In this document: piece by piece, positions 1-35,857 of the stretch
How positions within the stretch are numbered: the stretch's first letter is position 1
Layout: each line of letters starts with the position of its first letter
DNA from: Candidatus Saganbacteria bacterium
Lineage (GTDB): Bacteria > Margulisbacteria > WOR-1 > O2-12-FULL-45-9
Reading direction: 5' to 3'
Length of the DNA stretch: 35,857 nt
NCBI GenBank assembly: GCA_016219705.1
Contig: JACRKQ010000062.1
Span: 1-35,857, forward strand
Made by a program: the position numbers and the translations under genes
Notes under the pieces: generated by a model
The model's database searches: none
What the model was told of the DNA's origin: nothing
The model's input: only the letters and a program-made list of their open reading frames with translations

Positions 1-298
1 ATGATCTTCCCCTCCTTGGCTCTATGACTGTTTATATATACGCACTATAGACCTTATTTTCGTCAATGTCAAATTGTTAAATGGCTTATTTAGACGGCAA
101 TTTATGGACTATGTAGATTTAATTATGCGCACCTATATAGTAATAGTAAAAGCGGAACCTTCTGGGCCAATCCTCCACCCGACCTCTCTATTTTCATCCA
201 AATACCACTTCGCAGGATAAGTTACTGAAAATCCAGCTTTGCTCACATAAGTTTTCATTTCTTGGGTCGCTGACTGGGAGACGTCATCTTTTGCAACC

Positions 299-436
299 TC
301 ATTTTTTTTTAATTCCTAATTGTTTTGCTGGCCTCGAACCCATGGCGTAAACGGCGGACCCCGATGATATTATCGGGGCAAGTAGTGAACAGAGAACAGT
401 GGACAGGATCATAAACACAAATAATTTTTTACTCAT
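299..436 (-). CDS. Small hypothetical secreted peptide, 45 aa as written. It is possibly the N-terminal part of a longer protein of about 100 aa, because the reading frame is interrupted at an A9 tract (plus-strand T9 at 302-310).
   Basis: The minus-strand ATG at 436 encodes MSKKLFVFMILSTVLCSLLAPIISSGSAVYA..., a signal-peptide-like hydrophobic N-terminus. The frame ends directly after the poly-A run. The +1 frame stays open down to a TAG at 133-135 and contains a second ATG (MKTYVSKAGF...). Not in the supplied ORF track because it is under 60 aa. Confidence 0.25.
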   Translation of the reverse strand: MSKKLFVFMILSTVLCSLLAPIISSGSAVYAMGSRPAKQLGIKKK

Positions 437-460
437 CGAAACACGCCTCTTTTCTAATCA

Positions 461-580
461 ATGTTACATTAAGTTACACAATGTTACCTGATGTTACGTG
501 ATGTTACAAAATTTGCAATTTCAAACAACTTTAAGTAACTTCATGCAACTTTAGGTAACCCTCTGTAACCGATTGTAACT
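461..580. repeat. Phased pentamer array. Five GTTAC units start at 463, 473, 483, 493 and 503. They are followed by G(T/C)AAC units in the opposite orientation at 535, 545, 555, 565 and 575, with degenerate units at 515 and 525. All are spaced at exactly 10 bp.
   Basis: Read directly: atgttacatt aagttacaca atgttacctg atgttacgtg atgttacaaa | atttgcaatt tcaaacaact ttaagtaact tcatgcaact ttaggtaacc ctctgtaacc gattgtaact. The right arm also encodes the last ~13 codons of murD. Confidence 0.6.
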
Positions 581-1863
581 AATTTTTTAAAAACTCTTCC
601 CCGCTCTTCATAATTGTCAAACATGTCAAAACTGGAGCAAGCCGGAGATAATAATACGATATCGCCAGGCTGGGCGAATTTTGCCGACAGCGCTACCGCA
701 TCGGCCAGAGAGCTTGCCGGATGGATTGCTGAAAACCCAACTGACGTCAGCGCTGCGCGGAAACGGCCGGCCGCTTCGCCGATTAGAATTACCGCCCGGA
801 CATTTTGCTTGATTTTTTCAACCAGCTTGTCCAGTGAAACTCCTTTATCCCTGCCGCCGAGGATTAAAATGATTTTTTTATTATTAAATGTTTCCAGCGC
901 GACTAGGGTCGAATCCGGATTTGTCGCCTTGGAATCATTGTAATATTCCACCCCGTTAATTTTAGCAACGAATTCAATCCGGTGTTCCACCCCAGGAAAA
1001 GTTTTTAAAACATCAGCCACCTGTTTTGGACTTACACCACAGAGATAAGCGGCTTGAGCCGCCGCCAAAGCATTAGATAGATTATGACGACCCGGAATTT
1101 TAATTTCGGCCGGCGATAAGGCGATGATTGCGGTTTGTTTTAAGCTAAAACCAATTAATTTAGCGCCTGATTTTTGCGCCATTTTCACGACATCCGAGTC
1201 GTCCAGATTATAAATAATGTAATCGTCACCCGATTGGTTCATAAAAATTCTGGCCTTTTGGTTAATATATGATTCCAGGCTGCCGTGACGCTCCAGATGG
1301 TCGGGCTGAATATTTAAGATCACGCTGACCCAGGGCTTAAACTTATCAATAGTTTCTAATTGATAACTGCTGACTTCAACCACAATATAATCCAAATTTG
1401 TGTCAGCAACTTCAATAAGAGGCAAGCCAATGTTACCGGCAATGGCGATTTTCTTTCCTCCGGCCCGCAACATTTCCCCAATTAATGTTGTTGTTGTCGT
1501 CTTGCCATTGGTGCCGGTGATGGCGATAATCGGTTTCGTCAGCAGGCGAGCGGCCAATTCAATTTCTGAAATGATCGGGATGCCTTTTTCTTGCGCTTTT
1601 TTCAAGACGGGAATATCCAGGTGAACCCCCGGGCTGACGACAATTAATTCGGCTTTCTCAATCGCCTTGTCGGAGTGGCCGCCAAATTCTGATTTTATAC
1701 CTAAAGTATTTAATTCATTTATTATGGCTGGATCAATTTGTTCAGATAGTCGTCTTTCGGAAACAAAAACATTAGCGTTTAATTTAATTAAACGGCGAGC
1801 GGCGGCCAGGCCGCTTTTGGCCAGACCGAAAATAGAAACCCTCTTATTGCTAAATTGATACAT
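541..1863 (-). CDS. murD: UDP-N-acetylmuramoylalanine--D-glutamate ligase
   Basis: 440 aa. Mur-ligase P-loop GTNGKTTTTTLIGEML. C-terminal FDMFDNYEERG motif typical of MurD. Confidence 0.9.
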   Translation of the reverse strand: MYQFSNKRVSIFGLAKSGLAAARRLIKLNANVFVSERRLSEQIDPAIINELNTLGIKSEFGGHSDKAIEKAELIVVSPGVHLDIPVLKKAQEKGIPIISEIELAARLLTKPIIAITGTNGKTTTTTLIGEMLRAGGKKIAIAGNIGLPLIEVADTNLDYIVVEVSSYQLETIDKFKPWVSVILNIQPDHLERHGSLESYINQKARIFMNQSGDDYIIYNLDDSDVVKMAQKSGAKLIGFSLKQTAIIALSPAEIKIPGRHNLSNALAAAQAAYLCGVSPKQVADVLKTFPGVEHRIEFVAKINGVEYYNDSKATNPDSTLVALETFNNKKIILILGGRDKGVSLDKLVEKIKQNVRAVILIGEAAGRFRAALTSVGFSAIHPASSLADAVALSAKFAQPGDIVLLSPACSSFDMFDNYEERGRVFKKLVTIGYRGLPKVA

Positions 1864-1994
1864 TTTTTAAATCCTAAATTCTAAATACTAAATTCTAAAC
1901 AAATTCTAAATACTAAATTGTAATTTCTAAATGCAAATATTTTGATCATTTGGGTTTATTATTTGTTTAGGATTTAGAGTTTCGGATTTAGAAT
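1864..1994. repeat. AT-rich intergenic palindromic repeat between mraY and murD. It has direct AAATTCTAAAT(A/C) units and their inverted copies.
   Basis: atcctaaattctaaatactaaattctaaacaaattctaaatactaaattgtaatttctaaat ... atttgtttaggatttagagtttcggatttagaattt. The right half is the reverse complement of the left-half units. Confidence 0.5.
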
Positions 1995-2903
1995 TTATAG
2001 AAACACTCCAACCAACCCCAAAAACACCGCTACCACCCAAAATCCTAGCACAATCTCTTTTTCCTTAAAGCCTAATAATTCAAAATGGTGATGCAGAGGT
2101 GACATTTTAAAAACACGCCGCTTAAATAATTTATAAATCGTCACCTGGATAATGACCGATAGAGTTTCAATGACAAAAATTCCGCCGATGACGCTCAATC
2201 TGATTTCAGCCTGCATTATCAAGGCTAATCCGGCCAGAGCCGCCCCGATCGCCAGTGAGCCAACATCTCCCATAAAAACTTGAGCTTTGGGAAAATTATA
2301 ATAAAGAAAGGCGAAAATCGAGCCGGCGGCAATCAGAGCAAAAGTTGCGGCGTCCGCCTGGCCAATTTTTAGGCCTAATAAGGCCATGGCTAGAAAAGCA
2401 ATCCCCCCTGTCCCCGCCAATAAGCCGTTTAAACCATCGGTTAAATTTGCGGCGTTAGCCCCGCCCACCACCACAAAAACCGCGAACAAAAAATATAGAA
2501 TTTGAGATTGATGAGTCCCAGGTAAAAAAAACACAAAAACGGCGGCAGCGACAATTTGGCTAATCAGTTTCTGCCAGAAAGTCAGGCCAAGATTTTGCTT
2601 GCGGATAATTATCAGCAAATCATCCAGCAGCCCGATTAGCGCAAAGGCCATTGTCAATAATATCAACGCCAGATAGCGCCAGTCGAATTCGTAATTAATA
2701 AAAATTATGGATAGAATGATTGTCGCGAGAATAAAACCGAGGCCAGCCATTGTCGGCGTTCCGGCTTTGGCTTGGTGCGACGCGGGTCCTTCCGCCCGGA
2801 TTGTCTGATTTGCCTTTAACCACTTAAGCGCGAAAACGAGAGGATATGTAAGCAACCAGGAAATAATCGCGGCTAGAAAAAATAATACTGCTGCCCAACC
2901 CAT
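1995..2903 (-). CDS. mraY: Phospho-N-acetylmuramoyl-pentapeptide transferase
   Basis: 302 aa polytopic membrane protein. Motifs NAANLTDGLNGL and MSPLHHHFE are characteristic of MraY. Confidence 0.85.
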   Translation of the reverse strand: MGWAAVLFFLAAIISWLLTYPLVFALKWLKANQTIRAEGPASHQAKAGTPTMAGLGFILATIILSIIFINYEFDWRYLALILLTMAFALIGLLDDLLIIIRKQNLGLTFWQKLISQIVAAAVFVFFLPGTHQSQILYFLFAVFVVVGGANAANLTDGLNGLLAGTGGIAFLAMALLGLKIGQADAATFALIAAGSIFAFLYYNFPKAQVFMGDVGSLAIGAALAGLALIMQAEIRLSVIGGIFVIETLSVIIQVTIYKLFKRRVFKMSPLHHHFELLGFKEKEIVLGFWVVAVFLGLVGVFL

Positions 2904-2931
2904 TTTGTTATTCTAACATTTTATAGAGGAT

Positions 2932-2967
2932 AAAAAAAGCCTTCCGATAGATCATCAGAAGGCTTTT
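2932..2967 (-). terminator. Rho-independent terminator-like hairpin downstream of the 168-aa secreted-protein gene. It could act in both directions.
   Basis: AAAAAAA GCCTTC [13-nt loop] GAAGGC TTTT. On the minus strand the stem is followed by TTTTTTTATCC. Confidence 0.5.
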
Positions 2968-2975
2968 AAGTGGAC

Positions 2976-3482
2976 TTACAGCGTATAAGAAGCCGAAAGA
3001 TTTACTCCGCTGGTTAGACCGACCACTGATGCGCCAACAGCTCCAATGCCGAGGATGCCTGTTGTCGTTGTGGCGCCGGCTGAAAGAGAGTTAAACAAAA
3101 TAAAATCAGCGCCAAGCGAAAAATTTGCCGCAACTTTTGTGCTAAGTCCATAGGTCAGTCCTAGTACGGTTGTTGCTGCCGCCGCGCCGTTGGATGAATA
3201 AAACAATCCCATATTCGATTGTACTTCTCCAACTTTTTGCAGATTATAATCGACTTTTATCAAGTAGGCCGTGCTTGAAGCTCCGCCCCCGCTGGCATAA
3301 GAAGCTCCGAGTTGTCCTGTCATATCTCTATTAAAACTATACTGCAGCGTAGGGAAGCCTAAAGCGGTTCCAATGGCAAGACCACCACGGTTATCCATTG
3401 CCATCGGAGCTGTTTTTGGAGCGGCTGCAAATGCCGTTGTTCCAATAACAATAACCACTAATAATAATACGATTTTTTTCAT
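2976..3482 (-). CDS. Hypothetical secreted Gly/Ala/Ser/Thr-rich protein, possibly a beta-strand-rich outer-membrane protein
   Basis: N-terminal signal peptide MKKIVLLLVVIVIGTTAFAAAP. The mature part shows an alternating hydrophobic/small-residue pattern. Confidence 0.45.
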   Translation of the reverse strand: MKKIVLLLVVIVIGTTAFAAAPKTAPMAMDNRGGLAIGTALGFPTLQYSFNRDMTGQLGASYASGGGASSTAYLIKVDYNLQKVGEVQSNMGLFYSSNGAAAATTVLGLTYGLSTKVAANFSLGADFILFNSLSAGATTTTGILGIGAVGASVVGLTSGVNLSASYTL

Positions 3483-4145
3483 TTATTTTTCACCTCCTTT
3501 TCTAAACAGATTGTGAATGAAATCGGCCGCCATATCTTTACAGCCAAGACCAAAAGCAATCGCGACTGCTAAAGCCGGCGCGCCTAGAATTATGCCGATG
3601 TGCGGCGTCCAATCAGGATTAAAACCGAGCTGGCTCAACGCGGCCAAAAAGGAGAAGACAATAATAATGTAATAAATAACGCGGGAGACTGTCCTGGCCC
3701 CTTCCAACCCCAGGTTGGCCATGACCAAACTGATAAATCCGGAGAGTAAGCCGGCCAAAAAAACGCCTAGAGCCAGAATTAACGCCGCCAGGAAGACGAC
3801 TCCCATGTAGGCAAAGAGAGTCGGCAAAACGACAGCGACGGGCAACCCGGCAATCTCTGCCACGCCAATTACAACAAGAAGGGCTATTAGCCAGTAAGCC
3901 AAACTGCCGATTAATTCCGAGATTTTTTGTTTGACTCCGCCTTTGAGGGCAAAAGTTTCCCAGCCTAACCAGTTGGCTAATTTATCAAGCCAGATAAGTT
4001 GTAAAAAAGAAACAATTGCTTTCTCCAGTATCCTGGCAATTAGCCAGCCTGCTAATAATAGGGCAATAGAAAGGAGCAGTTTATTTGTTAGCGGGTTAAG
4101 CATTGTCCAGGCATTGATTAAGGCTGAAGTCGGGTCAAATTCCAT
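3483..4145 (-). CDS. Hypothetical integral membrane protein
   Basis: 220 aa with several predicted transmembrane helices. No diagnostic motif recognised. Confidence 0.45.
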   Translation of the reverse strand: MEFDPTSALINAWTMLNPLTNKLLLSIALLLAGWLIARILEKAIVSFLQLIWLDKLANWLGWETFALKGGVKQKISELIGSLAYWLIALLVVIGVAEIAGLPVAVVLPTLFAYMGVVFLAALILALGVFLAGLLSGFISLVMANLGLEGARTVSRVIYYIIIVFSFLAALSQLGFNPDWTPHIGIILGAPALAVAIAFGLGCKDMAADFIHNLFRKGGEK

Positions 4146-4160
4146 TATACGATCCTCCCG

Positions 4161-4379
4161 CTATTTAATAATGGCTAACAAAACCGATAACGTAAGAAAA
4201 GCAATGGCACAACCCCAGGTTAATTGGTCAAGACCTTTTTCCAATCCCTTTGGCGTGCCAAAAATCCGCGCCGCACTGCCGATACCGCCCAACCCTTCGC
4301 CTTTCGCAGCGTGCAGTAAAACGGCGATTATCAGCATGACTGCGGAAATGATTTGGAGAATAATTAAGAAGCCTCTCAT
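4161..4379 (-). CDS. secG: Preprotein translocase subunit SecG
   Basis: 72 aa with two TM segments flanking the Gly-rich loop LLHAAKGEGLGGIGSAARIFG, which is typical of SecG. Confidence 0.65.
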   Translation of the reverse strand: MRGFLIILQIISAVMLIIAVLLHAAKGEGLGGIGSAARIFGTPKGLEKGLDQLTWGCAIAFLTLSVLLAIIK

Positions 4380-4410
4380 TTCCCGTCAATCTTAGCCCAG
4401 CGCCTATTCT

Positions 4411-4439
4411 TTGTCAAACGCTTTATTTTATTGTAGAAT
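4411..4439 (+). promoter_or_regulatory. Sigma70-like promoter for gpmI: TTGTCA, 17-nt spacer, TG-TAGAAT
   Basis: TTGTCA at 4411-4416. Extended -10 TGTAGAAT at 4432-4439. The ATG is at 4449. Confidence 0.4.
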
Positions 4440-4448
4440 GTCTAAACC

Positions 4449-6077
4449 ATGAAGATCACACCGGTCTATCTCTGCATTCTCGATGGTTTCGCCATCGGGC
4501 GGCAAAACGATAGCAACGCGATTTATAGGGCGATAAAAATCGGCCAGGCTGATTTTTTTAAAGAACTTTTTGCGACGCGTCCATATGCGAAATTAGAATG
4601 TTTTGGCCCGGCTGTCGGCCTGCCGGCCGGCACTATGGGAAATTCAGAAGTCAATCATCTCAATATGGGCGCCGGACGGGTTGTCTATCAATCGATTGAA
4701 AGAATTAACGTCGCGATTGCAGACGGCAGTTTTTTTACCAACGAGGCTTTGACCACGGCGATTAATAACTGTCAGAAAAATAGTTCCGCTTTACATCTAA
4801 TGGGAATTCTTCAGGGGCATGGCGGGACAGTGCATGGCAGCATTAAGCATCTTTTTGCCCTGCTTGAGCTGGCCAAAAAAACAAAATTGAAAACAGTTTA
4901 TCTTCATCTTTTCACCGATGGCCGCGACACTAATCCCAGAGCTGCGGGAGAAATATATTTACAGATGCTGGAAGAAAAAATTGCGGAGCTGGGACTGGGA
5001 GAAATTGTCAAGATTGCCACGATCATGGGCCGTGAGCTGGCCATGGATCGCGATACGGCCTGGGACAAAACTCTATTGGCCATGAAAGCGCTGGTTAACG
5101 GCCTGGGCGAACGCCAAGCCGGCTTTGCCCGCGCAGCCATCGCAAACGCTTATAAACGTGGGGAGACGGATGAATTTATCCGTCCGACAATTATTGGCGG
5201 CTACCCCGGCATGAGCGCGGTCGATTCGGTCATCTATTTTAATTATCGTCAGGATCGCACTATCCAACTGGCAACAGCCTTCTGCGAAACTGATAAAGTC
5301 TTTTTTAATTACAAAAAAGGGAGCAAACCGATCGATGAAGTTATTTATAATGAGATCCAGTCTTGGCGCGGTAAAATTAAAAACCTGGTCTTTGTGGCGA
5401 TGACAGAATATTATCCGGGACTTCATGGGTTCACGGCTTTCCCGGAAAAAGAAATTCCCAATACGGTTGGAGAGATTGTCTCCCAGGCTGGATTAAAACA
5501 ATTGCGCTTGGCCGGCCCGGAAAAATTTGCCCATGTCACCGGCTGGTTCTCTGGGCGACGGGCAACTCCCTTCCCGGGCGAAGACCGCTATTTAGCGCAA
5601 GACGCGGAGTTAAAAAATAAAACCGACCAGGGCAAACATTATGACTGGGCTCCGGAGATGACGGCTTATCTGGAAACTGATTATGCGCTGCAAGCGATCG
5701 CCGCGAAGCAATATTCCCTGATCGTCCACAATTTTCAAAATGGCGATATGGTTGGGCATACCGGTAATTTAGCGGCGGCCGCGGCGGCGATTGGCCATCT
5801 GAACAAATGTGTTAGGCGGCTCGCTTCGGCCTGGATTAATCAAGGCGGGATTTTTATTATCACGGCGGATCATGGCAACGCTGATGAGATGGAATTGGCG
5901 CAAAACGGCCAGGAAGTCGTCAGCACGCAGCATTCGCTCAACCCTGTCCCCTGCTGGGTTTTGGGTAGAGAGGGGAACTTAAAGGCTGACGGTATTATCC
6001 CAGACGTTGGCGTTACAATTTTAGACCTGATGGGGCTGCCCAAATCAGATGATATGACGGCCCAATCTTTATTATGA
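4449..6077 (+). CDS. gpmI: 2,3-bisphosphoglycerate-independent phosphoglycerate mutase
   Basis: 542 aa. The N-terminal region PVYLCILDGFAIG and the overall length fit the iPGM family. Confidence 0.85.
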   Translation: MKITPVYLCILDGFAIGRQNDSNAIYRAIKIGQADFFKELFATRPYAKLECFGPAVGLPAGTMGNSEVNHLNMGAGRVVYQSIERINVAIADGSFFTNEALTTAINNCQKNSSALHLMGILQGHGGTVHGSIKHLFALLELAKKTKLKTVYLHLFTDGRDTNPRAAGEIYLQMLEEKIAELGLGEIVKIATIMGRELAMDRDTAWDKTLLAMKALVNGLGERQAGFARAAIANAYKRGETDEFIRPTIIGGYPGMSAVDSVIYFNYRQDRTIQLATAFCETDKVFFNYKKGSKPIDEVIYNEIQSWRGKIKNLVFVAMTEYYPGLHGFTAFPEKEIPNTVGEIVSQAGLKQLRLAGPEKFAHVTGWFSGRRATPFPGEDRYLAQDAELKNKTDQGKHYDWAPEMTAYLETDYALQAIAAKQYSLIVHNFQNGDMVGHTGNLAAAAAAIGHLNKCVRRLASAWINQGGIFIITADHGNADEMELAQNGQEVVSTQHSLNPVPCWVLGREGNLKADGIIPDVGVTILDLMGLPKSDDMTAQSLL

Positions 6078-6082
6078 AAAAA

Positions 6083-6108
6083 AGCCCTCCGGATTGCTCC
6101 AGAGGGCT
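6083..6108. terminator. Bidirectional terminator hairpin between the convergent gpmI and RRM-protein genes
   Basis: AAAAAAA AGCCCTC [12-nt loop] GAGGGCT TAAAATTT. A/T runs lie on both sides. Confidence 0.5.
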
Positions 6109-6131
6109 TAAAATTTAGATTAAACTAATTT

Positions 6132-6416
6132 TTAATAACGATTAAACGAACGTCTTTCGCCACCGCGATTGTCAGACTTCGGTTTTGCTTCGTTGACGGT
6201 CAGTTCGCGCTCGCCCCATTTCTGACCATTCATGGCAGAAATAGCTTTCGGCGCGTCTTCATCGTTCATATCGACAAAACCAAACCCGCGAGATTTTCCC
6301 GTGAGCTTGTCAGTCACAACCCGAGCGGACAAAACTGTGCCGAATTCAGAAAATTTCGCTGAAAGATCGGCGTCAGTTGTCGACCAGGGTAAATTGCCTA
6401 CAAATATGCTTTTCAT
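6132..6416 (-). CDS. RNA-binding protein, single RRM domain
   Basis: IFVGNLPW (RNP2) and KSRGFGFVDM (RNP1), followed by a Gly/Arg-rich tail. The RBS GGAGACAC lies upstream. Confidence 0.85.
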   Translation of the reverse strand: MKSIFVGNLPWSTTDADLSAKFSEFGTVLSARVVTDKLTGKSRGFGFVDMNDEDAPKAISAMNGQKWGERELTVNEAKPKSDNRGGERRSFNRY

Positions 6417-6636
6417 GTTGAGTGTCTCCTTTGATTATTTTTTCTGCTGATTAATGGGGCTGTGGAAGCCTGAAACGAGGCCACAACATAACTTAGCTTG
6501 CAGATAAACATAAGATCTAACCATTAACTTCGACTTAGTAAAGATATCATGGATGCCGTTAAATTGCAATAGTCCACCCAAGAACAGAAATAGAGAATGG
6601 AACCGAGGCTTTTAGCCTCAGGTTTCATCCTAAAAC

Positions 6637-7623
6637 TTACGACGCCAGCATTTTCGCCAGCTTATAAGTCGCCAGATCGATTTTCTTTGTGCGGCGGATG
6701 ACCTCGGCCATTGGGGTTTCAATAATTTTGTCAGAAGAGATCCCTACCAAAAAACTACTTTTGCCGGCGATCAGTAATTCCACCGCCCTGGCGCCCAGCT
6801 TGCAGGCGACTTCGCGCGACAGCGCCGATGGCGCGCCGCCCCGCTGGATATAGCCGAGGATGCTGACTCGGACATCAAGAGCAATCTTTTTAGTTAAATA
6901 ATCAGCCACTTCCCTGGCGGAAGCCGCCCCTTCGGCTACAACGACGATAAAACTTGATTTGCCGCGCTGTTGTCCCTGGCGCAATGTTCTGACAATTTCA
7001 TCCAGGTTAAAATTAATCTCCGGAATCAGGATCGCTTCTGCGCCGCAGACTAAACCGACATCGAGAGCAATAAAACCATTATTGCGTCCCATGACCTCGA
7101 TCACAAACACTCTTTCATGCGAGGTGGCCGTATCTCTGATTTTATCGATCGCGTTAACCGCCGTATTGACAGCGGTGTCAAAACCGATGCTGTAATCGGT
7201 GCCAAAAATATCATTATCAATTGAAGCCGGAACATTGATCACCGGCAGGCCAGATTCCTGATTAAGAGCATAAGCCGCGCGCAGCGAGCCATCGCCGCCA
7301 ATTGCCACCAAACCATCGATATTGTAAGCGGCCAGATTGGCATAAGCTTTTTTACGCGCAGGCTTTTGGCGAAATTCAGGACAGCGATGGGTATGTAAAA
7401 TAGTGCCGCCATGATTGATGATGCCGCCGACAGAACTTAATTCCATTTTAATAATTTTATTTTCAATTAAACCCTGCCAGCCGCGCTCGATCCCGTAAAC
7501 TTTGCGGCTGTTAAAAATGGCCGTCCTTACCACAGAGCGGATGGCGGCATTCATTCCCGGGGCGTCCCCTCCGGGAGTCACGATCGCGATGGTCTTTATT
7601 TTTTTGTTTTTCACGTCCATCAC
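6637..7623 (-). CDS. pfkA: ATP-dependent 6-phosphofructokinase
   Basis: 328 aa with GGDGS and MGR motifs. Overall PFK-A family features. Confidence 0.9.
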   Translation of the reverse strand: MMDVKNKKIKTIAIVTPGGDAPGMNAAIRSVVRTAIFNSRKVYGIERGWQGLIENKIIKMELSSVGGIINHGGTILHTHRCPEFRQKPARKKAYANLAAYNIDGLVAIGGDGSLRAAYALNQESGLPVINVPASIDNDIFGTDYSIGFDTAVNTAVNAIDKIRDTATSHERVFVIEVMGRNNGFIALDVGLVCGAEAILIPEINFNLDEIVRTLRQGQQRGKSSFIVVVAEGAASAREVADYLTKKIALDVRVSILGYIQRGGAPSALSREVACKLGARAVELLIAGKSSFLVGISSDKIIETPMAEVIRRTKKIDLATYKLAKMLAS

Positions 7624-7707
7624 CCTCTTTTATTTGATCAAGAGTTATGATATCATAAAAACACTTGCAGCAAAACACATTTTCCTGCGCAAGAGAGGTG
7701 TAAAAAA

Positions 7708-8573
7708 ATGGAATATCAAATTTCTAGTGGTTTAGTGATTGGTTTGTTTCTATTTTTTTTGTTTTTATCAGGCATCAGGATTGTTCGCCCGACTCATCGC
7801 GGCTTAATCGAAAGGTTCGGCAAATACAATCGCTTTGCGCCGCCCGGTTTTCATTGGGTCATGCCTGGTATCGACCACATATATCAGATAAATATTACAG
7901 AAGTTATGGTGAATGCCGAACCGCAGGAAATTATTACCAATGACAATCTTAACGCCCGAGTCGACGCCCAGGTTTACTTTAAAGTTAAAGATGATGAAAC
8001 CAGCGTTAAAGCTTCGCAATATAACGTCTATAACTATAGTTATCAGATCGTCAACTTGGCCCGAACTACTTTACGCAATATAATCGGGACCTTAACCCTC
8101 AAAGCCGCCAACAGCGAAAGAGGCCGGATAAATGACGCTCTGCAGAAAACCTTACGCGAGGAGACCAGCAGCTGGGGGCTGGAAATCGTCAGGACTGAAT
8201 TAAAAGAAATCGACCCCCCCAAAGACGTTCAAGAAACCATGAACAAAGTTGTTAAAGCAGAAAACGAAAAGGTTGCCGCCGTTGATTTTGCGACCGCGAC
8301 CGAAACCATGGCTGATGGTCAACGCCGCGCCGAAATCAAAAAAGCCGAAGGTTTAAAGCAGGCAAAAATTCTCCAAGCTGAAGGCGAAGCCTTTGCCATT
8401 AAACTTGTTAACGAAGCAGCTAACCAATATTTTGTCGGGAATGCTCAAGTATTGCGAAAACTTGAAGCAGTAGAAAAGTCATTGCTAAACAACGCTAAAA
8501 TTGTCATCCCTGCTAACACGGAATTGGTTAATGTTATAGGAGAGCTGGCTGGCATCGTGCCAATCAGAAAACC

Positions 8574-8577
<4 letters not shown>
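7708..8577 (+). CDS. SPFH/band-7 (stomatin/prohibitin-like) membrane protein
   Basis: N-terminal TM helix followed by a band-7 domain (IRIVRPTHRGLIERFGKY...). Ala/Glu-rich coiled-coil tail. Confidence 0.8.
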
Positions 8578-12895
<4,318 letters not shown>

Positions 12896-12898
12896 AAC

Positions 12899-13876
12899 TT
12901 AAACCAAATATTTGGAGGCCTTCATGAATTTAAAAACTTCGGCTAAAACCACCTGTTTGACAACTGCCAAATCAGACTGAATTGTCACCCCCGCCGCCCG
13001 AATATGACCGCCCCCGCCGAAACGCCGGGCGATTTCTGAAACATTGACCTTTGATTTGGAACGGAAATTTACTTTTATTTTATCAGCATCCTGCCGAAAA
13101 AGAATCGCCACTTCCACTTTTTCGATTGACCGAATCTGATCGATTAGTCCAACCAGGTCCTCGCTCTTAGCGTTATGTTTTTCCATTATTTCTTTTGTTA
13201 CGGCGGCCCAGGCCACAGTATGATCCGGAGTAACTTCCAGGGTAGCCAGCGCCGCGGCAAAAACGCGCACCCCGGACAAACTTCTGGTATCATAAATTCT
13301 GGTCGTCAAGCTGTGCGTCTCCACCCCGGCTTTTAACAGGTCGATCGCCATGCAAAAAGTTTCCACGGAAGTGTTTTCATAACGGTAATTGCCGGTATCG
13401 GTTATCAGGGCGACATAGAGGTTTTCCGCGATTTTTTTGTCGATTTTAAATTTTAAGGCCTTAATTAAATTGTAAACTAGTTCAGCGGTCGATGAAGCGC
13501 GCGAGATATAATTAATGTCGCCATAGCTGGTGTTATCATGGTGATGGTCGATATTGATTATCAATTTGGCGATTTCGCGGGGCTTAAATTTTTCACCCAG
13601 CCTTTTAATGTCAGAGGCGTCGACGGAAATTAGAAGATCATAGCGTCGGTTTGGTTCAAGGCGGGTTTTGACCAGTTCCGAAGCGGGGAGAAAACGATAA
13701 ATATGGGGAACGCCATCCTGGGAATAATGGTCAACTGTCAGCCCCATTTCTGACAAAAAAATTGCCAGGGCATTCATCGAACCGATAGAGTCTCCATCCG
13801 GATCGATGTGGGAAACGATCAGCGCAGTCTTAGCGCTTTTGAGCGCTTTTTTTATGGCTTGGAAGGTTTCGTTCAT
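12899..13876 (-). CDS. nrnA: DHH-family phosphoesterase (NrnA-like bifunctional oligoribonuclease/pAp phosphatase)
   Basis: HIDPDGDSIGS and IDHHHDN (DHH) motifs, plus a GGGH DHHA1 motif. Confidence 0.75.
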   Translation of the reverse strand: MNETFQAIKKALKSAKTALIVSHIDPDGDSIGSMNALAIFLSEMGLTVDHYSQDGVPHIYRFLPASELVKTRLEPNRRYDLLISVDASDIKRLGEKFKPREIAKLIINIDHHHDNTSYGDINYISRASSTAELVYNLIKALKFKIDKKIAENLYVALITDTGNYRYENTSVETFCMAIDLLKAGVETHSLTTRIYDTRSLSGVRVFAAALATLEVTPDHTVAWAAVTKEIMEKHNAKSEDLVGLIDQIRSIEKVEVAILFRQDADKIKVNFRSKSKVNVSEIARRFGGGGHIRAAGVTIQSDLAVVKQVVLAEVFKFMKASKYLV

Positions 13877-14219
13877 GCTCTTCTTTTTTCTTCAATTGTG
13901 AGATTATATTCAGGACCTGACTCCCTTTTTCCAGGGAATCATCACGGATGAAATTGATTTGGGGAACAAAACGCAGAGTTAGTAATTCCCCGAGCTTGCC
14001 GCGGATAAAACGCGTGGCGGAAGTTAAGCCCTCCATGCATTCTTTTTTTTTCTCTTCATTGGCCAGGATGCTGACGCCAATTTTAGCGACTTCTAAATCC
14101 GGGGAAAGATCGACCCGGGTCAAGCTGATGAAGCCGATGCGCGGGTCATTGACATCTTCCCTGATTATCCGGCTGATTTCTTCTTTAAGCAATTCCGCCA
14201 CCCTTTCTACTCTGCTCAT
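13830..14219 (-). CDS. rbfA: Ribosome-binding factor A
   Basis: RbfA-like sequence MSRVERVAELLKEEISRII... The ATG is at 14219 and forms an ATGA overlap with the infB stop. The longer ORF to 14306 is rejected. Confidence 0.8.
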   Translation of the reverse strand: MSRVERVAELLKEEISRIIREDVNDPRIGFISLTRVDLSPDLEVAKIGVSILANEEKKKECMEGLTSATRFIRGKLGELLTLRFVPQINFIRDDSLEKGSQVLNIISQLKKKEEHERNLPSHKKSAQKR

Positions 14220-16324
14220 CGCTGACGCGGTTTTTCTCTCATTTCGTAATCTTCGATCTCGTCTCCCGCCTGGAAATTTGTGAAGCCCAGGATGGCAATG
14301 CCGCATTCATAATTTTGGTCCACAGATTTGACGTCGTCTTTAAATCGTTTCAATGATTCTAATTTGCCGTCATAGATTTTTTCCTGGCCGCGGAAGACGC
14401 GGATCTTGCTGCCGCGCACGAGTTTTCCGTCTTTGACAAAACAGCCGGCAATGACGCCAATCTTGGAGAATTTGAAAAGATTGCGCACGGTCGCGTGCCC
14501 GATAACCACTTCTTCGTATTCCGGCTCCAGCAGCCCTTCCATGGCTAATTTAACATCATCAATCAGTTTATAAATGATGTTATAATGCCTGACTTCCACC
14601 CCTTCTTTAGCGGCCAGAACTTCGGCGTTTTCTTCCATTCCGACATTAAAACCGGCGATGATCGCGGCGGAAGCTTTCGCCAGCATCACATCTGATTCGG
14701 TCACTGTCCCCGCCCCTCTATGGATAATATTTAATTTGATGTTGCCCACTGTCATATCCTGCAATGATTGTTTAATGGCCTCCAGCGAGCCCTGCACATC
14801 CGCTTTGACAACCAGATTAAGCGTTTTCTGCTCGCCGGCTTTGACATGTTTAGAAAAATCTTCCAGGGAGAGGACTTTGCCGCGGCTGACCCTGGTCTGG
14901 AGTTCCTGGCGCTGTTCAGCGATTTGCTTGGCCTCTTTTTCAGTCGGTAAAACCTGCAGCATGTCGCCGGCTGTGGGGACAGCGGAGGCGCCCAGGACCT
15001 CTACCGGGGTAGCTGGACCGGCTTCACTAAGACGGTCACCATGTTCATTAAATAAGGCTTTGACCCGGCCAAAGACATGGCCAACGGCAAAAATATCTCC
15101 GACTCGCAAGGTCCCACTCTGGACCAAAACGTCGGCTACCGGGCCTTTGCCTTTATCCAACTTGGCTTCAATTACAATCCCGACAGGAATCCCGTCGGGA
15201 TCGGCTTTTAATTCCTGTAATTCCGCCACCAAAAGGATCATTTCCAATAACTCACTAATTCCCTGCCCCTGCCGCGCCGACGTCGGGACCATCACTGTTT
15301 TGCCCCCCCAATCTTCAGGCTGCAGCCCAAGTTCCGATAATTGTTGTTTCACGCGATCAAGATTAGAATCCGGCTTGTCAATTTTATTGATGGCGACGAT
15401 AATTGGGACGCCAGCGGCTTTGGCATGGTCAATCGCTTCAATAGTCTGCGGTTTCACCCCATCATCGGCGGCGACCACCAAAACGGCGATATCGGTGACC
15501 TTTGCGCCGCGGGCGCGCAAAGCGGTGAAAGCTTCATGACCCGGAGTATCAAGAAAAGTTACTTTTTTACCATTGATCACGACCTGATAAGCGCCGATAT
15601 GCTGGGTGATGCCGCCAGCTTCGCCTTCAGCCACGCGGGTCTTGCGAATTGCGTCAAGTAATTTTGTTTTACCATGGTCGACATGTCCCATGATCGTGAC
15701 AATCGGCGGCCGCAAAACTAGTTTATCAATTTGAATGCGGGGCCGTTCCTCTTTTACTGTTTCTTTCTTCTGGATAACAACGATCTTGCCCAGTGAAGCG
15801 GCGATTTCCTGGGCAATGGCAGAGCTGATGCGCTGGTTGATGTTGGCCAGCTGGCCGCGTTTCATCAATTCTTTGATCACTTCGGACGGCTTAGCCGAAA
15901 TTTTATCCGCTAATTCTTTAACTGAAATATTTTCAGTATCAATATTGATCTTAAGCTCTGGTTTAGGTTCCAACGGTTTGGGGGGAGATAGCGGTTTTGG
16001 GGAAGGGACAGGGACAGGCACAGGACTAGGAAGAGGCGGCTCTTTCCTAGGTGGCGGAGGAGGCAATGGCTTAATTACCTCCGATTTTTTTTCTGATTTA
16101 GGAGTGGATTTTTTACTTTCAGCGACAACTTCTTTAGTTGCTTTGACTCGTGCTTTTTTAACTACAGGCGCCTTTTTCGCTTTGGCCGGCTTGGCAGTTT
16201 TTACGTCTGTCTCGGGTTTTTTGCTGGCCGTTTTTTTACTGGTTGTTGTTTTCTTTGGTGGAGTCATCTTTTTCTGCCTCTGGCTTTCCTTCTGTCTCTT
16301 TTGTCGCCGCCGCATCAGAAACAA
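14216..16324 (-). CDS. infB: Translation initiation factor IF-2
   Basis: GTPase motifs GHVDHGKT and DTPGH. Pro-rich low-complexity N-terminus. The true start may be the internal Met at 16267. Confidence 0.9.
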   Translation of the reverse strand: MFLMRRRQKRQKESQRQKKMTPPKKTTTSKKTASKKPETDVKTAKPAKAKKAPVVKKARVKATKEVVAESKKSTPKSEKKSEVIKPLPPPPPRKEPPLPSPVPVPVPSPKPLSPPKPLEPKPELKINIDTENISVKELADKISAKPSEVIKELMKRGQLANINQRISSAIAQEIAASLGKIVVIQKKETVKEERPRIQIDKLVLRPPIVTIMGHVDHGKTKLLDAIRKTRVAEGEAGGITQHIGAYQVVINGKKVTFLDTPGHEAFTALRARGAKVTDIAVLVVAADDGVKPQTIEAIDHAKAAGVPIIVAINKIDKPDSNLDRVKQQLSELGLQPEDWGGKTVMVPTSARQGQGISELLEMILLVAELQELKADPDGIPVGIVIEAKLDKGKGPVADVLVQSGTLRVGDIFAVGHVFGRVKALFNEHGDRLSEAGPATPVEVLGASAVPTAGDMLQVLPTEKEAKQIAEQRQELQTRVSRGKVLSLEDFSKHVKAGEQKTLNLVVKADVQGSLEAIKQSLQDMTVGNIKLNIIHRGAGTVTESDVMLAKASAAIIAGFNVGMEENAEVLAAKEGVEVRHYNIIYKLIDDVKLAMEGLLEPEYEEVVIGHATVRNLFKFSKIGVIAGCFVKDGKLVRGSKIRVFRGQEKIYDGKLESLKRFKDDVKSVDQNYECGIAILGFTNFQAGDEIEDYEMREKPRQR

Positions 16325-17252
16325 TATCGATCTTCCAACCGGTTAATTTGACCGCTAACCTGACGTTTTGCCCCTCTTTGCCAATCGCCAGTGAGAGTTC
16401 TTTCTCCGGGACAATCACCCGAGCTGCTTTGGCCTTTTCATTAATTTCGACGCTATTGACCTTGGCGGGACTTAAAGCGTGGGTGATAAAGACAACCGGA
16501 TCTTCGCTCCATTCCACAATGTCGACGCGTTCCGGCCCCAGTTCCCTGACAATATTTTGGATCCTGGCTCCCAGGTGTCCCACGCATGTTCCCACTGCTC
16601 CAATATTTTTGTCATGGGAAAAGACCGCAACTTTACTGCGGCGGCCGGGTTCACGGACAATAGCTTTAATTTCCAATATTCCTTCTTTAATTTCCGGCAC
16701 TTCCATTTCAAAGAGCTTGCGGATCAAACCCGGGTGGGCGCGGGAAATGATAACCAACGGTGTTTTTCCCGTTTTTTTAACTTCCACTAAATAAAGTTTA
16801 ACGTGTTCGCGGTCTTTAAGTATCTCTCCGGGAATCATCTCTGCCGCGGGTAAGACTATTTCGAGGCGGCCCAGATTTACCAGGTAACCGCCGTATTCCC
16901 GGCGCTGGACGATACCGTTAATAATTTCTCCCTGTTTACGGGCGATTTCTTCGTAAATTTCTTCTTTCTCCGCTTCGCGGATGCGCTGGATTATGACTTG
17001 CTTGGCCGTTTGCGCCGCCAGACGGCCAAAGTCCTTGGGCGTGACATCTTTTTCTTCGCCATCGGGTAATTTTTTGAAAACTCCAAACTCGCCCGATTCG
17101 GAAATGCGCGCTTCGATCTCTTCCTCCGGTTTAAAGAGTTTCTTAACCGCCAAAATAAGGGCGGCCTGAATCGCTTCCAGCAACGCCTCCTTTTGGATGT
17201 GCCGCTCCCGCTGAATTTCTTCTAACATTTCATGAAATTTTTCTATTTTCAT
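16236..17252 (-). CDS. nusA: Transcription termination/antitermination factor NusA
   Basis: S1 and KH domain signatures. Canonical position upstream of infB. Confidence 0.9.
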   Translation of the reverse strand: MKIEKFHEMLEEIQRERHIQKEALLEAIQAALILAVKKLFKPEEEIEARISESGEFGVFKKLPDGEEKDVTPKDFGRLAAQTAKQVIIQRIREAEKEEIYEEIARKQGEIINGIVQRREYGGYLVNLGRLEIVLPAAEMIPGEILKDREHVKLYLVEVKKTGKTPLVIISRAHPGLIRKLFEMEVPEIKEGILEIKAIVREPGRRSKVAVFSHDKNIGAVGTCVGHLGARIQNIVRELGPERVDIVEWSEDPVVFITHALSPAKVNSVEINEKAKAARVIVPEKELSLAIGKEGQNVRLAVKLTGWKIDIVSDAAATKETEGKPEAEKDDSTKENNNQ

Positions 17253-17341
17253 TTTTTTCTATTGTAAAAAAGAAAAAAGTGGGGAACACCCACTTATCTT
17301 TAAGAACAAAGTTATTATACAAACTTAACGGCTTCTTGTCA

Positions 17342-17373
17342 AATAAAAAGGGGCTCCAGTTCCCCGGAGCCCC
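17342..17373 (-). terminator. Rho-independent terminator of the groES-groEL operon
   Basis: Stem GGGGCTCC / GGAGCCCC with an 8-nt loop. Followed on the minus strand by TTTTTATTT, directly after the groEL stop. Confidence 0.65.
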
Positions 17374-17394
17374 CTTTCAAAAGAACCTACCCCT

Positions 17395-19056
<1,662 letters not shown>

Positions 19057-19059
19057 TTA

Positions 19060-19353
19060 TTACTTTTTAATCGCGAGTATATCTTTTTCCGACAAGATGA
19101 TATACTCTTCATTTTCAACCTTGACCTCGGTGCCGCCGTATTTGCTGTAGATGATTTTGTCACCGACTTTAACTTCCAGCGGAATCCGCTGCCCATTGTC
19201 CAGAACACGCCCGATGCCGACCGCTACGACGGTCCCTTCCTGGGGTTTTTCCTTGGCGGAATCAGGCAACACAATTCCTGATTTGGTCTTGGTCTCTTCT
19301 GGTTCTTGTTTCACAACCACTCTATCCCCAATTGGAGTAAGATTTTTAGCCAT
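19060..19353 (-). CDS. groES: Co-chaperonin GroES
   Basis: 97 aa with a typical GroES sequence. Confidence 0.95.
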
Positions 19354-19380
19354 ATTTACTTCACCTCCTTGTTTTCTTTA

Positions 19381-19407
19381 TTAGCACTCATCAATCTTGA
19401 GTGCTAA
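19381..19407. promoter_or_regulatory. CIRCE (HrcA operator) inverted repeat
   Basis: Exact consensus match TTAGCACTC-N9-GAGTGCTAA, located 28 nt upstream of the groES start. Confidence 0.85.
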
Positions 19408-19436
19408 TAATAGCATTGCAAGAGAAATGTTGTCAA
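19407..19436 (-). promoter_or_regulatory. Sigma70-like promoter of groES: TTGACA, 18-nt spacer, TATTAT. It overlaps CIRCE.
   Basis: On the minus strand, TTGACA is the complement of 19431-19436 and TATTAT the complement of 19407-19412. Confidence 0.5.
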
Positions 19437-19444
19437 GCGGGTTT

Positions 19445-21181
19445 TCAGCCAATCTTAATCACTCGGTCCACTTTTTCCAGCGCCAATGGCTTGTGGGAGA
19501 CAATGATTATCGTCTTGTCGCGCAAGCGGCGAACAAGCTCTGACAAAATTTTTTCTTCACTGGCAGAATCAAGCGCCGCCGACGGTTCATCCAAGATCAA
19601 AATATCGGGCTCCTTGAGCAAGGCCCGGGCAATCGCCAGACGCTGGATCTGGCCGCACGAAAAATTGTTCCCTTGTTCTTCGATGGTTGCCTCATAACCA
19701 TGTGGCAGGCCAGTGATAAAATCGTGAATATTGGCCGTCCGGCAGGCGGCGACTATATCTTGAACGGCGGCGGTTTCGTTGCCATATCTTAAATTTTCTA
19801 GAATTGTTCCTGATAATAAACGCGGATTCTGCCCGACAAACCCCAGCCTTGCGCGCAGTGATTTAAGGTTGATCCGGCTAATCGGTCGGCCATCATAGAA
19901 AATTTCTCCCTCTTGCAGACGGTAAAAACCAAGCAGGAGATTTAAAAATGTCGACTTTCCCGCTCCGCTGGAACCGACCAGCAAAACATGCTCACGCGCT
20001 TTAATTGAAAAAGATTGTTCTTTGAAAATATATTTAAGGCCATCATAAGAGAAAGAGATATTTTTAAGCTCAATCTTGCCTTCTAATTTAACAATTTTTT
20101 CTTTTTCTTGCCCCTTGCCTCTTGTCTCTTGGTCCTCTCCTTCCGGCAGTATTTCATAAAAAGCGCTGACCCGCTGGAAAGCTGCCAGGGCATTCTGCAA
20201 TTGTAAATTGAAACTCGATAAATATTGTATCGGACTAAAGACATAGGACTGGTAAGCGAGAAAGGCATAGAGAGAACCGAGGCTCCAGTTTTTAGTGATG
20301 ACCAGCGGCAGGCCGATAAGCAAAACAATAAGATATGACAGATCAGTCAGCGAACCAAGCATGGTGCTGGTGATCGAGTTGACCGTCGTCGCCTGCAGTG
20401 AAAGACGATAATTATCTTTTAAGGAAGAACTGATCTTATCGATCTCCTTCTTTTCAGCGGCAAAAGATTTAATTAATGTCGTCTCCGCGATCGCCTCCTG
20501 CAGTTTTTTGTTGACGCGCGCCTGTTGCTCCATCTGGTTGTGGCTTAAGTTCCTGACTTTGCCGGAAAAATATTTGACGATGAGAAAAAAAAGCGGCAGC
20601 AGCAGGAAATTGACCAGCGCCAGCCGCCACTCCAGGAAGAAGAGGAAACAGAGGCCAAAAACAAGCTTTAATATGTTGGTTATAAAATAAGCTAATGTGC
20701 CAGTAAAAAACCACTGCACTCCCTGGACATCATTGGTAATTCGGCTTAAGAGATAGCCGGTTGACTGGTTGTCAAAAAACGATTTTGGAAAATGCATCAC
20801 CCGCGCTATCAGATCGGTCTGCAAATCAAGGAGAACATCACGCCCTAGTTTGGTAAAATAAAAATTTTGCCAGATGCTCGTCAATTTCTCCAGCAATTTA
20901 ACCAGAACAATCAACGGCAAAACAGCGATCAATAAATTCATTTTTCTTCCGAGGATCACATCATCAATCAGATAACGGGTGATGAGCGGCATAAAATAAC
21001 CGAGCGGCGTGAGCAGTAAAACGGCCAAGAAGCCGATGATCAACTGCCGGCGGTAGCGGGCAAAAAGAGGCAAGATATTCTTAAGACTAAAAGTTCCGAT
21101 ATTCCCGACTAAGTTCGCCGGCAGAATCTTGCTGGAAATACCGGATTTAAAATAATTGAGATAATCAATTAATATTTTCAT
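19445..21181 (-). CDS. ABC-B type exporter with fused permease and ATPase. It has no peptidase domain and is a probable exporter of the modified peptide.
   Basis: Six-TM N-terminal half. Walker A GSSGAGKST, signature FSCGQIQRL and Walker B ILILDE. A start at the internal Met (MKILIDYL) gives an ATGA overlap with the upstream HprK-like gene. The ORF track extends it to 21211. Confidence 0.8.
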   Translation of the reverse strand: MKILIDYLNYFKSGISSKILPANLVGNIGTFSLKNILPLFARYRRQLIIGFLAVLLLTPLGYFMPLITRYLIDDVILGRKMNLLIAVLPLIVLVKLLEKLTSIWQNFYFTKLGRDVLLDLQTDLIARVMHFPKSFFDNQSTGYLLSRITNDVQGVQWFFTGTLAYFITNILKLVFGLCFLFFLEWRLALVNFLLLPLFFLIVKYFSGKVRNLSHNQMEQQARVNKKLQEAIAETTLIKSFAAEKKEIDKISSSLKDNYRLSLQATTVNSITSTMLGSLTDLSYLIVLLIGLPLVITKNWSLGSLYAFLAYQSYVFSPIQYLSSFNLQLQNALAAFQRVSAFYEILPEGEDQETRGKGQEKEKIVKLEGKIELKNISFSYDGLKYIFKEQSFSIKAREHVLLVGSSGAGKSTFLNLLLGFYRLQEGEIFYDGRPISRINLKSLRARLGFVGQNPRLLSGTILENLRYGNETAAVQDIVAACRTANIHDFITGLPHGYEATIEEQGNNFSCGQIQRLAIARALLKEPDILILDEPSAALDSASEEKILSELVRRLRDKTIIIVSHKPLALEKVDRVIKIG

Positions 21182-22062
21182 TGACCAATTACCCTTTCCA
21201 TTTGCTCCCAAAACCGCCCGGTCAGGCTGATTTTAAGTTTATAGCAGGGGATATTTCTGGCCAGATGACAGGCATTATCAAAAATTTTCAGCTTGGTCTG
21301 GGTCTCTTCACTCTCCGAATAGGCTCGGAGACTGCGGCGGAACATTTGAAAACCGGCATCGTAAATTGAAACAGCCGCAACATTCTTTTTCATAACCTCT
21401 GCCGCATCATTTTCCGCCTGTTCCAAAAAGAATATTCCCTTAAGCGAATAAAATTGTTCAACCGGCCAATTCTTTTGGCCGTCATTTTTCCATAAATAAT
21501 TGCTCCAGGTCGGAAAAGGATGGACGAAATAGCGGCCAGCCGATTTAAAAATAATCGCCTCATCATCGGAAATCGCCTCCCAGGGATGAGGGATACGGCG
21601 GCAGCAGGTCGATTTGCCGGTATTGCCGGGCGCAGAGAGAAGATAGGCCGAACCTTCTTTGACCACAAGTCCAGAGTGAAAAGGCATGCCCTCTAGCGTT
21701 ATCGCCAGCTCGTGGACAAAATAAAGAAGATACCACATGCAAATTATGTTCATATTGTGGTCCTTATTATTTATATCAACTTTAACGACCAGATGGGAAT
21801 TTTGCGGATGCTGCCATAATTTGAGGTTCTTAAAATCCCTTACCTGCCAGCCGGTTTGAGTCATTTCCGGAATATCTTGCAGCGGAGGAAAATCCTTATC
21901 ACCGTCTTTGGGAAAGATGTAAACTTTCGCTCGATTGTCAGAAGCTTGCGTCGTTTTAAGCCTCATTATCGAAGCTAATTTCCGCAGGAAAGGTTCCACT
22001 TCCGGCTGGCCCGCAACCATCTCCCACTCACGCCCGGCAAACAATCGCAAGAGAAACGGCAT
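21178..22062 (-). CDS. HPr-kinase/phosphorylase-like P-loop protein, copy 1
   Basis: The P-loop LSAPGNTGKSTCC resembles the HprK C-terminal domain. Clear paralog of the protein at 26321..27238. Translationally coupled to the upstream rSAM gene. Confidence 0.65.
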   Translation of the reverse strand: MPFLLRLFAGREWEMVAGQPEVEPFLRKLASIMRLKTTQASDNRAKVYIFPKDGDKDFPPLQDIPEMTQTGWQVRDFKNLKLWQHPQNSHLVVKVDINNKDHNMNIICMWYLLYFVHELAITLEGMPFHSGLVVKEGSAYLLSAPGNTGKSTCCRRIPHPWEAISDDEAIIFKSAGRYFVHPFPTWSNYLWKNDGQKNWPVEQFYSLKGIFFLEQAENDAAEVMKKNVAAVSIYDAGFQMFRRSLRAYSESEETQTKLKIFDNACHLARNIPCYKLKISLTGRFWEQMERVIGQ

Positions 22063-23138
22063 TAGACAATCAATCGCGTACGGGGGAATAATTTTTTATT
22101 ATGAGCCTGCTGGCAGTACCAAAAAGAGGCCCAGAGATTTTTGGTCGAATAATAGTTTTGGGCGAGACAAAACCCCAGACAGCGGTTTTTCATGACGCAA
22201 TCATGGCAAACCCCTTCGAGGTCTTTGGGTAATCCATCACGGATCTTATTTAACATTGGATTATTTTGCCAAACATCGGCCAATTTGTCTTTCGCCGCAT
22301 CGCCAAAGTTAAATTCCGGCACTGTTTCGCCAATGCCGCAGAGCGCGTAGTGTCCGTTGCTTAAAACTCCAATAATGCCAAAAATGCCGCAGGTGCCGCA
22401 ACCGACGGCATTTTCCTTGCCAAAGATCCTCCCCAATGGCCGGAAAGCGACCGGATGGCTGTAGATCAATTTTATCTTGACCTGTTTAGCCAGGGTGTTT
22501 TCAATCCAGGCGCCAAGCTCGACTAATTCTTCCAGGGATAAAGTCTCGTCATTTTCGTGCATCTCTTTACCGCGGGCGGTTGGTTGGATCAAGTTAAATT
22601 TGACCGACCCGGCGCCATTTTTCTCGGCCAACTTGACAACATCTTCTATCTGATCTTTATTACGCCGCATGATCGACATGATGACCTGGGGCTTAAAACC
22701 GGCTGTCACTAAATTTCTGACGCCAGTCCATGCCGCTGCAAAACTTCCGGGGACCCGCCGTACCCATTCGTGGGTGGCGGCGTCCGCCCCGTCGACGCTG
22801 ACCGAAACAAAGGCCCCTTTGGCCGTCTTCATCTTTTGCGCCAATTCTGCTGTGCAGAGAACGCCATTGGTTTCAACCGTCAAATTTAATTTATTGACAA
22901 TAATGTAATCAAGAATAGCCTTGATGTCGGGATGGAGGAGTGGCTCTCCGCCGGTTAATTTAACCCCGGTTAAACCTAACGGTTTTGCCTGCTCAATAAT
23001 TGACTTAAACAAATCAAGCGGCAGAGAAGCAAAAACGTGCTGACCGTTCTGGAATTTCGGCTGGATCCAGCAGTGCCGGCAAAAGAGATTACACCCTTCG
23101 GTCAGGTAGAAATAGATACAGTTTAATTTTGGTGGCAT
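22062..23138 (-). CDS. Radical SAM / SPASM-domain peptide-modifying enzyme, copy 1
   Basis: The CNLFCRHC motif matches CxxxCxxC. The C-terminal Cys cluster (CGTCG...C...CHDCVMKNRCLGFC) is typical of SPASM auxiliary clusters. Confidence 0.85.
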   Translation of the reverse strand: MPPKLNCIYFYLTEGCNLFCRHCWIQPKFQNGQHVFASLPLDLFKSIIEQAKPLGLTGVKLTGGEPLLHPDIKAILDYIIVNKLNLTVETNGVLCTAELAQKMKTAKGAFVSVSVDGADAATHEWVRRVPGSFAAAWTGVRNLVTAGFKPQVIMSIMRRNKDQIEDVVKLAEKNGAGSVKFNLIQPTARGKEMHENDETLSLEELVELGAWIENTLAKQVKIKLIYSHPVAFRPLGRIFGKENAVGCGTCGIFGIIGVLSNGHYALCGIGETVPEFNFGDAAKDKLADVWQNNPMLNKIRDGLPKDLEGVCHDCVMKNRCLGFCLAQNYYSTKNLWASFWYCQQAHNKKLFPRTRLIV

Positions 23139-23141
23139 TTT

Positions 23142-23336
23142 TTATCGCCTGCCGTTTCTGCCTAAACTGGCTAGCTCATCTTTGAGAAAAAGATCCACCT
23201 CTAATTTTTTTGCCCATGATTTTAAATAGGCAAAATTGAGTTTTCCTTTGTTTGCCTGCAATATTTCCCTGACATCTTCCAGGTCTTTTTCCCGATTTAA
23301 ACGCTTTATAACCTCAATTAATAAATTTCTTGTCAT
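23142..23336 (-). CDS. Small hypothetical helical protein, 64 aa
   Basis: Lies 3 nt upstream of the rSAM gene and has a 4-nt overlap with the 62-aa gene. No Cys. No recognisable motif. Confidence 0.35.
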   Translation of the reverse strand: MTRNLLIEVIKRLNREKDLEDVREILQANKGKLNFAYLKSWAKKLEVDLFLKDELASLGRNGRR

Positions 23337-23521
23337 TTTACTTTCGCCATTCTGGCTAGTATTAAGCGGTTACGCTCGGCATGAGTCAAGTTCATTTTTT
23401 CTATCCGCTTCATAAGCTCTTTTTTGCTTAAGGCGGCTTTCATTAAACGAAAGCTAAAATCGGACAAATCCAACCAGGCGCGAATTTTTTCATTTACCGT
23501 TAATTTAATCTTGTGTCTCAT
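23333..23521 (-). CDS. Small hypothetical protein, 62 aa, possibly a ribbon-helix-helix-like regulator
   Basis: Begins with a short beta-strand-like segment KIKLTV followed by helices. First gene of the operon. No Cys. Confidence 0.35.
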   Translation of the reverse strand: MRHKIKLTVNEKIRAWLDLSDFSFRLMKAALSKKELMKRIEKMNLTHAERNRLILARMAKVK

Positions 23522-23599
23522 GTTTTTGACGCCACTATCTATTATAATCAGATGTCTCCGGTATTGTCAACCAGACGGCGCTGGGTGTAAAATCAGATA

Positions 23600-24715
23600 A
23601 TGAGCTCTTTTGTCTTACTTGGCGTCAATAGTTTTAACCCCGCTCTCTGCGACGGCGTTTCCAACAGCATCCTGGAGCTGATGGCTTTTTTGAAAAATAA
23701 AGGCCACCAAGTAAAAATAATTAATTATCTGACAGGAGAACCATACCGTCAGTTTATCTACAAGCAATTCAATAAAAATTCAACGAATTGGCAGGATGTC
23801 GGTTATCAGCTTACGGTCTCCGGCCTTGAAGTTGTGATGCGGCTTTTGCCTGACCGGGAAAAAGCTTCTCAATCTCAAGCGGTCAAACTAATTATGCGGG
23901 AGATAAAAGATTTACAGATAGATTTTGTTTTGACGATCGATAATTGCTTCTCCGCCCTTTTAGTCGCGCATTTGCTGAACATTCCCGGGGCCCATTGGTT
24001 TCATTCGGAAGCATACGTTAAAGAATTTCGCAACAAACCCTATTATCTAATGATGCTAAAAAATCGACAGGTATTGGCAACTTCACAGTATATCCAAGCC
24101 CGCATCAAAGCTTGTCTAGATCTGAATTCAATTGTCTGGTATCCGATCATTGACTTTAACCGCTGCCAAACCACAACCCAGACGACCACGGCTAATAATC
24201 TCGGTTTTTATTCCGGCGGGCCGCATAAAGGGGACGAGCTCGTGAATTACTTGATTGGACAGATGCCAGAGTACAATTTTATTACCGCGGGAAGATTGTT
24301 TCAAAGTATTTTTAAGACGGCTCCAAAAAACCTGGAAATATTAGGCGATGTGGCTGATATTAAAACTTTTTACCAAAAGATAAAATTATTGCTTGTCCCC
24401 TCTTTGGTCCCCGAAGGTTTTGGCCGGGTCATTGTGGAGGCGGCCGCCAATGGCATTCCGACTATTGCCAATAACGTCGGCGGGATTCCCGAAGCGCTGG
24501 GACAAAGCGGCCTATTGGTTGATGTTGAAAATATCAAACAGCCAAATATGCCTTTGTTGGTAAATAGATATCAAAGCATAATCGAACAGCTCTGCAACAA
24601 TAAAACAGATTATGATCTCTGTCAACAGCAAGCTTTAGCGCAAGCAAAAAAATATAAATTTTTACAGGAGCAGATGAATAATGAAAACTATCGCCTTATT
24701 ACTGGTAAAAAATGA
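23600..24715 (+). CDS. Glycosyltransferase, GT-B fold (family 1/4-like)
   Basis: The C-terminal motif EGFGRVIVEAAANGIPTIANNVGGIPE is typical of GT1/GT4 nucleotide-sugar binding. Confidence 0.75.
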   Translation: MSSFVLLGVNSFNPALCDGVSNSILELMAFLKNKGHQVKIINYLTGEPYRQFIYKQFNKNSTNWQDVGYQLTVSGLEVVMRLLPDREKASQSQAVKLIMREIKDLQIDFVLTIDNCFSALLVAHLLNIPGAHWFHSEAYVKEFRNKPYYLMMLKNRQVLATSQYIQARIKACLDLNSIVWYPIIDFNRCQTTTQTTTANNLGFYSGGPHKGDELVNYLIGQMPEYNFITAGRLFQSIFKTAPKNLEILGDVADIKTFYQKIKLLLVPSLVPEGFGRVIVEAAANGIPTIANNVGGIPEALGQSGLLVDVENIKQPNMPLLVNRYQSIIEQLCNNKTDYDLCQQQALAQAKKYKFLQEQMNNENYRLITGKK

Positions 24716-25637
24716 AGGTTGGATCTTGCCGACCACGCTACCTCAACTGAATAAATTTGTTGACGAAATCCTCGTCCTTGATACCAGCTCAACAGATAAT
24801 TCGCTAGCTATTTTAAAACACCTTAACATCTCTTTTCGACAGAAGAAATATGACACGCCGATAATTGACAATTCTGTCTGGCGGACAGAATTGCTGGATT
24901 GGGGACGCAGCCGCGGCGGGACCCACTTTGTCTGCCTGGACGCAGACGAAGCTTTTACTTCTCATCTCCTCCCGCATTTTAATGAATGGTTAAGCCGGCT
25001 GGAGCCTGGGGAAAAATTAATGCTTGATTGGCTGACCACCTGGAAAAGTCCGACCAAAATCAGAGTTGATAATTCCATTTGGAAAAAGATTCCCAAAGAT
25101 TTTATTTTTCGCGATCAAGCCGGCTTGCAGTTTGACGGGCAAACAATGCATGAGAACAGAACTCCAGGAAGTGGTAAGGCTAAATATGTGCCTCGCGAAA
25201 GAGGGGCGGTTTGGCATTTCCAATTTGCCGCTTTTGCCAGGTTTCAAATGAAGCAGGCTTTTTATCGAGTTAAGGAATTAAATGATAAAGGCCAGGCGAT
25301 GGATAATTTTAAATTAATCGACAGGATCAATAATTTTTACTCGATAACTTTGGATAATAGCGCCGCCCAGTGCGCAGATGCGCCAAAAAATTGGTACAGC
25401 GGCCTGCAAAATCTGGATAATATAAAAAATGCGCCGATGGGCTGGTTTTTACCGGCCATACTTGATTATTTCGCGCAAAAAGGGCTTGAGTATTTTGAGC
25501 CGCTGCAGATTTGGCACATTTCAGACCTTGAGGCCGAGTTTAGGCAAAAAATTGGCCGCGGTCCGAGATCGCTGTCACTGCCGCCTAAGCCGCGGATTGT
25601 CTCTTCTTCATGTCTTATGGGAGCTGATTCCTGGTAG
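24681..25637 (+). CDS. Putative glycosyltransferase, GT-A/family-2-like
   Basis: N-terminal IALLLVKNEG...ILVLDTSSTDNS and a later CLDADE motif. Confidence 0.5.
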   Translation: MKTIALLLVKNEGWILPTTLPQLNKFVDEILVLDTSSTDNSLAILKHLNISFRQKKYDTPIIDNSVWRTELLDWGRSRGGTHFVCLDADEAFTSHLLPHFNEWLSRLEPGEKLMLDWLTTWKSPTKIRVDNSIWKKIPKDFIFRDQAGLQFDGQTMHENRTPGSGKAKYVPRERGAVWHFQFAAFARFQMKQAFYRVKELNDKGQAMDNFKLIDRINNFYSITLDNSAAQCADAPKNWYSGLQNLDNIKNAPMGWFLPAILDYFAQKGLEYFEPLQIWHISDLEAEFRQKIGRGPRSLSLPPKPRIVSSSCLMGADSW

Positions 25638-26336
25638 TTGGTATTGTTCAATGATGGCAGCGAAAGCGCTTTTTTCCCGCTCAAAAATTTCTGTAAATTT
25701 TTCTTTGTCCAGGGTCAACTTAATAGTTGTATTGTGTTGATGCCAAATGTAATGGGCCAGGTCGATAACTGTCCTCTGGCCATTTTTCCTGGCCATCTGG
25801 TAGATAAAATCGTCGCCAAAGAACAGTTTTATTGGCGCGGGGATATTTTGCCATTCTGATCGCCGGCCAAAAATAAACCAGCCAATCCGTTCAAATTTTA
25901 ATTTATGTTCCGCGCCTAAATCTTGGAGATTAGGAGGATGATTTTGTCCTTTAAACAATCTGCTATACAAATCTGGGTGAAGATTATCCAGGCTTCTAAA
26001 AGTGACAAGCCCGATAGTCGGGTCTTGAATAATCTTCTCGCCTTTGCTTATAACCCGATCCCAAATTAAGCAATCATCGTTCAGCAGCAGGTAATAATCG
26101 GTTGTGGCCTGTTTAAGTCCCAAATTCCAGCTCTCATTAACATTAAAACGTTGATTAAAATGCGTTACTTTTAATCTGGGAGAGGAGCAATATTTTTTGC
26201 ATTCATTATCAAGGGTATTATCAATAATATGAATATAGCAATTTTGAGTCAGCAGCAAGTCCAGACTTTTCTCCAACATTTGCGGCGCCTGATTTAGACT
26301 GGGGATGATAACTGTGGTGTTTATCGTTTTAGGCAT
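25608..26336 (-). CDS. Glycosyltransferase family 2-like, short (242 aa)
   Basis: VIIPSLNQ...IIDNTLDN and LLLNDDCLIW (DxD-like) motifs. Overlaps the 3' end of the HprK-like copy 2. Confidence 0.6.
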   Translation of the reverse strand: MPKTINTTVIIPSLNQAPQMLEKSLDLLLTQNCYIHIIDNTLDNECKKYCSSPRLKVTHFNQRFNVNESWNLGLKQATTDYYLLLNDDCLIWDRVISKGEKIIQDPTIGLVTFRSLDNLHPDLYSRLFKGQNHPPNLQDLGAEHKLKFERIGWFIFGRRSEWQNIPAPIKLFFGDDFIYQMARKNGQRTVIDLAHYIWHQHNTTIKLTLDKEKFTEIFEREKSAFAAIIEQYQLPGISSHKT

Positions 26337-27238
26337 GTACTACTAAATACATTTTTTGTTAATTCATAATTGTTGATCGCCACCTCCATCTTATTCCAAA
26401 ATCGGCCGGTTAAGGTAAAATACAGGCGATGACAGGGAAGAGTACGAGTTAAGTTATAGGCATTATTGAATATTTTTAATTTCATCTTTGTAATTTCTTT
26501 TTTTGGAAAGCCGCTTAAATTTCGATGAAATATTTGCATCGCCCCATTATAAACAGCACCGATAGTAGTATTGTGACGTAATGATTCCACTCCATCTTCC
26601 ATCGCTTGTTTAAGAAAAAAAAATCCTGCTAGCGGATAAGCTTTTTCCACTGCCCAAGTTTTTTGATCAACATTCTCCCTGCAAAAATTACTAAAAGTTG
26701 GTAAGGGGTGTACCCAATATTGAGAGCCATGCTTAACAATTAGTGTTTCGTCATCAGCCAACGCTTGCCAAGGGGAGGGAATTCTTTGACAACAGGTCGA
26801 TTTCCCAGTGCCAGCAATAGCGGGGAGCAAATAAGCTTTGCTCTCTTTAATCACCATCCCCGCATGAAATGGCAGTCCGTCGGCATTAATCATCTCCTTA
26901 TATATATAAGTCAAAAGAAAGGATAAACAGTGTATCTCCATATGGCTATTTGGAGATGGGTCAAAACCAACTATTAAATGCGGCTCCTGGGGATGATCCA
27001 AAATCTTCACAGTCCCAAAATCTCGTACCCGCCAGTCGGGAGAAAAAAACTTCATTATTTTTTGATGGAATAGTTTTTCATTATTCAAAGAATAGAAATA
27101 TATTTTAGTATGATGAGAAATCGGAGCAACAATCAGCTGCATAATTGCGGCTAGTTTTTTTAACAATGCTTTGGCTTCCTTGCCAACGGCAACTAACTCC
27201 CACTTATGTCCATCAATCAAACGTAAAAGATAAGACAT
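26321..27238 (-). CDS. HPr-kinase/phosphorylase-like P-loop protein, copy 2
   Basis: P-loop LPAIAGTGKSTCCQRIPSPW. Collinear similarity to copy 1 throughout (LLRL...GxxWE, HAGMVIKESKAYLL, WVHPLPTFSNF). Starts 6 nt after precursor 1. Confidence 0.65.
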   Translation of the reverse strand: MSYLLRLIDGHKWELVAVGKEAKALLKKLAAIMQLIVAPISHHTKIYFYSLNNEKLFHQKIMKFFSPDWRVRDFGTVKILDHPQEPHLIVGFDPSPNSHMEIHCLSFLLTYIYKEMINADGLPFHAGMVIKESKAYLLPAIAGTGKSTCCQRIPSPWQALADDETLIVKHGSQYWVHPLPTFSNFCRENVDQKTWAVEKAYPLAGFFFLKQAMEDGVESLRHNTTIGAVYNGAMQIFHRNLSGFPKKEITKMKLKIFNNAYNLTRTLPCHRLYFTLTGRFWNKMEVAINNYELTKNVFSSTCLKR

Positions 27239-27244
27239 TAACCG

Positions 27245-27463
27245 TTATGAAGCGGTGCCGCCAGCAGAACAGCTACCTCCATTCCCTCCCTCGTTACATG
27301 CATAATTACTTAAACCGATGCCGCAAGACGAGAGAGGAGTCGAAGCTGATGTCCCGGTGACACAGCGATTTGTAGCGCTAGCCCCAGGACTACACTCTGC
27401 TGCAAATACTGAAACATTAAAAGAATCTTCTAAACATGGCTTCTCATACTTTATCTTTTCCAT
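27245..27463 (-). CDS. Precursor peptide 1, 72 aa. The leader carries the motif KIKYEKP. The core is Gly/Ser/Thr/Ala-rich with 6 Cys.
   Basis: MEKIKYEKPCLEDSFNVSVFAAECSPGASATNRCVTGTSASTPLSSCGIGLSNYACNEGGNGGSCSAGGTAS. A strong RBS AAGGGGG sits 8 nt upstream of the ATG. Confidence 0.7.
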   Translation of the reverse strand: MEKIKYEKPCLEDSFNVSVFAAECSPGASATNRCVTGTSASTPLSSCGIGLSNYACNEGGNGGSCSAGGTAS

Positions 27464-27493
27464 TTTTTCTACCCCCTTATTATTTTTCCCTTT

Positions 27494-27802
27494 TTACCCC
27501 ACCGGTACTTCGACTTTCGTCAAGCGGCTTTCAACACCATCCAGCCGCCGATCCTGCTCCCGATCTTTCCCAACTGCCAAAGTCCTGTCCTCTCGCGCTT
27601 TGACTAGCTCGTCCATCACACCGTCTAATTTATTCAAAACATCATCTTTATGCTGTTTGCTCTCTTCCCGCAATTGCTTCATTTCTCCTCTCATCTCATT
27701 CTTAAACTGCGCTAAATCTTCCTTCGTTGCAAAGTTTTTCAAATCTTCCTTCGTTGCGAAAACTGTCTTTAATTTAGTGATATCCTTATCCGTAATTGCC
27801 AT
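27494..27802 (-). CDS. Hypothetical charged coiled-coil protein, 102 aa
   Basis: Highly charged helical sequence with a duplicated FATKEDL motif. RBS AGGTGA. Lies between rSAM copy 2 and precursor 1. Confidence 0.4.
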   Translation of the reverse strand: MAITDKDITKLKTVFATKEDLKNFATKEDLAQFKNEMRGEMKQLREESKQHKDDVLNKLDGVMDELVKAREDRTLAVGKDREQDRRLDGVESRLTKVEVPVG

Positions 27803-27840
27803 TTTTTCACCTCTACAAAATCATTTTACCTAGATATCTA

Positions 27841-27870
27841 ATTATCGCAAATTTACCGAAAACTTGTCAA
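27841..27870 (-). promoter_or_regulatory. Sigma70-like promoter inside the cluster: TTGACA, 18-nt spacer, GATAAT
   Basis: On the minus strand, TTGACA is the complement of 27865-27870 and GATAAT the complement of 27841-27846. It lies upstream of the 102-aa gene and precursor 1. Confidence 0.4.
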
Positions 27871-27878
27871 CAACAAAC

Positions 27879-28997
27879 TCATGGCGCTGTCGCCACCAAG
27901 TTTTCGTCGGGCAAAACGCCCCCCTGGGACAGGAATTTTTTCAGGCAGGCATCGGGGCTGGGGCCGTATATTTCCCCCGTCAAGGTGTAGGAGAGCGCCG
28001 GGCAGCCGCCGCGGCAATAAGAAATATATTCGCAAGCACGGCAATCTGCAAATCTGTCGAGCGGAATTTCTCGCCGCTGCCTGAATTTAATCAATTCTGG
28101 GTGGTTAAGCCAGATGTCTTTTAGGTTCTCTTGATTTATCCGGCCCAGTTCAACGTCGTTGATCTGCGCGCAAGGAACGATAACCCCATCCGCCCGCACC
28201 GCCAATTTGCTAAAAACACCGCCGCAGCTGGTTAACAAACCGCAACCTCCTTCTCCTTCTCGCCCTTCTCGTTGAGCTTTTACCATTTTTAACCAGAATT
28301 TTGCTTCTGCCAGTGGACCAGCGGCGGCCGAAATACGATTACCATATTTTTGAATCAATTTTAACAAAGAGTTCATGGCAACTGTTCGTTCCGCCGGTGT
28401 CAACTGGATCTCATCAGAATTTTTCTGGCACAAACCAAGATAGGAGGCGGAATTGGTGGAAAATCCCGGCAAACCTAGGTCTTCAATAAGTAATTTGGCG
28501 ACATTTTCGAGATCATGGACATTATAGCGGTTGATGGTAACACGAACGGTTGTTGATAATTTGTATTTTTGCAGCTGCTTGACGGCGGCGACAGCTTTAA
28601 GGAATGTCCCTTGGCCGCGGCTGGCCTCGTGGATAATGGGCTGGGAACCGTCGATGGAGACCTGGACACTGTTGCAGCGTTTAGTCGCCGCTAAAAACTC
28701 CGCCCACTCTTCGGTAATTAAGGTGCCATTACTTAGGAGGCTAAAGCGCAGCCTGTTTTTGATAATGCCGTTGATAATCTCTTTTAAGTCAGAGCGAAAG
28801 AAGGGCTCGCCACCGGCCAGGCAGATATTAAAAACGCCGATTTTAGTTGCTTCCTCAAAGAACTTCAGCCATTCGGCCGCTGGAAGATCCTTTTCCACAC
28901 TGCCTGTACTGGTAAAATGGCTGCAATACTTACAGCGCAGGTTGCAATTGTTGGTAATATTAATGTCTACCCCTGACGGGGCGCTAATAAGTTTCAT
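27879..28997 (-). CDS. Radical SAM / SPASM-domain peptide-modifying enzyme, copy 2
   Basis: CNLRCKYC matches CxxxCxxC. C-terminal Cys-rich SPASM region (CGLLTSCGG...CAQ...CRACEYISYCRGGC). Lies 10 nt downstream of precursor 2. Confidence 0.85.
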   Translation of the reverse strand: MKLISAPSGVDINITNNCNLRCKYCSHFTSTGSVEKDLPAAEWLKFFEEATKIGVFNICLAGGEPFFRSDLKEIINGIIKNRLRFSLLSNGTLITEEWAEFLAATKRCNSVQVSIDGSQPIIHEASRGQGTFLKAVAAVKQLQKYKLSTTVRVTINRYNVHDLENVAKLLIEDLGLPGFSTNSASYLGLCQKNSDEIQLTPAERTVAMNSLLKLIQKYGNRISAAAGPLAEAKFWLKMVKAQREGREGEGGCGLLTSCGGVFSKLAVRADGVIVPCAQINDVELGRINQENLKDIWLNHPELIKFRQRREIPLDRFADCRACEYISYCRGGCPALSYTLTGEIYGPSPDACLKKFLSQGGVLPDENLVATAP

Positions 28998-29006
28998 AAG
29001 ACTCTA

Positions 29007-29210
29007 TCATCCTACTCCAGTTCCCGAATTGCATAAAGGCGGCGCACCTGGGGCGGAAGTCCCGCTAATACACCCATTAGCGCCAGTGGCCGATGTCCCA
29101 GTATTGCAATTATCAGTTGCAGAACTTCCTGTGCTACTACAGGGAGCCGCCTGCACTTCTCCAGAAAAATCTACCAGCTCTGGTTTCTCATACTTGATCT
29201 TTTTTTGCAA
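29007..29210 (-). CDS. Precursor peptide 2, about 67 aa from a TTG start. Same leader and core motifs as precursor 1. The core has 4 Cys.
   Basis: (M/L)QKKIKYEKPELVDFSGEVQAAPCSSTGSSATDNCNTGTSATGANGCISGTSAPGAPPLCNSGTGVG. RBS GAGGGG sits 6 nt before the TTG at 29210. The ORF track extends to 29420, but no ATG lies near the conserved leader. Confidence 0.6.
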   Translation of the reverse strand: MQKKIKYEKPELVDFSGEVQAAPCSSTGSSATDNCNTGTSATGANGCISGTSAPGAPPLCNSGTGVG

Positions 29211-29238
29211 ATTTATCCCCTCATTGTCAACAAACAAT

Positions 29239-29267
29239 TTTACACCAAAATAGTTATCTTGTATAAT
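29239..29267 (+). promoter_or_regulatory. Sigma70-like promoter for mtnP: TTTACA, 17-nt spacer, TG-TATAAT. It gives a near-leaderless transcript.
   Basis: TTTACA at 29239-29244. TGTATAAT at 29260-29267. The first in-frame ATG overlaps the -10, so the start is more likely the ATG at 29275. Confidence 0.4.
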
Positions 29268-29274
29268 GGTAATC

Positions 29275-30009
29275 ATGGTAAAAATTGGTATTATCGGCGG
29301 TTCGGGGTTAGACAATCCTGACATTTTAAAAGAGGCCGTCGACAAAAGTGGCGCCAATAAATACGGCCAGCCATCTTCTCCCCTAGCCTGCGGCAAAATC
29401 AACGGCGTGGCAGTCGTCATCCTGTCCCGCCATGGGCGCGATCACAGCATCATGCCGACCAAAGTTAATTTTTTAGCTAATGTGTACGCGCTGAAAGAAG
29501 AAGGCTGCACCCATATCCTGGCTGCCACAGCCGTCGGTTCGCTGCGAGAAGAGATCGCGCCCGGCAACCTGGTCTTTCCGTCGCAATTTATCGATTTTAC
29601 CCGCCGCCGCAATTTAACTTTTTTCACCGATCATGTCATCCATACCCCGATGAGCGATCCTTATGATAAACGATTGACCGATATTTTATGCCAGACTTGC
29701 GGCGAATTAAATTATAAATATAACCATGATGTCACGGTTATAACCATTGAAGGGCCCCGCTTCTCAACTCGGGCGGAGAGCCAGATGTTCCGCGCCTGGG
29801 GCGCTGATATTATTAACATGTCGACCTGTCCGGAAGTTATCCTGGCCAATGAGCTGGGGATCCCCTATCAGACCATCGCTATGTCAACAGATTACGATTG
29901 CTGGAAAGAAGATGAAGCGCCGGTCACTTTTGCCATGATCATGGAGCGAATGAAGGAAAACGCTGACAAAGTCAAAAATCTGTTAATTAACGTCGTCAGG
30001 AGGATATAA
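29275..30009 (+). CDS. mtnP: S-methyl-5'-thioadenosine phosphorylase / purine nucleoside phosphorylase
   Basis: [11 protein letters not shown]-terminus and [17 protein letters not shown] motif. The ORF track starts at 29266. Confidence 0.85.
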
Positions 30010-30536
30010 TGCCGATCAAATCACGGATCAGAACAGTGCCGCATTGGCCGAAGAAAGGAATCATGTTCCGGGATATCACGACGCTATTAAAGGATCCAGT
30101 CGGACTAAAAATCTGCATCGATGATTTTTTGAACCGCTACAAAGACAATAAAATTGATATTGTCGTCGGTATTGATTCGCGCGGCTTTATTCTCGGCGGC
30201 GCCCTGGCCTATTTATTAAATAAAGGGTTTGTCCCGGTCCGTAAAAAGGGGAAACTGCCGGCGGAGACAGAGAAAGAGGAATATACGCTGGAATATGGCA
30301 CAGATGTTATTGAGATCCACAAAGACGCCATTGAGCAGGGGCAAAAAGTTCTCATCATTGATGATTTGATCGCCACCGGCGGGACCGCTCTGGCCGCCGC
30401 GAAATTAGTGCAGAAACTCGGCGGTGAGATCGTCGAATTAGCTTTTATGGTTGATTTGCCTGATTTAGGCGGCAGGAAAAAATTGGCAGCGGCCGGTTAC
30501 AAAGTATACGCGCAAACGGAATTCGCCGGGGAATGA
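30009..30536 (+). CDS. apt: Adenine phosphoribosyltransferase
   Basis: PRPP-binding motif [13 protein letters not shown]. 175 aa. Confidence 0.85.
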
Positions 30537-31531
30537 AAGTCAAAGGTCAACATTATCGGACCATTTGGTTTGCCCCGCCTGTTGTCTTCTTAATCGAACA
30601 AAATCTCCTCCCTTTTTCTTTTCAAATCGTTAAATGCGCTGATTTTCAGGCGACTTGCCGGGCAATTAAAAATATGACCGTGCGCGGGGCTGGAGCGATT
30701 GGCGCGGCGGCGGGGTTTGCCATGGCGCAAGCTTTATTAGCCAAAGTTGATCCGCTGAAAGCCAAAAAAGAGATCGAAGCGACGCGGCCAACCGCGCAGA
30801 ATCTGTTTTACGCGGCAGAGCGGGTCTTCCAGGCCGCCGATCCTGTCGCTTGCGCCCAAAAGATCGCCGACGAAGACGCCGCAAGCTGCCAGAGAATCGG
30901 CGAGCTTGGCAGTCAATTAATTATAGACGGAATGAGAATAGAAACACATTGCAACGCCGGCTGGCTGGCGTTTGTCGATTATGGCACGGCTCTTGCGCCC
31001 ATTTACGCCGCCAGAGATCAGGGCAAAAATGTTTTTGTTTATGTCGATGAAACACGGCCGCGCGGCCAGGGAGCGCGCCTGACCGCCTGGGAATTATTCA
31101 ATGAAAAAATTCCGCACGCGATTATTCCCGATAACGCCGGCGCCTCCTTAATGTCGCAGGGGAAAGTTGATATGGTAATCGTCGGCGCTGACCGCATCGC
31201 CGCCAATGGCGACGTTGCCAATAAGATCGGCACTCTGGAAAAAGCGCTTGCCGCCCATGAATATGGCATCCCCTTTTACGTCGCGGCGCCAACGGCAACC
31301 ATTGATTTGCAGTGCGCTTCCGGCCAGGACATCCCGATTGAAGAAAGAAGTGAAAAGGAAGTTACTCACCAGTCGGGTATTAATGAAGAAGGCCAAAATT
31401 CCACTATCCTGGTCTGTTCCCCCGGATCAACGGCGTATAATCCGGCATTTGATGTTACTCCCGCCAAATACATCACAAAAATCATCACGGAGAGAGGGGT
31501 TGTGGCTGCTCCAGCAGCTCTTTTTCTTTGA
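30533..31531 (+). CDS. mtnA: S-methyl-5-thioribose-1-phosphate isomerase (eIF-2B-like family)
   Basis: [18 protein letters not shown] motif of the MtnA/eIF2B family. 4-nt overlap with apt. Confidence 0.8.
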
Positions 31532-31763
31532 GAGAATTGATAAACTCTTCCACATCTGCGGCGACGTTTTCCGGCACATTGTCGCAAGATTCTTTTACTC
31601 TGGCGATAATTTCTGCAACCTCGTTTTTACCGTCTAATAATTTGGTCACAAGCACCGAAGTCGGGTTGAGTCCAAAAGTATTCCCCGTATCCGGATCAAA
31701 CAATACCCCCCATTCATCCAGTTCCTCCCGCAAAACAATCGAATCAAGCAATTTTGGCTGCAT
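31485..31763 (-). CDS. PqqD-family protein (RiPP recognition element-like peptide chaperone)
   Basis: 92 aa. Motifs VLFDPDTGNTFGLNPTSVLVTKLLDGKNEVAEIIARV...[14 protein letters not shown] match the PqqD pattern (LN-T---I---LDG---V-EI...V-EFL--L---GLI). Confidence 0.7.
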   Translation of the reverse strand: MQPKLLDSIVLREELDEWGVLFDPDTGNTFGLNPTSVLVTKLLDGKNEVAEIIARVKESCDNVPENVAADVEEFINSLKEKELLEQPQPLSP

Positions 31764-31801
31764 CTTTCATTCCCTCCCTTTGGTTTATTCTCGCAAATTA
31801 A

Positions 31802-32302
31802 TCATGGCCTTGTCAACAACGAATTCAGGCGATAATTGAGCCGGCCGGTCATATGCCGGCAGGCGCGGCGCAGTTTTTTATTAAGCAGGAGTTTTAAGGC
31901 CGGGGCAAGACAGCGATAAAAATAATGAGACATAATGTTATAGAAAGCGCGCTGATCCTGCCGTGTGAACATCTGCCGCCTTCCCCGAAAAATCTCTTTC
32001 ACCCGCCCGATGATCTGCTCGCTTTTGATGCTGCTGGCCGTCAGATTATTATCCCCTTTTTCCAGGAAACTTATTTCCCGGCTATTTTTGTTAACGCGAA
32101 CAATGCGATGGCAGATCAATTTCCCATACCCCTGAAAAACAACGATATCCCCGGCTTTGATGGCTTGAGGCAGGACATTTTCCAGAAAAATAACGTCCCC
32201 TTCTTTAAGGGTCGGCGCCATGCTCCGGCCGATAAGTTTGGAGACTTTAAATTTCTTTAATTTCTGCAGCGGGGATAATTGGTTAATGTCTATATTATTC
32301 AT
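31802..32302 (-). CDS. S24/S26-family (signal-peptidase-I-like) serine peptidase and putative leader peptidase
   Basis: GRSMAPTLKEGDVIFL matches the S26 Ser box (SMxPTL). GDIVVF follows downstream. A start at the internal Met gives an ATGA overlap with the upstream gene. The ORF track extends to 32368. Confidence 0.6.
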   Translation of the reverse strand: MNNIDINQLSPLQKLKKFKVSKLIGRSMAPTLKEGDVIFLENVLPQAIKAGDIVVFQGYGKLICHRIVRVNKNSREISFLEKGDNNLTASSIKSEQIIGRVKEIFRGRRQMFTRQDQRAFYNIMSHYFYRCLAPALKLLLNKKLRRACRHMTGRLNYRLNSLLTRP

Positions 32303-33417
32303 TGCCTTTTTTTTGCAAAAAAACTGCCGTAAAACACCATCATAGGATACCATAGATAATGCCGCCAAGTAATCTCGTCAGCAGAGCGCAGGTTAAAAGC
32401 TGCAACAACCTTATCGCGATGAGGGATGAAATAAGGCCCGATAACGGGAAACAATTCTTGCGGTGAATCTAAGATCAATAAGCGCCAAAAATACCTGCGC
32501 CCTTTATTACCGGATATTATCAGTTTATACGGAAATTTTGTGATGAGAAAACGGTTAATAAAAGAAGTTTTTGGCAGCCTTATTAATAATTTTTCAGGGG
32601 AATCAACTTTCAATAACTCGCGCCTTAATCTCAAACATAATAAAAAAGCCTTGGTCATATTATAGCTTTTGATTAGACCAATAAATTTATCCCAATCAAT
32701 TTCCTGCTCATATCTTAGGATAATTTCCGAAACGTCGACCAATAACTTTAAAGAGGCGAAGGACTTATAAAAGAACATGATCAGAGCATGCAGTAAGAGG
32801 ATCTCGGGTGGAAACATTTTATATTGGAAACCGGCAATATTTTCTGATCGAATATCCCGCCATAAAATCTCCGGCGGGATGCGACAGCGATTGAATGGCG
32901 CCAGATTCCAATGGATCTCCACTCCGCCAATTTCTGGGTGCGTTAAAACTAAATGCTGGCTTTGTTCCAGAAAATATTCCTCTGACAAAGACTCAATACT
33001 TTTCCAGCCGGAATTAATCAATAAATCCCGGGTCTTAATCAGCTCGTTTTCCCTGACCAGGAAATCAATATCGCTGGAATGGCGTAAAGCAATATTGCCA
33101 TAAATTAATTCGGCCCAGACGGGCCCTTTCAGCGCTATAAAGTCGATTCCTTCTTCTGCCAATAATCTAAAAATTTTCTTCTGTCTGGCGTCCAAAGTTA
33201 GGTTATGGATGAGATTATAACGGTAAATTGCCTGTAATGAGGCTTTAGCCGCCGGGGGGATTGATTTATCTCTAAGGTTTAAATATAATAGCGGCGCCAC
33301 CTGGTTGACCAGCGCCAGATCGATTAAATGATCCCAATCGATTTTCCCGTTTAAGAGAGTGTTAATTGCAGAAGTATCTGCTCTGGTTTTAGCGCAAGCA
33401 AAAAGCAATTGGTCCAT
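32299..33417 (-). CDS. Putative nucleotidyltransferase-family protein of the type often found with PqqD-like genes
   Basis: 372 aa. The GPVWAELIYGNIALRHSSDIDFLV region resembles a minimal nucleotidyltransferase fold motif (G[SG]...D.D). Confidence 0.45.
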   Translation of the reverse strand: MDQLLFACAKTRADTSAINTLLNGKIDWDHLIDLALVNQVAPLLYLNLRDKSIPPAAKASLQAIYRYNLIHNLTLDARQKKIFRLLAEEGIDFIALKGPVWAELIYGNIALRHSSDIDFLVRENELIKTRDLLINSGWKSIESLSEEYFLEQSQHLVLTHPEIGGVEIHWNLAPFNRCRIPPEILWRDIRSENIAGFQYKMFPPEILLLHALIMFFYKSFASLKLLVDVSEIILRYEQEIDWDKFIGLIKSYNMTKAFLLCLRLRRELLKVDSPEKLLIRLPKTSFINRFLITKFPYKLIISGNKGRRYFWRLLILDSPQELFPVIGPYFIPHRDKVVAAFNLRSADEITWRHYLWYPMMVFYGSFFAKKRQ

Positions 33418-33422
33418 TCTGC

Positions 33423-35857
33423 TTATTTCGCCGCTGCTTTATAAAGCAGGTAGACAGTGACAACTGATGTTGTCAATTGGGTGATTGCTGTCATTGCCGC
33501 CCCTGTCGTTTGCCAGAATTGGTTCCAATCAAAAGGTTTTTCGTAACGAGCTACTTCACCTGGTTTAGTCGGCACCAGAATGGTATCGCCGGGAGCGATC
33601 GTTAACAGCCAGCGGTCTTTTTCCGTCCGCCCGTTAGCCCGCAGGACAGTAACATTGTTAAGATCAGCGTATTTATTGCCGCCGCCACAAAGATTAATAT
33701 AATAATTGGCTGATTTTCCCTGTTCGTAAAGCAGGCTGGCGCCGGAGGAATAAACATCGCCGATAACGGTGACCGAATTTATCTGGTCGGGGATTGTTAA
33801 AGTGTCGCCATTTTGCAGGACGATGTCCCATTCATTACCCGGCCGGATTTTATTTAAATCAAGCAGGATACGGCCGGGAATTTCCCAATTAATTTTATTT
33901 AAATTGAAATCATAATAGCGTTTGATTTGTTCCGTGCGGTAAAGATTTTCTTCACTGGACAGCCCCATTGGGATGCTCAATAATTCCCGCTCTTCCCGTG
34001 TCTGCAGATCGCGCTGCAGCTGGGTTGCTTCGCTTGTCAGCTGTTGTTTTAACGATTCTCTGGTAAAAACCGCTCCCTCTAAGAAGGCCTTTCCTGTAAA
34101 ACCGCCGGCCCGGGTAACAACTGAACTTAATCTTTCGTTGGGGAAAAGGACATATTTGCCGGGATATAAAAAATTCCCTTGCAAGGTGACTGTGCTGTTG
34201 ACCCGATAATCAGGCAGCCGTCTTATGATTAAATAATCATCTTTTTCCAACAAAAGATCCTCGGTTTTGTCTTTATTTTCTAAAACTAACCGCAAATCAA
34301 TGTTATAAAGATCTATTTTGGCATAGCTTATGGCCCGATAGAGCTCCGCTTTTTCCAGATAAGCGCTCTTTTTAACCCCGCCAGCCTGGAACACCAGGTC
34401 GCTGACCCGCATATTAGCCGTGAGTGGATAGGTTTTATCGCCATCGTTAACCTCACCGGCAATATAAACTTTAGACTCACCCTCAATCCCTTTCTTAGAA
34501 AAAACCCGAACCCGGTCAAATTCCTTTAAAAGAGGATTATTACCCAAATCTCCTTGTTTCGTCTTATTTAAGTCGATAGCCAAGACTTCTGGATGCATAT
34601 CTGGAGGGGCAAGGCGAAAGATTTGGGCGCGGCCAAGATAAGCGTCAGAGGAGAGCCCTTGGGCCTTGTTTAATAAATCTTCTAGCCGCATCTCGCTGGT
34701 TAATTCATACCGCCCGGATCTAGTCACACTCCCTTCTAAGTAAACAACTTTCCTGATGGTAGCATCAATAGAGAAAATGGCAATCGAATCAAGATTCTCC
34801 AGGTAAACCGGATTAACATTTTTAACCTTGAGATAATCGGCATAATTTACATCTTGCGCTCTCTGTTCAATATTTTTGCCGCGTCGTTCAATTTGAATTC
34901 GTTGCAGATAAGAGGTGGGAGTAATGCCGCCGGCTAATTCTACAAAATCACTAAGTTCTGTCGTCCCTTTTAATTCATAAATCGCCGGGCGGTTGACATT
35001 GCCGCTGATAGCCACGACCTTGCCAATCAGCGGCACGCGGATCACATCACCGCTCTGGAGTAAAAGATCCCCCGCTTTGCTGCCGGATAGAATAAATTTA
35101 TACAAATCAACCGTTTTAATTTTCTGACCGTTACGCACGAGTTCGATATTGCGCAATGTCCCGGCGCGCGTCGGGCCGCCGCCCAGAAAAACCGCGTCAT
35201 ATAAAGTGGTATTGGCCAGGGTGGTGTAAGCGCCCGGCTTATTTATTTCACCCGTCAAGTAAATTTTAATTGCGCCTATTTCTTTAAGGGTCAAATCAAC
35301 ATTAAAATCGGTGACAAAGACAATGGCCAGTCGCTGCATTAAGAGCTCTTTTGCTTCGGCCAAAGTAAGCCCGGCTATTGTGACCACGCCAACTTTGGGG
35401 ATGACGACAGAGCCGCGATCATCAACGATCATGGCGAAAGAATCATTAACACTACCCCAGATGGTGACCAATAAATTATCCCCGGGATTAATGCGGTAAT
35501 TGGGTCCAATGGGAAGACTCGATATCAGGGCGAATTTTTGCCCGACAGTTCGCTGAAAGACATCATAGCCGAATTGACGCAGGGTTCCCAACACTTGTTG
35601 AGTCGGTCTCATTTCATCTTTTATTTTACTAATGAAACCTTTTTCGATAGAAGAAAATGCCTCTTTAGGCTGTTCAGCCGGGCTATTGTCAACGGGAGAA
35701 ACGCTTGACTGGCCTTCAGTTGGTTTGGCCGCCGAAGCGCTACTTGGTGACGATGGTTGAGTGGGCGCGGTTGGCGGTGACACAGTGGGATCAACTATCT
35801 CCTTTATTTTACTTTTTTCTTCCGGCGTTAAATTTTGCAATTTTTGCTTTTGCTGGG
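33423..35857 (-). CDS. Polysaccharide-export-type (Wza/KpsD-like) periplasmic protein with about six SLBB repeats and a C-terminal TM helix. The N-terminus lies outside the window.
   Basis: Poly_export-like motif YRINPGDNLLVTIWG. Repeated SLBB-like units (...KPGAYTTLANTTLYDAVFLGGGPT; ...RPAIYELKGTTELSDFVELAGGIT; ...). The frame is open to the window edge. Confidence 0.7.
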   Translation of the reverse strand, partial: QQKQKLQNLTPEEKSKIKEIVDPTVSPPTAPTQPSSPSSASAAKPTEGQSSVSPVDNSPAEQPKEAFSSIEKGFISKIKDEMRPTQQVLGTLRQFGYDVFQRTVGQKFALISSLPIGPNYRINPGDNLLVTIWGSVNDSFAMIVDDRGSVVIPKVGVVTIAGLTLAEAKELLMQRLAIVFVTDFNVDLTLKEIGAIKIYLTGEINKPGAYTTLANTTLYDAVFLGGGPTRAGTLRNIELVRNGQKIKTVDLYKFILSGSKAGDLLLQSGDVIRVPLIGKVVAISGNVNRPAIYELKGTTELSDFVELAGGITPTSYLQRIQIERRGKNIEQRAQDVNYADYLKVKNVNPVYLENLDSIAIFSIDATIRKVVYLEGSVTRSGRYELTSEMRLEDLLNKAQGLSSDAYLGRAQIFRLAPPDMHPEVLAIDLNKTKQGDLGNNPLLKEFDRVRVFSKKGIEGESKVYIAGEVNDGDKTYPLTANMRVSDLVFQAGGVKKSAYLEKAELYRAISYAKIDLYNIDLRLVLENKDKTEDLLLEKDDYLIIRRLPDYRVNSTVTLQGNFLYPGKYVLFPNERLSSVVTRAGGFTGKAFLEGAVFTRESLKQQLTSEATQLQRDLQTREERELLSIPMGLSSEENLYRTEQIKRYYDFNLNKINWEIPGRILLDLNKIRPGNEWDIVLQNGDTLTIPDQINSVTVIGDVYSSGASLLYEQGKSANYYINLCGGGNKYADLNNVTVLRANGRTEKDRWLLTIAPGDTILVPTKPGEVARYEKPFDWNQFWQTTGAAMTAITQLTTSVVTVYLLYKAAAK

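Follow-up and report, generated by a model that had tools for sequence, protein, structure and literature searches.

The described systems that come closest to the array considered here are short tandem repeats in intergenic positions, namely the cyanobacterial STRRs, which have 7-bp units, and the GGGAATC heptamers of Xanthomonas. In both cases the repeats often lie within operons (as between hupS and hupL, or pecE and pecF) and often form two convergent runs that are able to pair as a stem-loop; they are mostly transcribed, and their length varies between strains while their position is kept (PMC2670836, PMC4692102). The hairpins that STRRs form between hupS and hupL have no known function (PMC2670836), and in Xanthomonas there are about 70 convergent heptamer pairs, the majority of them transcribed (PMC4692102); an STRR has also been placed in RNase P RNA, according to the passage of PMC7593598 that cites Vioque (1997). 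The TAACTGA repeats of Beggiatoaceae, Cyanobacteria and Bacteroidetes resemble our array in being intergenic, in lying a few nucleotides upstream of the start codons of genes that share no functional theme, in their patchy phylogeny, suggestive of horizontal spread by no known vehicle, and in showing indels of unit size (PMC4679880), but they differ from it in that they are almost all direct repeats (just one indirect set out of 170 in BOGUAY), short (2–6 copies) and perfect.

The intervening sequences (IVS) of 23S rRNA are selfish elements in which terminal inverted repeats surround an S23p ORF and which are cut by RNase III (PMC4990558); their sporadic distribution suggests horizontal transfer, and their tolerance by the host is owed to processing of the stem by RNase III (PMC4990558; bioRxiv 10.1101/2024.02.27.582315). 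The ERIC, Correia/NEMIS and REP/BIME/REPIN families share with the family of our array the general form of an imperfect palindrome of roughly 100 bp, and they too are scattered over numerous unconnected intergenic positions, can lie within transcription units and may face either way. Some elements of these types undergo processing by RNase III or have an effect on mRNA stability. Those of the Correia family are discussed in PMC4853749. Finally, the omega heptads, ParR-parC, MetJ and MraZ boxes offer a possible analogy for the reading of such arrays by a protein. There the units, of 7–11 bp, are both direct and inverted and are read cooperatively.

The GTTAC/GTAAC array and its operon

The window (by which is meant the whole stretch of DNA that was analysed, 35.8 kb in length) comes from Candidatus Saganbacteria, a sister lineage of Cyanobacteria, and holds a single copy of the array, at 461–580. 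On the plus strand, five exact GTTAC pentamers start at 463, 473, 483, 493 and 503, exactly 10 bp apart; together they form arm A (463–507), which is defined by the sequence itself, by shuffling and by its membership of an inverted-repeat pair. A second run proceeds in 10-bp steps with GCAAT at 515, ACAAC at 525, GTAAC at 535, GCAAC at 545 and GTAAC at 555, 565 and 575, so that the stretch from 515 to 579 has five units of the form G(T/C)AAC, or seven units if the two degenerate inner ones are counted. These two in-phase units (515–519 and 525–529) belong to the central region and loop (508–534), the apical part of a predicted hairpin, and the other five make up arm B (535–579), whose units are the reverse complement of those of arm A. 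Read on the minus strand, arm B becomes the 5′ arm, composed of GTTAC and GTTGC, and arm A the 3′ arm, composed of GTAAC five times over.

A pattern of three such units has four matches in the window, all inside the array, where 100 dinucleotide-preserving shuffles gave an expectation of 0.00; no further GTTAC-N5-GTTAC pair occurs elsewhere in the 35.8 kb, and the identical array sequence is present in an independent Logan assembly. The 120-bp array is thus confirmed as real, and the unit positions together with the shuffles bear out the long dyad of 10-bp-phased pentamers described in an earlier, sequence-only reading of this DNA, which was also correct that the array is not a CRISPR, given its 10-bp period, its “spacers” of 5 nt and the lack of cas genes in the window. 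The dyad measures 117 bp, has terminal inverted repeats and encloses no ORF between its arms (and hence no PF05635 ORF), which agrees with the description of a small non-coding MITE. The core is intact in 9 of the 12 units, and the 5-nt spacers differ, being not conserved in sequence but partly complementary. The further claim that the half-sites all lie on one face of the helix holds within each arm but fails between the arms, as the pentamers start at 3 modulo 10 in arm A and at 5 modulo 10 in arm B, an offset of 2 bp or about 70 degrees, and in the wider family described below the gap between arms takes values of 1 to 33 nt and all phases occur. An Rfam scan of positions 1–3000 (E up to 1) returned just a sub-threshold match to RefA9 at 2874–2966, which is unrelated to the array.

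The gene that precedes the array on the minus strand, murD (541–1863; 440 aa, with the Pfam domains MurD-like_N, Mur_ligase_M and Mur_ligase_C), takes from it both its stop codon TGA (541–543) and its last 12 codons (VTIGYRGLPKVA, 544–579), all within arm B. The end of murD is therefore written by the repeat, as had been said, the extent being these 12 codons plus the stop codon where the sequence-only reading had put it at about 13, and the suspicion that the tail is lineage-specific proved justified when C-termini were compared, since it is absent from all 119 other homologues. The next cistron on the minus strand (299–454) is a 45-aa ORF with a signal peptide, having a Shine-Dalgarno-like sequence GAAAAGAGG (454–446), an ATG at 436 and a TGA at 299–301; the 25 bp between the end of the array and this ATG leave room for the Shine-Dalgarno sequence only. 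Its TGA directly follows a run of nine A residues (302–310), and the +1 frame runs on to 133; if the ORF is joined with that frame there is a weak match to PsbP_2 (E 1.2e-5), which lies below the Pfam cut-off.

Upstream of murD in the same operon lies mraY (1995–2903, minus strand; 302 aa, PF00953), and the whole gap from the mraY stop codon (1995–1997) to the murD ATG (1863) is occupied by a second inverted periodic array (1865–1997), this time with 7-bp units, which on the minus strand reads as about four units of CTAAATC type followed by eight or nine of TTTAGWA type. Its arms (1863–1910 and 1955–2002) are 79% complementary, and its RNA has a predicted folding energy of −25.3 kcal/mol (z −3.5). 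Relatives of MurD at 65–75% identity have mraY and murD overlapping or adjacent and ftsW directly after murD, and no array was found in them at either murD junction (TRF being run on L242 only).

Since the spacers are partly complementary, the whole of the element at 461–580 is predicted to form a hairpin, with an energy of −40.9 kcal/mol (z −5.9); for 30 members of the wider family the predicted means are −35 kcal/mol and z −6.6, with a single unbranched hairpin in 25 of the 30. Spacer complementarity is not specific to the register, however, as mirrored spacers match at 2.40 of 5 positions against 2.41–2.51 for shifted ones, and the common core variant GTTGC shows no strand bias relative to transcription (7 against 8 between the arms). 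Without an excess for mirrored spacers, and with GTTGC distributed symmetrically, there is neither the covariation nor the sense-strand wobble that would mark selection for an RNA helix, and such selection was rejected on these two tests. A role as intrinsic terminator was likewise set aside, as none is predicted in 1–2100 and convergent gene pairs hardly ever have a family array between them.

A dispersed family of inverted arrays

A literature search for GTTAC direct repeats yielded nothing relevant. Omnitrophota, Planctomycetota and other uncultured bacteria carry the architecture of the array, which can be written as (GTTAC-N5)x3–7, a short loop and (GTAAC-N5)x3–7, at more than 100 loci. 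Four GTTAC at 10-bp spacing are found at no fewer than 120 loci in each of a genome and a viral collection, where chance would give roughly one (a rough estimate from the 20 specified bases); most of these matches are plain perfect tandem repeats, and about 50 of the arrays listed have variable spacers like those of the window. The convergent pattern, with 30 specified bases, is present at 83 metagenome loci and in none of 2.9 million viral contigs, on which ground a phage or plasmid origin was rejected; the GTTAC arrays of viruses are a different class, being direct iteron-like runs or perfect repeats. Among variable-spacer arrays in an unbiased genome set, a convergent partner is present in 18 cases and a divergent one in 2. 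The two arms tend to have equal numbers of units (mode 5+5; mean difference 0.69 as against 1.05 when shuffled, p 0.0005), and contigs with family members carry several arrays each, including inverted arrays of the same architecture with units of 6, 7, 8 or 9 bp, which implies that phasing on one helical face is not the organising principle.

Flanking genes were examined for 57 arrays, and both flanks could be classified in 47; among these, 40 are flanked by co-directional genes, 6 by divergent and 1 by convergent ones. The upstream stop codon is mostly 0–15 bp from the edge of the array (up to 68 bp), or is sometimes overlapped by it for 1–20 bp, as at murD, and the downstream start codon follows 2–36 nt past the array, and almost every family array takes up the space from a stop codon to the ribosome-binding site that precedes the following gene, read in the same direction. 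Housekeeping genes with no relation to one another lie downstream (adk, groEL, apgM, fpg, ugd, ruvB, mutS, pilT, ilvB, argH, scpA and others). This recurrence of one architecture at more than a hundred unrelated loci speaks against the proposal of the sequence-only reading that the array is a local site, bound cooperatively by a response regulator, a nucleoid protein or an iteron-binding protein so as to control the small ORF; that reading had itself named a dispersed repeat family as the finding that would argue against a local regulatory role, and at the level of the family this is what is seen.

Most family copies differ from each other in their spacers, but in one metagenome two arrays that are roughly 97% identical lie in opposite orientation at adk and scpA (L248 and L325), and on one contig (L261) a distance of 1.2 kb separates two copies that are nearly identical. 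Orthologous loci can differ by whole units, as in the set L290, L300 and L252 or between L334 and L335, which have 8 and 11 units respectively. It is the dispersed near-identical copies alone that suggest mobility: no consistent target-site duplication was found around the window copy, L248/L325 or L261, no defined terminus was found, close relatives provided no pair of empty and filled sites, and no association with a transposase was found, PF05635, which is not a known transposase family, being the only recurrent enclosed gene. The window itself contains neither a PF05635 gene nor a transposase in its 35.8 kb.

The association with PF05635 (23S-rRNA-intervening-sequence/Avd-like) genes is seen in all ten cases (10/10) as flanking inverted periodic arrays; eight of these ten genes were fetched by protein homology alone, while L267 and L305 are profile matches in contigs that had themselves been chosen for their arrays. 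The arrays are GTTAC/GTTAA decamers at L077, L328, L331, L333, L334, L329 and L267, and heptads at L305, L337 (from Margulisiibacteriota), L338/9 (two genes) and L340. The ORF lies between the arms at L077, L328, L331, L333 and L334, and with heptads at L305 and L337–L340. At L337 the array also encodes part of a signal peptide. No literature was found that ties the PF05635 family name to heptamer or tandem repeats, and PMC4692102 makes no mention of it.

Likeness to known elements and competing explanations

Both arrays of the murD operon are paired convergent tandem repeats in the sense used for STRRs and GGGAATC pairs, with units of 5–11 nt, a largely intergenic position and a potential stem-loop, and the heptad array at 1865–1997 fits that description directly; variation of unit number at a kept locus is seen in the wider family only (L290/L300/L252 and L334/L335). 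The array at 461–580 differs from those systems in that its units are of 10 bp with 5 bp conserved rather than near-perfect heptamers, in that it is not G-rich, so that no G-quadruplex is possible, and in that its family is found in Omnitrophota, Planctomycetota and Saganbacteria. To the IVS it is likened by an inverted-repeat stem enclosing an optional PF05635 ORF, with ORF-less and ORF-bearing forms coexisting, and the window element is predicted to form the same kind of long stem from terminal inverted repeats. However, it lies between protein-coding cistrons instead of in an rRNA helix, the window copy has no ORF, and its stems consist of tandem units repeated at a fixed period, where an IVS has unique inverted repeats. 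As compared with ERIC, Correia and REP elements, the family has yielded no target-site duplication, no defined terminus and no parent transposase/RAYT, the internal tandem periodicity and the turnover of unit number are peculiar to it, and those other elements are not depleted at convergent junctions; REP/BIME/REPIN as an identity for the array was rejected in view of the 10-bp tandem units and the lack of a GTAG-headed palindrome.

The explanation that we favour, and consider probable though by no means secure, is that the window array is an ORF-less member of an IVS- or STRR-like family of dispersed palindromic repeats between operon genes, and not the private site of a regulator. Each element of such a family has a short tandem unit repeated in two runs of opposite orientation around a short loop, the unit in this case being one of 10 bp with a conserved GTTAC core and an A-rich variable half; the elements lodge at gene junctions inside operons, change by gain or loss of whole units, and in many genomes flank small PF05635 genes much as the IVS stem flanks its S23p ORF. 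One copy may have landed on, or grown over, the 3′ end of murD, rewriting its last 12 codons and providing its stop codon, and a sibling with 7-bp units separates mraY from murD. The array is presumably transcribed together with murD and the downstream ORF, and the transcript is predicted to fold into a single long hairpin with imperfect pairing, some 120 nt in all, which may also form in vivo; the base of this hairpin would juxtapose the upstream stop codon and the downstream ribosome-binding site, which could explain how an insertion between cistrons is tolerated. By analogy with IVS stems, Correia and ERIC, the element probably acts on mRNA processing or stability through RNase III and not on initiation of transcription. 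We infer that the element is selfish or neutral, and what is said here of how it spreads is inferred likewise. Against this explanation stand, besides the negative tests for an RNA helix and the missing target-site duplication described above, the scarcity of arrays at convergent junctions (1 of 47), which purely neutral insertion would not be expected to give, and the strong conservation of a 5-bp core next to spacers that vary, a pattern more suggestive of reading by a protein than of pairing alone.

An alternative that we regard as unlikely is one in which the array is a binding platform of double-stranded DNA rather than the source of an RNA hairpin. A protein would read the GTTRC core once per turn and polymerise head-to-tail along the arms, so that two filaments would oppose each other. 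The PF05635 four-helix-bundle protein, whose gene lies inside sister elements, is a candidate for this role, as is a nucleoid-associated or RHH/ParR/omega-like protein, and the arrays would serve across the genome to load it, whether for maintaining the element, for roadblocks or for organising chromatin. The exact 10-bp period, the invariant core with variable spacers, the strict orientation (18 to 2), the pairing of spacers without register specificity and the symmetry of core variants relative to the transcribed strand would all be accounted for, as would the location of PF05635 genes between arrays; the modal five units per arm recall that 2GSC, the sole solved PF05635 entry, has five chains, and omega, ParR, MetJ and MraZ show that proteins can read tandem units of 7–11 bp. 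Arrays of those proteins adjoin and regulate a cognate gene, whereas the arrays studied here are scattered over unrelated operon junctions with no such gene adjacent. Against such a platform, sister arrays with units of 6, 7, 8 and 9 bp show that phasing on the helix is no general feature, and the gap between arms keeps to no one phase. The four-helix-bundle protein of L077 is not notably basic (K+R roughly equal to D+E), and the same GTTAC cores surround L267, a distant member of PF05635, so that protein and core do not co-vary cleanly; we know of no DNA-binding activity for PF05635 members outside diversity-generating retroelements (DGRs). EbfC/YbaB, whose sites are GTnAC, was rejected as the reader, since a palindromic site would leave the strict T-versus-A polarity of the arms unexplained. 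That unit-number differences between orthologues are of the kind slippage produces could also point to a functionless local microsatellite, a short inverted repeat 3′ of murD that grew by replication slippage in both arms and has neither a relation to the other arrays nor a trans-acting partner; most of the GTTAC x4 matches among those listed are indeed plain perfect tandem repeats, and long simple-sequence repeats of 5–11 nt occur sporadically in bacteria, according to the part of PMC4679880 that cites Mrazek (2007). This we think improbable, because slippage gives identical units and drift should erode core and spacer alike, whereas here cores are kept and spacers differ, and because arrays in different phyla agree in core, in the orientation and length of their arms and in genomic position, and near-identical whole arrays occur at unrelated loci.

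Least credible of all, and largely refuted by the distribution of the family, is the view of the array as the local operator or enhancer of a response regulator (OmpR/PhoB or LytTR type), or as a set of replicon iterons, controlling the gene for the small secreted protein. The spacing within each arm is indeed that of OmpR/PhoB-type repeats (10–11 bp), though not that of LytTR sites (about 21 bp), and direct pentamers at this period resemble half-sites of OmpR/CpxR type, such as the CpxR site GTAAA-N5-GTAAA; the 5′ end of an ORF lies next to the array, and GTTAC direct arrays lie beside DnaA boxes in some phage contigs (L123, L011). However, the window has no response regulator, winged-helix, LytTR or RHH gene, the minus strand shows no site resembling a sigma-70 promoter, either within the array or downstream of it, the genes downstream of family members have no common function, the architecture is a convergent dyad of 5+5–7 units that fills the gap from stop codon to ribosome-binding site, and the convergent form is absent from viral contigs. 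An identity as iterons or a replication origin was rejected, as the window has no rep gene and DnaA boxes are not enriched in it (the nearest DnaA-like box, at 2600, is not close by) and as the family has several arrays per contig. MraZ boxes, which the dcw cluster context might suggest, are of TGGGN/GTG type and were rejected because the motif differs and the family lies at unrelated operons, and a tRNA or integration site was set aside, since nothing points to an integrase and the array lies inside an operon. The window array is not a dedicated operator of the neighbouring gene; a protein acting in trans may still bind it.

A further reading, which we put forward only tentatively and think unlikely, is that the inverted arrays (GTTAC decamers, heptads and probably also STRRs, GGGAATC pairs and the stems of 23S rRNA IVS) are the cis-acting arms of one hitherto unrecognised kind of genetic element whose sole gene is that for PF05635, the protein recognising the units and driving their spread, homogenisation or turnover, possibly with a reverse transcriptase, and that ORF-less copies such as the one after murD are non-autonomous satellites. 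The family pentamer and the modal five units per arm would fit recognition of units by the PF05635 protein, and the A-rich hypervariable half-units, with an excess of A-to-G variants in the core, are suggestive of involvement of a reverse transcriptase. Avd works with a reverse transcriptase in DGRs.

Significance

Intergenic short tandem repeats that pair into hairpins (as in STRRs, GGGAATC pairs and TAACTGA runs) have been on record for 35 years and still want an explanation, as do the origin of the IVS of 23S rRNA and the role of the “four helix bundle” proteins of PF05635, which are very abundant. Three of the present results link these puzzles: a decamer family with a 5-bp core that extends across several uncultured phyla, the rule that within operons a stop codon is followed by an array and then by a ribosome-binding site, and the association with PF05635 in ten cases out of ten. 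For annotation, it should be borne in mind that such arrays can rewrite the 3′ ends of genes (murD) or encode part of a signal peptide (L337), and that they are not gene-specific operators. If the association with PF05635 is causal, protein and repeat together would provide a handle on the origin and spread of these elements and on the function of PF05635 itself.

The array at the 3′ end of murD

The contig, complete at 35,857 bp and the only one studied from this Candidatus Saganbacteria MAG, carries five GTTAC units at 463, 473, 483, 493 and 503 (plus-strand coordinates throughout this sentence), followed by inverted units that read GCAAT at 515, ACAAC at 525, GTAAC at 535, GCAAC at 545 and GTAAC again at 555, 565 and 575. 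A three-unit pattern matched the window four times, always within this 461-580 array (shuffled sequences, 0.00), so that the 10-bp-phased inverted array described across the murD stop codon in the sequence-only reading is indeed present; no further GTTAC pair at 10-bp spacing occurs elsewhere in the contig, and a second, independent assembly holds the identical array sequence. It had also been proposed that all half-sites lie on one face of the helix, which holds within each arm but not between them: the arms are offset in phase by 2 bp, limiting any shared face to the units of one arm. The predicted fold is one long imperfect hairpin (-40.9 kcal/mol, z -5.9).

The array supplies the last 12 codons (VTIGYRGLPKVA) and the TGA stop of murD (541-1863, minus strand). 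This tail is absent from all 119 other closest MurD sequences, whose C-termini run 6-12 residues beyond the conserved ERGRVFK motif, so the tail is lineage-specific; that the end of the gene is written by the repeat, as suggested earlier, is borne out. Past the array on the transcribed (minus) strand come GAAAAGAGG, 9 nt and the ATG that opens a 45-aa ORF with a signal peptide. The stop codon of this ORF comes directly after an A9 run (302-310, identical in the Logan contig), and the +1 frame continues for about 55 codons more (133-258, minus strand); the joined 100-aa product gives a weak PsbP_2 match (E 1.2e-5), below the cut-off, and the frame break could be a sequencing error, a pseudogene or a slippery homopolymer. 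Further along lies a near-consensus sigma-70 promoter (TTGACA-17-TATAGT, 44-72, minus strand) and then AAGGAGG (1-20), for which the gene served would begin at or past the contig end; in relatives ftsW comes directly after murD.

A second inverted periodic array, of 7-bp units (1865-1997), fills the entire 131-bp gap between mraY and murD. Read on the minus strand, about four units of CTAAATC type come first, and eight or nine of TTTAGWA then lead to the murD ATG. Apart from this array and the one at 461-580, the contig has no long inverted repeats. The heptads include a weak promoter-like match (TTTAGA-17-TAGAAT, 1931..1903, minus strand). The three closest relatives examined, with MurD 65-75% identical, have mraY overlapping murD or just 14 bp from it and murD overlapping ftsW or directly before it, and no arrays were seen at either junction; TRF on the closest of them likewise gave none. 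The remaining genes of the window are housekeeping ones (iPGM, pfk, pgi, ligA, truB, rbfA-infB-nusA and groEL), together with radical-SAM enzymes, glycosyltransferases and a polysaccharide exporter, and the window contains neither a transposase nor a PF05635 protein. No terminator was predicted over 1-2100, and an Rfam scan (1-3000) gave no match for the array.

A dispersed family at operon junctions

By our own estimate, about one occurrence of four GTTAC at 10-bp spacing would be expected by chance in the genome collection; at least 120 loci were found in genomes and at least 120 in viral contigs, the taxonomic breadth from these scans being a lower bound. Among the matches listed, the majority are perfect 10-bp tandem repeats and about 50 have variable spacers, the latter with a recurring layout of (GTTAC-N5) x3-7, a loop of 1-33 nt and (GTAAC-N5) x3-7 that is carried, often several times per genome, by Omnitrophota (at least 16 loci), Planctomycetota/Brocadiia and unclassified MAGs. 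A 30-base convergent pattern matched 83 metagenome loci and none in viral contigs. For arrays not selected for having a partner, orientation was convergent in 18 cases and divergent in 2; viral GTTAC arrays had no partner of either kind. Direct arrays with variable spacers that adjoin DnaA boxes (viral contig L123, ~6990-7075; Azospirillum MAG contig L011, ~5050-5280), and others inside ORFs of viral contigs L144, L181, L212 and L222, look like replication-origin iterons, a class apart from the convergent arrays. A different and much larger form of GTTAC-core repeat is seen in one community, metagenome Ga0126336 (loci L250, L251, L253, L258, L272, L278, L303 and L314), as long satellite-like GTTACagggt/GTTACacagt tracts that flip orientation many times across hundreds of bp.

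Fifty-seven arrays were examined for position. Where both flanks could be classified (47 arrays), the flanking genes were co-directional in 40, divergent in 6 and convergent in just 1 (P for one or fewer ~0.007 by our own arithmetic, given a 14% expectation). The gene before the array mostly has its stop codon 0-15 bp from the edge (maximum 68 bp) or, for several arrays including that at murD, 1-20 bp within the array, and on the 3′ side the next Shine-Dalgarno sequence and start codon are reached in 2-36 nt.

GTTAC-bearing contigs also hold inverted arrays with other cores and periods, namely 6 bp (GGTTCG), 7 bp (TTTACGT, AGCGTAA, GGTTTAC), 8 bp (GGTCNNCA, ATGGAGTR) and 9 bp (ATGGACNNN, TAAGGTTCC), the majority combining a conserved core with variable positions; the heptad array at 1865-1997 belongs with these. 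Their existence implies that the 10-bp helical repeat is not the organising principle of the class. A compound array in a Vicinamibacterales contig (L009, 6376-6593), where about 4.5 units of 10-bp TAAGGTTACG run straight into about nine of 9-bp TAAGGTTCC and then inverted AGGAACCCT, suggests that core and period can change within one array.

The difference between orthologous arrays is one of whole units (L252/L290/L300). At one locus sampled twice, L334 (2411-2489) has 8 units and L335 (2381-2487) has 11, the difference being three 10-bp GTTAA units (30 bp), which is direct evidence for unit-number turnover. Near-identical whole arrays also occur at unrelated junctions of one metagenome, beside adk (L248) and scpA (L325), in opposite orientations relative to transcription, and locus L261 has two copies 1.2 kb apart with spacers, loop and a few flanking bases in common. 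The arrays would thus appear to be mobile; no target-site duplication was seen at these near-identical copies or around the 461-580 array.

PF05635 genes between arrays

A 133-aa ORF assigned to the 23S_rRNA_IVP family (PF05635, E 1.2e-16) separates the two arms of a GTTAC array in two Omnitrophota. Homologues collected purely by protein similarity are flanked likewise, both in orthologues of the first locus (L328, L331/L332) and at three further independent loci, adjoining priA (L333), a FlgD_ig gene (L334-L336) and cheR (L329/L330, with one complete and one IS-truncated array); in L328, L331 and L333 the flanking arrays are the only 10-bp arrays in 3.4 kb. In the Planctomycetota contig L329 (1-1364 and 1417-1479) an IS with an rve transposase has cut off the left arm of the array upstream of the PF05635 gene, and the remnant (loop and right arm) is homologous to the complete array downstream. 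Searching all loci with a profile added two more PF05635 ORFs, both distant and both beside arrays, of GTTAC type in L267 and of GCAGTA-type heptads in L305. Homologues of the L305 protein (PF22296, bAvd, and PF05635) number nearly 8,000 matches, and every such locus fetched (L337, a Margulisiibacteriota MAG; L338/L339, two genes from WOR-3; and L340) has forward heptads upstream and inverted heptads downstream of the gene. All 10 PF05635 genes, from 9 independent loci, therefore have flanking arrays, a raw count, uncorrected for background, in which 8 of the 10 were chosen by protein homology alone and L267 and L305 came from contigs selected for arrays. In L337 (GCA_042562385.1) the downstream inverted heptads (2914-2940) lie in the next ORF and encode part of its signal peptide (…LIVLTAYCLLLSS…), so periodic arrays can become part of a coding region, which is also the case at the end of murD.

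Some 23S rRNA intervening sequences carry an S23p ORF, whose family is PF05635. These sequences are described as selfish and sporadically distributed, their terminal inverted repeats pairing into a stem that RNase III cleaves; a role of the ORF in mobility was suggested by Ralph and McClelland (PMC4990558). PF05635 shares homology with Avd, the DGR accessory protein (PMC10053308), and genes of the family have been reported lying between cas genes (PMC3936711) as well as in CPR rRNA insertions (10.1101/2024.02.27.582315). Comparable repeats include cyanobacterial STRR heptamers, which form hairpins between hupS and hupL with a proposed role in transcript stability or translational coupling (PMC2670836), about 70 convergent GGGAATC pairs in Xanthomonas, the majority transcribed (PMC4692102), and TAACTGA runs just upstream of the start codons of unrelated genes in Beggiatoaceae, Cyanobacteria and Bacteroidetes (PMC4679880). 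Our literature search found no paper tying such repeats, or GTTAC repeats, to PF05635.

Operator, protein target or transcribed hairpin

The sequence-only reading had proposed a local regulatory site, and had itself named recurrence at unrelated loci as the finding that would argue against this. The same architecture does recur at many loci, and the genes downstream share nothing (adk, groEL, apgM, fpg, ugd, ruvB, mutS, pilT, ilvB, argH, scpA, folC, kor etc.); a gene-specific operator is further unsupported in that the minus strand has no promoter-like site in or after the GTTAC array and the window no response regulator, winged-helix, LytTR or RHH protein. An iteron set is likewise unsupported, DnaA boxes being neither close to the array nor enriched, and the earlier view that this is not a CRISPR array stands.

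The 461-580 array is best read as an ORF-less member of a family of dispersed, hairpin-forming periodic palindromes at operon junctions. Folding predictions give one long imperfect hairpin for the copies, unbranched in 25 of 30 (mean of the 30 -35 kcal/mol, z -6.6), and arm lengths tend to match (mode 5+5; mean difference 0.69 against 1.05 when shuffled, p 0.0005), with an inter-arm phase that varies across the family. Each unit joins the GTTAC core to a variable, A-rich half (positions 6-9 are 38-49% A, position 10 is G or A, and C makes up just 10-14%). Between arms, spacers pair at 2.4 of 5 positions whether the register is mirrored or displaced by one or two units, which traces their complementarity to the unit consensus rather than to covariation specific to a helix. 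The most frequent core variant, GTTGC (A-to-G at position 4; 15 of 22 single-mismatch units), is as common in the 5′ arm of the sense strand as in the 3′ arm (7 vs 8) and hence leaves no wobble-pair signature; its excess, with the A-rich, C-poor half-unit, may reflect either tolerated recognition (GTTRC) or an adenine-biased mutation process. Core conservation, strict polarity of the arms and the absence of helix covariation leave room for a second reading, in which the units would be recognised by a protein, perhaps the four-helix-bundle one.

On the hairpin reading, the array would have overwritten the 3′ end of murD and would be transcribed as the stretch of mRNA separating murD from the next cistron; by analogy, RNase III may process it and the stability of the mRNA may be affected. 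The base of the predicted hairpin would juxtapose the stop codon and the ribosome-binding site, which would explain why insertions are tolerated exactly there.

Follow-up and report, generated by a model that had tools for sequence, protein, structure and literature searches.

Gene content of the locus

The window, a stretch of 35,857 nucleotides from Candidatus Saganbacteria, holds two radical SAM/SPASM proteins, two HprK-like proteins, a PqqD-type protein, a peptidase, a PF14907 protein, an ABC exporter, three glycosyltransferases, and small Cys-rich open reading frames (ORFs), along with several other neighbors (Table 1). All of the genes named in a first-pass annotation of this DNA were found at or adjoining the coordinates it gave, with family assignments far above chance.

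Table 1. Coordinates, strand, and supporting evidence for features of the locus
Feature	Position	Strand	Evidence or remark
ABC-B exporter (TMD + NBD)	19445..21211	-	PF00664 E=2e-46, PF00005 E=2e-31
ScmC-1, PEPCK/HprK-fold P-loop protein	21178..22062	-	TIGR04249 249.9 bits (cutoff 125)
ScmF, radical SAM/SPASM	22062..23138	-	TIGR04251 571.7 bits (cutoff 400)
Two overlapping small ORFs, 62 aa (s62) then 64 aa (s64)	23142..23521	-	Head of ScmF unit
Sigma-70-like promoter, s62-s64-ScmF-ScmC1-ABC unit	23541..23570	-	TTGACA, 18 nt, TATAAT
GT4-type glycosyltransferase	23600..24715	+	PF13692, PF00534, PF13439
GT2-like glycosyltransferase	24681..25637	+	Weak PF13704, PF00535 matches
GT2 glycosyltransferase	25608..26336	-	PF00535 E=3e-11
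ScmC-2, second PEPCK/HprK-fold P-loop protein	26321..27238	-	TIGR04249 215 bits
Precursor 1, 72 aa	27245..27463	-	Precursor HMM E=1.5e-14
102-aa coiled-coil protein (cc102)	27494..27802	-	Internal FATKEDL repeat (DNA repeat D4)
Shared motif copy 1	27847..27873	-	Overlaps 11/12 promoter-like site, cc102-pre1-ScmC2-GT2 unit
ScmE, radical SAM/SPASM	27879..28997	-	TIGR04250 548.5 bits (cutoff 400)
Precursor 2, 67 aa from TTG 29210	29007..29210	-	Precursor HMM E=2.2e-15
Shared motif copy 2	29207..29233	-	Overlaps precursor 2 ribosome-binding site and start
MTAP/adenine phosphoribosyltransferase (APT)/MtnA operon	29266..31531	+	TIGR01694 290, NF002634 275, TIGR00512 362 bits
ScmD, PqqD-type RiPP recognition element	31485..31763	-	PF05402 E=6e-16
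Shared motif copy 3	31793..31819	-	Overlaps 10/12 promoter-like site ahead of ScmD
S26-type peptidase, soluble	31802..32368	-	TIGR02228 73.6 bits (cutoff 51.85)
PF14907 'uncharacterised nucleotidyltransferase'	32299..33417	-	PF14907 E=2e-48
Wza-like polysaccharide export (OPX/SLBB) protein	33423..35840	-	PF02563, PF10531, PF22461

The core is a SynChlorMet cassette

The first-pass annotation had not recognized this combination of genes as a described class. Its core is the SynChlorMet (SCM) cassette, a family that is defined in the databases by the NCBIfam/TIGRFAM models TIGR04248-04251 and is experimentally unstudied. ScmE, ScmF, and both copies of ScmC match these models (Table 1), and NCBI already gives ScmC on this contig the SCM name. 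Our literature searches found no published study of the system, and the literature found reports an observed modification for no SCM peptide.

The two radical SAM proteins match both PF04055 (E=2e-27 for ScmE and 1e-23 for ScmF) and PF13186; their assignment to ScmE and ScmF is at equivalog level, and they are neither anSME nor cofactor maturases. CX3CX2C and seven SPASM cysteines are conserved in each (51-52 homologues each), and both lack an N-terminal recognition domain. The best NCBIfam match of ScmD is TIGR04248 at 89.5 bits, about 10 bits below the curated cutoff of 100, with the lasso PqqD chaperone family NF033530 second at 41 bits.

We compared the locus with 80 ScmC loci of other genomes, many of them incomplete. 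Because ScmC was the query, the resulting co-occurrence counts are conditional on its presence: ScmF was found in 59 of the 80 loci, ScmD and the S26 peptidase in 55 each, ScmE in 54, the ABC exporter in 46, and the PF14907 protein in 41, while no other non-shadow family occurred in more than 9. The genes typically run ScmD-ScmE-ScmF-precursor(s)-ScmC-S26 peptidase, and the exporter and the PF14907 protein lie nearby. Fusions of ScmC with the S26 peptidase (P0093) and of the S26 peptidase with the PF14907 protein (L045) were also detected. The window contains the same gene set, but divided among several minus-strand units.

The HprK-like proteins and the small Cys-rich ORFs, which the first-pass annotation had read as RiPP substrates, recur with synteny in other genomes, and the radical SAM proteins are ScmE and ScmF; therefore, its reading of a RiPP-type locus came through both of the tests it had set for itself, one on the radical SAM family and one on conservation. 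A scan of 20 ORFs found no lasso cyclase, YcaO, or LanB/LanM, as that annotation had also noted.

Precursor peptides

Neither precursor matches any Pfam or NCBIfam model. Based on a precursor HMM, which found 109 ORFs across 64 of the 80 loci, nearly all of them beside Scm genes, both Cys/Gly/Ser/Thr-rich peptides in the window are true members of a conserved precursor family. All 109 ORFs carry [YW]xxPx[LIV], and each window leader carries [YW]-E-K-P-x-L. This leader motif resembles the YxxPxL of actinobacterial lasso peptides, which interacts there with the PqqD-like B1 protein (PMC6784204).

Precursor 1 begins MEKIKYEKPCL behind an AAGGGGG Shine-Dalgarno sequence, and its core has five Cys at spacings of 10, 13, 9, and 9. 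Precursor 2 begins MQKKIKYEKPELVDF, has four Cys in its core, and ends in CNSGTGVG. Its start had been placed at the beginning of a 137-aa ORF; the TTG at 29210, with GAGGGG 6 nt upstream, is the most likely start instead.

Across the family, the cores are hypervariable (27-108 aa, 3-16 Cys), with up to six precursor copies per locus. They carry C-x-x-G repeats with a Cys spacing of 10, which makes up 32% of spacings vs 4% in shuffles, and Gly stands at +3 of Cys in 74% of cases vs 19.5% in shuffles. Only Cys and the +3 Gly are strongly conserved. Ser and Thr are enriched and invariant at no position, which leaves the target position of the putative ScmC kinase undefined; paeninodin, in contrast, has a conserved C-terminal Ser.

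Transcription units and a shared upstream motif

A 27-nt motif, TTGTTGACAA-N11-WAATTTGC, lies ahead of three minus-strand Scm units, with three matches in the window and none in 100 shuffles. The promoter of the ScmF unit agrees with the sigma-70 pattern at 12/12 positions, as a consensus match only. The SCM locus is divided into several pieces that are probably co-regulated. The genes from precursor 2 to GT2 had been read as a single unit; the promoter-like sites suggest two, pre2-ScmE and cc102-pre1-ScmC2-GT2.

Two further starts are revised. The exporter likely starts at ATG 21181, in an ATGA overlap with the stop of ScmC-1, and the S26 peptidase probably starts at ATG 32302, in an ATGA overlap with the upstream stop codon. 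The 62-aa and 64-aa ORFs have no Pfam or NCBIfam match, cc102 has no significant family match, and none of the three has a homologue in the 80 ScmC loci.

Glycosyltransferases and neighboring genes

All three glycosyltransferases had been assigned to the pathway, and they differ in how well they fit it. For GT4, full-length relatives (34-38% identity) lie within or adjoining Scm cassettes in L050 and L065, as do all six of the eight metagenome relatives with visible flanks, whereas no Scm gene lies near any of 39 partial GT1 matches. This GT4 subfamily is thus specific to SCM cassettes. GT2 is tied to the locus only by its 16-nt overlap and translational coupling with ScmC-2, and has only three relatives among 5.8 billion clusters. 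The GT2-like protein falls below the Pfam threshold by itself (23.1 vs 27.5 bits), with homologues up to 52% identical that carry PF00535 and weak sequence matches in the PDB (GmaR, E=1.3e-3; 7MSK, E=0.17); its membership in the pathway is uncertain.

These differences bear on a second reading, which we regard as possible but tentative, in which the SCM core is a RiPP pathway and the GT2-like protein, GT2, Wza-like protein, and met-salvage operon are bystanders that belong to a cell-envelope polysaccharide locus interleaved with the SCM genes. In its favor, the two nearest relatives of the GT2-like protein, at 50-52% identity, come from Wzm/Wzt O-antigen-type polysaccharide loci that hold no Scm genes, the Wza family exports polysaccharides, and homologues of GT2, the GT2-like protein, APT, and MtnA are found in none of the 80 loci, with MTAP in three and Wza within 10 kb in three. 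Thus, the Wza-like gene, which had been counted in the locus and lies just beyond the end coordinate given for it, is present and linked, but is not a conserved partner. Against this reading, every member of the GT4 subfamily with visible flanks has Scm genes next to it, the GT2-like gene overlaps the 3' end of GT4 by 35 nt, GT2 overlaps ScmC-2, and only 5 nt separate the Wza-like gene from the downstream PF14907 gene. Other SCM clades have also recruited a GT2 independently, as in eight Syntrophales loci where one lies between the ABC and PF14907 genes. If the bystander reading is true, the product would lack an extended glycan.

The plus-strand MTAP/APT/MtnA operon, which went unmentioned in the first-pass annotation, is probably a housekeeping met-salvage operon embedded on the other strand, and it does not count among the conserved SCM partners.

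Putative kinases, peptidase, and exporter

ScmC has a PEPCK/HprK fold, with H..GxGKSTCCRR..DD motifs invariant in the family, and is a putative peptide kinase. The two paralogues are 43% identical, and ScmC-2 lies directly downstream of precursor 1. A precursor stands directly upstream of 51 of 88 ScmC genes, and where a locus has more than one ScmC, its precursors are at least as numerous. In lasso systems, precursors are phosphorylated by HprK homologues, and PsmN of pseudomycoidin adds a hexose to the phosphate via a DxD motif (PMC8498205, PMC6993621), in line with the lasso analogy already drawn for the kinase and nucleotidyltransferase pair. The PF14907 protein, with an invariant DxD (D116/D118), is likened to PsmN by analogy.

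The S26 protein, an archaeal/ER-type signal-peptidase-like Ser/His peptidase, is a candidate leader peptidase. Its 52 SCM-linked homologues keep GxSMxP, HR, and GD without exception and lack an N-terminal TM segment. The residues before the first Cys of the window precursors, AAE|C and AAP|C, do not follow a strict small-x-small cleavage rule. The exporter lacks an N-terminal C39 peptidase domain, and the peptidase-containing NHLP exporter model aligns from its position 150.

Alternatively, ScmC could phosphorylate Ser/Thr for elimination, leading to lanthionine-like rings with Cys, or could serve as an ATP-dependent, precursor-specific scaffold for the radical SAM enzymes. Class III/IV lanthipeptide synthetases, which phosphorylate and then eliminate, set a precedent; HprK/P is itself a bifunctional kinase/phosphorylase, ScmC and precursors pair roughly one-to-one, and Cys and Ser/Thr are both abundant in the core. 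We nevertheless consider this unlikely, as the scan of 20 ORFs found neither a lyase nor a LanC-like domain, the Cys chemistry already has two SPASM enzymes at its disposal, and both the lasso precedent and the conservation of PF14907 as a partner suggest that phosphate is retained and built upon (PMC6993621).

Proposed pathway

Under the SCM reading, eight proposed steps would lead to an exported peptide. The two precursors would be made with their [YW]-E-K-P-x-L leaders, and the stand-alone ScmD would bind each leader and hand the peptide to ScmE and ScmF, which would act at the C-x-x-G repeats. The likeliest chemistry, at about even odds, is thioether crosslinking through Cys, perhaps in two forms. 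Two ScmC, one per precursor, would then phosphorylate core Ser/Thr hydroxyls using ATP, the PF14907 enzyme would extend that phosphate in the manner of PsmN, and GT4 would add a sugar, which the two GT2 enzymes might lengthen. Finally, the soluble S26 peptidase would cut off the leader close to the run of small residues that immediately precedes the first Cys, and the ABC-B transporter would export the product. The crosslinked, phosphorylated, and glycosylated peptide envisaged by the first-pass annotation is thus a plausible candidate product, with each of these features predicted from gene content.

It is very unlikely that the peptides instead give rise to an intracellular cofactor or a metal-/Fe-S-binding peptide, in the way of PQQ or mycofactocin. 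In favor of this idea, PqqE, MftC, and the heme-pathway enzymes AhbD and NirJ are among the best-scoring characterized relatives of ScmE and ScmF, the Cys are regularly spaced, and the 80 loci come mostly from lineages generally known as anaerobic. Against it, the cores are hypervariable and multicopy, a dedicated exporter and leader peptidase are conserved, and the 80 loci share no conserved partner oxidoreductase family.

We favor the reading of the locus as a genuine cluster for modified, exported small peptides of the SynChlorMet family (probability roughly 0.8). Candidatus Saganbacteria would then, in all likelihood, possess an SCM-type RiPP pathway whose genes are dispersed over several minus-strand units rather than gathered in one operon.

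A SynChlorMet cassette spread over several transcription units

Profile searches placed the central enzymes of this locus in the SynChlorMet (SCM) cassette of TIGRFAM/NCBIfam. The two rSAM/SPASM proteins matched TIGR04250 at 548.5 bits and TIGR04251 at 571.7 bits (cutoff 400 for each), and on these scores the pair is equivalog-level ScmE and ScmF. Two proteins of the HprK/PEPCK fold matched the ScmC model TIGR04249 at 249.9 and 214.8 bits (cutoff 125). The PqqD-type protein clearly belongs to PF05402, and its best family is the ScmD model TIGR04248 (E = 1e-25); at 89.5 bits it lies 10 bits under the curated cutoff of 100. Like the SCM cassette, the window has ScmE, ScmF, and ScmC, the last of these twice, together with this ScmD-like protein, and like most SCM loci it has an S26 peptidase, an ABC exporter, a nucleotidyltransferase-like PF14907 protein, and precursor peptides.

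The first-pass annotation had called the interval 19445-33417 a composite RiPP-like locus, an observation that the ORF listing and profile searches bear out with three adjustments. The genes it named are present, but it left out a met-salvage operon inside the region. Precursor 2 is also present, with its start now placed at a TTG at 29210 behind a GAGGGG Shine-Dalgarno sequence. The GT2-like protein is a GT2 by its homologues and does not pass on its own sequence. The further remark that the combination was not recognised as a described class gives way, at the database level, to the ScmE, ScmF, and ScmC matches, and in NCBI's annotation of the contig ScmC already bears the name "SynChlorMet cassette protein ScmC."

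Features of the locus, with the number of ScmC loci from other genomes that carry a homologue
Feature	Position	Strand and block	Assigned by	Loci with homologue
ABC-B exporter	19445-21211	minus, first block	ORF listing and profile searches	46/80
ScmC-1	21178-22062	minus, first block	profile search	
ScmF	22062-23138	minus, first block	profile search	59/80
s62 and s64, small ORFs (62 and 64 aa; ATGA overlap)	23142-23521	minus, first block	no family match	
GT4	23600-24715	plus	profile search	
GT2-like protein	24681-25637	plus	GT2 status via homologues only	
GT2 (242 aa)	25608-26336	minus, second block	profile search	
ScmC-2	26321-27238	minus, second block	profile search	
Precursor 1	27245-27463	minus, second block	precursor HMM	
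cc102 (coiled-coil protein, 102 aa)	27494-27802	minus, second block	no family match	
Motif copy, directly upstream of the cc102-precursor 1-ScmC-2-GT2 unit	27847-27873	minus		
ScmE	27879-28997	minus, second block	profile search	54/80
Precursor 2	29007-29210	minus, second block	precursor HMM	
Motif copy, directly upstream of precursor 2	29207-29233	minus		
MTAP, adenine phosphoribosyltransferase (APT), MtnA operon	29266-31531	plus	profile searches	
ScmD (PqqD)	31485-31763	minus, third block	profile search	55/80
Motif copy, directly upstream of ScmD	31793-31819	minus		
S26-type peptidase	31802-32368	minus, third block	profile search	55/80
PF14907 nucleotidyltransferase-like protein	32299-33417	minus, third block	profile search	41/80
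Wza/SLBB exporter (805 aa)	33423-35840	minus, third block	profile search	

Unlike the usual single D-E-F-precursor-C operon, the Scm genes here form several units that together take up about 14 kb. The plus-strand glycosyltransferase and met-salvage operons separate at least three minus-strand units from one another, and the cassette is interleaved with three glycosyltransferases, the met-salvage genes, a Wza-like gene, and three small ORFs without assignment. Upstream of the locus, on this contig of a Candidatus Saganbacteria MAG, lie housekeeping genes (murD, mraY, pfk, pgi, ligA, truB, rbfA, infB, nusA, and groEL/ES), and an Rfam search of the window returned no match. The window holds a genuine RiPP locus, a member of a catalogued, experimentally uncharacterised family; its cassette is fragmented, with two ScmC copies and added glycosyltransferases, and it is not a categorically new combination. 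A literature search found no publication on the SCM system, its product, or its precursor, and to our knowledge the TIGRFAM description does not identify a precursor. Sulfatase maturation of the anSME type was dropped because the rSAM proteins are equivalog ScmE and ScmF and no sulfatase is present, and a lanthipeptide cluster was likewise rejected, as the 20 ORFs scanned have no Lan domains.

A conserved gene set in other genomes

With a profile of 23 ScmC sequences we retrieved 80 ScmC loci of other genomes, many of them incomplete, and searched their ORFs with the window proteins to obtain homologue counts. These loci come from Syntrophales and other Desulfobacterota, Omnitrophota, Chlorobi, Brocadiaceae, Aminicenantes, Nitrospirae, Victivallales, Saganbacteria/Margulisbacteria, Methanocella, and Methanotrichaceae. 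An exhaustive profile search yielded 958 ScmC clusters at 50% identity (E ≤ 1e-30). The usual order across the 80 loci is ScmD-ScmE-ScmF-small ORF(s)-ScmC-S26, with the ABC exporter and PF14907 adjoining on the same strand. Shadow ORFs excluded, every other family is limited to 9 of the 80 loci or fewer; the seemingly conserved families of about 100 aa from all-versus-all clustering were discarded as shadow ORFs within Scm genes. One protein, P0093 (519 aa), fuses ScmC to the S26 peptidase, and another (L045:10840-12831, 663 aa) fuses the S26 peptidase to PF14907, so these three appear functionally tied.

Several window proteins (s62, s64, cc102, GT2, the GT2-like protein, APT, and MtnA) have no homologue among the 80 loci. 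The small ORFs s62 and s64, which head the ScmF unit, match no family and have no counterpart elsewhere. The same is true of cc102 with respect to families and other SCM loci; this highly charged protein, placed between ScmE and precursor 1, carries an internal FATKEDL(x)F repeat (DNA repeat D4).

Individual lineages show their own variations. In a Syntrophales subclade (L013, L057, L063, L074, L076, and L080), the precursors exceed 100 aa, are rich in CC pairs, and are matched by one ScmC each; ScmE and ScmF flank a polytopic membrane protein (about 573 aa) that matches no Pfam family, and a PF00535 GT2 lies between the ABC exporter and PF14907. In a Methanocellaceae MAG (L027:1-6600), ABC, ScmD, ScmE, ScmF, and ScmC appear as short fragments in differing frames next to an intact second ScmC, reflecting either a decayed cassette or frameshift errors of long-read assembly.

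Precursors with a shared leader motif and a periodic Cys-Gly core

An HMM built from the first phmmer matches recovered 109 small ORFs, nearly all beside Scm genes, from 64 of the 80 loci; the window yielded exactly two. Pfam and NCBIfam have no model that matches either of these two. The motif [YW]xxPx[LIV] is present in each of the 109 and in both peptides of the window, within a leader consensus of [YW]-E-K-P-x-L-[VI]-D-L, and the first core Cys follows 17-20 residues past the leader Tyr. The positions two and four ahead of that Cys are mainly small residues (G/A in 70% and 49%, respectively).

The core is composed largely of Gly (19%), Cys (12%), Ser (12%), Thr (11%), Ala (10%), and Asn (7%), arranged in a repeat, C-x-x-G-x-x-A-x3. 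Of the Cys spacings, 32% are of 10 residues versus 4% in shuffles, and Gly stands at +3 of Cys in 74% versus 19.5%. A tail of 7-9 residues follows the last Cys in 67 of 102 peptides, and C..G[TS]G marks that Cys in 23/102 peptides versus 36/600 internal Cys.

Precursors also track ScmC. One lies immediately upstream of 51 of 88 ScmC genes, and where a locus has two or three ScmC, its precursors are at least as numerous and often alternate with them (precursor-ScmC-precursor-ScmC), a pattern that the two precursors and two ScmC of the window fit.

Two SPASM enzymes outside the characterised sactipeptide and ranthipeptide synthase families

ScmE and ScmF each retain CX3CX2C and seven SPASM Cys in 51-52 homologues. 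Both open directly at the rSAM motif, and the recognition element would therefore be ScmD, acting in trans. The system resembles AlbA/subtilosin and PapB/freyrasin in combining rSAM/SPASM maturases and a PqqD-type recognition element with a Cys-containing core and an ABC exporter, and a short repeated Cys motif is likewise a feature of freyrasin-type cores. Scores against the corresponding synthase models nevertheless all fell far under their cutoffs: 101 bits versus 340 for PapB (ScmE), 73 versus 850 for AlbA (ScmF), 109 versus 625 for StsB, and 85 versus 300 for SkfB. Unlike the sactipeptide and ranthipeptide pathways, SCM has its recognition element as a separate protein, always pairs two different SPASM enzymes, and has three further conserved partners in the HprK-fold protein, PF14907, and the S26 peptidase.

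Parts shared with lasso peptide systems

YxxPxL is the conserved leader motif of actinobacterial lasso precursors and contacts the PqqD-like B1 protein (PMC6784204). The window has both this leader and a PqqD-type chaperone, and the second-best family of ScmD is the lasso PqqD chaperone NF033530 (41 bits, under the cutoff of 70). The phosphorylated and phosphoglycosylated lasso peptide systems (paeninodin, PadeK; pseudomycoidin, PsmK/PsmN) likewise combine a YxxPxL-type leader, a PqqD-type chaperone, an HprK-family kinase, an "uncharacterised nucleotidyltransferase" with DxD, and an ABC exporter (PMC8498205, PMC6993621, PMC6784204). The two SCM fusions, L045 and P0093, parallel the nucleotidyltransferase-B2 protease fusions of lasso clusters (PMC8498205). 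A lasso cluster was rejected, however, as the 20 locus ORFs gave no Pfam/NCBIfam match to the Asn-synthetase-like cyclase (C) or the transglutaminase-like protease (B2); two rSAM/SPASM enzymes and an S26 serine peptidase replace the lasso cyclase and B2 cysteine protease.

ScmC has a PEPCK-like P-loop fold, a Walker A motif, and an upstream His, as expected of the HPr kinase/phosphorylase superfamily. It falls short of the HPr-rel-A system (TIGR04352/04353), for which the cutoff is 200 bits: the two ScmC reached 19.5 and 25.9, and the match to HprK_rel_A is confined to a local P-loop stretch. We favor a kinase role; less probably, ScmC may activate Ser/Thr for elimination or serve as a scaffold. 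SCM precursors, unlike phosphorylated lasso peptides, have no conserved C-terminal Ser. The PF14907 protein has an invariant DxD (D116/D118). PsmN requires D134/D136 and places one or two hexoses on a phosphate installed by the HprK homologue PsmK (PMC6993621, PMC8498205). The likeness of PF14907 to PsmN is one of description, both being "uncharacterised" nucleotidyltransferases with DxD (PMC6993621); profile and single-sequence searches of PF14907 against PDB sequences returned only noise.

The S26 protein is of the archaeal/ER type. Its GxSMxP, HR, and GD motifs are invariant in 52 SCM-linked homologues and it has no N-terminal membrane anchor. Because the ABC exporter lacks a C39 peptidase domain, these features make the S26 protein the natural candidate for the leader peptidase.

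Glycosyltransferases and neighboring genes

GT4 has full-length relatives of 34-37% identity inside SCM cassettes, at L065 (GT4-ScmD) and L050 (PF14907-GT4). A reciprocal metagenome scan with the GT4 alignment gave 8 full-length relatives, and all six with visible flanks lay in or adjoining Scm genes, compared with none of 39 partial generic GT1 matches. GT4 is therefore an accessory dedicated to SCM in some of its cassettes. In eight Syntrophales cassettes, the ABC exporter and PF14907 flank a different GT2, so glycosyltransferases have been recruited to SCM more than once.

The other neighbors are less clearly linked, and the GT2 enzymes, Wza, and met-salvage genes may be bystanders. The GT2-like gene and GT4 overlap by 35 nt. 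For the GT2-like protein, both of the nearest contexts are Wzm/Wzt polysaccharide loci where Scm genes are absent, and its PDB matches, GmaR and an S-glycosyltransferase (PDB 7MSK, E = 0.17), are weak. GT2 overlaps ScmC-2 by 16 nt and is nearly an orphan, with no match among PDB sequences and 3 database relatives, all on short contigs. Wza and MTAP are each found in 3 of the 80 loci. The Wza/SLBB gene ends 5 nt ahead of the PF14907 gene, a gap that suggests co-transcription of the four genes Wza, PF14907, S26, and ScmD; the region upstream of Wza is cut by the end of the window. The MTAP/APT/MtnA operon, on the opposite strand between ScmE/precursor 2 and ScmD, is not conserved beside SCM cassettes. 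These enzymes could also recycle 5'-deoxyadenosine, a radical SAM by-product.

Serine-rich repeat adhesins are O-glycosylated by the GT4 enzymes GtfA/B and then extended by GT2/GT8 enzymes, and SunS-type enzymes are the S-glycosyltransferases of glycocins. The window shares the functional logic of these systems, with GT4 and GT2s beside a Ser/Thr/Cys-rich repetitive peptide. It differs in having no sequence-level membership (against SunS, TIGR04195, 17.5 bits versus a cutoff of 350, over an N-terminal GT-A stretch only) and in its substrate, a short leader-bearing peptide rather than a cell-wall adhesin.

A motif shared by dispersed units

The 35.8-kb window has exactly three copies of a 27-nt motif, TTGTTGACAA-N11-WAATTTGC, all on the minus strand; none is expected by chance. 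The TTGTnnACAA part of the motif is palindromic. Two of the copies overlap strong promoter-like sites (consensus matches), and the motif may tie the dispersed Scm units together; the fourth unit, s62-s64-ScmF-ScmC-1-ABC, has its own promoter-like site, a 12/12 sigma-70-like consensus match. The copy at precursor 2 overlaps the proposed Shine-Dalgarno sequence and TTG start, and may for that reason serve as an operator there, and not as a promoter. None of the 129 other loci searched has the motif, which is genome-specific.

A putative pathway

Family membership, synteny, the identity of the precursors, and folds are established by the results above, and from here on we infer the chemistry. ScmD would bind the YEKPxL leader, and ScmE and ScmF would modify the periodic C-x-x-G core, with Cys-derived thioethers the most plausible product. 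ScmC-1 and ScmC-2 would phosphorylate hydroxyls, each on its own precursor; PF14907 would extend the phosphate and GT4 would add sugar, possibly aided by the GT2 enzymes. The S26 peptidase would then cut off the leader and the ABC-B transporter export the product. An intracellular cofactor-like peptide is an unlikely alternative.

Taken as a whole, SCM would be an uncharacterised RiPP class in which two SPASM enzymes stitch C-x-x-G units of about 10 residues into a ring ladder, followed by phospho-glycosylation by a precursor-matched HprK-fold kinase, PF14907, and a dedicated GT4. The system is present in about 1000 sequence clusters, in Bacteria and methanogenic Archaea, and the locus in the window would be a glycan-extended, regulon-like version. 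We hold this full reading tentatively, at roughly one chance in three.

This locus and its 80 relatives supply substrates open to testing, namely a family of precursors whose leader is lasso-like and whose Cys-Gly core is strikingly periodic. The SCM parts list also becomes fuller, with a candidate leader protease that is soluble and signal peptidase-like, the PF14907 enzyme, the exporter, and the dedicated GT4, for a family whose breadth takes in Saganbacteria, Omnitrophota, Chlorobi, anammox bacteria, Syntrophales, and Methanocella, among other lineages. If the chemistry is as proposed, radical crosslinking and phosphate-linked glycosylation would be joined in one peptide, a combination that we know from no characterised RiPP class. 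Because its substrates and full enzyme set can now be named, the locus is a good entry to an unsolved, widespread system.

Follow-up and report, generated by a model that had tools for sequence, protein, structure and literature searches.

Two paralogous ScmC proteins, candidate peptide kinases, in a SynChlorMet cassette of Candidatus Saganbacteria

ORGANIZATION OF THE LOCUS

The window, a stretch of 35,857 nucleotides from a Candidatus Saganbacteria contig, harbors two P-loop ORFs on the minus strand: copy 1 at 21178–22062 (294 aa) and copy 2 at 26321–27238 (305 aa). Their coordinates and their description as collinear paralogs were borne out, since BLASTP aligns them over 292 residues with 44% identity and 4 gapped positions (E = 3e-89).

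Copy 1 is packed tightly between its neighbors. Its start overlaps the stop of the gene for ScmF, a radical SAM/SPASM maturase (22062–23138, minus; TIGR04251, 571.7 bits against a cut-off of 400; Radical_SAM and SPASM domains), in the sequence TAATG, and its own stop overlaps, in ATGA, the start of an ABC exporter gene (19445–21181, minus; permease and ATPase of the MsbA/bacteriocin-exporter type; Pfam ABC_membrane 159 bits, ABC_tran 110 bits). Because of these two overlaps, the translational coupling of copy 1 to both the radical SAM and the exporter genes, as originally predicted, is real. The unit is headed by two overlapping small ORFs of 64 and 62 aa (23142–23521, minus), which lack cysteines and match nothing in Pfam or NCBIfam, and a promoter-like site, TTGACA-18-TATAAT, is found upstream of them at 23541–23570 (minus; 12/12 in a consensus scan, a consensus match only).

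Copy 2 starts 6 nt past the stop of a gene for a 72-aa ScmA-type precursor (ScmA2; 27245–27463, minus; jackhmmer E = 3.7e-20) with a strong Shine-Dalgarno sequence, and its end is overlapped by 16 nt by the start of a GT2-family glycosyltransferase gene (25608–26336, minus; 242 aa; Glycos_transf_2, 43.8 bits). The first gene of this unit is a 102-aa predicted coiled-coil ORF (27494–27802, minus; sub-threshold Pfam match only), for which no homolog was found among 80 related loci; another promoter-like site, TTGACA-18-GATAAT with an extended TG, is located at 27841–27870 (minus; 11/12, again a consensus match only). Each copy is thus directly downstream of a radical SAM or precursor gene, copy 1 of the former and copy 2 of the latter, as had been claimed. 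The cassette can be described as two putative transcription units with one P-loop gene each, cc102-ScmA2-ScmC2-GT2 and orf-orf-ScmF-ScmC1-ABC.

Divergently oriented between the two units are genes for a GT4-family glycosyltransferase (23600–24715, plus; 371 aa; Glyco_trans_1_4, Glycos_transf_1, and Glyco_transf_4), whose homologs are found in other SCM loci (L034, L069, L078, and L035), and for a GT2-like protein (24681–25637, plus; 318 aa) with a weak Glyco_tranf_2_4 match of 23.1 bits, under the gathering score. The remaining components are all encoded on the minus strand: the radical SAM/SPASM maturase ScmE (27879–28997; TIGR04250, 548.5 bits against 400); the ScmA-type precursor ScmA1 (29007–29210; TIGR04252 ScmA, weak at 17.2 bits; jackhmmer E = 1.5e-23), which has 67 aa if it starts at the TTG at 29210 behind a GAGGGG Shine-Dalgarno sequence; the PqqD-family peptide chaperone (RRE) ScmD (31485–31763; TIGR04248, 89.5 bits, just under 100; Pfam PqqD, 58.9); an S26/S24-type signal-peptidase-I homolog with an SMAPTL box, a putative leader peptidase (31802–32368; TIGR02228, 73.6 bits against 51.85); and an NTP_transf_5 "uncharacterised nucleotidyltransferase" (32299–33417; PF14907, 165.8 bits).

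FAMILY ASSIGNMENT OF THE TWO P-LOOP PROTEINS

Both P-loop proteins score above the curated NCBIfam cut-off of 125 bits for TIGR04249 (ScmC): copy 1 reaches 249.9 bits with residues 3–291 on model positions 1–291 of 292, and copy 2, the more divergent paralog, 214.8 bits with residues 3–287. By sequence, they are paralogous ScmC proteins of the catalogued SynChlorMet (SCM) radical-SAM RiPP cassette, and both already carry this name in NCBI. ScmC is the fourth SCM component, labelled “conserved hypothetical,” with PF27840 as the precomputed Pfam family. The pair are new representatives of a known, uncharacterised family; a literature search on the SynChlorMet cassette and its relatives turned up no experimental paper.

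The original prediction compared both proteins to the C-terminal domain of HprK/P and noted the absence of its N-terminal domain. The absence was confirmed, with no such domain detected by Pfam in either copy. At E ≤ 0.01 Pfam returned no family for either window copy, Hpr_kinase_C and Hpr_kinase_N included, and TIGR00679 gave no significant match to them. In the wider family, Hpr_kinase_C is matched by only 12 of 39 ScmC relatives (E 0.004–1) and TIGR00679 by two of the 39, while HprK_rel_A is matched by all 39 members at sub-threshold scores, the best being 3.9e-10. A PDB sequence search (E = 1.4) likewise gives a weak sequence link to HprK.

More specific assignments were rejected. The model for HprK-related kinase A (TIGR04352; cut-off 200 bits) aligns with a stretch of about 50 residues around the P-loop and yields 19.5 and 25.9 bits, and that for HprK-related kinase B (TIGR04355) does not match the window copies. 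For the partner model PqqD_rel_X (TIGR04353), ScmD obtains 22.9 bits against 35, and the ScmD model fits better. HPr as a substrate in a PTS-CcpA context was also rejected: there is no PTS gene among the neighbors annotated from 19445 to 33417, which are RiPP maturation genes. The HprK-like call holds for the superfamily, in which the His, P-loop Lys, and Asp-Asp residues described below align with HprK and are conserved, and not for membership in the HprK-related families A or B.

CATALYTIC RESIDUES AND PREDICTED FOLD

The Walker-A-like loops quoted earlier are exact in both copies, APGNTGKSTCC at 21601–21633 in copy 1 and AGTGKSTCC at 26789–26815 in copy 2 (both minus). In an alignment of 39 sequences, G-K-S-T-C-C, an upstream His, and a downstream Asp are invariant, and in 81 further ScmC proteins the G, K, T, His, and first Asp are 100% conserved and the S and first Cys 95–96%. 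Because of this conservation across homologs, the P-loop is no chance match. The catalytic set consists of His129, Lys150, and Asp166-Asp167 in copy 1 and of His125, Lys146, and Asp162-Asp163 in copy 2; His129, Lys150, and Asp166 are invariant among the 39 sequences and Asp167 is conserved in at least 90%. In hmmsearch and hhalign alignments, the residues of copy 1 fall on the H, GKS, and ADD of HprK. In structure models ScmC has the PEP-carboxykinase/HPr-kinase P-loop phosphotransferase fold, and it retains the His, P-loop Lys-Ser/Thr, and Asp-Asp residues with which members of this superfamily bind metal and nucleotide and transfer the phosphoryl group.

Both copies carry the family pattern H...GKSTCC.R.P..W...DD...HPFPTWS...GRFW, and both retain all 26 columns invariant in alignment A1; copy 2 has HPLPTFS where the family has HPFPTWS. 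One copy, most likely copy 2, might be a decaying or non-catalytic duplicate without a separate function. Copy 2 has the longer branch, a search of 5.8 billion proteins revealed no ortholog of it above 37% identity, and it deviates at five of the 35 columns with high conservation, one of them the Trp of HPFPTWS that is elsewhere 100% conserved. However, its ORF is intact and full length with the A1-invariant columns and catalytic set kept, its structure is modeled with high confidence (pLDDT 91.1) and shows the fold of copy 1, and its gene is tightly packed between the precursor gene with its strong Shine-Dalgarno sequence and the GT2 gene, and decay seems very improbable.

Several features count against a kinase. 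The invariant Cys-Cys directly after the P-loop is unexplained, and the signature loop of HprK is replaced by the family-specific invariant HPFPTWS. Furthermore, the best structural matches of ScmC, covering about 80% of the chain at 9–12% identity, are PEPCKs, which act on small molecules and are not protein kinases. These matches would suit a phosphotransferase for a non-peptide substrate, either a small molecule or sugar destined for NTP_transf_5 and the glycosyltransferases or a protein partner, and glycosyltransferases and a nucleotidyltransferase-like protein are among the neighbors. But the PEPCK chains that were matched are roughly twice as long as ScmC (514–605 against 294–305 aa), most SCM loci have no glycosyltransferase (6/34 do) whereas adjacency to ScmA is the rule, and the sole characterised relatives from RiPP clusters act on a precursor peptide (PMC9266682). 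We regard a non-peptide substrate as improbable.

PRECURSOR PEPTIDES AND PROPOSED ROLE OF ScmC

The ScmA jackhmmer family comprises 96 small-ORF matches across related loci, of which 95 were kept and one, a ScmC ORF, was excluded. ScmA cores contain about 20% Ser/Thr and regular Cys-Gly repeats of 10–11 residues, C-x-x-G-x-[S/T]-A, in which Ser/Thr recur. ScmA1 has the leader QKKIKYEKPELV and four C-x-x(x)-G-[ST]-S-A repeats, and ScmA2 has the leader MEKIKYEKPCL, five C-x-x-G repeats in its core, and the end ...GGTAS. The last residue is Ser in ScmA2 and Gly in ScmA1; it is Ser in 10 of 83 cores, and a C-terminal Ser acceptor of the lasso type is not conserved.

Judging from the fold and catalytic residues, ScmC probably phosphorylates these cysteine-rich precursor peptides. 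The best explanation as a whole, to which we give about even credence, is an NTP-dependent Ser/Thr kinase acting on leader-bearing ScmA. It would phosphorylate hydroxyl side chains of ScmA, most plausibly those of the Ser/Thr recurring in the repeats, before the leader is removed by the S26-type peptidase and the product exported by the ABC transporter. Copy 2 is presumably specialised for the second, atypical precursor or for another site. More speculatively, the NTP_transf_5 protein and the three glycosyltransferases may build on the phosphate, for which there is a precedent in the lasso peptide pseudomycoidin, with its HprK-family kinase PsmK and NTP-transferase-like PsmN.

Phosphorylation might also serve as activation rather than decoration, an option already raised in the original prediction: the phosphate on repeat Ser/Thr would leave to give Dha/Dhb, and the neighboring Cys would add to form lanthionine-type thioethers. 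Phospho-Ser/Thr is used as a leaving group by lanthipeptide synthetases of classes II–IV, and each ScmA repeat has one Cys at a fixed offset to Ser/Thr, where Gly stands at +3 in 79% of the repeats and positions +4 to +5 are enriched in Ser/Thr. Against this, Ser/Thr at +4/+5 is conserved only in 36–35% and is often replaced by Gly, and the conserved SCM genes include no recognizable homolog of a lyase or cyclase. Two radical SAM/SPASM enzymes are moreover core parts of the cassette, and in sacti- and ranthipeptides it is usually such enzymes that form the thioethers derived from Cys. Activation is unlikely in our estimation.

RELATED LOCI AND DUPLICATION OF ScmC

The locus sample consists of 80 related SCM loci and the present window (81 loci). 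Most of them place ScmC after the precursor gene and before the S26 peptidase gene: in 49 of 75 cases the closest gene identified on the same strand within 400 nt upstream of ScmC encodes a ScmA precursor, and in 49 of 73 its downstream counterpart encodes an S26 peptidase. Of the 34 loci flanked by 6 kb or more on each side, 19 contain NTP_transf_5. A compact case is L039, in which ScmA-ScmC-S26-ABC-NTP_transf_5 has no radical SAM gene within 10 kb.

This fixed position would also suit a nucleotide-dependent scaffold or gatekeeper, in which ScmC binds the precursor and NTP binding or hydrolysis hands it to the radical SAM enzymes or licenses leader cleavage by S26. Extra ScmC copies adjoin precursor genes in the present window and in L053, and the invariant family-specific surface motifs HPFPTWS and GRFWE are unaccounted for by kinase chemistry. 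The full metal/phosphoryl-transfer set (His, Lys-Ser/Thr, Asp-Asp) is invariant, however, beyond the needs of nucleotide binding alone, and RRE-type leader binding is already provided by ScmD; we consider such a role unlikely.

More than one ScmC is found in about 7% of the 81 loci, and among the 80 related loci 74 carry just one. The idea of one kinase per module consequently gives way to a local rearrangement. Nor do the copies fall into two distinct paralog families: both belong to ScmC and are sister paralogs with 99/100 NJ bootstrap support, which makes the duplication lineage-specific.

COMPARISON WITH KNOWN SYSTEMS

The nearest sequence family to ScmC is that of the HprK-related kinases A/B, which it resembles in a P-loop at a similar position, a protein of about 280–300 aa, and a PqqD partner (HPr-rel-A system). 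With HprK/P itself it shares the PEPCK-like P-loop fold with His, Walker-A Lys, and Asp-Asp, but it differs in lacking the N-terminal domain, in its signature loop, and in its non-PTS genomic context. From the PEPCKs (ATP-, GTP-, and PPi-dependent) it is set apart by its half size, given above, and by its peptide-maturation context.

Lasso-peptide kinases of the HprK family require the His-Lys-Asp-Asp motif (PMC9266682), and the characterised relatives PadeK, ThcoK, and PsmK act on a leader-bearing precursor peptide (PMC9266682, PMC6993621). Compared by described motif and context, ScmC is like them an HprK-superfamily protein in a RiPP cluster with His-Lys-Asp-Asp, co-occurring with an “uncharacterised nucleotidyltransferase” and an ABC exporter (PMC9266682, PMC6993621). 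On the other hand, SCM precursors are Cys-rich repeats modified by radical SAM enzymes, ScmA does not conserve the C-terminal Ser acceptor, and the annotated cluster ORFs include no recognizable lasso cyclase or B-protein (B1/B2 protease) gene.

Closest of all is the canonical SCM cassette, with the order D-E-F-A-C-S26 and one ScmC. The present cassette has two ScmC genes and is divided into two units by an MTA-salvage operon and the genes for the three glycosyltransferases. ScmC stands here, too, alongside ScmE and ScmF (both above 400 bits), ScmD, and ScmA-like precursors.

Two ScmC Paralogs in One Contig

Two ScmC genes lie on the minus strand of the window: ScmC1 (21178–22062) encodes a protein of 294 aa, and ScmC2 (26321–27238) one of 305 aa. 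The original prediction of two collinear P-loop paralogs agrees with these coordinates and with an end-to-end alignment, in which 129 of 292 residues are identical (44%; E = 3e-89; 4 gapped positions), and the two loops quoted for them, APGNTGKSTCC and AGTGKSTCC, are found exactly at 21601–21633 and 26789–26815, respectively. The junction sequences bear out the proposed placement, with ScmC1 directly after a radical-SAM (rSAM) gene and ScmC2 directly after a precursor gene. ScmC1 overlaps at its start with the stop of upstream ScmF (TAATG) and runs at its other end into the start codon of the ABC exporter gene that follows (ATGA), so that the overlaps implied by the claimed coupling to both neighbors are indeed present. 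ScmC2 starts 6 nt past the stop of ScmA2, the gene of a 72-aa Cys-rich precursor, and shares 16 nt at its end with a GT2 glycosyltransferase gene.

Both proteins match TIGR04249 (NCBIfam) over the full length, at 249.9 bits for ScmC1 and 214.8 bits for ScmC2 against a curated cut-off of 125, and NCBI entries of 100% identity name both [quoted passage not shown] They are therefore named members of a family that is already catalogued and uncharacterized. Membership of the HprK-related kinase A and B families, which had been envisaged for them, did not hold: the two proteins reach 19.5 and 25.9 bits on the kinase A model, far below its cut-off of 200, and kinase B gave no match for either window copy. 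A Pfam search of the two proteins matched no family. The other components of the SynChlorMet (SCM) cassette are also recognized: the rSAM/SPASM genes at 22062–23138 and 27879–28997 are ScmF (571.7 bits; cut-off 400) and ScmE (548.5 bits), and the PqqD-family gene at 31485–31763 is ScmD, at 89.5 bits slightly below its cut-off of 100 (Pfam PqqD, 58.9).

The SCM Cassette Across Genomes

The SCM cassette is widespread in bacteria and also found in methanogenic archaea. A scan with one genome per species returned 80 related loci, in Deltaproteobacteria, Chlorobi, Brocadiia (anammox), Omnitrophota, Aminicenantes, Saganbacteria/Margulisbacteria, Methanocella, and Methanothrix, and an exhaustive profile search gave 939 ScmC clusters at 50% identity (E ≤ 1e-30). 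In the searchable literature, no paper dealt with the cassette, and no product, chemistry or role of ScmC came to light.

The commonest gene order is ScmD-ScmE-ScmF-ScmA-ScmC-S26, where S26 is a signal-peptidase-I homolog and putative leader peptidase, followed by NTP_transf_5 (PF14907) and the ABC exporter in either order. The neighbor counted here is the closest gene identified on the same strand, at most 400 nt from ScmC: upstream it is a precursor in 49/75 cases and ScmF in 9/75, and downstream it is an S26/S24 signal-peptidase homolog in 49/73. That the substrate is not a peptide is very unlikely for a protein so placed. Thirty-four loci have flanks of 6 kb or more in both directions; ScmD is present in 31 of them, ScmA in 30, S26, ScmE and ScmF in 27 each, the ABC exporter in 22, and NTP_transf_5 in 19. 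A compact ScmA-ScmC-S26-ABC-NTP_transf_5 unit stands between SecY and a gene of the RACo type at 9752–14669 of locus L039, in a complete chromosome of a Deltaproteobacteria MAG (CP070770.1), and neither rSAM nor PqqD genes occur within 10 kb of it. Here the system may do without rSAM enzymes, or these may be encoded at another place in the genome.

Gene Organization in the Window

In the window, the cassette is broken into blocks. NTP_transf_5 (32299–33417), S26 (31802–32368), and ScmD (31485–31763) form one block, and precursor gene ScmA1 (29007–29210) and ScmE another. A promoter-like site at 27841–27870, a consensus match only (11/12), heads a 102-aa ORF, ScmA2, ScmC2, and GT2, and a second one at 23541–23570, again a match only, perfect to the sigma-70 consensus, heads two small ORFs, ScmF, ScmC1, and the ABC exporter gene. 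Because of this rearranged layout with promoter-like sites, each ScmC is assigned to its own putative transcription unit.

The two small ORFs (23142–23521, minus strand) overlap, encode 64 and 62 aa rich in Lys, Leu, and Glu, and lie between the promoter-like site and ScmF. Neither matches a family, and no counterpart was found in the other SCM loci. As they contain neither Cys nor a leader motif, they were ruled out as precursors. The 102-aa ORF (27494–27802, minus strand), first gene of the ScmA2-ScmC2-GT2 unit, encodes a predicted coiled coil with a short internal repeat (TKEDLKNFATKEDLAQF), and no homolog of it was found among the 80 related loci.

Between ScmA1/ScmE and ScmD, an operon is inserted on the opposite strand (29266–31531, plus strand), comprising MTAP (TIGR01694, 290 bits), adenine phosphoribosyltransferase (APT), and MtnA (TIGR00512, 362 bits). 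These enzymes salvage methylthioadenosine and 5′-deoxyadenosine, the latter a by-product of radical-SAM enzymes. The placement beside two radical-SAM genes may be functional or coincidental.

Two glycosyltransferase genes occupy 23600–25637 on the plus strand. Homologs of the first, a GT4 gene (23600–24715), are found in four SCM loci (L034, 1980–3263; L078, 12073–13296; L069, 5117–6301; L035, 11459–12709), standing between ScmD and ScmA in Saganbacteria locus L078 and right after two tandem ScmC genes in L034. This recurrence suggests that SCM peptides are glycosylated in some lineages. Directly upstream of NTP_transf_5 on the same strand, an 805-aa polysaccharide-export protein (Poly_export and four SLBB domains) is encoded at 33423–35840 (minus strand). 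Because this gene adjoins NTP_transf_5, some of the window glycosyltransferases may belong to a surface-polysaccharide locus and not to the RiPP cassette. The window gave no hit when scanned for Rfam families and tRNA genes.

Lineage-Specific Duplication of ScmC

One ScmC copy is found in 74 of the 80 related loci, two in 4, four in 1, and none was detected in 1; the window is a fifth locus with two. In a neighbor-joining tree of 83 full-length sequences, ScmC1 and ScmC2 are mutual closest relatives (bootstrap 99/100) within a Saganbacteria/Margulisbacteria clade. The phylogeny thus pairs the two copies instead of dividing them between two distinct old paralog families, as had been considered. 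The duplication is lineage-specific and, as a variation, a modest one. A partial ScmC from Saganbacteria locus L034 groups with ScmC2 in 36/100 bootstraps, and no relative of ScmC2 other than ScmC1 exceeds 37% identity among 5.8 billion proteins.

ScmC has more than one copy in other loci as well, through independent events. A Methanocella locus (L053) has the order A-C-F-A-C with sister ScmC copies, the copies in L032 and L043 come from different clades, and the tandem pair in L034, which may or may not share the duplication of the window, adjoins the close homolog of the window GT4 gene.

At 35 columns conserved in at least 90% of 81 other ScmC sequences, ScmC1 agrees in 34 and ScmC2 in 30, and ScmC2 is the sole sequence that replaces Trp of the HPFPTWS motif. 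Decay of one duplicate would account for such changes; with every column invariant in the 39-sequence ScmC alignment retained in both copies, it is highly improbable.

Fold and Catalytic Residues

There is almost no doubt that the two window proteins belong to ScmC and have a PEPCK/HprK fold. A sequence search of the PDB with the family profile placed Lactobacillus casei HprK in the top three, at a non-significant E-value (1.4), so that a fold search was needed as well; PEPCK is the closest structural match. In addition, hhalign of the profile against the HprK segment gave 82.7% probability, pairing PFH129..GxxLL..G-K150-S-T..D166-D167 of ScmC with SMH..GVLI..GKSE..ADD of HprK. All 39 aligned ScmC sequences match HprK_rel_A, every one below threshold (best, 3.9e-10); 8 of them also match HprK_rel_B, and 12 match Pfam Hpr_kinase_C. 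The likeness to HprK that had been proposed therefore stands in the catalytic set and in the hhalign pairing, but not at the cut-offs of the HprK-related kinase A and B families.

Across the alignment, there is no variation in the His, in Lys-Ser-Thr of the P-loop, or in the first Asp, and the second Asp is conserved in at least 90%; the P-loop is thus conserved across homologs, as anticipated. With this set intact, a role of ScmC as a nucleotide-dependent scaffold or gatekeeper appears unlikely. The PEPCK match spans about twice as much of the ScmC chain as the HprK match, and because of this the N-terminal part of about 120 residues is not the HprK N-domain. HPFPTWS (ScmC1 residues 181–187) is invariant and has no counterpart in the alignable HprK segment, Cys-Cys right after the P-loop (GKSTCC; ScmC1 153–154) is invariant as well, and a third Cys (ScmC1 265, motif NAC) is nearly so. 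A simple kinase model does not account for HPFPTWS and the conserved cysteines. From the PEPCK coverage and these un-HprK-like features, it follows that ScmC is a distinct family of the PEPCK/HprK-like fold, by sequence closest to HprK-related kinase A.

In one metagenomic protein (P0206, 494 aa), an ScmC domain whose P-loop has lost one Cys (GKSTSC) is followed by a SAM-dependent methyltransferase domain of class I (Methyltransf_11/25) at the C terminus. This fusion and a likely chimera (P0157) were considered as clues to the substrate and set aside as uninformative.

Precursors and a Proposed Role for ScmC

The ScmA family comprises 95 small ORFs in which a leader motif, [KR]-x-[YW]-E-K-P-x-L, precedes a core of 10–11-residue repeats, with C-x-x-G (G in 79% of repeats) followed by x-[S/G/T]-A. 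Cores have 5.5 Cys on average, and Ser and Thr together make up about 20% of their residues. An atypical member is ScmA2, whose leader contains a Cys and whose repeats are degenerate. The C-terminal residue of ScmA differs between members (G 15, S 10, P 10, and others), and this variability ruled out a lasso-like C-terminal Ser acceptor as a family rule.

The fold, the intact catalytic set, and the placement between precursor and leader peptidase turn a “conserved hypothetical” protein into an assayable hypothesis, peptide phosphorylation; that ScmC is a peptide kinase has about an even chance of being right. ScmC would act as an NTP-dependent phosphotransferase on leader-bearing ScmA, most plausibly on Ser/Thr of the repeats, before leader removal by S26 and export. 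The phosphate might instead serve as a leaving group toward lanthionine-type rings, which is quite unlikely since no lyase is recognized and the cassette has rSAM enzymes. As for the kinase reading, ScmC1 and ScmC2 may each serve one of the two precursors.

PsmN of the pseudomycoidin cluster, an “uncharacterised NTP transferase,” attaches hexose to phospho-Ser (PMC9266682, PMC6993621). By analogy, the pairing of ScmC with NTP_transf_5 and the lineage glycosyltransferases could speculatively reflect a PsmN-like elaboration of the phosphate. Taken together, SCM products would form a new RiPP class of Cys-rich repeat peptides, cross-linked by the two rSAM enzymes, with repeat Ser/Thr phosphorylated by ScmC as a mini-PEPCK/HprK-fold peptide kinase, a phosphoglycosyl extension by NTP_transf_5/glycosyltransferases in Saganbacteria, and one ScmC per precursor in the window; all of this together is unlikely to be correct. 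The present analysis adds to the known family a structural assignment, a mapping of its motifs, statistics on its gene context, and the lineage-specific nature of the duplication. If the proposal is true, RiPP kinases of the HprK type reach beyond lasso peptides, and the recurrent pair of kinase and NTP_transf_5 is a general tailoring module.

Comparison with Known Kinases

ScmC resembles HprK in His, GKS, and Asp-Asp, but differs from it in the N-terminal part, in Cys-Cys, and in HPFPTWS, which stands in the region where HprK bears its signature loop. In lasso-peptide clusters, the HprK-family kinases PadeK, ThcoK, and PsmK phosphorylate the linear precursor (PMC9266682, PMC6993621), and the same His-Lys-Asp-Asp set is reported to be essential in HprK-family lasso-peptide kinases (PMC9266682). 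PadeK, ThcoK, and PsmK thus provide a precedent for ScmC as a precursor-directed kinase of the HprK family.

Follow-up and report, generated by a model that had tools for sequence, protein, structure and literature searches.

Introduction

Enzymes of the GT4 fold of the GtfA/GtfB and SdgA/SdgB types O-glycosylate Ser/Thr-rich polypeptides in the cytoplasm before export; the former are O-GlcNAc transferases, and both types act on serine-rich repeat adhesins. We know of no GT-B/GT4 glycosyltransferase previously found to tailor a ribosomal peptide modified by a radical SAM (rSAM) enzyme. A precursor, an rSAM/SPASM maturase and a glycosyltransferase do occur together in the TIGR04157 systems (glyco_rSAM_CFB), an architecture predicted by bioinformatics only, and TIGR04157 is presumably part of a peptide system of Bacteroidales. 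In that order, rSAM clusters that include accessory glycosyltransferases have been described (PMC10352776). The glycocin systems (sublancin, thurandacin, pallidocin; PMC6405829, PMC12457901; PDB 7msk/7msn/7msp) have glycosyltransferases of the SunS/ThuS type, GT2 enzymes that S- or O-glycosylate peptides. In their clusters the glycosyltransferase is accompanied by a precursor of the glycocin type, by thiol-disulfide oxidoreductases and by an ABC exporter with a peptidase domain.

The SynChlorMet (SCM) cassette is defined in NCBIfam/TIGRFAMs by models TIGR04248-TIGR04251, and no product or function for it was found in the searchable literature under SynChlorMet, ScmE/ScmF or the TIGR accessions. 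Here we analyze a stretch of 35,857 nucleotides from a Candidatus Saganbacteria contig (the window) in which an earlier note placed three glycosyltransferases between two rSAM modules and proposed either that they glycosylate the encoded peptides or that they belong to an adjacent polysaccharide pathway.

Results

Gene content and operon structure

On profile scores the locus is a split SCM cassette, with predicted ScmD, ScmE, ScmF, two ScmC proteins and two precursors. The features, with coordinates in the window, are as follows.

19445..21211, minus strand: ABC exporter, permease plus ATPase, without a peptidase domain (PF00664 and PF00005 only)
21178..22062, minus strand: ScmC-1 (TIGR04249 249.9 bits, cutoff 125)
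22062..23138, minus strand: ScmF radical SAM/SPASM maturase (TIGR04251 571.7 bits, cutoff 400)
23522..23599, no strand assigned: divergent promoter region, 78 bp (consensus matches only)
23600..24715, plus strand: GT4 (GT-B, retaining type), 371 aa (Pfam GT4 domains above cutoffs)
24681..25637, plus strand: GT2-like (GT-A) glycosyltransferase, 318 aa
25608..26336, minus strand: short GT2, 242 aa (PF00535 43.8 bits)
26321..27238, minus strand: ScmC-2, P-loop protein related to HprK (TIGR04249 214.8 bits, cutoff 125)
27245..27463, minus strand: SCM precursor peptide 1, 72 aa (leader MEKIKYEKPCL plus repeats)
27494..27802, minus strand: predicted coiled-coil ORF, 102 aa (first gene after a promoter-like site at 27870..27841)
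27879..28997, minus strand: ScmE radical SAM/SPASM maturase (TIGR04250 548.5 bits, cutoff 400)
29007..29210, minus strand: SCM precursor peptide 2, 67 aa (probable TTG start at 29210)
31485..31763, minus strand: ScmD, PqqD-like peptide chaperone (TIGR04248 89.5 bits; PF05402 58.9 bits)
31802..32368, minus strand: SipW-type / archaeal-type signal peptidase I (TIGR02228 73.6 bits)
32299..33417, minus strand: NTP_transf_5 nucleotidyltransferase (PF14907 165.8 bits)
33423..35840, minus strand: Wza-like outer-membrane protein of the polysaccharide-export type, 805 aa (one Poly_export match and four SLBB domains)

ScmE, ScmF and both ScmC proteins score above the curated cutoffs, and ScmD falls just under its own (89.5 bits for a cutoff of 100) with a clear PqqD Pfam domain (58.9 vs 23.4). 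The rSAM modules of the earlier note are thereby identified as ScmF (572 bits) and ScmE (548 bits) and its HprK-like genes as ScmC (250 and 215 bits); the three glycosyltransferases that it placed at 23600-26336 are all ORFs there (one GT4, one GT2-like, one GT2), and its Wza-like protein carries the expected domains. The 102-aa coiled-coil ORF has no family match, and the only other copy found lies in a contig of the same organism (L001; L numbers denote our loci).

The coiled-coil ORF, precursor 1, ScmC-2 and the short GT2 form a minus-strand operon in that order, and the short GT2 overlaps the 3′ end of ScmC-2 (stop at 26321), as the earlier note had observed, the overlap being 16 nt; the operon linkage in the window is real. 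At its own 3′ end the short GT2 shares 30 nt with the convergent 318-aa GT2. A second minus-strand operon, sm62-sm64-ScmF-ScmC1-ABC, diverges from the operon formed by the GT4 and the 318-aa GT2, in which the second gene overlaps the 3′ end of the first by 35 nt and has an AGGAG Shine-Dalgarno sequence 10 nt upstream. Between the divergent operons we found a perfect TTGACA-18-TATAAT on the minus strand (23570..23541; a consensus match only) and, on the plus strand (23564..23593), a 10/12 match to the promoter consensus that ends 6 nt before the GT4 ATG.

One explanation for this arrangement, possible though on the unlikely side, is that cell-envelope glycan synthesis (EPS, LPS or S-layer glycan) is the task of all three glycosyltransferases and that they came to lie in the SCM cassette by insertion only. 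The GT4 subfamily would then co-occur with SCM because such cassettes are often located among envelope-biogenesis genes, or because SCM product and polysaccharide leave the cell together through Wza-type channels. The opposite strand of the GT4 and 318-aa GT2 genes, the lower GC content of the region (0.39-0.43 at 23-27 kb vs 0.48-0.49 in the ScmE/ScmF regions) and the Wza-like gene all favor this explanation, and because the latter gene lies at the contig edge, polysaccharide genes may lie beyond position 35857. However, the 35.8-kb window holds no flippase, polymerase, co-polymerase/Wzc, initiating transferase or sugar-nucleotide gene apart from the housekeeping MraY, its remaining genes being Scm, methionine/adenine-salvage or housekeeping genes. 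Moreover, the stop of the Wza-like gene lies 5 nt from the start of NTP_transf_5, which couples it to NTP_transf_5-SipW-ScmD and not to the glycosyltransferases.

Precursor peptides

The repeats of precursor 1 (C-x2-G-[ST]-[SG]-A-x3-C) and its leader, of the (K)YEKPxL type, are common to the precursors of other SCM loci. For precursor 2, GAGGGG lies 6 nt upstream of the TTG codon, and MQKKIKYEKPELVDF can be aligned to the beginning of precursor 1. The earlier note described the cores as unusually rich in Ser/Thr/Cys; rich they are, but not unusually so, since SCM precursors in general are alike in this respect, with an S+T fraction of 0.09-0.40 across ∼75 of them. We conclude that Ser/Thr/Cys-rich cores are a general trait of SCM precursors that is not confined to glycosyltransferase-bearing loci. 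Ser/Thr richness was also discarded as a mark of GT4-linked loci, whose precursors showed no difference in Ser/Thr content from those of other loci.

Glycosyltransferases across SCM loci

The SCM cassette is widespread: at E≤1e-60, a search with ScmE returned >3,300 protein clusters, and the loci obtained span Deltaproteobacteria, Nitrospirae, Chlorobi, Aminicenantes, Omnitrophica, Margulisbacteria and one methanogen. Homologues of the accessory genes recur in a set of 80 other loci from genomes (NTP_transf_5 in 39, the ABC exporter in 36, the SipW-type peptidase in 31), but glycosyltransferases are not conserved SCM components, with orthologs of the GT4 in only 2 of the 80 and homologues of the 318-aa and 242-aa GT2s in none. 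The small number of loci carrying a GT4 ortholog indicates that this enzyme is dispensable for the core SCM pathway.

In ∼17 of the 80 loci, a glycosyltransferase-like gene of one kind or another lies no more than 10 kb from ScmE on either side. If such genes make up 1-2% of genomic genes, a rough estimate, this is approximately the background level. General enrichment near SCM was likewise rejected when 120 unassigned neighbor ORFs from ∼40 loci were classified with Pfam, Glycos_transf_1 and Glycos_transf_2 both falling outside the 25 most frequent families. Matches to PF00953 near SCM may simply be MraY, as in the window.

Several SCM loci carry other, non-orthologous glycoconjugate enzymes in or beside the cassette: a GT-C-like gene in L011, where it lies within the operon, and another in L078, PMT_2 together with a GT2 in L028, and Wzy_C adjoining SCM in L010, L020 and L027. 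As a group these enzymes count in favor of peptide glycosylation. The Wzy_C genes, together with Wza-like ORFs in 4 of the 80 loci (L019, L027, L058, L065), are also points in favor of an envelope-glycan role.

The two GT2 genes

The 242-aa GT2 matches Glycos_transf_2 (cutoff 23.3 bits) with a conserved NDD motif, and its start at 26336 is backed by an N-terminus, MxxINTTVIIPxLN, conserved in two homologues. It is nearly an orphan, with only three homologues in 5.8 billion proteins. Two of these lie on ∼1-kb contigs, and the fragments upstream of them have no match to ScmC or to a Pfam family; for the fragment in L003, a GT17-like assignment was dropped because Pfam gave it no support, leaving only that it is not ScmC. 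Co-conservation of the short GT2 with the HprK-like and precursor genes, a check suggested in the earlier note, was not observed: no SCM locus among the 80 has a copy, and neither of the two homologues elsewhere is preceded by ScmC. The latter finding also favors an envelope-glycan role. The TIGR04195 (SunS/ThuS) profile does not match the 242-aa GT2, whose own profile matched only heparosan synthase in the PDB (E 0.009); an AF2 model from a 3-sequence alignment was unusable (pLDDT 45.7).

For the 318-aa GT2, the nearest solved structures are those of SunS/ThuS, on which its GT-A catalytic domain with DxD superposes; the N-terminal donor-binding half and the DxD motif are shared with SunS. Another reading is that the 318-aa GT2 is the primary peptide glycosyltransferase, carrying out SunS/ThuS-like S- or O-glycosylation of precursor Cys/Ser, with the GT4 and the short GT2 in secondary roles. 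We regard this as very unlikely. The TIGR04195 score is 17.5 bits (E 1.4e-3) for a cutoff of 350, so that the glycocin analogy, with the other GT2 giving no match at all, fails as a statement of family membership. All five homologues of the 318-aa GT2 with known context lie in polysaccharide clusters, with Wzm/Wzt, Wzx, epimerase and methyltransferase genes. These contexts favor the envelope-glycan explanation. The window trio as a whole does not correspond to the GT2 / GT2-like / GT1 trio of polysaccharide clusters, however, because only the middle gene is homologous.

A GT4 subfamily linked to SCM genes

Both domains of the 371-aa enzyme score above Pfam cutoffs (PF13692 Glyco_trans_1_4, 57.6 bits, cutoff 27; PF00534 Glycos_transf_1, 51.8, cutoff 26.4; N-domain PF13439 Glyco_transf_4, 34.0, cutoff 28.5). 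The EX7E motif is present, with E272 nearly invariant and E280 invariant in a 20-sequence alignment (A5), which together with the domain scores places the enzyme in CAZy GT4 (retaining GT-B). Among 1.84 billion representatives, its subfamily comprises 61 clusters at E≤1e-30, all full length; beyond this set, matches cover the donor domain only, and the subfamily is thus small and sharply bounded. Orthologs are 29-41% identical over their full length.

Neighboring genes were readable at 19 loci with a GT4 ortholog, and 16 of these are SCM-linked, a proportion from biased sampling in that the motif patterns of the metagenome scan were built from three SCM-linked sequences. Scm core genes adjoin the ortholog in nine (L052, L082, L086, L088, L089, L090/L116/L117, L092, L095, L104) and SCM accessory genes, here meaning an SCM-type ABC gene, NTP_transf_5, SipW, an extra rSAM/SPASM gene of ∼300 aa or a PqqD-like gene, in seven (L084, L085, L087, L102, L103, L119, L120). 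The position of the GT4 gene varies (5′ of ScmD, 3′ of ScmC, or facing away from the ABC gene), and the host loci are diverse (GC 44-65%, ScmE 42-75% identical), which argues for selection on the linkage rather than inherited synteny. At the SCM-linked loci it is usually the only glycosyltransferase present, as in L116/L117, where it comes last in ScmD-E-F-C-GT4 and is the sole glycosyltransferase within 10 kb.

These contexts weigh against an envelope-glycan role for the GT4, although the remaining three loci (L094, L096, L098), where genes for a Wzc-like tyrosine kinase, a LysM protein and a Wzb-like phosphatase lie upstream, are of the EPS type and favor it. Thus the two readings of the earlier note divide gene by gene. 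Its refuting observation, that the glycosyltransferases track with EPS/LPS genes, holds for the 318-aa GT2 but not for the GT4, which the note had not singled out and which supports a role in the pathway.

Alternatively, the GT4 could act as BshA and MshA do and supply the pathway with a glycosylated small molecule or lipid, such as a cofactor, thiol or carrier, rather than glycosylate the peptide itself. Consistent with this idea, the subfamily finds its best NCBIfam and PDB matches among enzymes of the BshA and MshA types, over the donor domain only, and an extra rSAM/SPASM gene (∼300 aa) directly after the GT4 in L086, L087 and L089 could act on a sugar. However, the NCBIfam matches are far under the cutoffs (40 bits vs 274 to 462) and no NCBIfam model names the subfamily; the PDB profile matches are generic GT4 enzymes (MshA, BshA, PimA), and the subfamily has an N-terminal acceptor domain of its own. 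With no other cofactor or thiol synthesis genes conserved nearby, we consider this alternative very unlikely.

Two further observations on the GT4 loci were set aside. The ORFs following the GT4 in L084/L085/L089 ('orf144'/'orf131') were rejected as a conserved partner because their antisense-like composition and their overlap with conserved minus-strand ORFs mark them as probable shadow ORFs of minus-strand genes. A mirror-tree comparison of GT4 and ScmE identities gave r=0.77, but a single clade (L052/L082/L095) drives this value and phylogeny confounds it, and we do not count it as evidence.

Discussion

We tentatively favor, at a little under an even chance, the explanation that the SCM peptide is glycosylated by the GT4, acting as an optional tailoring enzyme, and that the two GT2s were recruited in this lineage to lengthen the glycan. 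The gene identities, operon overlaps and co-occurrence statistics are observed; from these we infer acceptor, donor and sequence of steps as follows. SCM would be a pathway resembling RiPP maturation, in which the PqqD-like ScmD binds precursors that combine a (K)YEKPxL leader with Cys/Gly/Ser/Thr/Ala-rich repeats, ScmE, ScmF (radical SAM/SPASM) and ScmC modify them, and the SipW-type peptidase, the ABC exporter and an outer-membrane channel provide processing and export. At this locus, the cassette is split by two opposite-strand inserts, one of them the GT4 / 318-aa GT2 operon. The GT4, a cytoplasmic GT-B enzyme of the retaining type, probably glycosylates the peptide, given that it belongs to a small family adjoining such clusters in many distant bacteria. 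Drawing on an NDP-sugar, it would attach the initial sugar to a Ser/Thr (or Cys) residue of the SCM core. The 318-aa GT2 would have been drawn from a family otherwise acting on sugar acceptors in O-antigen/EPS-type clusters. Since the two GT2s are joined into the SCM and GT4 operons here, their most likely role is to lengthen the glycan on the peptide into a short oligosaccharide.

The broader proposition is more doubtful: that in a subset of lineages a dedicated GT4-fold enzyme glycosylates rSAM-crosslinked SCM peptides, and that at this locus two recruited GT2s extend the sugar to give a secreted glycopeptide of a new class. If true, rSAM thioether-type chemistry would be linked to glycosylation, and a GT-B enzyme would join the short list of RiPP glycosyltransferases, which is now dominated by SunS-type GT2s. 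The recurrence of non-orthologous GT-C, PMT_2 and Wzy_C genes at SCM loci would then mean that glycosylation or conjugation of the product evolved several times by different routes. The GT4 subfamily that follows the cassette offers a concrete handle, predicting a glycosylated product that can be sought by mass spectrometry, and a minimal gene set for reconstitution can be named (precursor, ScmD/E/F/C and GT4). The three neighboring glycosyltransferases have separate histories and should not be handled as one unit.

Comparison with known systems

Polysaccharide clusters of the Wzx/Wzy- or Wzm/Wzt-dependent kind have a flippase or ABC-2 transporter, a polymerase or co-polymerase and sugar-nucleotide genes beside the glycosyltransferases. 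None of these occurs in the window, where the Wza-like gene at the contig edge is the one gene that would suit such a cluster. In agreement with the NCBIfam/TIGRFAMs definition of SCM, the locus has the core genes, the family leader, the ABC exporter, the SipW-type peptidase and NTP_transf_5. In contrast to the usual order ScmD-ScmE-ScmF-precursor-ScmC-SipW-NTP5, it is in three pieces, split by MTAP-APRT-MtnA and by the GT4-GT2 insert; there are two copies each of ScmC and the precursor, and there are three glycosyltransferases where 78 of the 80 other loci lack a GT4 ortholog and all lack both GT2s.

With the glycocins the locus shares a glycosyltransferase beside a ribosomal precursor and an ABC exporter. 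It differs in that no C39-peptidase ABC transporter and no thiol-disulfide oxidoreductase/thioredoxin-type genes are present among the annotated ORFs of the window; the leader is of the (K)YEKPxL type, two rSAM/SPASM enzymes are found instead, and the enzyme that covaries with the cassette is a GT-B/GT4 and not a GT2. From the TIGR04157 systems the locus is set apart by its maturases and precursors and by a different glycosyltransferase family, 1 of 20 GT4 subfamily members matching TIGR04157 at E 6.5e-6, which does not amount to membership. Similarly, one subfamily member matches the SdgA model (E 7.6e-7), but there is no significant specific similarity to GtfA/GtfB or SdgA/SdgB and no GtfB-like partner was identified; in contrast to the adhesins modified by those enzymes, the substrates here would be short rSAM-crosslinked peptides.

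The glycosyltransferase genes lie within a SynChlorMet cassette

The gene map of the window was drawn from the ORF listing and family scans. Because ScmE, ScmF and ScmC (the last of these twice) all gave family matches, the two radical SAM modules described in the earlier note, which are indeed present, are the halves of one SynChlorMet (SCM) cassette. ScmC is HprK-like, ScmD is PqqD-like and ScmE and ScmF are radical SAM/SPASM proteins. In the window, ScmC and the precursor are each duplicated, and what is usually a single cassette has been reorganized as three transcription units.

Genes of the window, with family evidence
First 19 kb: MurD, MraY, iPGM, PFK, PGI, LigA, TruB, RbfA, IF-2 and NusA, housekeeping
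GroEL/GroES, minus strand
19445-21211, minus: ABC exporter
21178-22062, minus: ScmC-1 (250 bits, above the curated cutoff)
22062-23138, minus: ScmF (572 bits, above the curated cutoff)
23142-23521, minus: two small ORFs, 64 and 62 aa, heading the ScmF operon
23600-24715, plus: GT4 (three Pfam cutoffs passed)
24681-25637, plus: GT2-like protein, 318 aa (homologues, AF2 model)
25608-26336, minus: short GT2, 242 aa (PF00535 above cutoff)
26321-27238, minus: ScmC-2 (215 bits, above the curated cutoff)
27245-27463, minus: precursor 1
27494-27802, minus: 102-aa coiled-coil ORF (cc102), heading the precursor-1 operon
27879-28997, minus: ScmE (548 bits, above the curated cutoff)
29007 to about 29210, minus: precursor 2
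29266-31531, plus: MTAP, APRT and MtnA trio
31485-31763, minus: ScmD (89.5 bits, slightly below the cutoff of 100)
Next, minus: SipW-type signal peptidase, then NTP_transf_5 nucleotidyltransferase, then Wza-like protein (805 aa)

GC content falls to 0.39-0.43 across 23-27 kb, against 0.48-0.49 for the ScmE and ScmF regions. Neither the two small ORFs nor cc102 had a family match, and in a comparison of the window with 80 SCM loci, homologues of all three were found only on L001, a contig of the same organism. The MTAP-APRT-MtnA insert, which runs antisense, separates precursor 2/ScmE from ScmD; its products may salvage 5'-deoxyadenosine or MTA made by both radical SAM enzymes. MTAP homologues also occur near SCM or GT4 genes in loci L018, L084 and L089, the latter two also having a PfkB kinase.

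All three genes between the modules are real glycosyltransferases, as the earlier note had read them, on the combined evidence of Pfam matches, motifs, homologues and an AF2 model. GT4 retains the EX7E motif and the short GT2 carries a conserved NDD motif. The 318-aa protein itself scores below the Pfam cutoffs; it has ∼130 homologues, most of them with PF00535, an invariant DADE motif, and an AF2 model (pLDDT 92.8) whose structural neighbors are all GT-A enzymes. The previously reported overlap of the short GT2 with ScmC-2 also proved correct by coordinates and a start codon check: it begins 16 nt ahead of the ScmC-2 stop, a start confirmed by an N-terminus conserved in two homologues. The 318-aa gene in turn begins 35 nt ahead of the GT4 stop, with an AGGAG sequence in front. 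The two GT2 genes are convergent, and their 30-nt overlap falls within non-conserved C-terminal tails. In the 78-bp gap between GT4 and the ScmF operon (23522-23599), the minus strand carries a perfect sigma-70 consensus and the plus strand a 10 of 12 match, and an 11 of 12 sigma-70-type match precedes the cc102-precursor 1-ScmC-2-short GT2 operon, all of these being consensus matches only.

Glycosyltransferases are not a general component of SCM cassettes

A ScmE alignment of 22 sequences was used to scan one genome per species, yielding 318 ScmE-encoding stretches; the best 80 were fetched with flanks of up to 10 kb and their ORFs were searched with the window proteins. Among these best 80 loci, ScmF was present in 80, ScmD in 70 and ScmC in 49, with NTP_transf_5 in 39, the ABC exporter in 36 and SipW in 31, and the usual order was [ABC]-precursor-ScmD-ScmE-ScmF-precursor-ScmC-SipW-NTP5. 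None of the 80 loci held a homologue of the 318-aa or the 242-aa GT2, and family HMMs gave generic GT2s in a few. Strong full-length GT4 homologues were found in two, L082 (235 bits) and L052 (224 bits), where the gene is immediately followed by ScmD in the same orientation. Any glycosyltransferase-like gene within 10 kb of ScmE was seen in ∼17 of 80 loci; by our own estimate such genes make up ∼1-2% of a genome, which would yield roughly this number. When 120 unassigned neighbor ORFs from ∼40 loci were compared with Pfam, neither Glycos_transf_1 nor Glycos_transf_2 was among the 25 commonest families. From the near-background frequency, the Pfam scan and the homologue counts, we conclude that glycosyltransferases are not a general component of the SCM cassette.

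GT4 belongs to a subfamily found beside SCM genes in most readable loci

A metagenome scan with a three-sequence GT4 alignment gave 26 loci, which were annotated with the window proteins, HMMs from the 80 loci, Pfam/NCBIfam searches of selected neighbors and three extra look-ups. GT4 contexts were SCM-linked in 16 of the 19 loci with readable neighbors (loci outside these 19 being too short to judge), a fraction to be read with the caveat that the scan patterns came from sequences already linked to SCM. Scm core genes adjoin GT4 in L052, L082, L086, L088, L089, L090/L116/L117, L092, L095 and L104. Elsewhere GT4 lies beside accessory genes only: an SCM-type ABC gene (L084 and L085), rSAM/SPASM and HlyD (L087), NTP_transf_5 (L102 and L119), a PqqD-like gene (L103), or SipW, NTP_transf_5 and ABC together (L120). 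These loci are diverse (GC 44-65%; ScmE 42-75% and GT4 29-59% identical), and GT4 precedes ScmD, follows ScmC or diverges from the ABC gene, depending on the locus. In L116/L117, where GT4 closes the operon ScmD-E-F-C-GT4, the next genes are QueA and RuvABC on the opposite strand, so that GT4 is the sole glycosyltransferase nearby.

In the remaining three loci (L094, L096 and L098), a Wzc-like tyrosine kinase (GNVR + P-loop), a LysM protein and a Wzb-like low-molecular-weight phosphotyrosine phosphatase lie upstream of GT4 orthologs that are 36-39% identical; the contigs stop just past GT4, leaving only the upstream side readable. These contexts favor the main alternative explanation, that the glycosyltransferases serve an envelope glycan and are merely embedded in the SCM cassette, as does the Wza gene of the window. 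Against this explanation, flippase, polymerase and sugar-nucleotide genes are absent from the window, and beside Scm genes GT4 is mostly the sole glycosyltransferase.

When 1.84 billion representatives were scanned in full with HMMER, 61 GT4 clusters matched at E≤1e-30, each over the full length; weaker matches covered the C-terminal donor domain only. The N-domain carries a conserved motif, PGxHFFHS, at residues 129-136. No NCBIfam model reached its cutoff for any of 20 subfamily members, and among solved proteins the closest were generic GT4s (e.g. 7mi0, MshA and BshA). That GT4 acts on a small-molecule acceptor appears improbable.

Directly after the GT4 ortholog, L086 (1527-2426), L087 (2517-3080) and L089 (9170-10084) encode a third and shorter rSAM/SPASM protein (∼300 aa); the three are mutually homologous and are named by no curated family.

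The two GT2 proteins have different relatives

Five homologues of the 318-aa GT2 on long contigs (45-52% identical) all lie in polysaccharide clusters with Wzm/Wzt or Wzx, epimerases, methyltransferases and heptose-pathway genes. The usual neighbors of the homologue are a second GT2 and a large GT1 fusion protein. These five contexts contain neither rSAM nor Scm genes, and the flanking glycosyltransferases have no homology to the window GT4 or short GT2. Relatives of the 318-aa GT2 serve glycan assembly, a further point for an envelope-glycan function, which we nonetheless regard as rather unlikely overall. With the SunS family model, whose cutoff is 350 bits, the 318-aa protein scored 17.5 bits, so it is of a GT-A subtype common to glycocin enzymes, yet outside their family. 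We give little credence to a SunS-like priming role for it.

The 242-aa GT2 is a near-orphan. Among 5.8 billion proteins it had just three matches, one being the same gene on another contig of this organism and the others two homologues (46% and 41% identical) on ∼1-kb contigs, where the upstream fragments are not ScmC and have no Pfam match.

Other glycan and outer-membrane genes at SCM loci

The SCM operon of another Saganbacterium includes a gene for a putative LA_3751/LA_3752-type GT-C glycosyltransferase (183 bits against a cutoff of 200; L011, 6892-8556), where its ORF overlaps both neighbors in the order ABC-GTC-ScmC; a homologue directly follows ScmE in a Syntrophales locus (L078, about 3250 to 4422). 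An operon in L028 (102-6761, minus strand), directly divergent from two SCM precursors, encodes a 9-TM protein, a GT2, an rSAM-like gene, a 600-aa ORF and a PMT_2 (GT-C) protein; by analogy, its GT2 and GT-C pair resembles a periplasmic glycosylation set. Three loci, two from Eubacteriales and one from Nitrospirae (L010, 848-2260; L020, 411-2372; L027, 4532-5944), encode a Wzy_C (O-antigen ligase) family membrane protein immediately ahead of the SCM cassette and in the same orientation, and L027 also has a Wza-like ORF near SCM. In three deltaproteobacterial SCM loci a FapF-like outer-membrane barrel (159 bits, well short of the cutoff, to the model for the amyloid transporter FapF) follows SipW (L052, 15123-16232; L082, 14784-15893; L095, 16277-17362), whereas in the window a Wza-like protein is instead coupled to NTP_transf_5-SipW-ScmD. 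The outer-membrane export component seems to differ among SCM systems.

Precursor composition

SCM precursors of many phyla share a leader, (K)YEKPxLxxL, and core repeats of C-x2-G-[ST]-[SG]-A-x3-C. The two window precursors and ∼75 precursors in L005-L095 have 2 to 13 Cys per peptide, with up to five or more precursors at some loci. The S+T fraction of SCM precursors lies between 0.09 and 0.40 and does not differ between GT4-linked and other loci. The Ser/Thr/Cys-rich cores noted earlier are real, but the trait belongs to the whole SCM precursor family and is no sign of glycosylation.

A proposed role for the glycosyltransferases

The reading that we tentatively favor, at somewhat below even confidence, makes GT4 an optional, SCM-dedicated tailoring enzyme and has the two GT2s, added in this lineage, extend the first sugar. 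Like GT4-fold enzymes in general, GT4 would use an NDP-sugar donor in the cytoplasm and retain anomeric configuration, and no signal peptide or membrane segment is evident in the GT4 sequence. GT4 would glycosylate the SCM core peptide. Both GT2s would be additions in the Saganbacterium lineage, the 318-aa protein, translationally coupled to GT4, coming from a family whose members work on sugar acceptors, and the short GT2 being coupled to ScmC-2; most plausibly, both would lengthen the glycan from the first sugar.

Comparison with known systems

The analogy to glycocins drawn in the earlier note did not hold as family membership. The 318-aa protein falls far short of the SunS model cutoff, no genes for a C39-peptidase ABC exporter or a thiol-disulfide oxidoreductase were found in the window, the precursor leader is different and the cassette contains rSAM enzymes; we conclude that this is not a glycocin system. 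The literature that we searched yielded no paper on the SCM cassette. The arrangement is like that of predicted cassettes combining rSAM/SPASM, peptide and glycosyltransferase genes (the TIGR04157 family; Bacteroidales clusters, PMC10352776), which are also uncharacterised and whose families differ from those of the window. GT4 enzymes that O-glycosylate serine-rich proteins resemble the window GT4 by analogy only.

What the first reader, a model, noticed from the sequence alone, without database searches (positions are those of the whole stretch)
27245..29210. Two paralogous Cys-rich, Gly/Ser/Thr-rich precursor peptides with a shared KIKYEKP leader motif
Both small ORFs carry the leader motif KIKYEKP-x-L-x-D-(S)F and then the element AA-x-C-S-x-G-x-S-A-T-[DN]-x-C-x-TGTSA-[ST]. 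The cores differ after that point. Copy 1 has 6 Cys and copy 2 has 4 Cys, in each case within about 50 residues. Each sits directly upstream of an enzyme gene (precursor 2 before rSAM-2, precursor 1 before HprK-like-2) and each has a strong RBS. A conserved leader plus a hypervariable low-complexity core with regularly spaced Cys is the signature of RiPP substrates. Ranthipeptides and sactipeptides have this kind of core. The very high Ser/Thr/Gly/Ala/Asn content is unusual and would give many acceptor sites for thioether, phospho or glycosyl modification. Copy 2 needs a TTG start to keep the conserved leader, because there is no in-frame ATG nearby. That is itself worth confirming.
Basis: seen in the sequence. 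Interest (0 to 1): 0.85.

Follow-up and report, generated by a model that had tools for sequence, protein, structure and literature searches.

The report
Two ScmA-type RiPP precursor peptides
The two small cysteine-rich genes are real precursor peptides of a catalogued but never characterised peptide-modification gene cluster (the SynChlorMet cassette), which here looks like recently described phosphopeptide machinery with two radical-SAM enzymes added.

Summary
Two minus-strand ORFs (27245-27463, 72 aa, ATG; 29007-29210, 67 aa, TTG) share 60% identity over 42 residues (E 6e-11). Synonymous sites between them are saturated while the protein is conserved.

They are divergent members of the ScmA precursor family of the SynChlorMet (SCM) cassette. 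About 90 such peptides lie beside ScmC genes in 80 genomes. All carry a [Y/W]-E-K-P-x-L leader and a core of ~10-residue C-x-x-G-x-S-A units.

The window holds the whole cassette across 19.4-35.8 kb:
- ScmE and ScmF (radical SAM/SPASM)
- two ScmC copies (HprK/PEPCK-fold P-loop)
- ScmD (PqqD-type RRE)
- an NTP_transf_5 transferase
- an ABC exporter
- three glycosyltransferases

The leader is the YxxPxL RRE-binding motif of lasso peptides and of the linear polyphosphorylated peptides (LPP) described in 2026. The accessory genes match the LPP core set.

The most likely route is RRE-guided radical-SAM cross-linking at the Cys units, Ser phosphorylation with possible glycosylation, SpI cleavage near A21/A22, and export. 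The chemistry is inferred, not shown.

The TTG start of copy 2 is supported. Verdict: a new divergent member of a known, uncharacterised kind, of moderate interest.

The parts
27245..27463 (-). Precursor peptide 1 (ScmA-like, 72 aa, ATG). The leader is about residues 1-21 (27401-27463), with YEKPCL at 27431-27448. The core is about residues 22-72 (27248-27400), with five C-x-x-G units.
   Evidence: ORF. Paralogy. Family HMM hit E 2.5e-13. Canonical position directly upstream of ScmC.
27472..27478 (-). Shine-Dalgarno site AAGGGGG, 8 nt before the ATG of precursor 1.
   Evidence: Read from the sequence.
29007..29210 (-). Precursor peptide 2 (ScmA-like, 67 aa, TTG start). The leader is about residues 1-21 (29148-29210), with YEKPEL at 29175-29192. 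The core is 29010-29147, with four Cys units.
   Evidence: E 1.4e-13. TIGR04252 ScmA scores 17.3 bits, E 0.0041. The start is placed by family comparison. NCBI annotates it as an 89-aa hypothetical protein from an upstream ATG.
29217..29222 (-). Shine-Dalgarno site GAGGGG, 6 nt before the TTG of precursor 2.
29237..29265 (-). Promoter-like site (TATACA-17-TAAAAT, 9/12) upstream of precursor 2. It lies downstream of the alternative ATG at 29276.
   Evidence: This is a consensus match only.
27841..27870 (-). Promoter-like site (TTGACA-18-TG-GATAAT, 11/12) ahead of the unit formed by the 102-aa ORF, precursor 1 and ScmC-2. A terminator-like hairpin lies at 27881-27896, just after ScmE.
   Evidence: This is a consensus match only.
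27879..28997 (-). ScmE, a radical SAM/SPASM enzyme with no fused RRE.
   Evidence: TIGR04250 scores 548.5 bits against a cut-off of 400. The Pfam Radical_SAM domain starts at residue 12, followed by SPASM. The nearest solved relatives are SkfB, PqqE and CteB.
26321..27238 (-). ScmC-2, an HprK/PEPCK-fold P-loop protein and putative peptide kinase.
   Evidence: TIGR04249 scores 214.8 bits against a cut-off of 125. The AF2 model has pLDDT 90.8. Foldseek hits PEPCK and HPr kinase. The H...AxxxxGKST...DDE motif is kept.
27494..27802 (-). A 102-aa coiled-coil ORF between ScmE and precursor 1. Whether it belongs to the system is uncertain.
   Evidence: No family hit and no homolog in the 80 SCM loci.
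25608..26336 (-). GT2 glycosyltransferase, overlapping the end of ScmC-2.
   Evidence: Pfam Glycos_transf_2, E 3.4e-11.
24681..25637 (+). GT2-like protein with only weak family matches.
   Evidence: Pfam Glyco_tranf_2_4, E 1e-4, below its cut-off.
23600..24715 (+). GT4 glycosyltransferase, a recurrent accessory of SCM loci.
   Evidence: Pfam match. Homologs occur in SCM loci L019 (322 bits, Saganbacteria), L063, L068, L003 and L080.
22062..23138 (-). ScmF, the second radical SAM/SPASM enzyme.
   Evidence: TIGR04251 scores 571.7 bits against a cut-off of 400.
21178..22062 (-). ScmC-1, the second HprK-fold P-loop protein, 42% identical to ScmC-2.
   Evidence: TIGR04249 scores 249.9 bits. Alignment.
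19445..21211 (-). MsbA-like ABC exporter without a C39 peptidase domain.
   Evidence: The match to TIGR01193 starts at profile position 143 of 708.
31485..31763 (-). ScmD, a discrete PqqD-type RiPP recognition element.
   Evidence: TIGR04248 scores 89.5 bits against a cut-off of 100. Pfam PqqD, E 6e-16. The family profile's best PDB hit is LppB 9x8z, E 2.5e-7.
31802..32368 (-). Archaeal-type (SipW-like) signal peptidase I, the putative leader peptidase. Its start codon is uncertain.
   Evidence: TIGR02228 scores 73.6 bits against a cut-off of 51.85; SipW E 2e-10. Present in 63 of 80 loci.
32299..33417 (-). NTP_transf_5 nucleotidyltransferase-fold protein.
   Evidence: Pfam PF14907, E 1.7e-48. 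Present in 39 of 80 loci.
33423..35840 (-). Wza-like polysaccharide export protein (Poly_export plus SLBB repeats). It is adjacent to the cassette, but membership is uncertain.
   Evidence: Homologs occur near SCM genes in L060, L040 and L003.

Best explanation
The two ORFs encode ScmA-type precursor peptides of a complete but rearranged SynChlorMet (SCM) RiPP cluster in a Candidatus Saganbacteria genome.

Proposed route, with each step marked shown or inferred:
1. Both peptides are translated from strong Shine-Dalgarno sites, copy 2 from TTG. This is inferred from the sequence and from family comparison.
2. The leader motif Y-E-K-P-x-L docks into the discrete PqqD-type RRE ScmD, as the YxxPxL motif does in lasso and LPP systems. 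This is inferred from homology; the contact residues are conserved.
3. ScmD presents the core to the two RRE-less radical SAM/SPASM enzymes ScmE and ScmF. These modify the periodic C-x-x-G-x-S-A decapeptide units, five in copy 1 and four in copy 2. The most likely chemistry is one Cys-derived thioether ring per unit. This is inferred, and the chemistry is unknown.
4. The HprK/PEPCK-fold P-loop proteins ScmC-1 and ScmC-2 phosphorylate Ser/Thr of the precursor. The NTP_transf_5 protein, and perhaps the GT4/GT2 enzymes, extend that phosphate with sugar. This is inferred by analogy with LppK, lasso kinases and PsmN.
5. The SipW-like signal peptidase removes the leader close to V19-x-A21|A22. That site places Tyr at -16 in copy 1, as in LppA. 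This is inferred.
6. The MsbA-like ABC transporter exports the product. This is inferred.
For: The ORFs are real:
- The paralogs are 60% identical, E 6e-11.
- pS is 0.825 against pN 0.288.

Family and synteny:
- An HMM built from the motif finds about 100 small ORFs in 80 ScmC loci from at least 10 phyla.
- 53 of the 91 leader-bearing peptides lie within 600 nt upstream of ScmC on the same strand, and 4 lie upstream of ScmE.
- Leader consensus is [Y85/W15]-E-K-P100-x-L82. The first Cys falls at Tyr+17 to Tyr+20. Cys spacing has its mode at 10. Gly at Cys+3 occurs in 74-88% of units. The tail after the last Cys is 6-8 residues.
- A full HMMER scan of 1.84e9 representatives returns only such peptides, apart from one spurious hit.

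Cassette genes in the window:
- ScmE 548 bits, ScmF 572 bits, ScmC 250 and 215 bits, all above cut-off.
- ScmD 89.5 bits and SpI 73.6 bits; NTP_transf_5 E 1.7e-48.
- Copy 2 matches ScmA TIGR04252 at E 0.0041.

ScmC:
- The model has pLDDT 90.8 and matches PEPCK and HPr kinase folds.
- It keeps H-x21-GKS-x16-DD, comparable with the lasso kinase BsfK motif H148...K169 S170...D186 D187 (PMC10368454).

RRE:
- The ScmD profile's best solved relative is LppB 9x8z, E 2.5e-7, followed by lasso TbiB1.
- LppB leader-contact residues L32, N33, D70, F74 and M78 align with window ScmD L32, N33, D70, F74 and L78.

Precedents:
[quoted passage not shown] Their kinase polyphosphorylates core Ser3, and the SpI needs the RRE (PMC13381572).
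- In pseudomycoidin the nucleotidyltransferase adds hexose to the phospho-Ser (PMC8498205).
Against: - No product has been observed for any SCM cluster. None of the seven searches aimed at the SCM names, TIGRFAM numbers or gene combination found an experimental paper.
- Both window peptides fall below the curated ScmA cut-off: copy 2 scores 17.3 bits against 35, and copy 1 has no hit.
- ScmD is just below its cut-off (89.5 against 100).
- No Ser or Thr is strongly conserved across the family. The best are 35-36% Ser at Cys+4 and Cys+5 of the first unit. Only 12 of 91 peptides end in Ser. The kinase target therefore cannot be named.
- ScmC resembles PEPCK at least as much as HprK by fold, so its reaction need not be Ser phosphorylation.
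- ScmF is closer to decarboxylase-type rSAM enzymes (AhbD, NirJ, BlsE, MftC) than to thioether synthases.
- 11 of 38 well-covered loci lack ScmE/F nearby.
- In this window the cassette is split by an unrelated MTAP-Apt-MtnA operon, so co-expression is not assured.
Confidence: 0.75

Rival explanations
1. The peptides are substrates only of the LPP-like module (kinase, NTP transferase, glycosyltransferases, SpI). They would mature as linear phospho- or glyco-peptides with free or disulfide-bonded Cys. ScmE and ScmF would serve another substrate or only some family members.
For: - ScmC, PqqD and SpI are the most constant neighbours: 32 of 38 loci have PqqD and 32 have SpI, against 27 of 38 with ScmE/F. 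Eleven loci lack ScmE/F within the flanks held, at least 6 kb on each side.
- Most precursors abut ScmC rather than an rSAM gene.
- In LPP, phosphorylation is the primary modification.
Against: - ScmE and ScmF co-occur with the peptides in 71% of well-covered loci, usually in the order ScmE-ScmF-precursor-ScmC.
- Both rSAM enzymes lack a fused RRE, and the ScmD gene usually sits directly upstream of ScmE.
- Strictly periodic Cys is what Cys-targeting SPASM maturases act on (established knowledge of sacti- and ranthipeptides).
- Copy 2 is directly coupled to ScmE, with a 9-nt gap.
Confidence: 0.1
2. The peptides are precursors of a small redox cofactor or another non-exported product, in the manner of PQQ or mycofactocin, rather than of an exported cross-linked peptide.
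For: - ScmF has second-tier matches to the mycofactocin maturase MftC (E 1.6e-35), AhbD and NirJ.
- A PqqD-type chaperone is present.
- The distance from the last Cys to the C-terminus is constant at 6-8 residues.
Against: - The cores vary widely in length (40-135 residues after the Tyr) and in Cys number (2-19), which does not suit a single cofactor.
- An ABC exporter and a signal-peptidase-type leader protease are conserved.
- Many loci carry several different precursors.
Confidence: 0.05
3. They are unmodified small Cys-rich structural or secreted proteins (for example disulfide-stapled Gly/Ser/Thr-rich repeats) that merely lie next to the enzymes.
For: The regular 10-residue Cys/Gly/Ser/Thr repeats resemble small beta-solenoid repeat proteins. 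This is a resemblance recalled from memory and was not tested.
Against: - There is no signal peptide. The N-terminus is instead the YxxPxL RRE motif.
- Linkage to ScmC/E/F/D is tight across phyla.
- Translational coupling to the enzymes is seen in the 6-nt and 9-nt gaps.
Confidence: 0.04
4. They are lasso-peptide precursors.
For: The YxxPxL leader, the PqqD-type RRE, the HprK-like protein, the NTP transferase and the ABC pump are all typical of paeninodin- and Bsf-type lasso clusters.
Against: - The window has no lasso cyclase (Asn-synthase-like C) and no B2 transglutaminase-type protease. Every other large ORF is accounted for.
- The cores are 46-51 residues long with periodic Cys, and no Gly1...Asp/Glu7-9 ring motif was seen by eye (not tested formally).
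Confidence: 0.01
5. They are chance ORFs that are not expressed.
For: - Copy 1 is on record in the protein collection only from a Logan assembly, not from NCBI.
- Copy 2 lacks an ATG start.
Against: - Codon-level purifying selection between the paralogs.
- About 90 homologs in a conserved position.
- Strong Shine-Dalgarno sites.
Confidence: 0.01

Closest known systems
ScmA (TIGR04252), the putative precursor of the SynChlorMet cassette (NCBIfam/TIGRFAMs; ScmC is also Pfam PF27840)
   Same: - A small Cys-rich peptide encoded next to ScmC, ScmE and ScmF.
- Copy 2 aligns to profile positions 1-47 of 49.
- The leader and the first repeat units are the same.
- NCBI already names the neighbouring gene in this contig 'SynChlorMet cassette protein ScmC'.
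   Different: - Both copies score below the 35-bit cut-off (17.3 bits and no hit). So do most of the other cassette-linked peptides that were tested.
- There are two paralogs and two ScmC genes.
- Three glycosyltransferases are inserted.
- The cassette is split by an MTAP-Apt-MtnA operon.
- The nearest ScmC homolog elsewhere is only 34-37% identical.
Linear polyphosphorylated peptides, LPP (Popov et al., Nat Commun 2026, PMC13381572)
   Same: [quoted passage not shown] - A location among glycosyltransferase and polysaccharide genes.
- Tyr at -16 if cleavage falls at A21|A22.
- The ScmD profile's best solved relative is LppB.
   Different: - LPP clusters have no radical SAM enzymes (none is mentioned).
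- The LPP leader continues as HQxIxFETxxS, which is absent here.
- LPP cores are not Cys repeats.
- LPP is described as restricted to Bacillota, whereas SCM occurs in Saganbacteria, Desulfobacterota, Omnitrophota, Chlorobia, anammox bacteria and methanogens.
Phosphorylated lasso peptides (paeninodin, Bsf, pseudomycoidin)
   Same: - A YxxPxL leader at about -17 to -12.
- A PqqD-type B1 RRE.
- An HPr-kinase homolog with the H...GxGKS...DD motif.
- A nucleotidyltransferase that glycosylates the phosphate.
- An ABC exporter.

   Different: - No macrolactam cyclase and no B2 protease in the window.
- A signal peptidase takes the place of B2.
- Two rSAM/SPASM enzymes are present.
- A C-terminal Ser, the target of the lasso kinases, occurs in copy 1 only and in 12 of 91 family members.
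Ranthipeptides and sactipeptides (for example PapA/PapB freyrasin, SCIFF/CteB, SkfA/SkfB)
   Same: - An rSAM/SPASM maturase paired with a precursor that has regularly spaced Cys.
- ScmE's nearest solved relatives include SkfB and CteB, and it has a second-tier match to PapB.
   Different: - ScmE and ScmF are far below those families' cut-offs (for example PapB 100.8 bits against 340).
- The leader type differs.
- Two rSAM enzymes are present together with kinase, NTase and SpI genes.
- The C-x-x-G-x-S-A repeat unit is not a described acceptor motif.
- The cross-link type is unknown.

Membership tests
SynChlorMet (SCM) cassette | ScmE and ScmF radical SAM/SPASM proteins score above the curated cut-offs. 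| tested here: met
   TIGR04250 scores 548.5 against 400. TIGR04251 scores 571.7 against 400.
SynChlorMet (SCM) cassette | An ScmC protein is present. | tested here: met
   TIGR04249 scores 249.9 and 214.8 against 125, so there are two copies. PF27840 is on record for this protein.
SynChlorMet (SCM) cassette | The ScmD PqqD-family protein is present. | tested here: inconclusive
   TIGR04248 is the best hit but scores 89.5 against a cut-off of 100. Pfam PqqD is clearly met. The gene lies 2.3 kb from precursor 2, across an inserted operon.
ScmA precursor family (TIGR04252) | The peptide scores at or above the 35-bit curated cut-off. | tested here: not met
   Copy 2 scores 17.3 bits (E 0.0041) and copy 1 has no hit. 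Of nine other cassette-linked peptides tested, none reached the cut-off: five scored 16.7-28.2 bits and four had no ScmA hit. The model is therefore narrow.
ScmA precursor family (TIGR04252) | A small Cys-rich ORF lies adjacent to ScmC/E/F and shares their leader. | tested here: met
   The locally built family HMM gives E 2.5e-13 for copy 1 and 1.4e-13 for copy 2.
LPP (linear polyphosphorylated peptides) | The core gene set is present: SpI-like peptidase, discrete RRE, HprK-like kinase, NTP transferase and MsbA-like pump. | tested here: met
   for the window. For 38 well-covered loci. The gene set is defined in PMC13381572.
LPP (linear polyphosphorylated peptides) | The leader consensus is YxxPxVLxHQxIxFETxxS. 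| tested here: not met
   Only the YxxPx[L/V] part is present. The HQxIxFETxxS part is absent from both copies and from the family consensus.
LPP (linear polyphosphorylated peptides) | The product is linear, with no further core-modifying enzymes. | tested here: not met
   Two rSAM/SPASM genes are embedded in the cluster. The linearity of the product itself cannot be tested here.
LPP (linear polyphosphorylated peptides) | A core Ser is polyphosphorylated by the kinase. | not testable with these tools
   This needs mass spectrometry. The ATP-binding and catalytic motifs of both ScmC copies are intact.
Lasso peptides | A macrolactam cyclase (C) and a B2 protease are present. | tested here: not met
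   Neither was found among the annotated ORFs of the window.
Lasso peptides | The leader carries YxxPxL and a PqqD-type RRE is present. | tested here: met
Ranthipeptides / sactipeptides | An rSAM/SPASM maturase of a characterised thioether-forming family (PapB, CteB/SCIFF, AlbA, SkfB) is present. | tested here: not met
   The matches to all of these are far below their cut-offs. Only general SPASM-family relatedness is seen.
Ranthipeptides / sactipeptides | Cys-derived thioether cross-links are present in the product. | not testable with these tools
   This needs MS/NMR of the modified peptide.

The most novel reading that the evidence does not exclude
SCM products are an undescribed RiPP class that combines radical-SAM cross-linking of a periodic C-x-x-G-x-S-A decapeptide scaffold with the Ser (poly)phosphorylation or phosphoglycosylation chemistry of LPP and paeninodin-type lasso peptides.

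The RRE, HprK-like kinase, SpI and NTP-transferase module would then be an ancient portable unit spread across many bacterial and archaeal phyla. That differs from the LPP system, which its authors describe as restricted to Bacillota.

In Saganbacteria the GT4/GT2 enzymes and the Wza-like exporter might link the peptide to an exopolysaccharide.
Probability: 0.3. Interest if true: 0.75.

Novelty: new member of a known kind. Interest (0 to 1): 0.5.

Why it matters
The SynChlorMet cassette is catalogued in NCBIfam/TIGRFAMs. The literature searches here found no paper describing its product, its chemistry, or a precursor model that works broadly.

This window, together with the 80 related loci, gives four things:
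- A usable definition of the precursor family: the leader [Y/W]EKPxL, a first Cys 17-20 residues after the Tyr, decapeptide C-x-x-G units, and a tail of 6-8 residues.
- A testable link between SCM and the LPP and lasso-kinase systems described in 2016-2026. This predicts phosphorylation and RRE-guided signal-peptidase cleavage.
- Evidence that this accessory module occurs outside Bacillota, including in archaea.
- Two concrete, short substrates with their cognate enzymes, ready for heterologous reconstitution.

If the combined thioether and phospho(glyco) chemistry is confirmed, it would be a new RiPP scaffold.

Tried and rejected
- The word-index protein search with the two-peptide alignment found only the two window peptides themselves. 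No close orthologs exist, so no ortholog dN/dS was possible. Paralog codon analysis was used instead.
- Seven literature searches aimed at the SCM names, TIGRFAM numbers and gene combination found no paper on the SCM cassette. One search was swamped by single-cell 'scM...' terms. One search did turn up the LPP paper. The Haft and Basu paper that I expected to describe such cassettes was not held under the id I tried.
- The 2050-aa hit P0110 in the full scan is an immunoglobulin heavy-chain-like repeat that matches the leader region by chance. It was rejected.
- The weak SunS (S-glycosyltransferase) match of the GT2-like protein (E 0.0014, 17.5 bits against 350) is generic GT-A similarity. It is not evidence for S-glycosylation.
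- I considered that the MTAP-Apt-MtnA operon belongs to the cluster as salvage of the rSAM by-product 5'-deoxyadenosine. No other SCM locus carries these genes, so I treat it as a neighbour.
- The two small ORFs at 23142-23521 and the 102-aa coiled-coil ORF have no family match and no homolog in other SCM loci. They are not assigned to the system.
- C-terminal Ser as the kinase target, as in lasso peptides: copy 1 ends in Ser, but copy 2 does not, and only 12 of 91 family members do. It is not a family rule.
- Double-glycine/C39 leader processing was rejected because the ABC exporter lacks the peptidase domain.

Full report
**1. What is in the sequence**

Both small ORFs exist, but they are on the minus strand.
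- Copy 1 (27245-27463, ATG, 72 aa) ends 6 nt before a 305-aa gene.
- Copy 2 (29007-29210) ends 9 nt before a 372-aa gene.
- BLASTP of the two peptides gives 25/42 identical residues, E 6e-11.
- The leader K-I-K-Y-E-K-P-x-L-x-D and the element AA-x-C-S-(x)-x-G-x-S-A-T-[DN]-x-C-x-T-G-T-S-A-[ST] are reproduced, with one gap.
- The Cys counts are 6 and 4, as reported.

Codon analysis shows the similarity is protein-level. Over 39 aligned codons pS is 0.825 and pN is 0.288, and 15 of the 25 identical residues use different codons. Both ORFs have strong Shine-Dalgarno sites: AAGGGGG with an 8-nt spacer and GAGGGG with a 6-nt spacer.

**2. The neighbourhood is a complete SynChlorMet (SCM) cassette**

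NCBIfam assigns the flanking genes as follows:
- ScmE, TIGR04250, 548 bits against a cut-off of 400, at 27879-28997.
- ScmF, TIGR04251, 572 bits against 400, at 22062-23138.
- Two ScmC copies, TIGR04249, 250 and 215 bits against 125, at 21178-22062 and 26321-27238.

An MsbA-like ABC exporter without a C39 domain lies at 19445-21211. Three glycosyltransferases lie in between.

An oppositely oriented MTAP-Apt-MtnA operon occupies 29266-31531. Beyond it the window also holds:
- a PqqD-type protein whose best hit is ScmD (TIGR04248, 89.5 bits against 100), at 31485-31763;
- an NTP_transf_5 protein (PF14907, E 1.7e-48);
- a Wza-like polysaccharide exporter.

The rest of the window is housekeeping, and there is no lasso cyclase or B2 protease. 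The contig is from a Candidatus Saganbacteria MAG. NCBI already names ScmC there, calls copy 2 an 89-aa hypothetical protein, and seems not to call copy 1.

**3. The peptides belong to a large family**

Copy 2 matches the curated precursor model ScmA (TIGR04252) only weakly, at 17.3 bits against a cut-off of 35. Copy 1 has no match.

I fetched 80 loci through an ScmC alignment. They come from Desulfobacterota, Omnitrophota, Saganbacteria, Margulisiibacteriota, Chlorobia, anammox Brocadiae, Aminicenantes, Methanocella and Methanothrix.
- A regex search and then an HMM search recover about 100 small ORFs with the same design.
- Of the 91 that carry a leader, 53 lie within 600 nt upstream of ScmC on the same strand, as copy 1 does. 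Four lie upstream of ScmE, as copy 2 does.
- The usual gene order is ScmD-ScmE-ScmF-precursor-ScmC-SpI-...-ABC-NTP_transf_5.
- Most of these peptides also fall below the ScmA cut-off, so the curated model is narrow.

A full HMMER scan of 1.84 billion representatives with the two-peptide profile gives 47 hits at E <= 1e-3. All the small hits I inspected (22 of the 44) are peptides of this kind. One hit is a spurious immunoglobulin repeat. None is close to the window peptides.

**4. Anatomy of the family and of the two copies**

- Leader: [Y85%/W15%]-E-K-P(100%)-x-L(82%)-[IV]-x-L(70%).
- The first core Cys lies 17-20 residues after the Tyr and is preceded by [GA]-[GA]-x.
- The core is a tandem of ~10-residue units, C-x-[TSNP]-G-[SGT]-[SG]-[AD]-x-x-x. 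Cys spacing is 10 (157 cases), 11 (82) or 9 (50). Gly at +3 occurs in 74-88% of units.
- The peptide ends 6-8 residues after the last Cys.

Copy 1 has five such units and copy 2 has four. Eight of the nine core Cys have Gly at +3, with P about 1.6e-5. The cores that look divergent therefore keep the family register.

Start codons in the family lie mostly 2-7 codons before the Tyr. Copy 2 has TTG at -6. Its next ATG is at -28, has no Shine-Dalgarno site, and lies inside MTAP on the other strand. A promoter-like site lies between that ATG and the TTG. The TTG start is therefore supported.

**5. How it most likely works**

The leader is the YxxPxL motif that lasso-peptide and LPP leaders use to bind discrete PqqD-type RREs (PMC10368454; PMC13381572).
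- The ScmD family profile finds LppB (9x8z) as its best solved relative, E 2.5e-7. Lasso TbiB1 follows, ahead of PqqD itself.
- The LppB residues reported to hold the leader (L32, N33, D70, F74, M78) align with L32, N33, D70, F74 and L78 of the window protein.
- ScmE and ScmF start directly with the radical-SAM domain, so they need such a separate RRE.

ScmC-2 folds with pLDDT 90.8 into a PEPCK/HPr-kinase-type P-loop protein. Both copies keep H...[AG]xxxxGKST...DDE, which is comparable with the motif of the lasso precursor kinases.

The set SpI + RRE + HprK-like kinase + NTP transferase + MsbA-like pump is exactly the core set of the linear polyphosphorylated peptides. In that system:
- the kinase polyphosphorylates core Ser3;
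- the SpI removes the leader in an RRE-dependent way;
- the clusters sit among polysaccharide and glycosyltransferase genes.

In pseudomycoidin the homologous-type transferase adds hexose to the phosphate.

From this I infer the route: RRE docking, rSAM modification of the Cys units (probably thioether rings), ScmC phosphorylation with possible sugar extension, SpI cleavage, and export.

Cleavage at V19-x-A21|A22 is conserved in both copies. In copy 1 it puts Tyr at -16 and Pro at -13, as in LppA.

Only the gene content, the homologies and the motif conservation are shown here. Every chemical step is inferred.

**6. Points that do not fit neatly**

- No Ser or Thr is strongly conserved, and a C-terminal Ser is not a family rule.
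- ScmF is nearer to decarboxylase-type rSAM enzymes than to thioether synthases.
- Eleven of 38 well-covered loci have no ScmE/F nearby.
- ScmC carries an unexplained invariant Cys pair straight after the P-loop (GKSTCC).
- The window cluster is rearranged. It has two ScmC copies that are 42% identical, two precursors, three glycosyltransferases and a foreign operon.
- Another Saganbacteria contig (L019) repeats the pattern of two ScmC types, a GT4 and two precursors. This suggests a lineage-specific glycosylating variant.

**7. Comparison and novelty**

The finding is a genuine pair of RiPP precursors. It is a new, divergent member of the ScmA/SCM kind, which is catalogued but which no literature search here found to be experimentally characterised.
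- It works like an LPP or kinase-type lasso system for recognition, phosphorylation and leader removal.
- It works like a sacti- or ranthipeptide system for the Cys-rich core.
- It fails defining features of each of those families (see the membership table).

The link between SCM and LPP, and the occurrence of that module outside Bacillota and in archaea, appear in none of the papers I could search.

Interest is moderate, 0.5. The reading is solid and gives a well-defined target for reconstitution, but the kind itself is already in the databases and the chemistry remains unknown.

Noticed in passing
window 29266-31531 (+): An MTAP (S-methyl-5'-thioadenosine phosphorylase), adenine phosphoribosyltransferase and MtnA (methylthioribose-1-P isomerase) operon sits between ScmD and precursor 2/ScmE. 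These enzymes could salvage 5'-deoxyadenosine, the by-product of the radical SAM enzymes. None of the 80 other SCM loci carries them.
   Followed up: partly
window 27494-27802 (-): A 102-aa highly charged coiled-coil ORF lies between ScmE and precursor 1. It is preceded by the best promoter-like site of the region (27841-27870, 11/12 with an extended -10 TG). It has no family match and no homolog in other SCM loci.
   Followed up: partly
window 23142-23521 (-): Two overlapping small ORFs (62 and 64 aa, with a 4-nt overlap) lie directly upstream of ScmF. Both are called as genes in the independent Logan assembly. They have no Pfam or NCBIfam match and no homolog in other SCM loci. They could be a toxin-antitoxin-like pair or cluster-specific accessory proteins.
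   Followed up: partly
window 33423-35840 (-): An 805-aa Wza-like polysaccharide export protein (Poly_export plus four SLBB repeats) lies immediately upstream of the NTP_transf_5 gene. Homologs also occur next to SCM genes in L060 (236 bits), L040 and L003. This echoes the report that LPP clusters sit within capsular polysaccharide loci.
   Followed up: partly
window 26321-27238 and 21178-22062 (-); alignment A2: All ScmC proteins carry a conserved Cys pair straight after the Walker A lysine (GKSTCC-x-R), plus an invariant H-P-[FL]-P-T-[WF]-S motif. Neither was seen in the HPr kinase sequences that aligned, and their role is unknown.
   Followed up: no
window 29007-29276 (-): The public annotation of copy 2 (89 aa, HZB07_05390) starts at an ATG 22 codons upstream of the TTG, inside the MTAP coding region on the other strand and without a Shine-Dalgarno site. 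Copy 1 is on record only from a Logan read assembly, so it is probably not annotated in the NCBI record.
   Followed up: yes
L026, L011, L015, L049, L075 (whole loci): Some SCM loci are precursor farms. L026 has about 8 precursors with 3-4 ScmC genes. L011, from an anammox bacterium, has 6 precursors. Some precursors are long (over 120 residues after the Tyr) with up to 19 Cys, including CC pairs. Multiple ScmC copies tend to occur with multiple precursors, but not one-to-one.
   Followed up: partly
L019 1-3474: A second Saganbacteria contig repeats the window's unusual set: an ScmC-2-type protein, an ScmC-1-type protein, a close GT4 homolog (322 bits) and two precursors. There the precursors are on the opposite strand to the ScmC genes.
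   Followed up: partly
L006, L012, L014, L025, L027, L037, L053, L059, L071, L076, L079: Eleven of the 38 loci with at least 6 kb on both sides of ScmC have no ScmE/ScmF within the flanks held. Most keep PqqD, SpI or NTP_transf_5, and sometimes Cys-repeat precursors. These may be rSAM-less, LPP-like relatives outside Bacillota, or their rSAM genes may lie elsewhere. L014's are about 11 kb away, in L042.
   Followed up: partly
P0110 (2050 aa, protein library): The leader half of the profile matched eight repeats of an immunoglobulin heavy-chain constant-region-like sequence (GYSKPALQILRPSEDQLG). This is a chance resemblance to the YxxPxL leader and is not related.
   Followed up: yes

Follow-up and report, generated by a model that had tools for sequence, protein, structure and literature searches.

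A probable displaced half of an extended SynChlorMet RiPP cluster beside a Wza-like exporter gene in Candidatus Saganbacteria

Four genes at the contig end

The window, the whole stretch of 35,857 nucleotides analysed here, ends in a run of four genes on the minus strand.

33423–35857, minus strand: Wza-like OPX gene, 5′-truncated, with Poly_export, multiple SLBB domains and a hydrophobic C-terminal helix (Pfam/NCBIfam)
32299–33417, minus strand: PF14907 (NTP_transf_5) nucleotidyltransferase (NTase) of the pol-beta fold, 372 aa, a proposed PsmN-like tailoring enzyme
31802–32302, minus strand: soluble SEC11/SipW-type S26 peptidase (Ser/His/Asp; TIGR02228), a proposed leader peptidase
31485–31763, minus strand: ScmD, a PqqD-family predicted leader-peptide-binding protein (RRE; PF05402, TIGR04248)

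The initial annotation had read this run as one operon in the order Wza-like gene, NTase, S26 peptidase and PqqD, and the junctions in the sequence bear out both order and spacing. The Wza-like stop codon lies 5 nt from the NTase ATG (33417), the NTase TGA and the S26 ATG overlap as ATGA at 32302–32299, and a 38-nt gap with the Shine–Dalgarno sequence AAGGGAGGG precedes the PqqD ATG at 31763. The ATGA overlap places the S26 start codon and thereby sets the peptidase at 166 aa, as NCBI also annotates it. The assigned domains (PF05402, Peptidase_S24/S26, PF14907 and Poly_export/SLBB) were all matched in Pfam/NCBIfam profile searches; the description needs one correction, in that the Wza-like gene has its 5′ end cut off. 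Such close spacing, with gaps of 5 and 38 nt and one ATGA overlap, suggests that the four genes are co-transcribed. A promoter-like site (TTGACA-18-GAGAAT with TG; 31816–31787, minus strand) directly precedes the PqqD gene, which may thus also be transcribed separately. The genome is compact, with truB and ligA, for example, overlapping by 1 nt; the 5-nt gap therefore favours co-transcription and says little about shared function.

The Wza-like protein matches Poly_export and multiple SLBB/SLBB_2 profiles. Its reading frame is open up to the contig end at 35857, and the NCBI record lists it as "partial" with 810 aa. Orthologs of 55–57% identity span 825–850 aa and begin with a signal peptide, which is missing from the contig's copy; the gene is short of about 35–40 N-terminal codons. 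Because of the truncation, neither the start of the operon with its promoter nor any gene further upstream is in view. The closest orthologs are embedded in classic polysaccharide loci next to Wzz, Wzy_C/EpsG, GT4 and Bac_transf genes, and no radical SAM or precursor genes were found beside them, for example in the complete Wzx/Wzy loci L039 and L040. By its sequence relationships, the gene is an ordinary OPX gene, and it probably closes a polysaccharide locus of the Wzx/Wzy type that runs off the contig. It resembles the Wza/OPX genes of Wzx/Wzy-dependent EPS and capsule loci in its Poly_export domain, SLBB repeats and hydrophobic C-terminal helix, as well as in having orthologs with signal peptides beside Wzz, Wzy, glycosyltransferase and Bac_transf genes. 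It differs from them in being 5′-truncated and in being followed, 5 nt on, by accessory genes of a RiPP cluster instead of polysaccharide genes. Its scores against the NCBIfam EpsE and pepcterm_export models are well under the cutoffs.

A divided Scm cluster

The 92-aa protein is a member of the PqqD family, as initially proposed (PF05402, 58.9 bits, E 6e-16), and the window encodes no other protein of the RRE type. In NCBIfam it matches ScmD (TIGR04248) best, with 89.5 bits, short of the cutoff of 100. An HMM constructed from the ScmD proteins of related loci gives it 120.8 bits, and gives lasso-cluster PqqD proteins 74 and 37 bits. It shares 42–55% identity with the ScmD proteins encoded directly upstream of ScmE in relatives. 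These comparisons identify it as the ScmD of a radical-SAM/SPASM RiPP cluster of the SynChlorMet (Scm) type, whose remaining genes are found 2–12 kb downstream: those for two precursors with a KYEKP leader, for ScmE and ScmF, for two ScmC kinases and three glycosyltransferases, and for an ABC exporter. The Scm halves share a strand and are separated by an mtnP-apt-mtnA operon on the opposite strand.

29007–29210, minus strand: precursor peptide 2, MQKKIKYEKPELVDF..., then a Cys/Gly/Ser/Thr repeat core
27879–28997, minus strand: ScmE radical SAM/SPASM maturase (TIGR04250, 548.5 bits, cutoff 400)
27494–27802, minus strand: 102-aa coiled-coil-like ORF between ScmE and precursor 1, of uncertain cluster membership
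27245–27463, minus strand: precursor peptide 1, MEKIKYEKPCLEDSF..., with core end ...GGTAS (family alignment)
26321–27238, minus strand: ScmC copy 1, an HprK-like P-loop kinase homolog (TIGR04249, 214.8 bits, cutoff 125)
25608–26336, minus strand: GT2 glycosyltransferase (PF00535, E 3.4e-11)
24681–25637, plus strand: GT2-like glycosyltransferase (Glyco_tranf_2_4, E 1e-4, 23.1 bits, below the gathering cutoff of 27.5)
23600–24715, plus strand: GT4 glycosyltransferase (Glyco_trans_1_4, Glycos_transf_1, Glyco_transf_4)
22062–23138, minus strand: ScmF radical SAM/SPASM maturase (TIGR04251, 571.7 bits, cutoff 400)
21178–22062, minus strand: ScmC copy 2 (TIGR04249, 249.9 bits)
19445–21181, minus strand: ABC exporter (ABC_membrane + ABC_tran, Pfam)

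Precursor 2 starts with TTG, preceded by a GAGGGG Shine–Dalgarno sequence, and matches no Pfam or NCBIfam model; the precursor family is conserved across an alignment of 56 distinct sequences from Scm loci. For the 102-aa ORF, the best Pfam match is sub-threshold (ANIS5_cation-bd, 19.4 bits against a cutoff of 29.3), with no match in NCBIfam and no homolog in related loci. The ScmC family consensus contains a GGTGKST P-loop. The GT2-like protein at 24681–25637 also matches the SunS-type S-glycosyltransferase model weakly (TIGR04195, 17.5 bits, far under the cutoff), and a homolog of it adjoins the Chlorobium Scm locus L024. The likely ATG of the ABC exporter at 21181 overlaps the ScmC stop codon. 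A Pfam search revealed no C39 peptidase domain in this exporter, in agreement with the initial annotation, and its orthologs (40–48% identity) occur in Scm loci L002, L007, L016 and L041.

ScmE, ScmF and both ScmC proteins exceed the equivalog cutoffs of the NCBIfam Scm cassette (TIGR04249 ScmC, TIGR04248 ScmD, TIGR04250 ScmE, TIGR04251 ScmF), and the Scm relatives come from the same taxa as that cassette, among them Syntrophaceae, Chlorobium and methanogens. The present copy departs from the canonical cassette in forming three transcription units, split by mtnP-apt-mtnA and by glycosyltransferases, and in its ScmD, which stands apart from ScmE and scores 89.5 against 100. This score, just short of the curated ScmD cutoff, is a point against the explanation favoured below. 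A literature search for a description of the Scm cassette found no paper.

The peptidase and nucleotidyltransferase in related loci

The cluster was compared with 102 non-redundant related Scm loci of bacteria and archaea (including the archaeal L020 and L021). S26 peptidases occur in 47 and PF14907 NTases in 29 of these loci. In 47 of the loci the sequence continues for 3 kb or more beyond ScmF; of these, 31 contain the peptidase, 21 the NTase and 35 at least one of the two. Relatives show the canonical order ScmD-ScmE-ScmF-precursor-ScmC-S26-(ABC)-NTase, with S26 and the NTase usually following ScmC. S26 and NTase are fused in L012 (confirmed by Pfam) and L062, and in the closest relative, L126, the order is NTase-S26-ScmE-ScmF with overlapping genes; the best orthologs of both enzymes are found there, at 41–42% identity. 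The recurrence in Scm loci, the fusions and the L126 order thus identify S26 and the NTase as RiPP components. Their proposed association with the RiPP genes is therefore upheld, recurring in Scm cassettes across bacterial and archaeal phyla, as is the RiPP role of PqqD. By contrast, the four-gene order with Wza, which the initial interpretation took for a unit, is kept in none of the relatives examined: the PqqD model is matched, whereas the closest Wza orthologs sit in Wzz/Wzy/glycosyltransferase loci devoid of radical SAM and precursor genes. The order is a local rearrangement and not a conserved unit.

The NTase matches PF14907 with 165.8 bits. Its LKG...R..D116-x-D118 motif is kept in 37 of 38 relatives, the exception being a weakly matching ORF in L036, and D116 and D118 are invariant in the NTase alignment (A4). 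The AlphaFold2 model (pLDDT 89) adopts the pol-beta NTase fold, and Foldseek matched it to LnuA, ANT(2″)-Ia, MenT1 and FKRP. Identity to Scm-linked NTases is 24–30%, apart from 41% in L126, and 31% to the NTase of the pure glycan locus L035; the assignment to Scm thus draws on L126 and the family-wide co-occurrence, L035 being otherwise just as close. The L035 gene, which directly follows Glycos_transf_4, is the closest database homolog outside L126, and PF14907 genes also stand beside batteries of glycosyltransferases. Both observations would fit a role of the NTase, the peptidase and PqqD in the polysaccharide pathway, for example in modifying or processing an EPS-associated protein. This role is nevertheless highly improbable and is disfavoured, given that S26 and PF14907 accompany ScmC/D/E/F in dozens of loci without EPS genes, archaeal ones included, that ScmE would be left without any other PqqD partner, and that in L126 the orthologous NTase and S26 genes immediately precede ScmE-ScmF.

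The S26 peptidase matches Peptidase_S24 (31 bits) and S26 in Pfam, and it passes the archaeal/ER-type signal peptidase I model TIGR02228 (73.6 bits, cutoff 51.85). Its catalytic SM.P, HR and GDNN motifs align to those of SEC11A/C. Unlike SEC11/SipW signal peptidases, which share these features, it has no transmembrane anchor and is encoded in a RiPP cassette, in a family that is sometimes NTase-fused; neither it nor any of 16 homologs linked to Scm genes showed a hydrophobic segment above KD 1.6. A conserved C-terminal domain of some 100 aa, present in most Scm-type members, is missing from this 166-aa version. A weak match to TIGR02754 (20 bits) recalls SodX, a cytoplasmic S26 maturation protease that removes an N-terminal pro-sequence; by likeness, the present enzyme would cut such a pro-sequence in the cytoplasm. 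In 26 of the 56 aligned precursors, a Gly stands two residues before the first core Cys (position −2). The residues preceding that Cys do not form a clean A-x-A signal-peptidase motif, which counts against the favoured explanation.

These comparisons make it probable that the run is a junction, at which the NTase, S26 and ScmD genes, as the displaced accessory half of an extended Scm cluster, meet an ordinary OPX gene at the end of a polysaccharide locus. The Scm accessory genes would most likely be transcribed by read-through from the Wza-like gene.

Exporter and glycan genes beside Scm loci

The adjacency might also be pure coincidence, a possible yet somewhat doubtful reading in which an EPS locus abuts a rearranged RiPP cluster, read-through is functionally meaningless and any recurrence elsewhere comes from both systems residing in flexible genomic islands. 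It fits the lack of the four-gene order in any relative, the rearrangement of the cluster with its inserted mtn operon and glycosyltransferases on the opposite strand, and the equally tight packing of the functionally unrelated truB and ligA. The flanks of Scm cassettes are, moreover, highly diverse, and two other Saganbacteria Scm loci, L007 and L025, keep to the canonical order and show no OPX within range. L041 argues against it: this locus has the same adjacency, with orthologous Wza (55%), ABC (48%) and S26 (46%) proteins, despite rearrangement and decay. The same holds for OPX/PCP genes that adjoin Scm cassettes independently, at operon-like distances, in at least three other lineages, and for the glycan genes interleaved with Scm genes in many loci.

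OPX/PCP exporters flank 8 of the 102 loci within 10 kb, in at least four lineages (L011, L018, L024, L027, L051, L069, L080 and L109), and glycan genes flank 22. The surveyed flanks total about 0.55 Mb, giving roughly 10 OPX genes per Mb, against a typical-genome background of 0.5–2.5 per Mb that is our own estimate and not a measured value. With the background so estimated, this suggests that OPX/PCP and glycan genes lie near Scm loci more often than chance.

In a further reading, the OPX, with a PCP encoded upstream off the contig, would be the exit route of the mature Scm product through the periplasm and outer membrane. The ABC exporter would hand over to it a cross-linked peptide in (phospho)glycosylated form, or else a glycan primed by a peptide, in analogy to KpsMT-KpsE-KpsD capsule export. 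The eight adjacencies come from an unbiased set and differ in arrangement: OPX-Wzc-Wzy_C-ScmE with a 12-nt gap in L018; NTase, 41 nt, OPX, 64 nt, Wzc in L080; a Wzc 3′ end overlapping the ScmD start by 4 nt in L069; a Wzc-like PCP reading into an ABC_membrane-type exporter in L024, with a weak OPX-like ORF just upstream; and an ABC-2 permease, ATPase, OPX and Wzc beside the cassette in L011, which has no other exporter. In L018, L080 and L109 the linkage is kept despite 36–51% protein identity and reordered genes, and no glycosyltransferases were seen. The OPX, Wzc, AAA_22 ATPase and Wzy_C proteins of these three loci match XrtA/PEP-CTERM EPS families best in NCBIfam (pepcterm_ATPase, pepcterm_export, ChnLen/TyrKin, PEP_O_lig_1); all scores, however, are under the curated cutoffs, no exosortase was seen, and the window's OPX belongs to another type, with multiple SLBB domains. 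Overlaps of Scm genes with glycan genes are seen in L123 (there with Wzy_C and GT2), L054, L059 and L091, three glycosyltransferases lie within the cluster itself, and phospho-hexose modification has a precedent in PsmK/PsmN (PMC6993621).

Such trans-envelope export is nonetheless unlikely. The Wza orthologs in L039 and L040 belong to complete Wzx/Wzy loci that contain no Scm genes. In more than 90% of Scm loci neither an OPX nor a PCP gene was seen, and such a gene could not function in the archaeal members. The Scm-adjacent OPX proteins do not form one clade (24–29% identity between groups), a census of 133 flanking ORFs gave no dominant neighbour family, and EPS loci and RiPP clusters both tend to gather in variable genome regions. 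OPX proteins are not known to pass peptides. The junction of displaced helper genes with an ordinary OPX gene remains the preferred reading.

Lasso-peptide parallel and proposed pathway

The initial annotation had likened the NTase to those of some lasso-peptide clusters, and the link holds: PF14907 genes stand beside HprK-like kinase, PqqD and ABC genes there. The window has the same accessory set as the phospho- and phosphoglycosylated lasso-peptide clusters pade (paeninodin) and psm (pseudomycoidin: PsmB1 PqqD, PsmB2, PsmK HprK-like kinase, PsmN NTP transferase, PsmD ABC), the components common to lasso and Scm clusters being a PqqD RRE, an HprK-like kinase, a DxD PF14907-type NTase and an ABC exporter. 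The PsmK/PsmN pair installs a phospho-hexose, as determined experimentally (PMC6993621), and the DxD motif of the lasso NTase is essential (PMC6993621, PMC8498205). By analogy, ScmC and the PF14907 enzyme may mirror this pair, PsmN being counted as PF14907 by its description and by the contexts in L037 and L122, not by sequence. The lasso kinase matches Pfam ScmC weakly. Both NTases have an ANT(2″)-like fold: the ANT(2″)-Ia entries 5cfs and 4xje, structural neighbours of our model, are likewise named for PsmN (PMC6993621). Fusions of the NTase with the leader peptidase occur in both systems, with B2 in some lasso clusters (PMC8498205) and with S26 in some Scm loci. In contrast to lasso clusters, the window has two radical SAM/SPASM maturases instead of an Asn-synthetase-like cyclase, and a Ser/His S26 peptidase instead of a transglutaminase-type Cys protease; a Pfam search of the window found no cyclase or Transglut_core3 gene.

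In the proposed pathway, ScmD would bind the leader (M..KYEKPxLVxL) and present the precursor to ScmE and ScmF, which would cross-link the repeated C-x-x-G-x-[S/T]-[A/P] core. A Ser or Thr would then be phosphorylated by the HprK-like ScmC, and the phosphate elaborated by the PF14907 enzyme by analogy with PsmK/PsmN, the sugar perhaps being extended by the cluster glycosyltransferases. The cytoplasmic S26 peptidase would cut off the leader near the Gly-x motif before the first core Cys, and the product would leave via the ABC transporter. The observations are the gene identities and their co-occurrence, from which we infer this chemistry by analogy.

The extended Scm set, with its precursor family, S26 peptidase, PF14907 NTase and ABC exporter, has no NCBIfam family model. 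The SynChlorMet cassette is a widespread radical-SAM modified-peptide cluster, and a glycan link of its product is plausible.

The four-gene run and the SynChlorMet cassette

The window encodes a SynChlorMet (Scm) radical-SAM (rSAM)/SPASM RiPP cassette together with a run of four genes at the contig end.

Features of the Scm cassette and the four-gene run (window coordinates)
33423–35857, − strand: Wza-like gene with Poly_export and multiple SLBB domains (Pfam/NCBIfam); first of the run in transcription order
32299–33417, − strand: nucleotidyltransferase (NTase), PF14907 NTP_transf_5, 165.8 bits; second in the run
ATG within ATGA at 32302–32299, − strand: S26 peptidase, Peptidase_S24/S26, TIGR02228 at 73.6 bits against a cutoff of 51.85; third in the run
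ATG at 31763, − strand: PqqD protein, 92 aa, PF05402 at 58.9 bits against a cutoff of 23.4; fourth in the run
29266–31531, + strand: mtnP-apt-mtnA operon, separating ScmD from the remaining cassette
29007–29210 and 27245–27463, − strand: small precursor ORFs with an MxKIKYEKP leader and a Cys/Gly/Ser/Thr-rich core
27879–28997, − strand: ScmE, TIGR04250 at 548.5 bits against a cutoff of 400
26321–27238 and 21178–22062, − strand: ScmC, two HprK-like proteins, NCBIfam TIGR04249 at 214.8 and 249.9 bits against a cutoff of 125
23600–26336: three glycosyltransferases (GT2, GT2-like and GT4)
22062–23138, − strand: ScmF, TIGR04251 at 571.7 bits against a cutoff of 400
19445–21181, − strand: ABC exporter without a C39 domain

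The four genes of the run are real in both domain content and spacing, as the initial annotation had proposed, except that the first is cut off at its 5′ end by the contig end. The junctions read from the sequence bear out the proposed order, gap and overlap: 5 nt separate the Wza-like stop codon from the NTase ATG (33417), and the NTase TGA is overlapped by the peptidase ATG. Since its start falls in this ATGA, the peptidase is 166 aa long, the same length as in the NCBI annotation. The S26–PqqD spacer is 38 nt and carries a AAGGGAGGG ribosome-binding site before the PqqD ATG, and a promoter-like site with an extended −10 (31816–31787) lies immediately upstream of the PqqD gene. Functionally unrelated genes in the window are equally tightly packed, with truB and ligA overlapping by one base; the close spacing therefore supports co-transcription, not shared function.

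The PF05402 search upheld the PqqD-like assignment of the 92-aa protein. Its top NCBIfam match is ScmD (TIGR04248, 89.5 bits against a cutoff of 100). On an HMM derived from ScmD proteins of related loci it scores 120.8 bits, compared with 74 and 37 bits for lasso-cluster PqqD proteins, and it is 42–55% identical to the ScmD proteins adjoining ScmE in related loci. The absence of a C39 peptidase domain from the ABC exporter was likewise correctly predicted. The ATG at 21181, which overlaps the ScmC stop (ATGA, 21178–21181), is the most likely start of the exporter; the TTG at 21211 in the ORF-tool listing is disfavoured. A lasso-peptide cluster reading was rejected because the window contains no cyclase and no B2 peptidase; in a Pfam scan of selected non-overlapping window ORFs, neither Asn_synthase nor Transglut_core3 gave a match.

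The cassette is not contiguous. ScmD lies approximately 2.5 kb from ScmE, with the precursor 2 gene and the opposite-strand, three-gene mtn operon between them, and ScmF and ScmE are 4.7 kb apart. The mtnP product is an MTA/5′-deoxyadenosine phosphorylase-type PNP_UDP_1 protein, and mtnA encodes an IF-2B family isomerase. The operon diverges from precursor 2 over a 55-nt region with back-to-back promoter-like sites, and its 3′ end converges with that of ScmD, overlapping it by 47 nt. The mtn enzymes could salvage the 5′-deoxyadenosine produced by ScmE and ScmF. Since mtn genes were found in no other Scm locus examined, the operon may equally be a chance insertion into the cluster. The interval from ScmE to precursor 1 holds an ORF of 102 aa (27494–27802, − strand), charged and coiled-coil-like, with only a sub-threshold Pfam match and with a promoter-like site matching at 11 of 12 positions just upstream (27870–27841); no homologs of this ORF were found in related loci.

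The precursor ORF at 29007–29210 begins with TTG, preceded by GAGGGG. A family of such peptides accompanies the Scm cassette, comprising 56 distinct sequences in the related loci L002–L121. A strict KYEKP regular expression missed the precursors of most loci, and a composition-based search was used instead. The leader has the form M..KYEKPxLVxL, ending in (K)YEKPxLVxL, and is followed by about 15–25 residues before a core of 3–12 repeats of C-x-x-G-x-[S/T]-[A/P]. Glycine occupies position −2 from the first core cysteine in 26 of the 56 sequences. No Pfam or NCBIfam model matched these peptides, and the TIGRFAMs description of the cassette reportedly gives its precursor as unidentified.

An extended cassette with a peptidase and a nucleotidyltransferase

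A genome scan with ScmE yielded 27 true Scm loci from Saganbacteria and Margulisiibacteriota, Vulcanimicrobiota, Nitrospirae, several Deltaproteobacteria, Omnitrophica, Victivallales, Chlorobium, and Methanotrichaceae/Methanosarcinales. Another 80 loci came from a metagenome scan; the ScmC alignment was too divergent as its seed, and the ScmF alignment was substituted. The ORFs of these loci were searched by iterated HMMs seeded with the window proteins, and frequencies were counted over 102 non-redundant loci, none of which was chosen via Wza. Canonically, the genes run ScmD-ScmE-ScmF-precursor(s)-ScmC-S26-(ABC)-NTase on a single strand with short or negative gaps. S26 occurs in 47 of the 102 loci and the NTase in 29, with at least one of them in 57. 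When only the 47 loci having 3 kb or more of sequence after ScmF are counted, the corresponding numbers are 31, 21 and 35. The closest homologs of the window S26 (42%) and NTase (41%) both reside in a single related locus, L126, in which overlapping genes are ordered NTase-S26-ScmE-ScmF, preserving the NTase-to-S26 order of the window. Moreover, S26 and NTase are fused as single ORFs in two loci (L012:11649–13640, + strand, and L062:2436–3956, + strand); in the former, Peptidase_S26 spans residues 13–70 and NTP_transf_5 residues 294–544. These fusions have a parallel in lasso-peptide clusters, in some of which the NTase is joined to the leader peptidase B2 (PMC8498205).

PqqD is represented by a single gene in the window, and the window ScmE lacks the customary upstream ScmD. 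Given these two features and the cassette linkage, NTase, S26 and ScmD are genuine Scm components displaced from the core. The initial annotation had linked PqqD, the peptidase and the NTase to RiPP biosynthesis. This reading is well supported by the cassette co-occurrence, the L126 arrangement and the fusions, and it can be sharpened: all three genes belong to an extended SynChlorMet cassette.

Two further clusters were observed in the scans. A compact Scm-like cluster (L123:190–9814, also in L124) occurs on at least 24 contigs, abuts rpsO and pnp, and has the order Wzy_C-NTase-ABC-rSAM-two precursors (MAKSKYIKPQCEDIF...)-ScmC-rSAM-PqqD-S26-GT2. In L125 (43–5456), an S26-like gene of the short subclade to which the S26 proteins of the window and of L123 belong heads a different small cluster comprising an ABC ATPase, an ABC-2 permease, PqqD, a 50-aa peptide ending in ...CPGSFSVGACCP, a radical SAM protein of 526 aa and another Cys-rich peptide. 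Because of this cluster, the pairing of PqqD with a soluble S26 protein reaches beyond Scm cassettes.

The S26-type peptidase call agrees with both the Peptidase_S24/S26 match and the ER/archaeal-type signal peptidase I model TIGR02228. The Ser/His(/Asp) motifs are present, and the SMAPT, CHR and GDNN segments (SM.P, HR and GDNN motifs) align to human SEC11A and SEC11C. While these catalytic motifs are shared with ER and archaeal signal peptidase I, the N-terminal transmembrane anchor of those enzymes, by which their active site comes to lie outside the cytoplasm, is absent here: the catalytic serine is residue 27 of 166, and the maximum 19-residue Kyte–Doolittle mean is 1.28. A hydrophobic membrane-anchor segment is lacking in the window S26 and in all 16 Scm-linked homologs examined, and action in the cytoplasm is therefore expected. 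Judged from its sequence, such a peptidase would suit the role of a leader peptidase, not that of a secretory signal peptidase. A housekeeping signal peptidase was rejected on the basis of the missing anchor and the cassette linkage.

The NTase family retains LKG...R..D-x-D and further invariant residues; the two aspartates, D116 and D118 in the window protein, are invariant in the family alignment. Searches of the PDB by sequence and by profile gave no match, and only a fold search did. An AlphaFold2 model built from 31 homologs (mean pLDDT 89) has LnuA, ANT(2'')-Ia (including 5cfs and 4xje), MenT1, TM1012 and FKRP as its nearest solved folds in Foldseek; FKRP is a CDP-ribitol phosphotransferase. 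The conserved motif and the modelled fold identify the window protein as a predicted pol-beta-fold nucleotidyltransferase with a G...DxD metal site.

A precedent for pairing such an enzyme with an HprK-like kinase comes from pseudomycoidin, a lasso peptide whose C-terminal serine is phosphorylated by the HprK-like kinase PsmK. PsmN, an "uncharacterized NTP transferase", is then needed to put one or two hexoses on the phosphate; PsmN requires its DxD and was modelled on the ANT(2'') entries 5cfs and 4xje (PMC6993621). The resemblance between PsmN and the window NTase is drawn from the published description of PsmN and from shared fold neighbours. Two lasso contexts among the related loci, L037 and L122, contain a PF14907 gene accompanied by PqqD, Transglut_core3, an ABC exporter and a kinase with weak matches to Pfam ScmC and Hpr_kinase_C. 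Together with the PsmK/PsmN precedent, they substantiate the association of the NTase with PqqD and HprK in lasso clusters noted in the initial annotation. In L122, at least six glycosyltransferase genes follow the PF14907 gene; a second PqqD gene, overlapping an S26-like gene, precedes the cluster (L122:1–694 and 991–15194). The Scm accessory module parallels that of phospho-glycosylated lasso clusters, both having an RRE, an HprK-like kinase, a PF14907 NTase, a peptidase (sometimes NTase-fused) and an ABC exporter. The core chemistry differs, with two rSAM/SPASM enzymes in place of the lasso cyclase. By analogy, we infer that ScmC and the NTase may install a phospho-sugar on the Scm peptide.

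The Wza-like gene and polysaccharide export

The multi-domain assignment of the Wza-like protein was confirmed (Pfam Poly_export 61.1 bits, SLBB 148.8 bits, SLBB_2 128.9 bits), with the gene itself 5′-truncated. The window is the entire 35,857-bp contig of a Candidatus Saganbacteria MAG, and the frame runs open to its final base; the NCBI entry is marked "partial" at 810 aa. The TTG at 35840 chosen by the ORF tool was rejected as the true start, since the frame continues off the contig. Orthologs measure 825–850 aa, and their N-terminal signal peptide (MKK...VLA|A) is missing from the window protein. Given the open frame and the longer orthologs, approximately 35–40 codons, the promoter and all upstream DNA are absent. 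The closest orthologs (55–57% identical; related loci L039, L040 and L041) have a signal peptide, a neighbouring Wzz gene, and GT4, EpsG/Wzy_C, Bac_transf, Polysacc_synt_2, DegT and epimerase genes around them; L039 and L040 contain no Scm genes. Because these orthologs sit in standard polysaccharide loci, the Wza-like protein is an ordinary outer-membrane polysaccharide export protein (OPX), and its gene is most likely the last of an EPS locus continuing off the contig. It also falls under the cutoffs of the XrtA/PEP-CTERM export system (pepcterm_export/EpsE, 108.5 bits against 180 and 122.5 against 262.65). The initial annotation had treated the four-gene order as a unit, but Wza-NTase-S26-PqqD was seen in no relative; Wza heads the run as a local arrangement and not as part of an operon that is conserved.

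The adjacency of OPX, Wzz/Wzc-type partner (PCP) and glycan genes to Scm cassettes may nevertheless be meaningful. In L041, an NTase, orthologs of the window ABC exporter (48%) and S26 (46%), decayed ScmE fragments, an rSAM~ScmC fusion and a further rSAM gene come after the orthologous Wza within 2 kb. This stretch (L041:14296–21331) is a decaying or rearranged Scm cluster, with two short ScmE fragments of 71–74% identity and a fusion protein of 650 aa. In the unbiased set, an OPX and/or Wzc-type PCP lies within 10 kb of 8 of the 102 loci, and glycan-related genes flank or interrupt 22. Some contacts are close: ScmE follows OPX-Wzc-Wzy_C after 12 nt in L018; 41 nt separate NTase from OPX and 64 nt OPX from Wzc in L080; and the ScmD start is overlapped by the Wzc 3′ end in L069. 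The Chlorobium locus L024 has a Wzc-like PCP gene leading into that of an ABC_membrane exporter and converging on S26; a weak 184-aa "OPX" just upstream of this PCP found no confirmation in Pfam and counts as uncertain. L011 has an ABC-2 permease, ATPase, OPX and Wzc; L109 has OPX and Wzc on the opposite strand, approximately 1.4 kb from ScmD; L051 and L027 have a PCP gene only. In L123, whose S26 falls in the same subclade as that of the window, two glycan-related genes overlap cassette genes, Wzy_C the NTase and GT2 the peptidase S26; one flank of the cluster otherwise consists of housekeeping genes. The surveyed flanks, about 0.55 Mb in total, contain approximately 10 OPX genes per Mb, against a rough expectation of 0.5–2.5 per Mb for a typical genome, a background estimated from general knowledge.

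Against a meaningful association, more than 90% of Scm loci have no OPX/PCP-type exporter, archaeal Scm members exist, and the window cluster is visibly rearranged. When 133 other ORFs from the flanks were classified with Pfam, no family had more than three members; this lack of a dominant neighbour argues against a universal EPS context.

The Scm-adjacent OPX/PCP proteins belong to at least four unrelated groups. A module common to L018, L080 and L109 resembles the XrtA/PEP-CTERM export set, with all scores below cutoffs, and no glycosyltransferases were seen in these three loci. In these Desulfobacterales-like loci (L018:643–9988; L080:1–6400 and 11162–11998; L109:1358–8437), the module consists of an HD_5 protein, a pepcterm_ATPase-like AAA_22 protein, OPX, a Wzc-like PCP and a Wzy_C ligase-like protein; the L109 PCP carries SPOR, and the L018 OPX carries an N-terminal FG-GAP repeat region.

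Implications for the SynChlorMet family

Until now, the SynChlorMet cassette has been defined solely by database family models and is experimentally uncharacterised; literature searches for SynChlorMet, ScmC/D/E/F and TIGR04248–04251 found nothing relevant, and PF14907 appeared in the literature searched only in a phosphonate inventory. The window and more than 100 related loci add a conserved precursor family, a dedicated ABC exporter, a candidate cytoplasmic leader peptidase of the S26 type, a protease class that is unusual for RiPPs, and a kinase/NTase pair matching the only characterised phospho-glycosylating RiPP module. Together they open the pathway to direct testing by heterologous expression.

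It is conceivable, if rather unlikely, that Scm peptides are (phospho)glycosylated, thioether-cross-linked products that enter a polysaccharide export route rather than acting as free antibiotics. In that case, a phospho-sugar handle would come from ScmC and the PF14907 protein, and a glycan would be extended or attached by glycosyltransferases of the cluster or by Wzy_C-type ligases. In diderm hosts the conjugate would then cross the outer membrane through an OPX/PCP pair, represented in the window by the Wza-like protein, giving a ribosomal-peptide/polysaccharide hybrid as a surface or matrix component. The recurrent OPX/PCP, Wzy_C ligase-like and glycosyltransferase neighbours hint at such a link, in which the maturation of ribosomal peptides would be tied to the export of polysaccharides. 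If the link is not confirmed, the Wza adjacency would be an ordinary accident of genome packing; if it is, it would amount to an envelope or matrix chemistry of a new kind.
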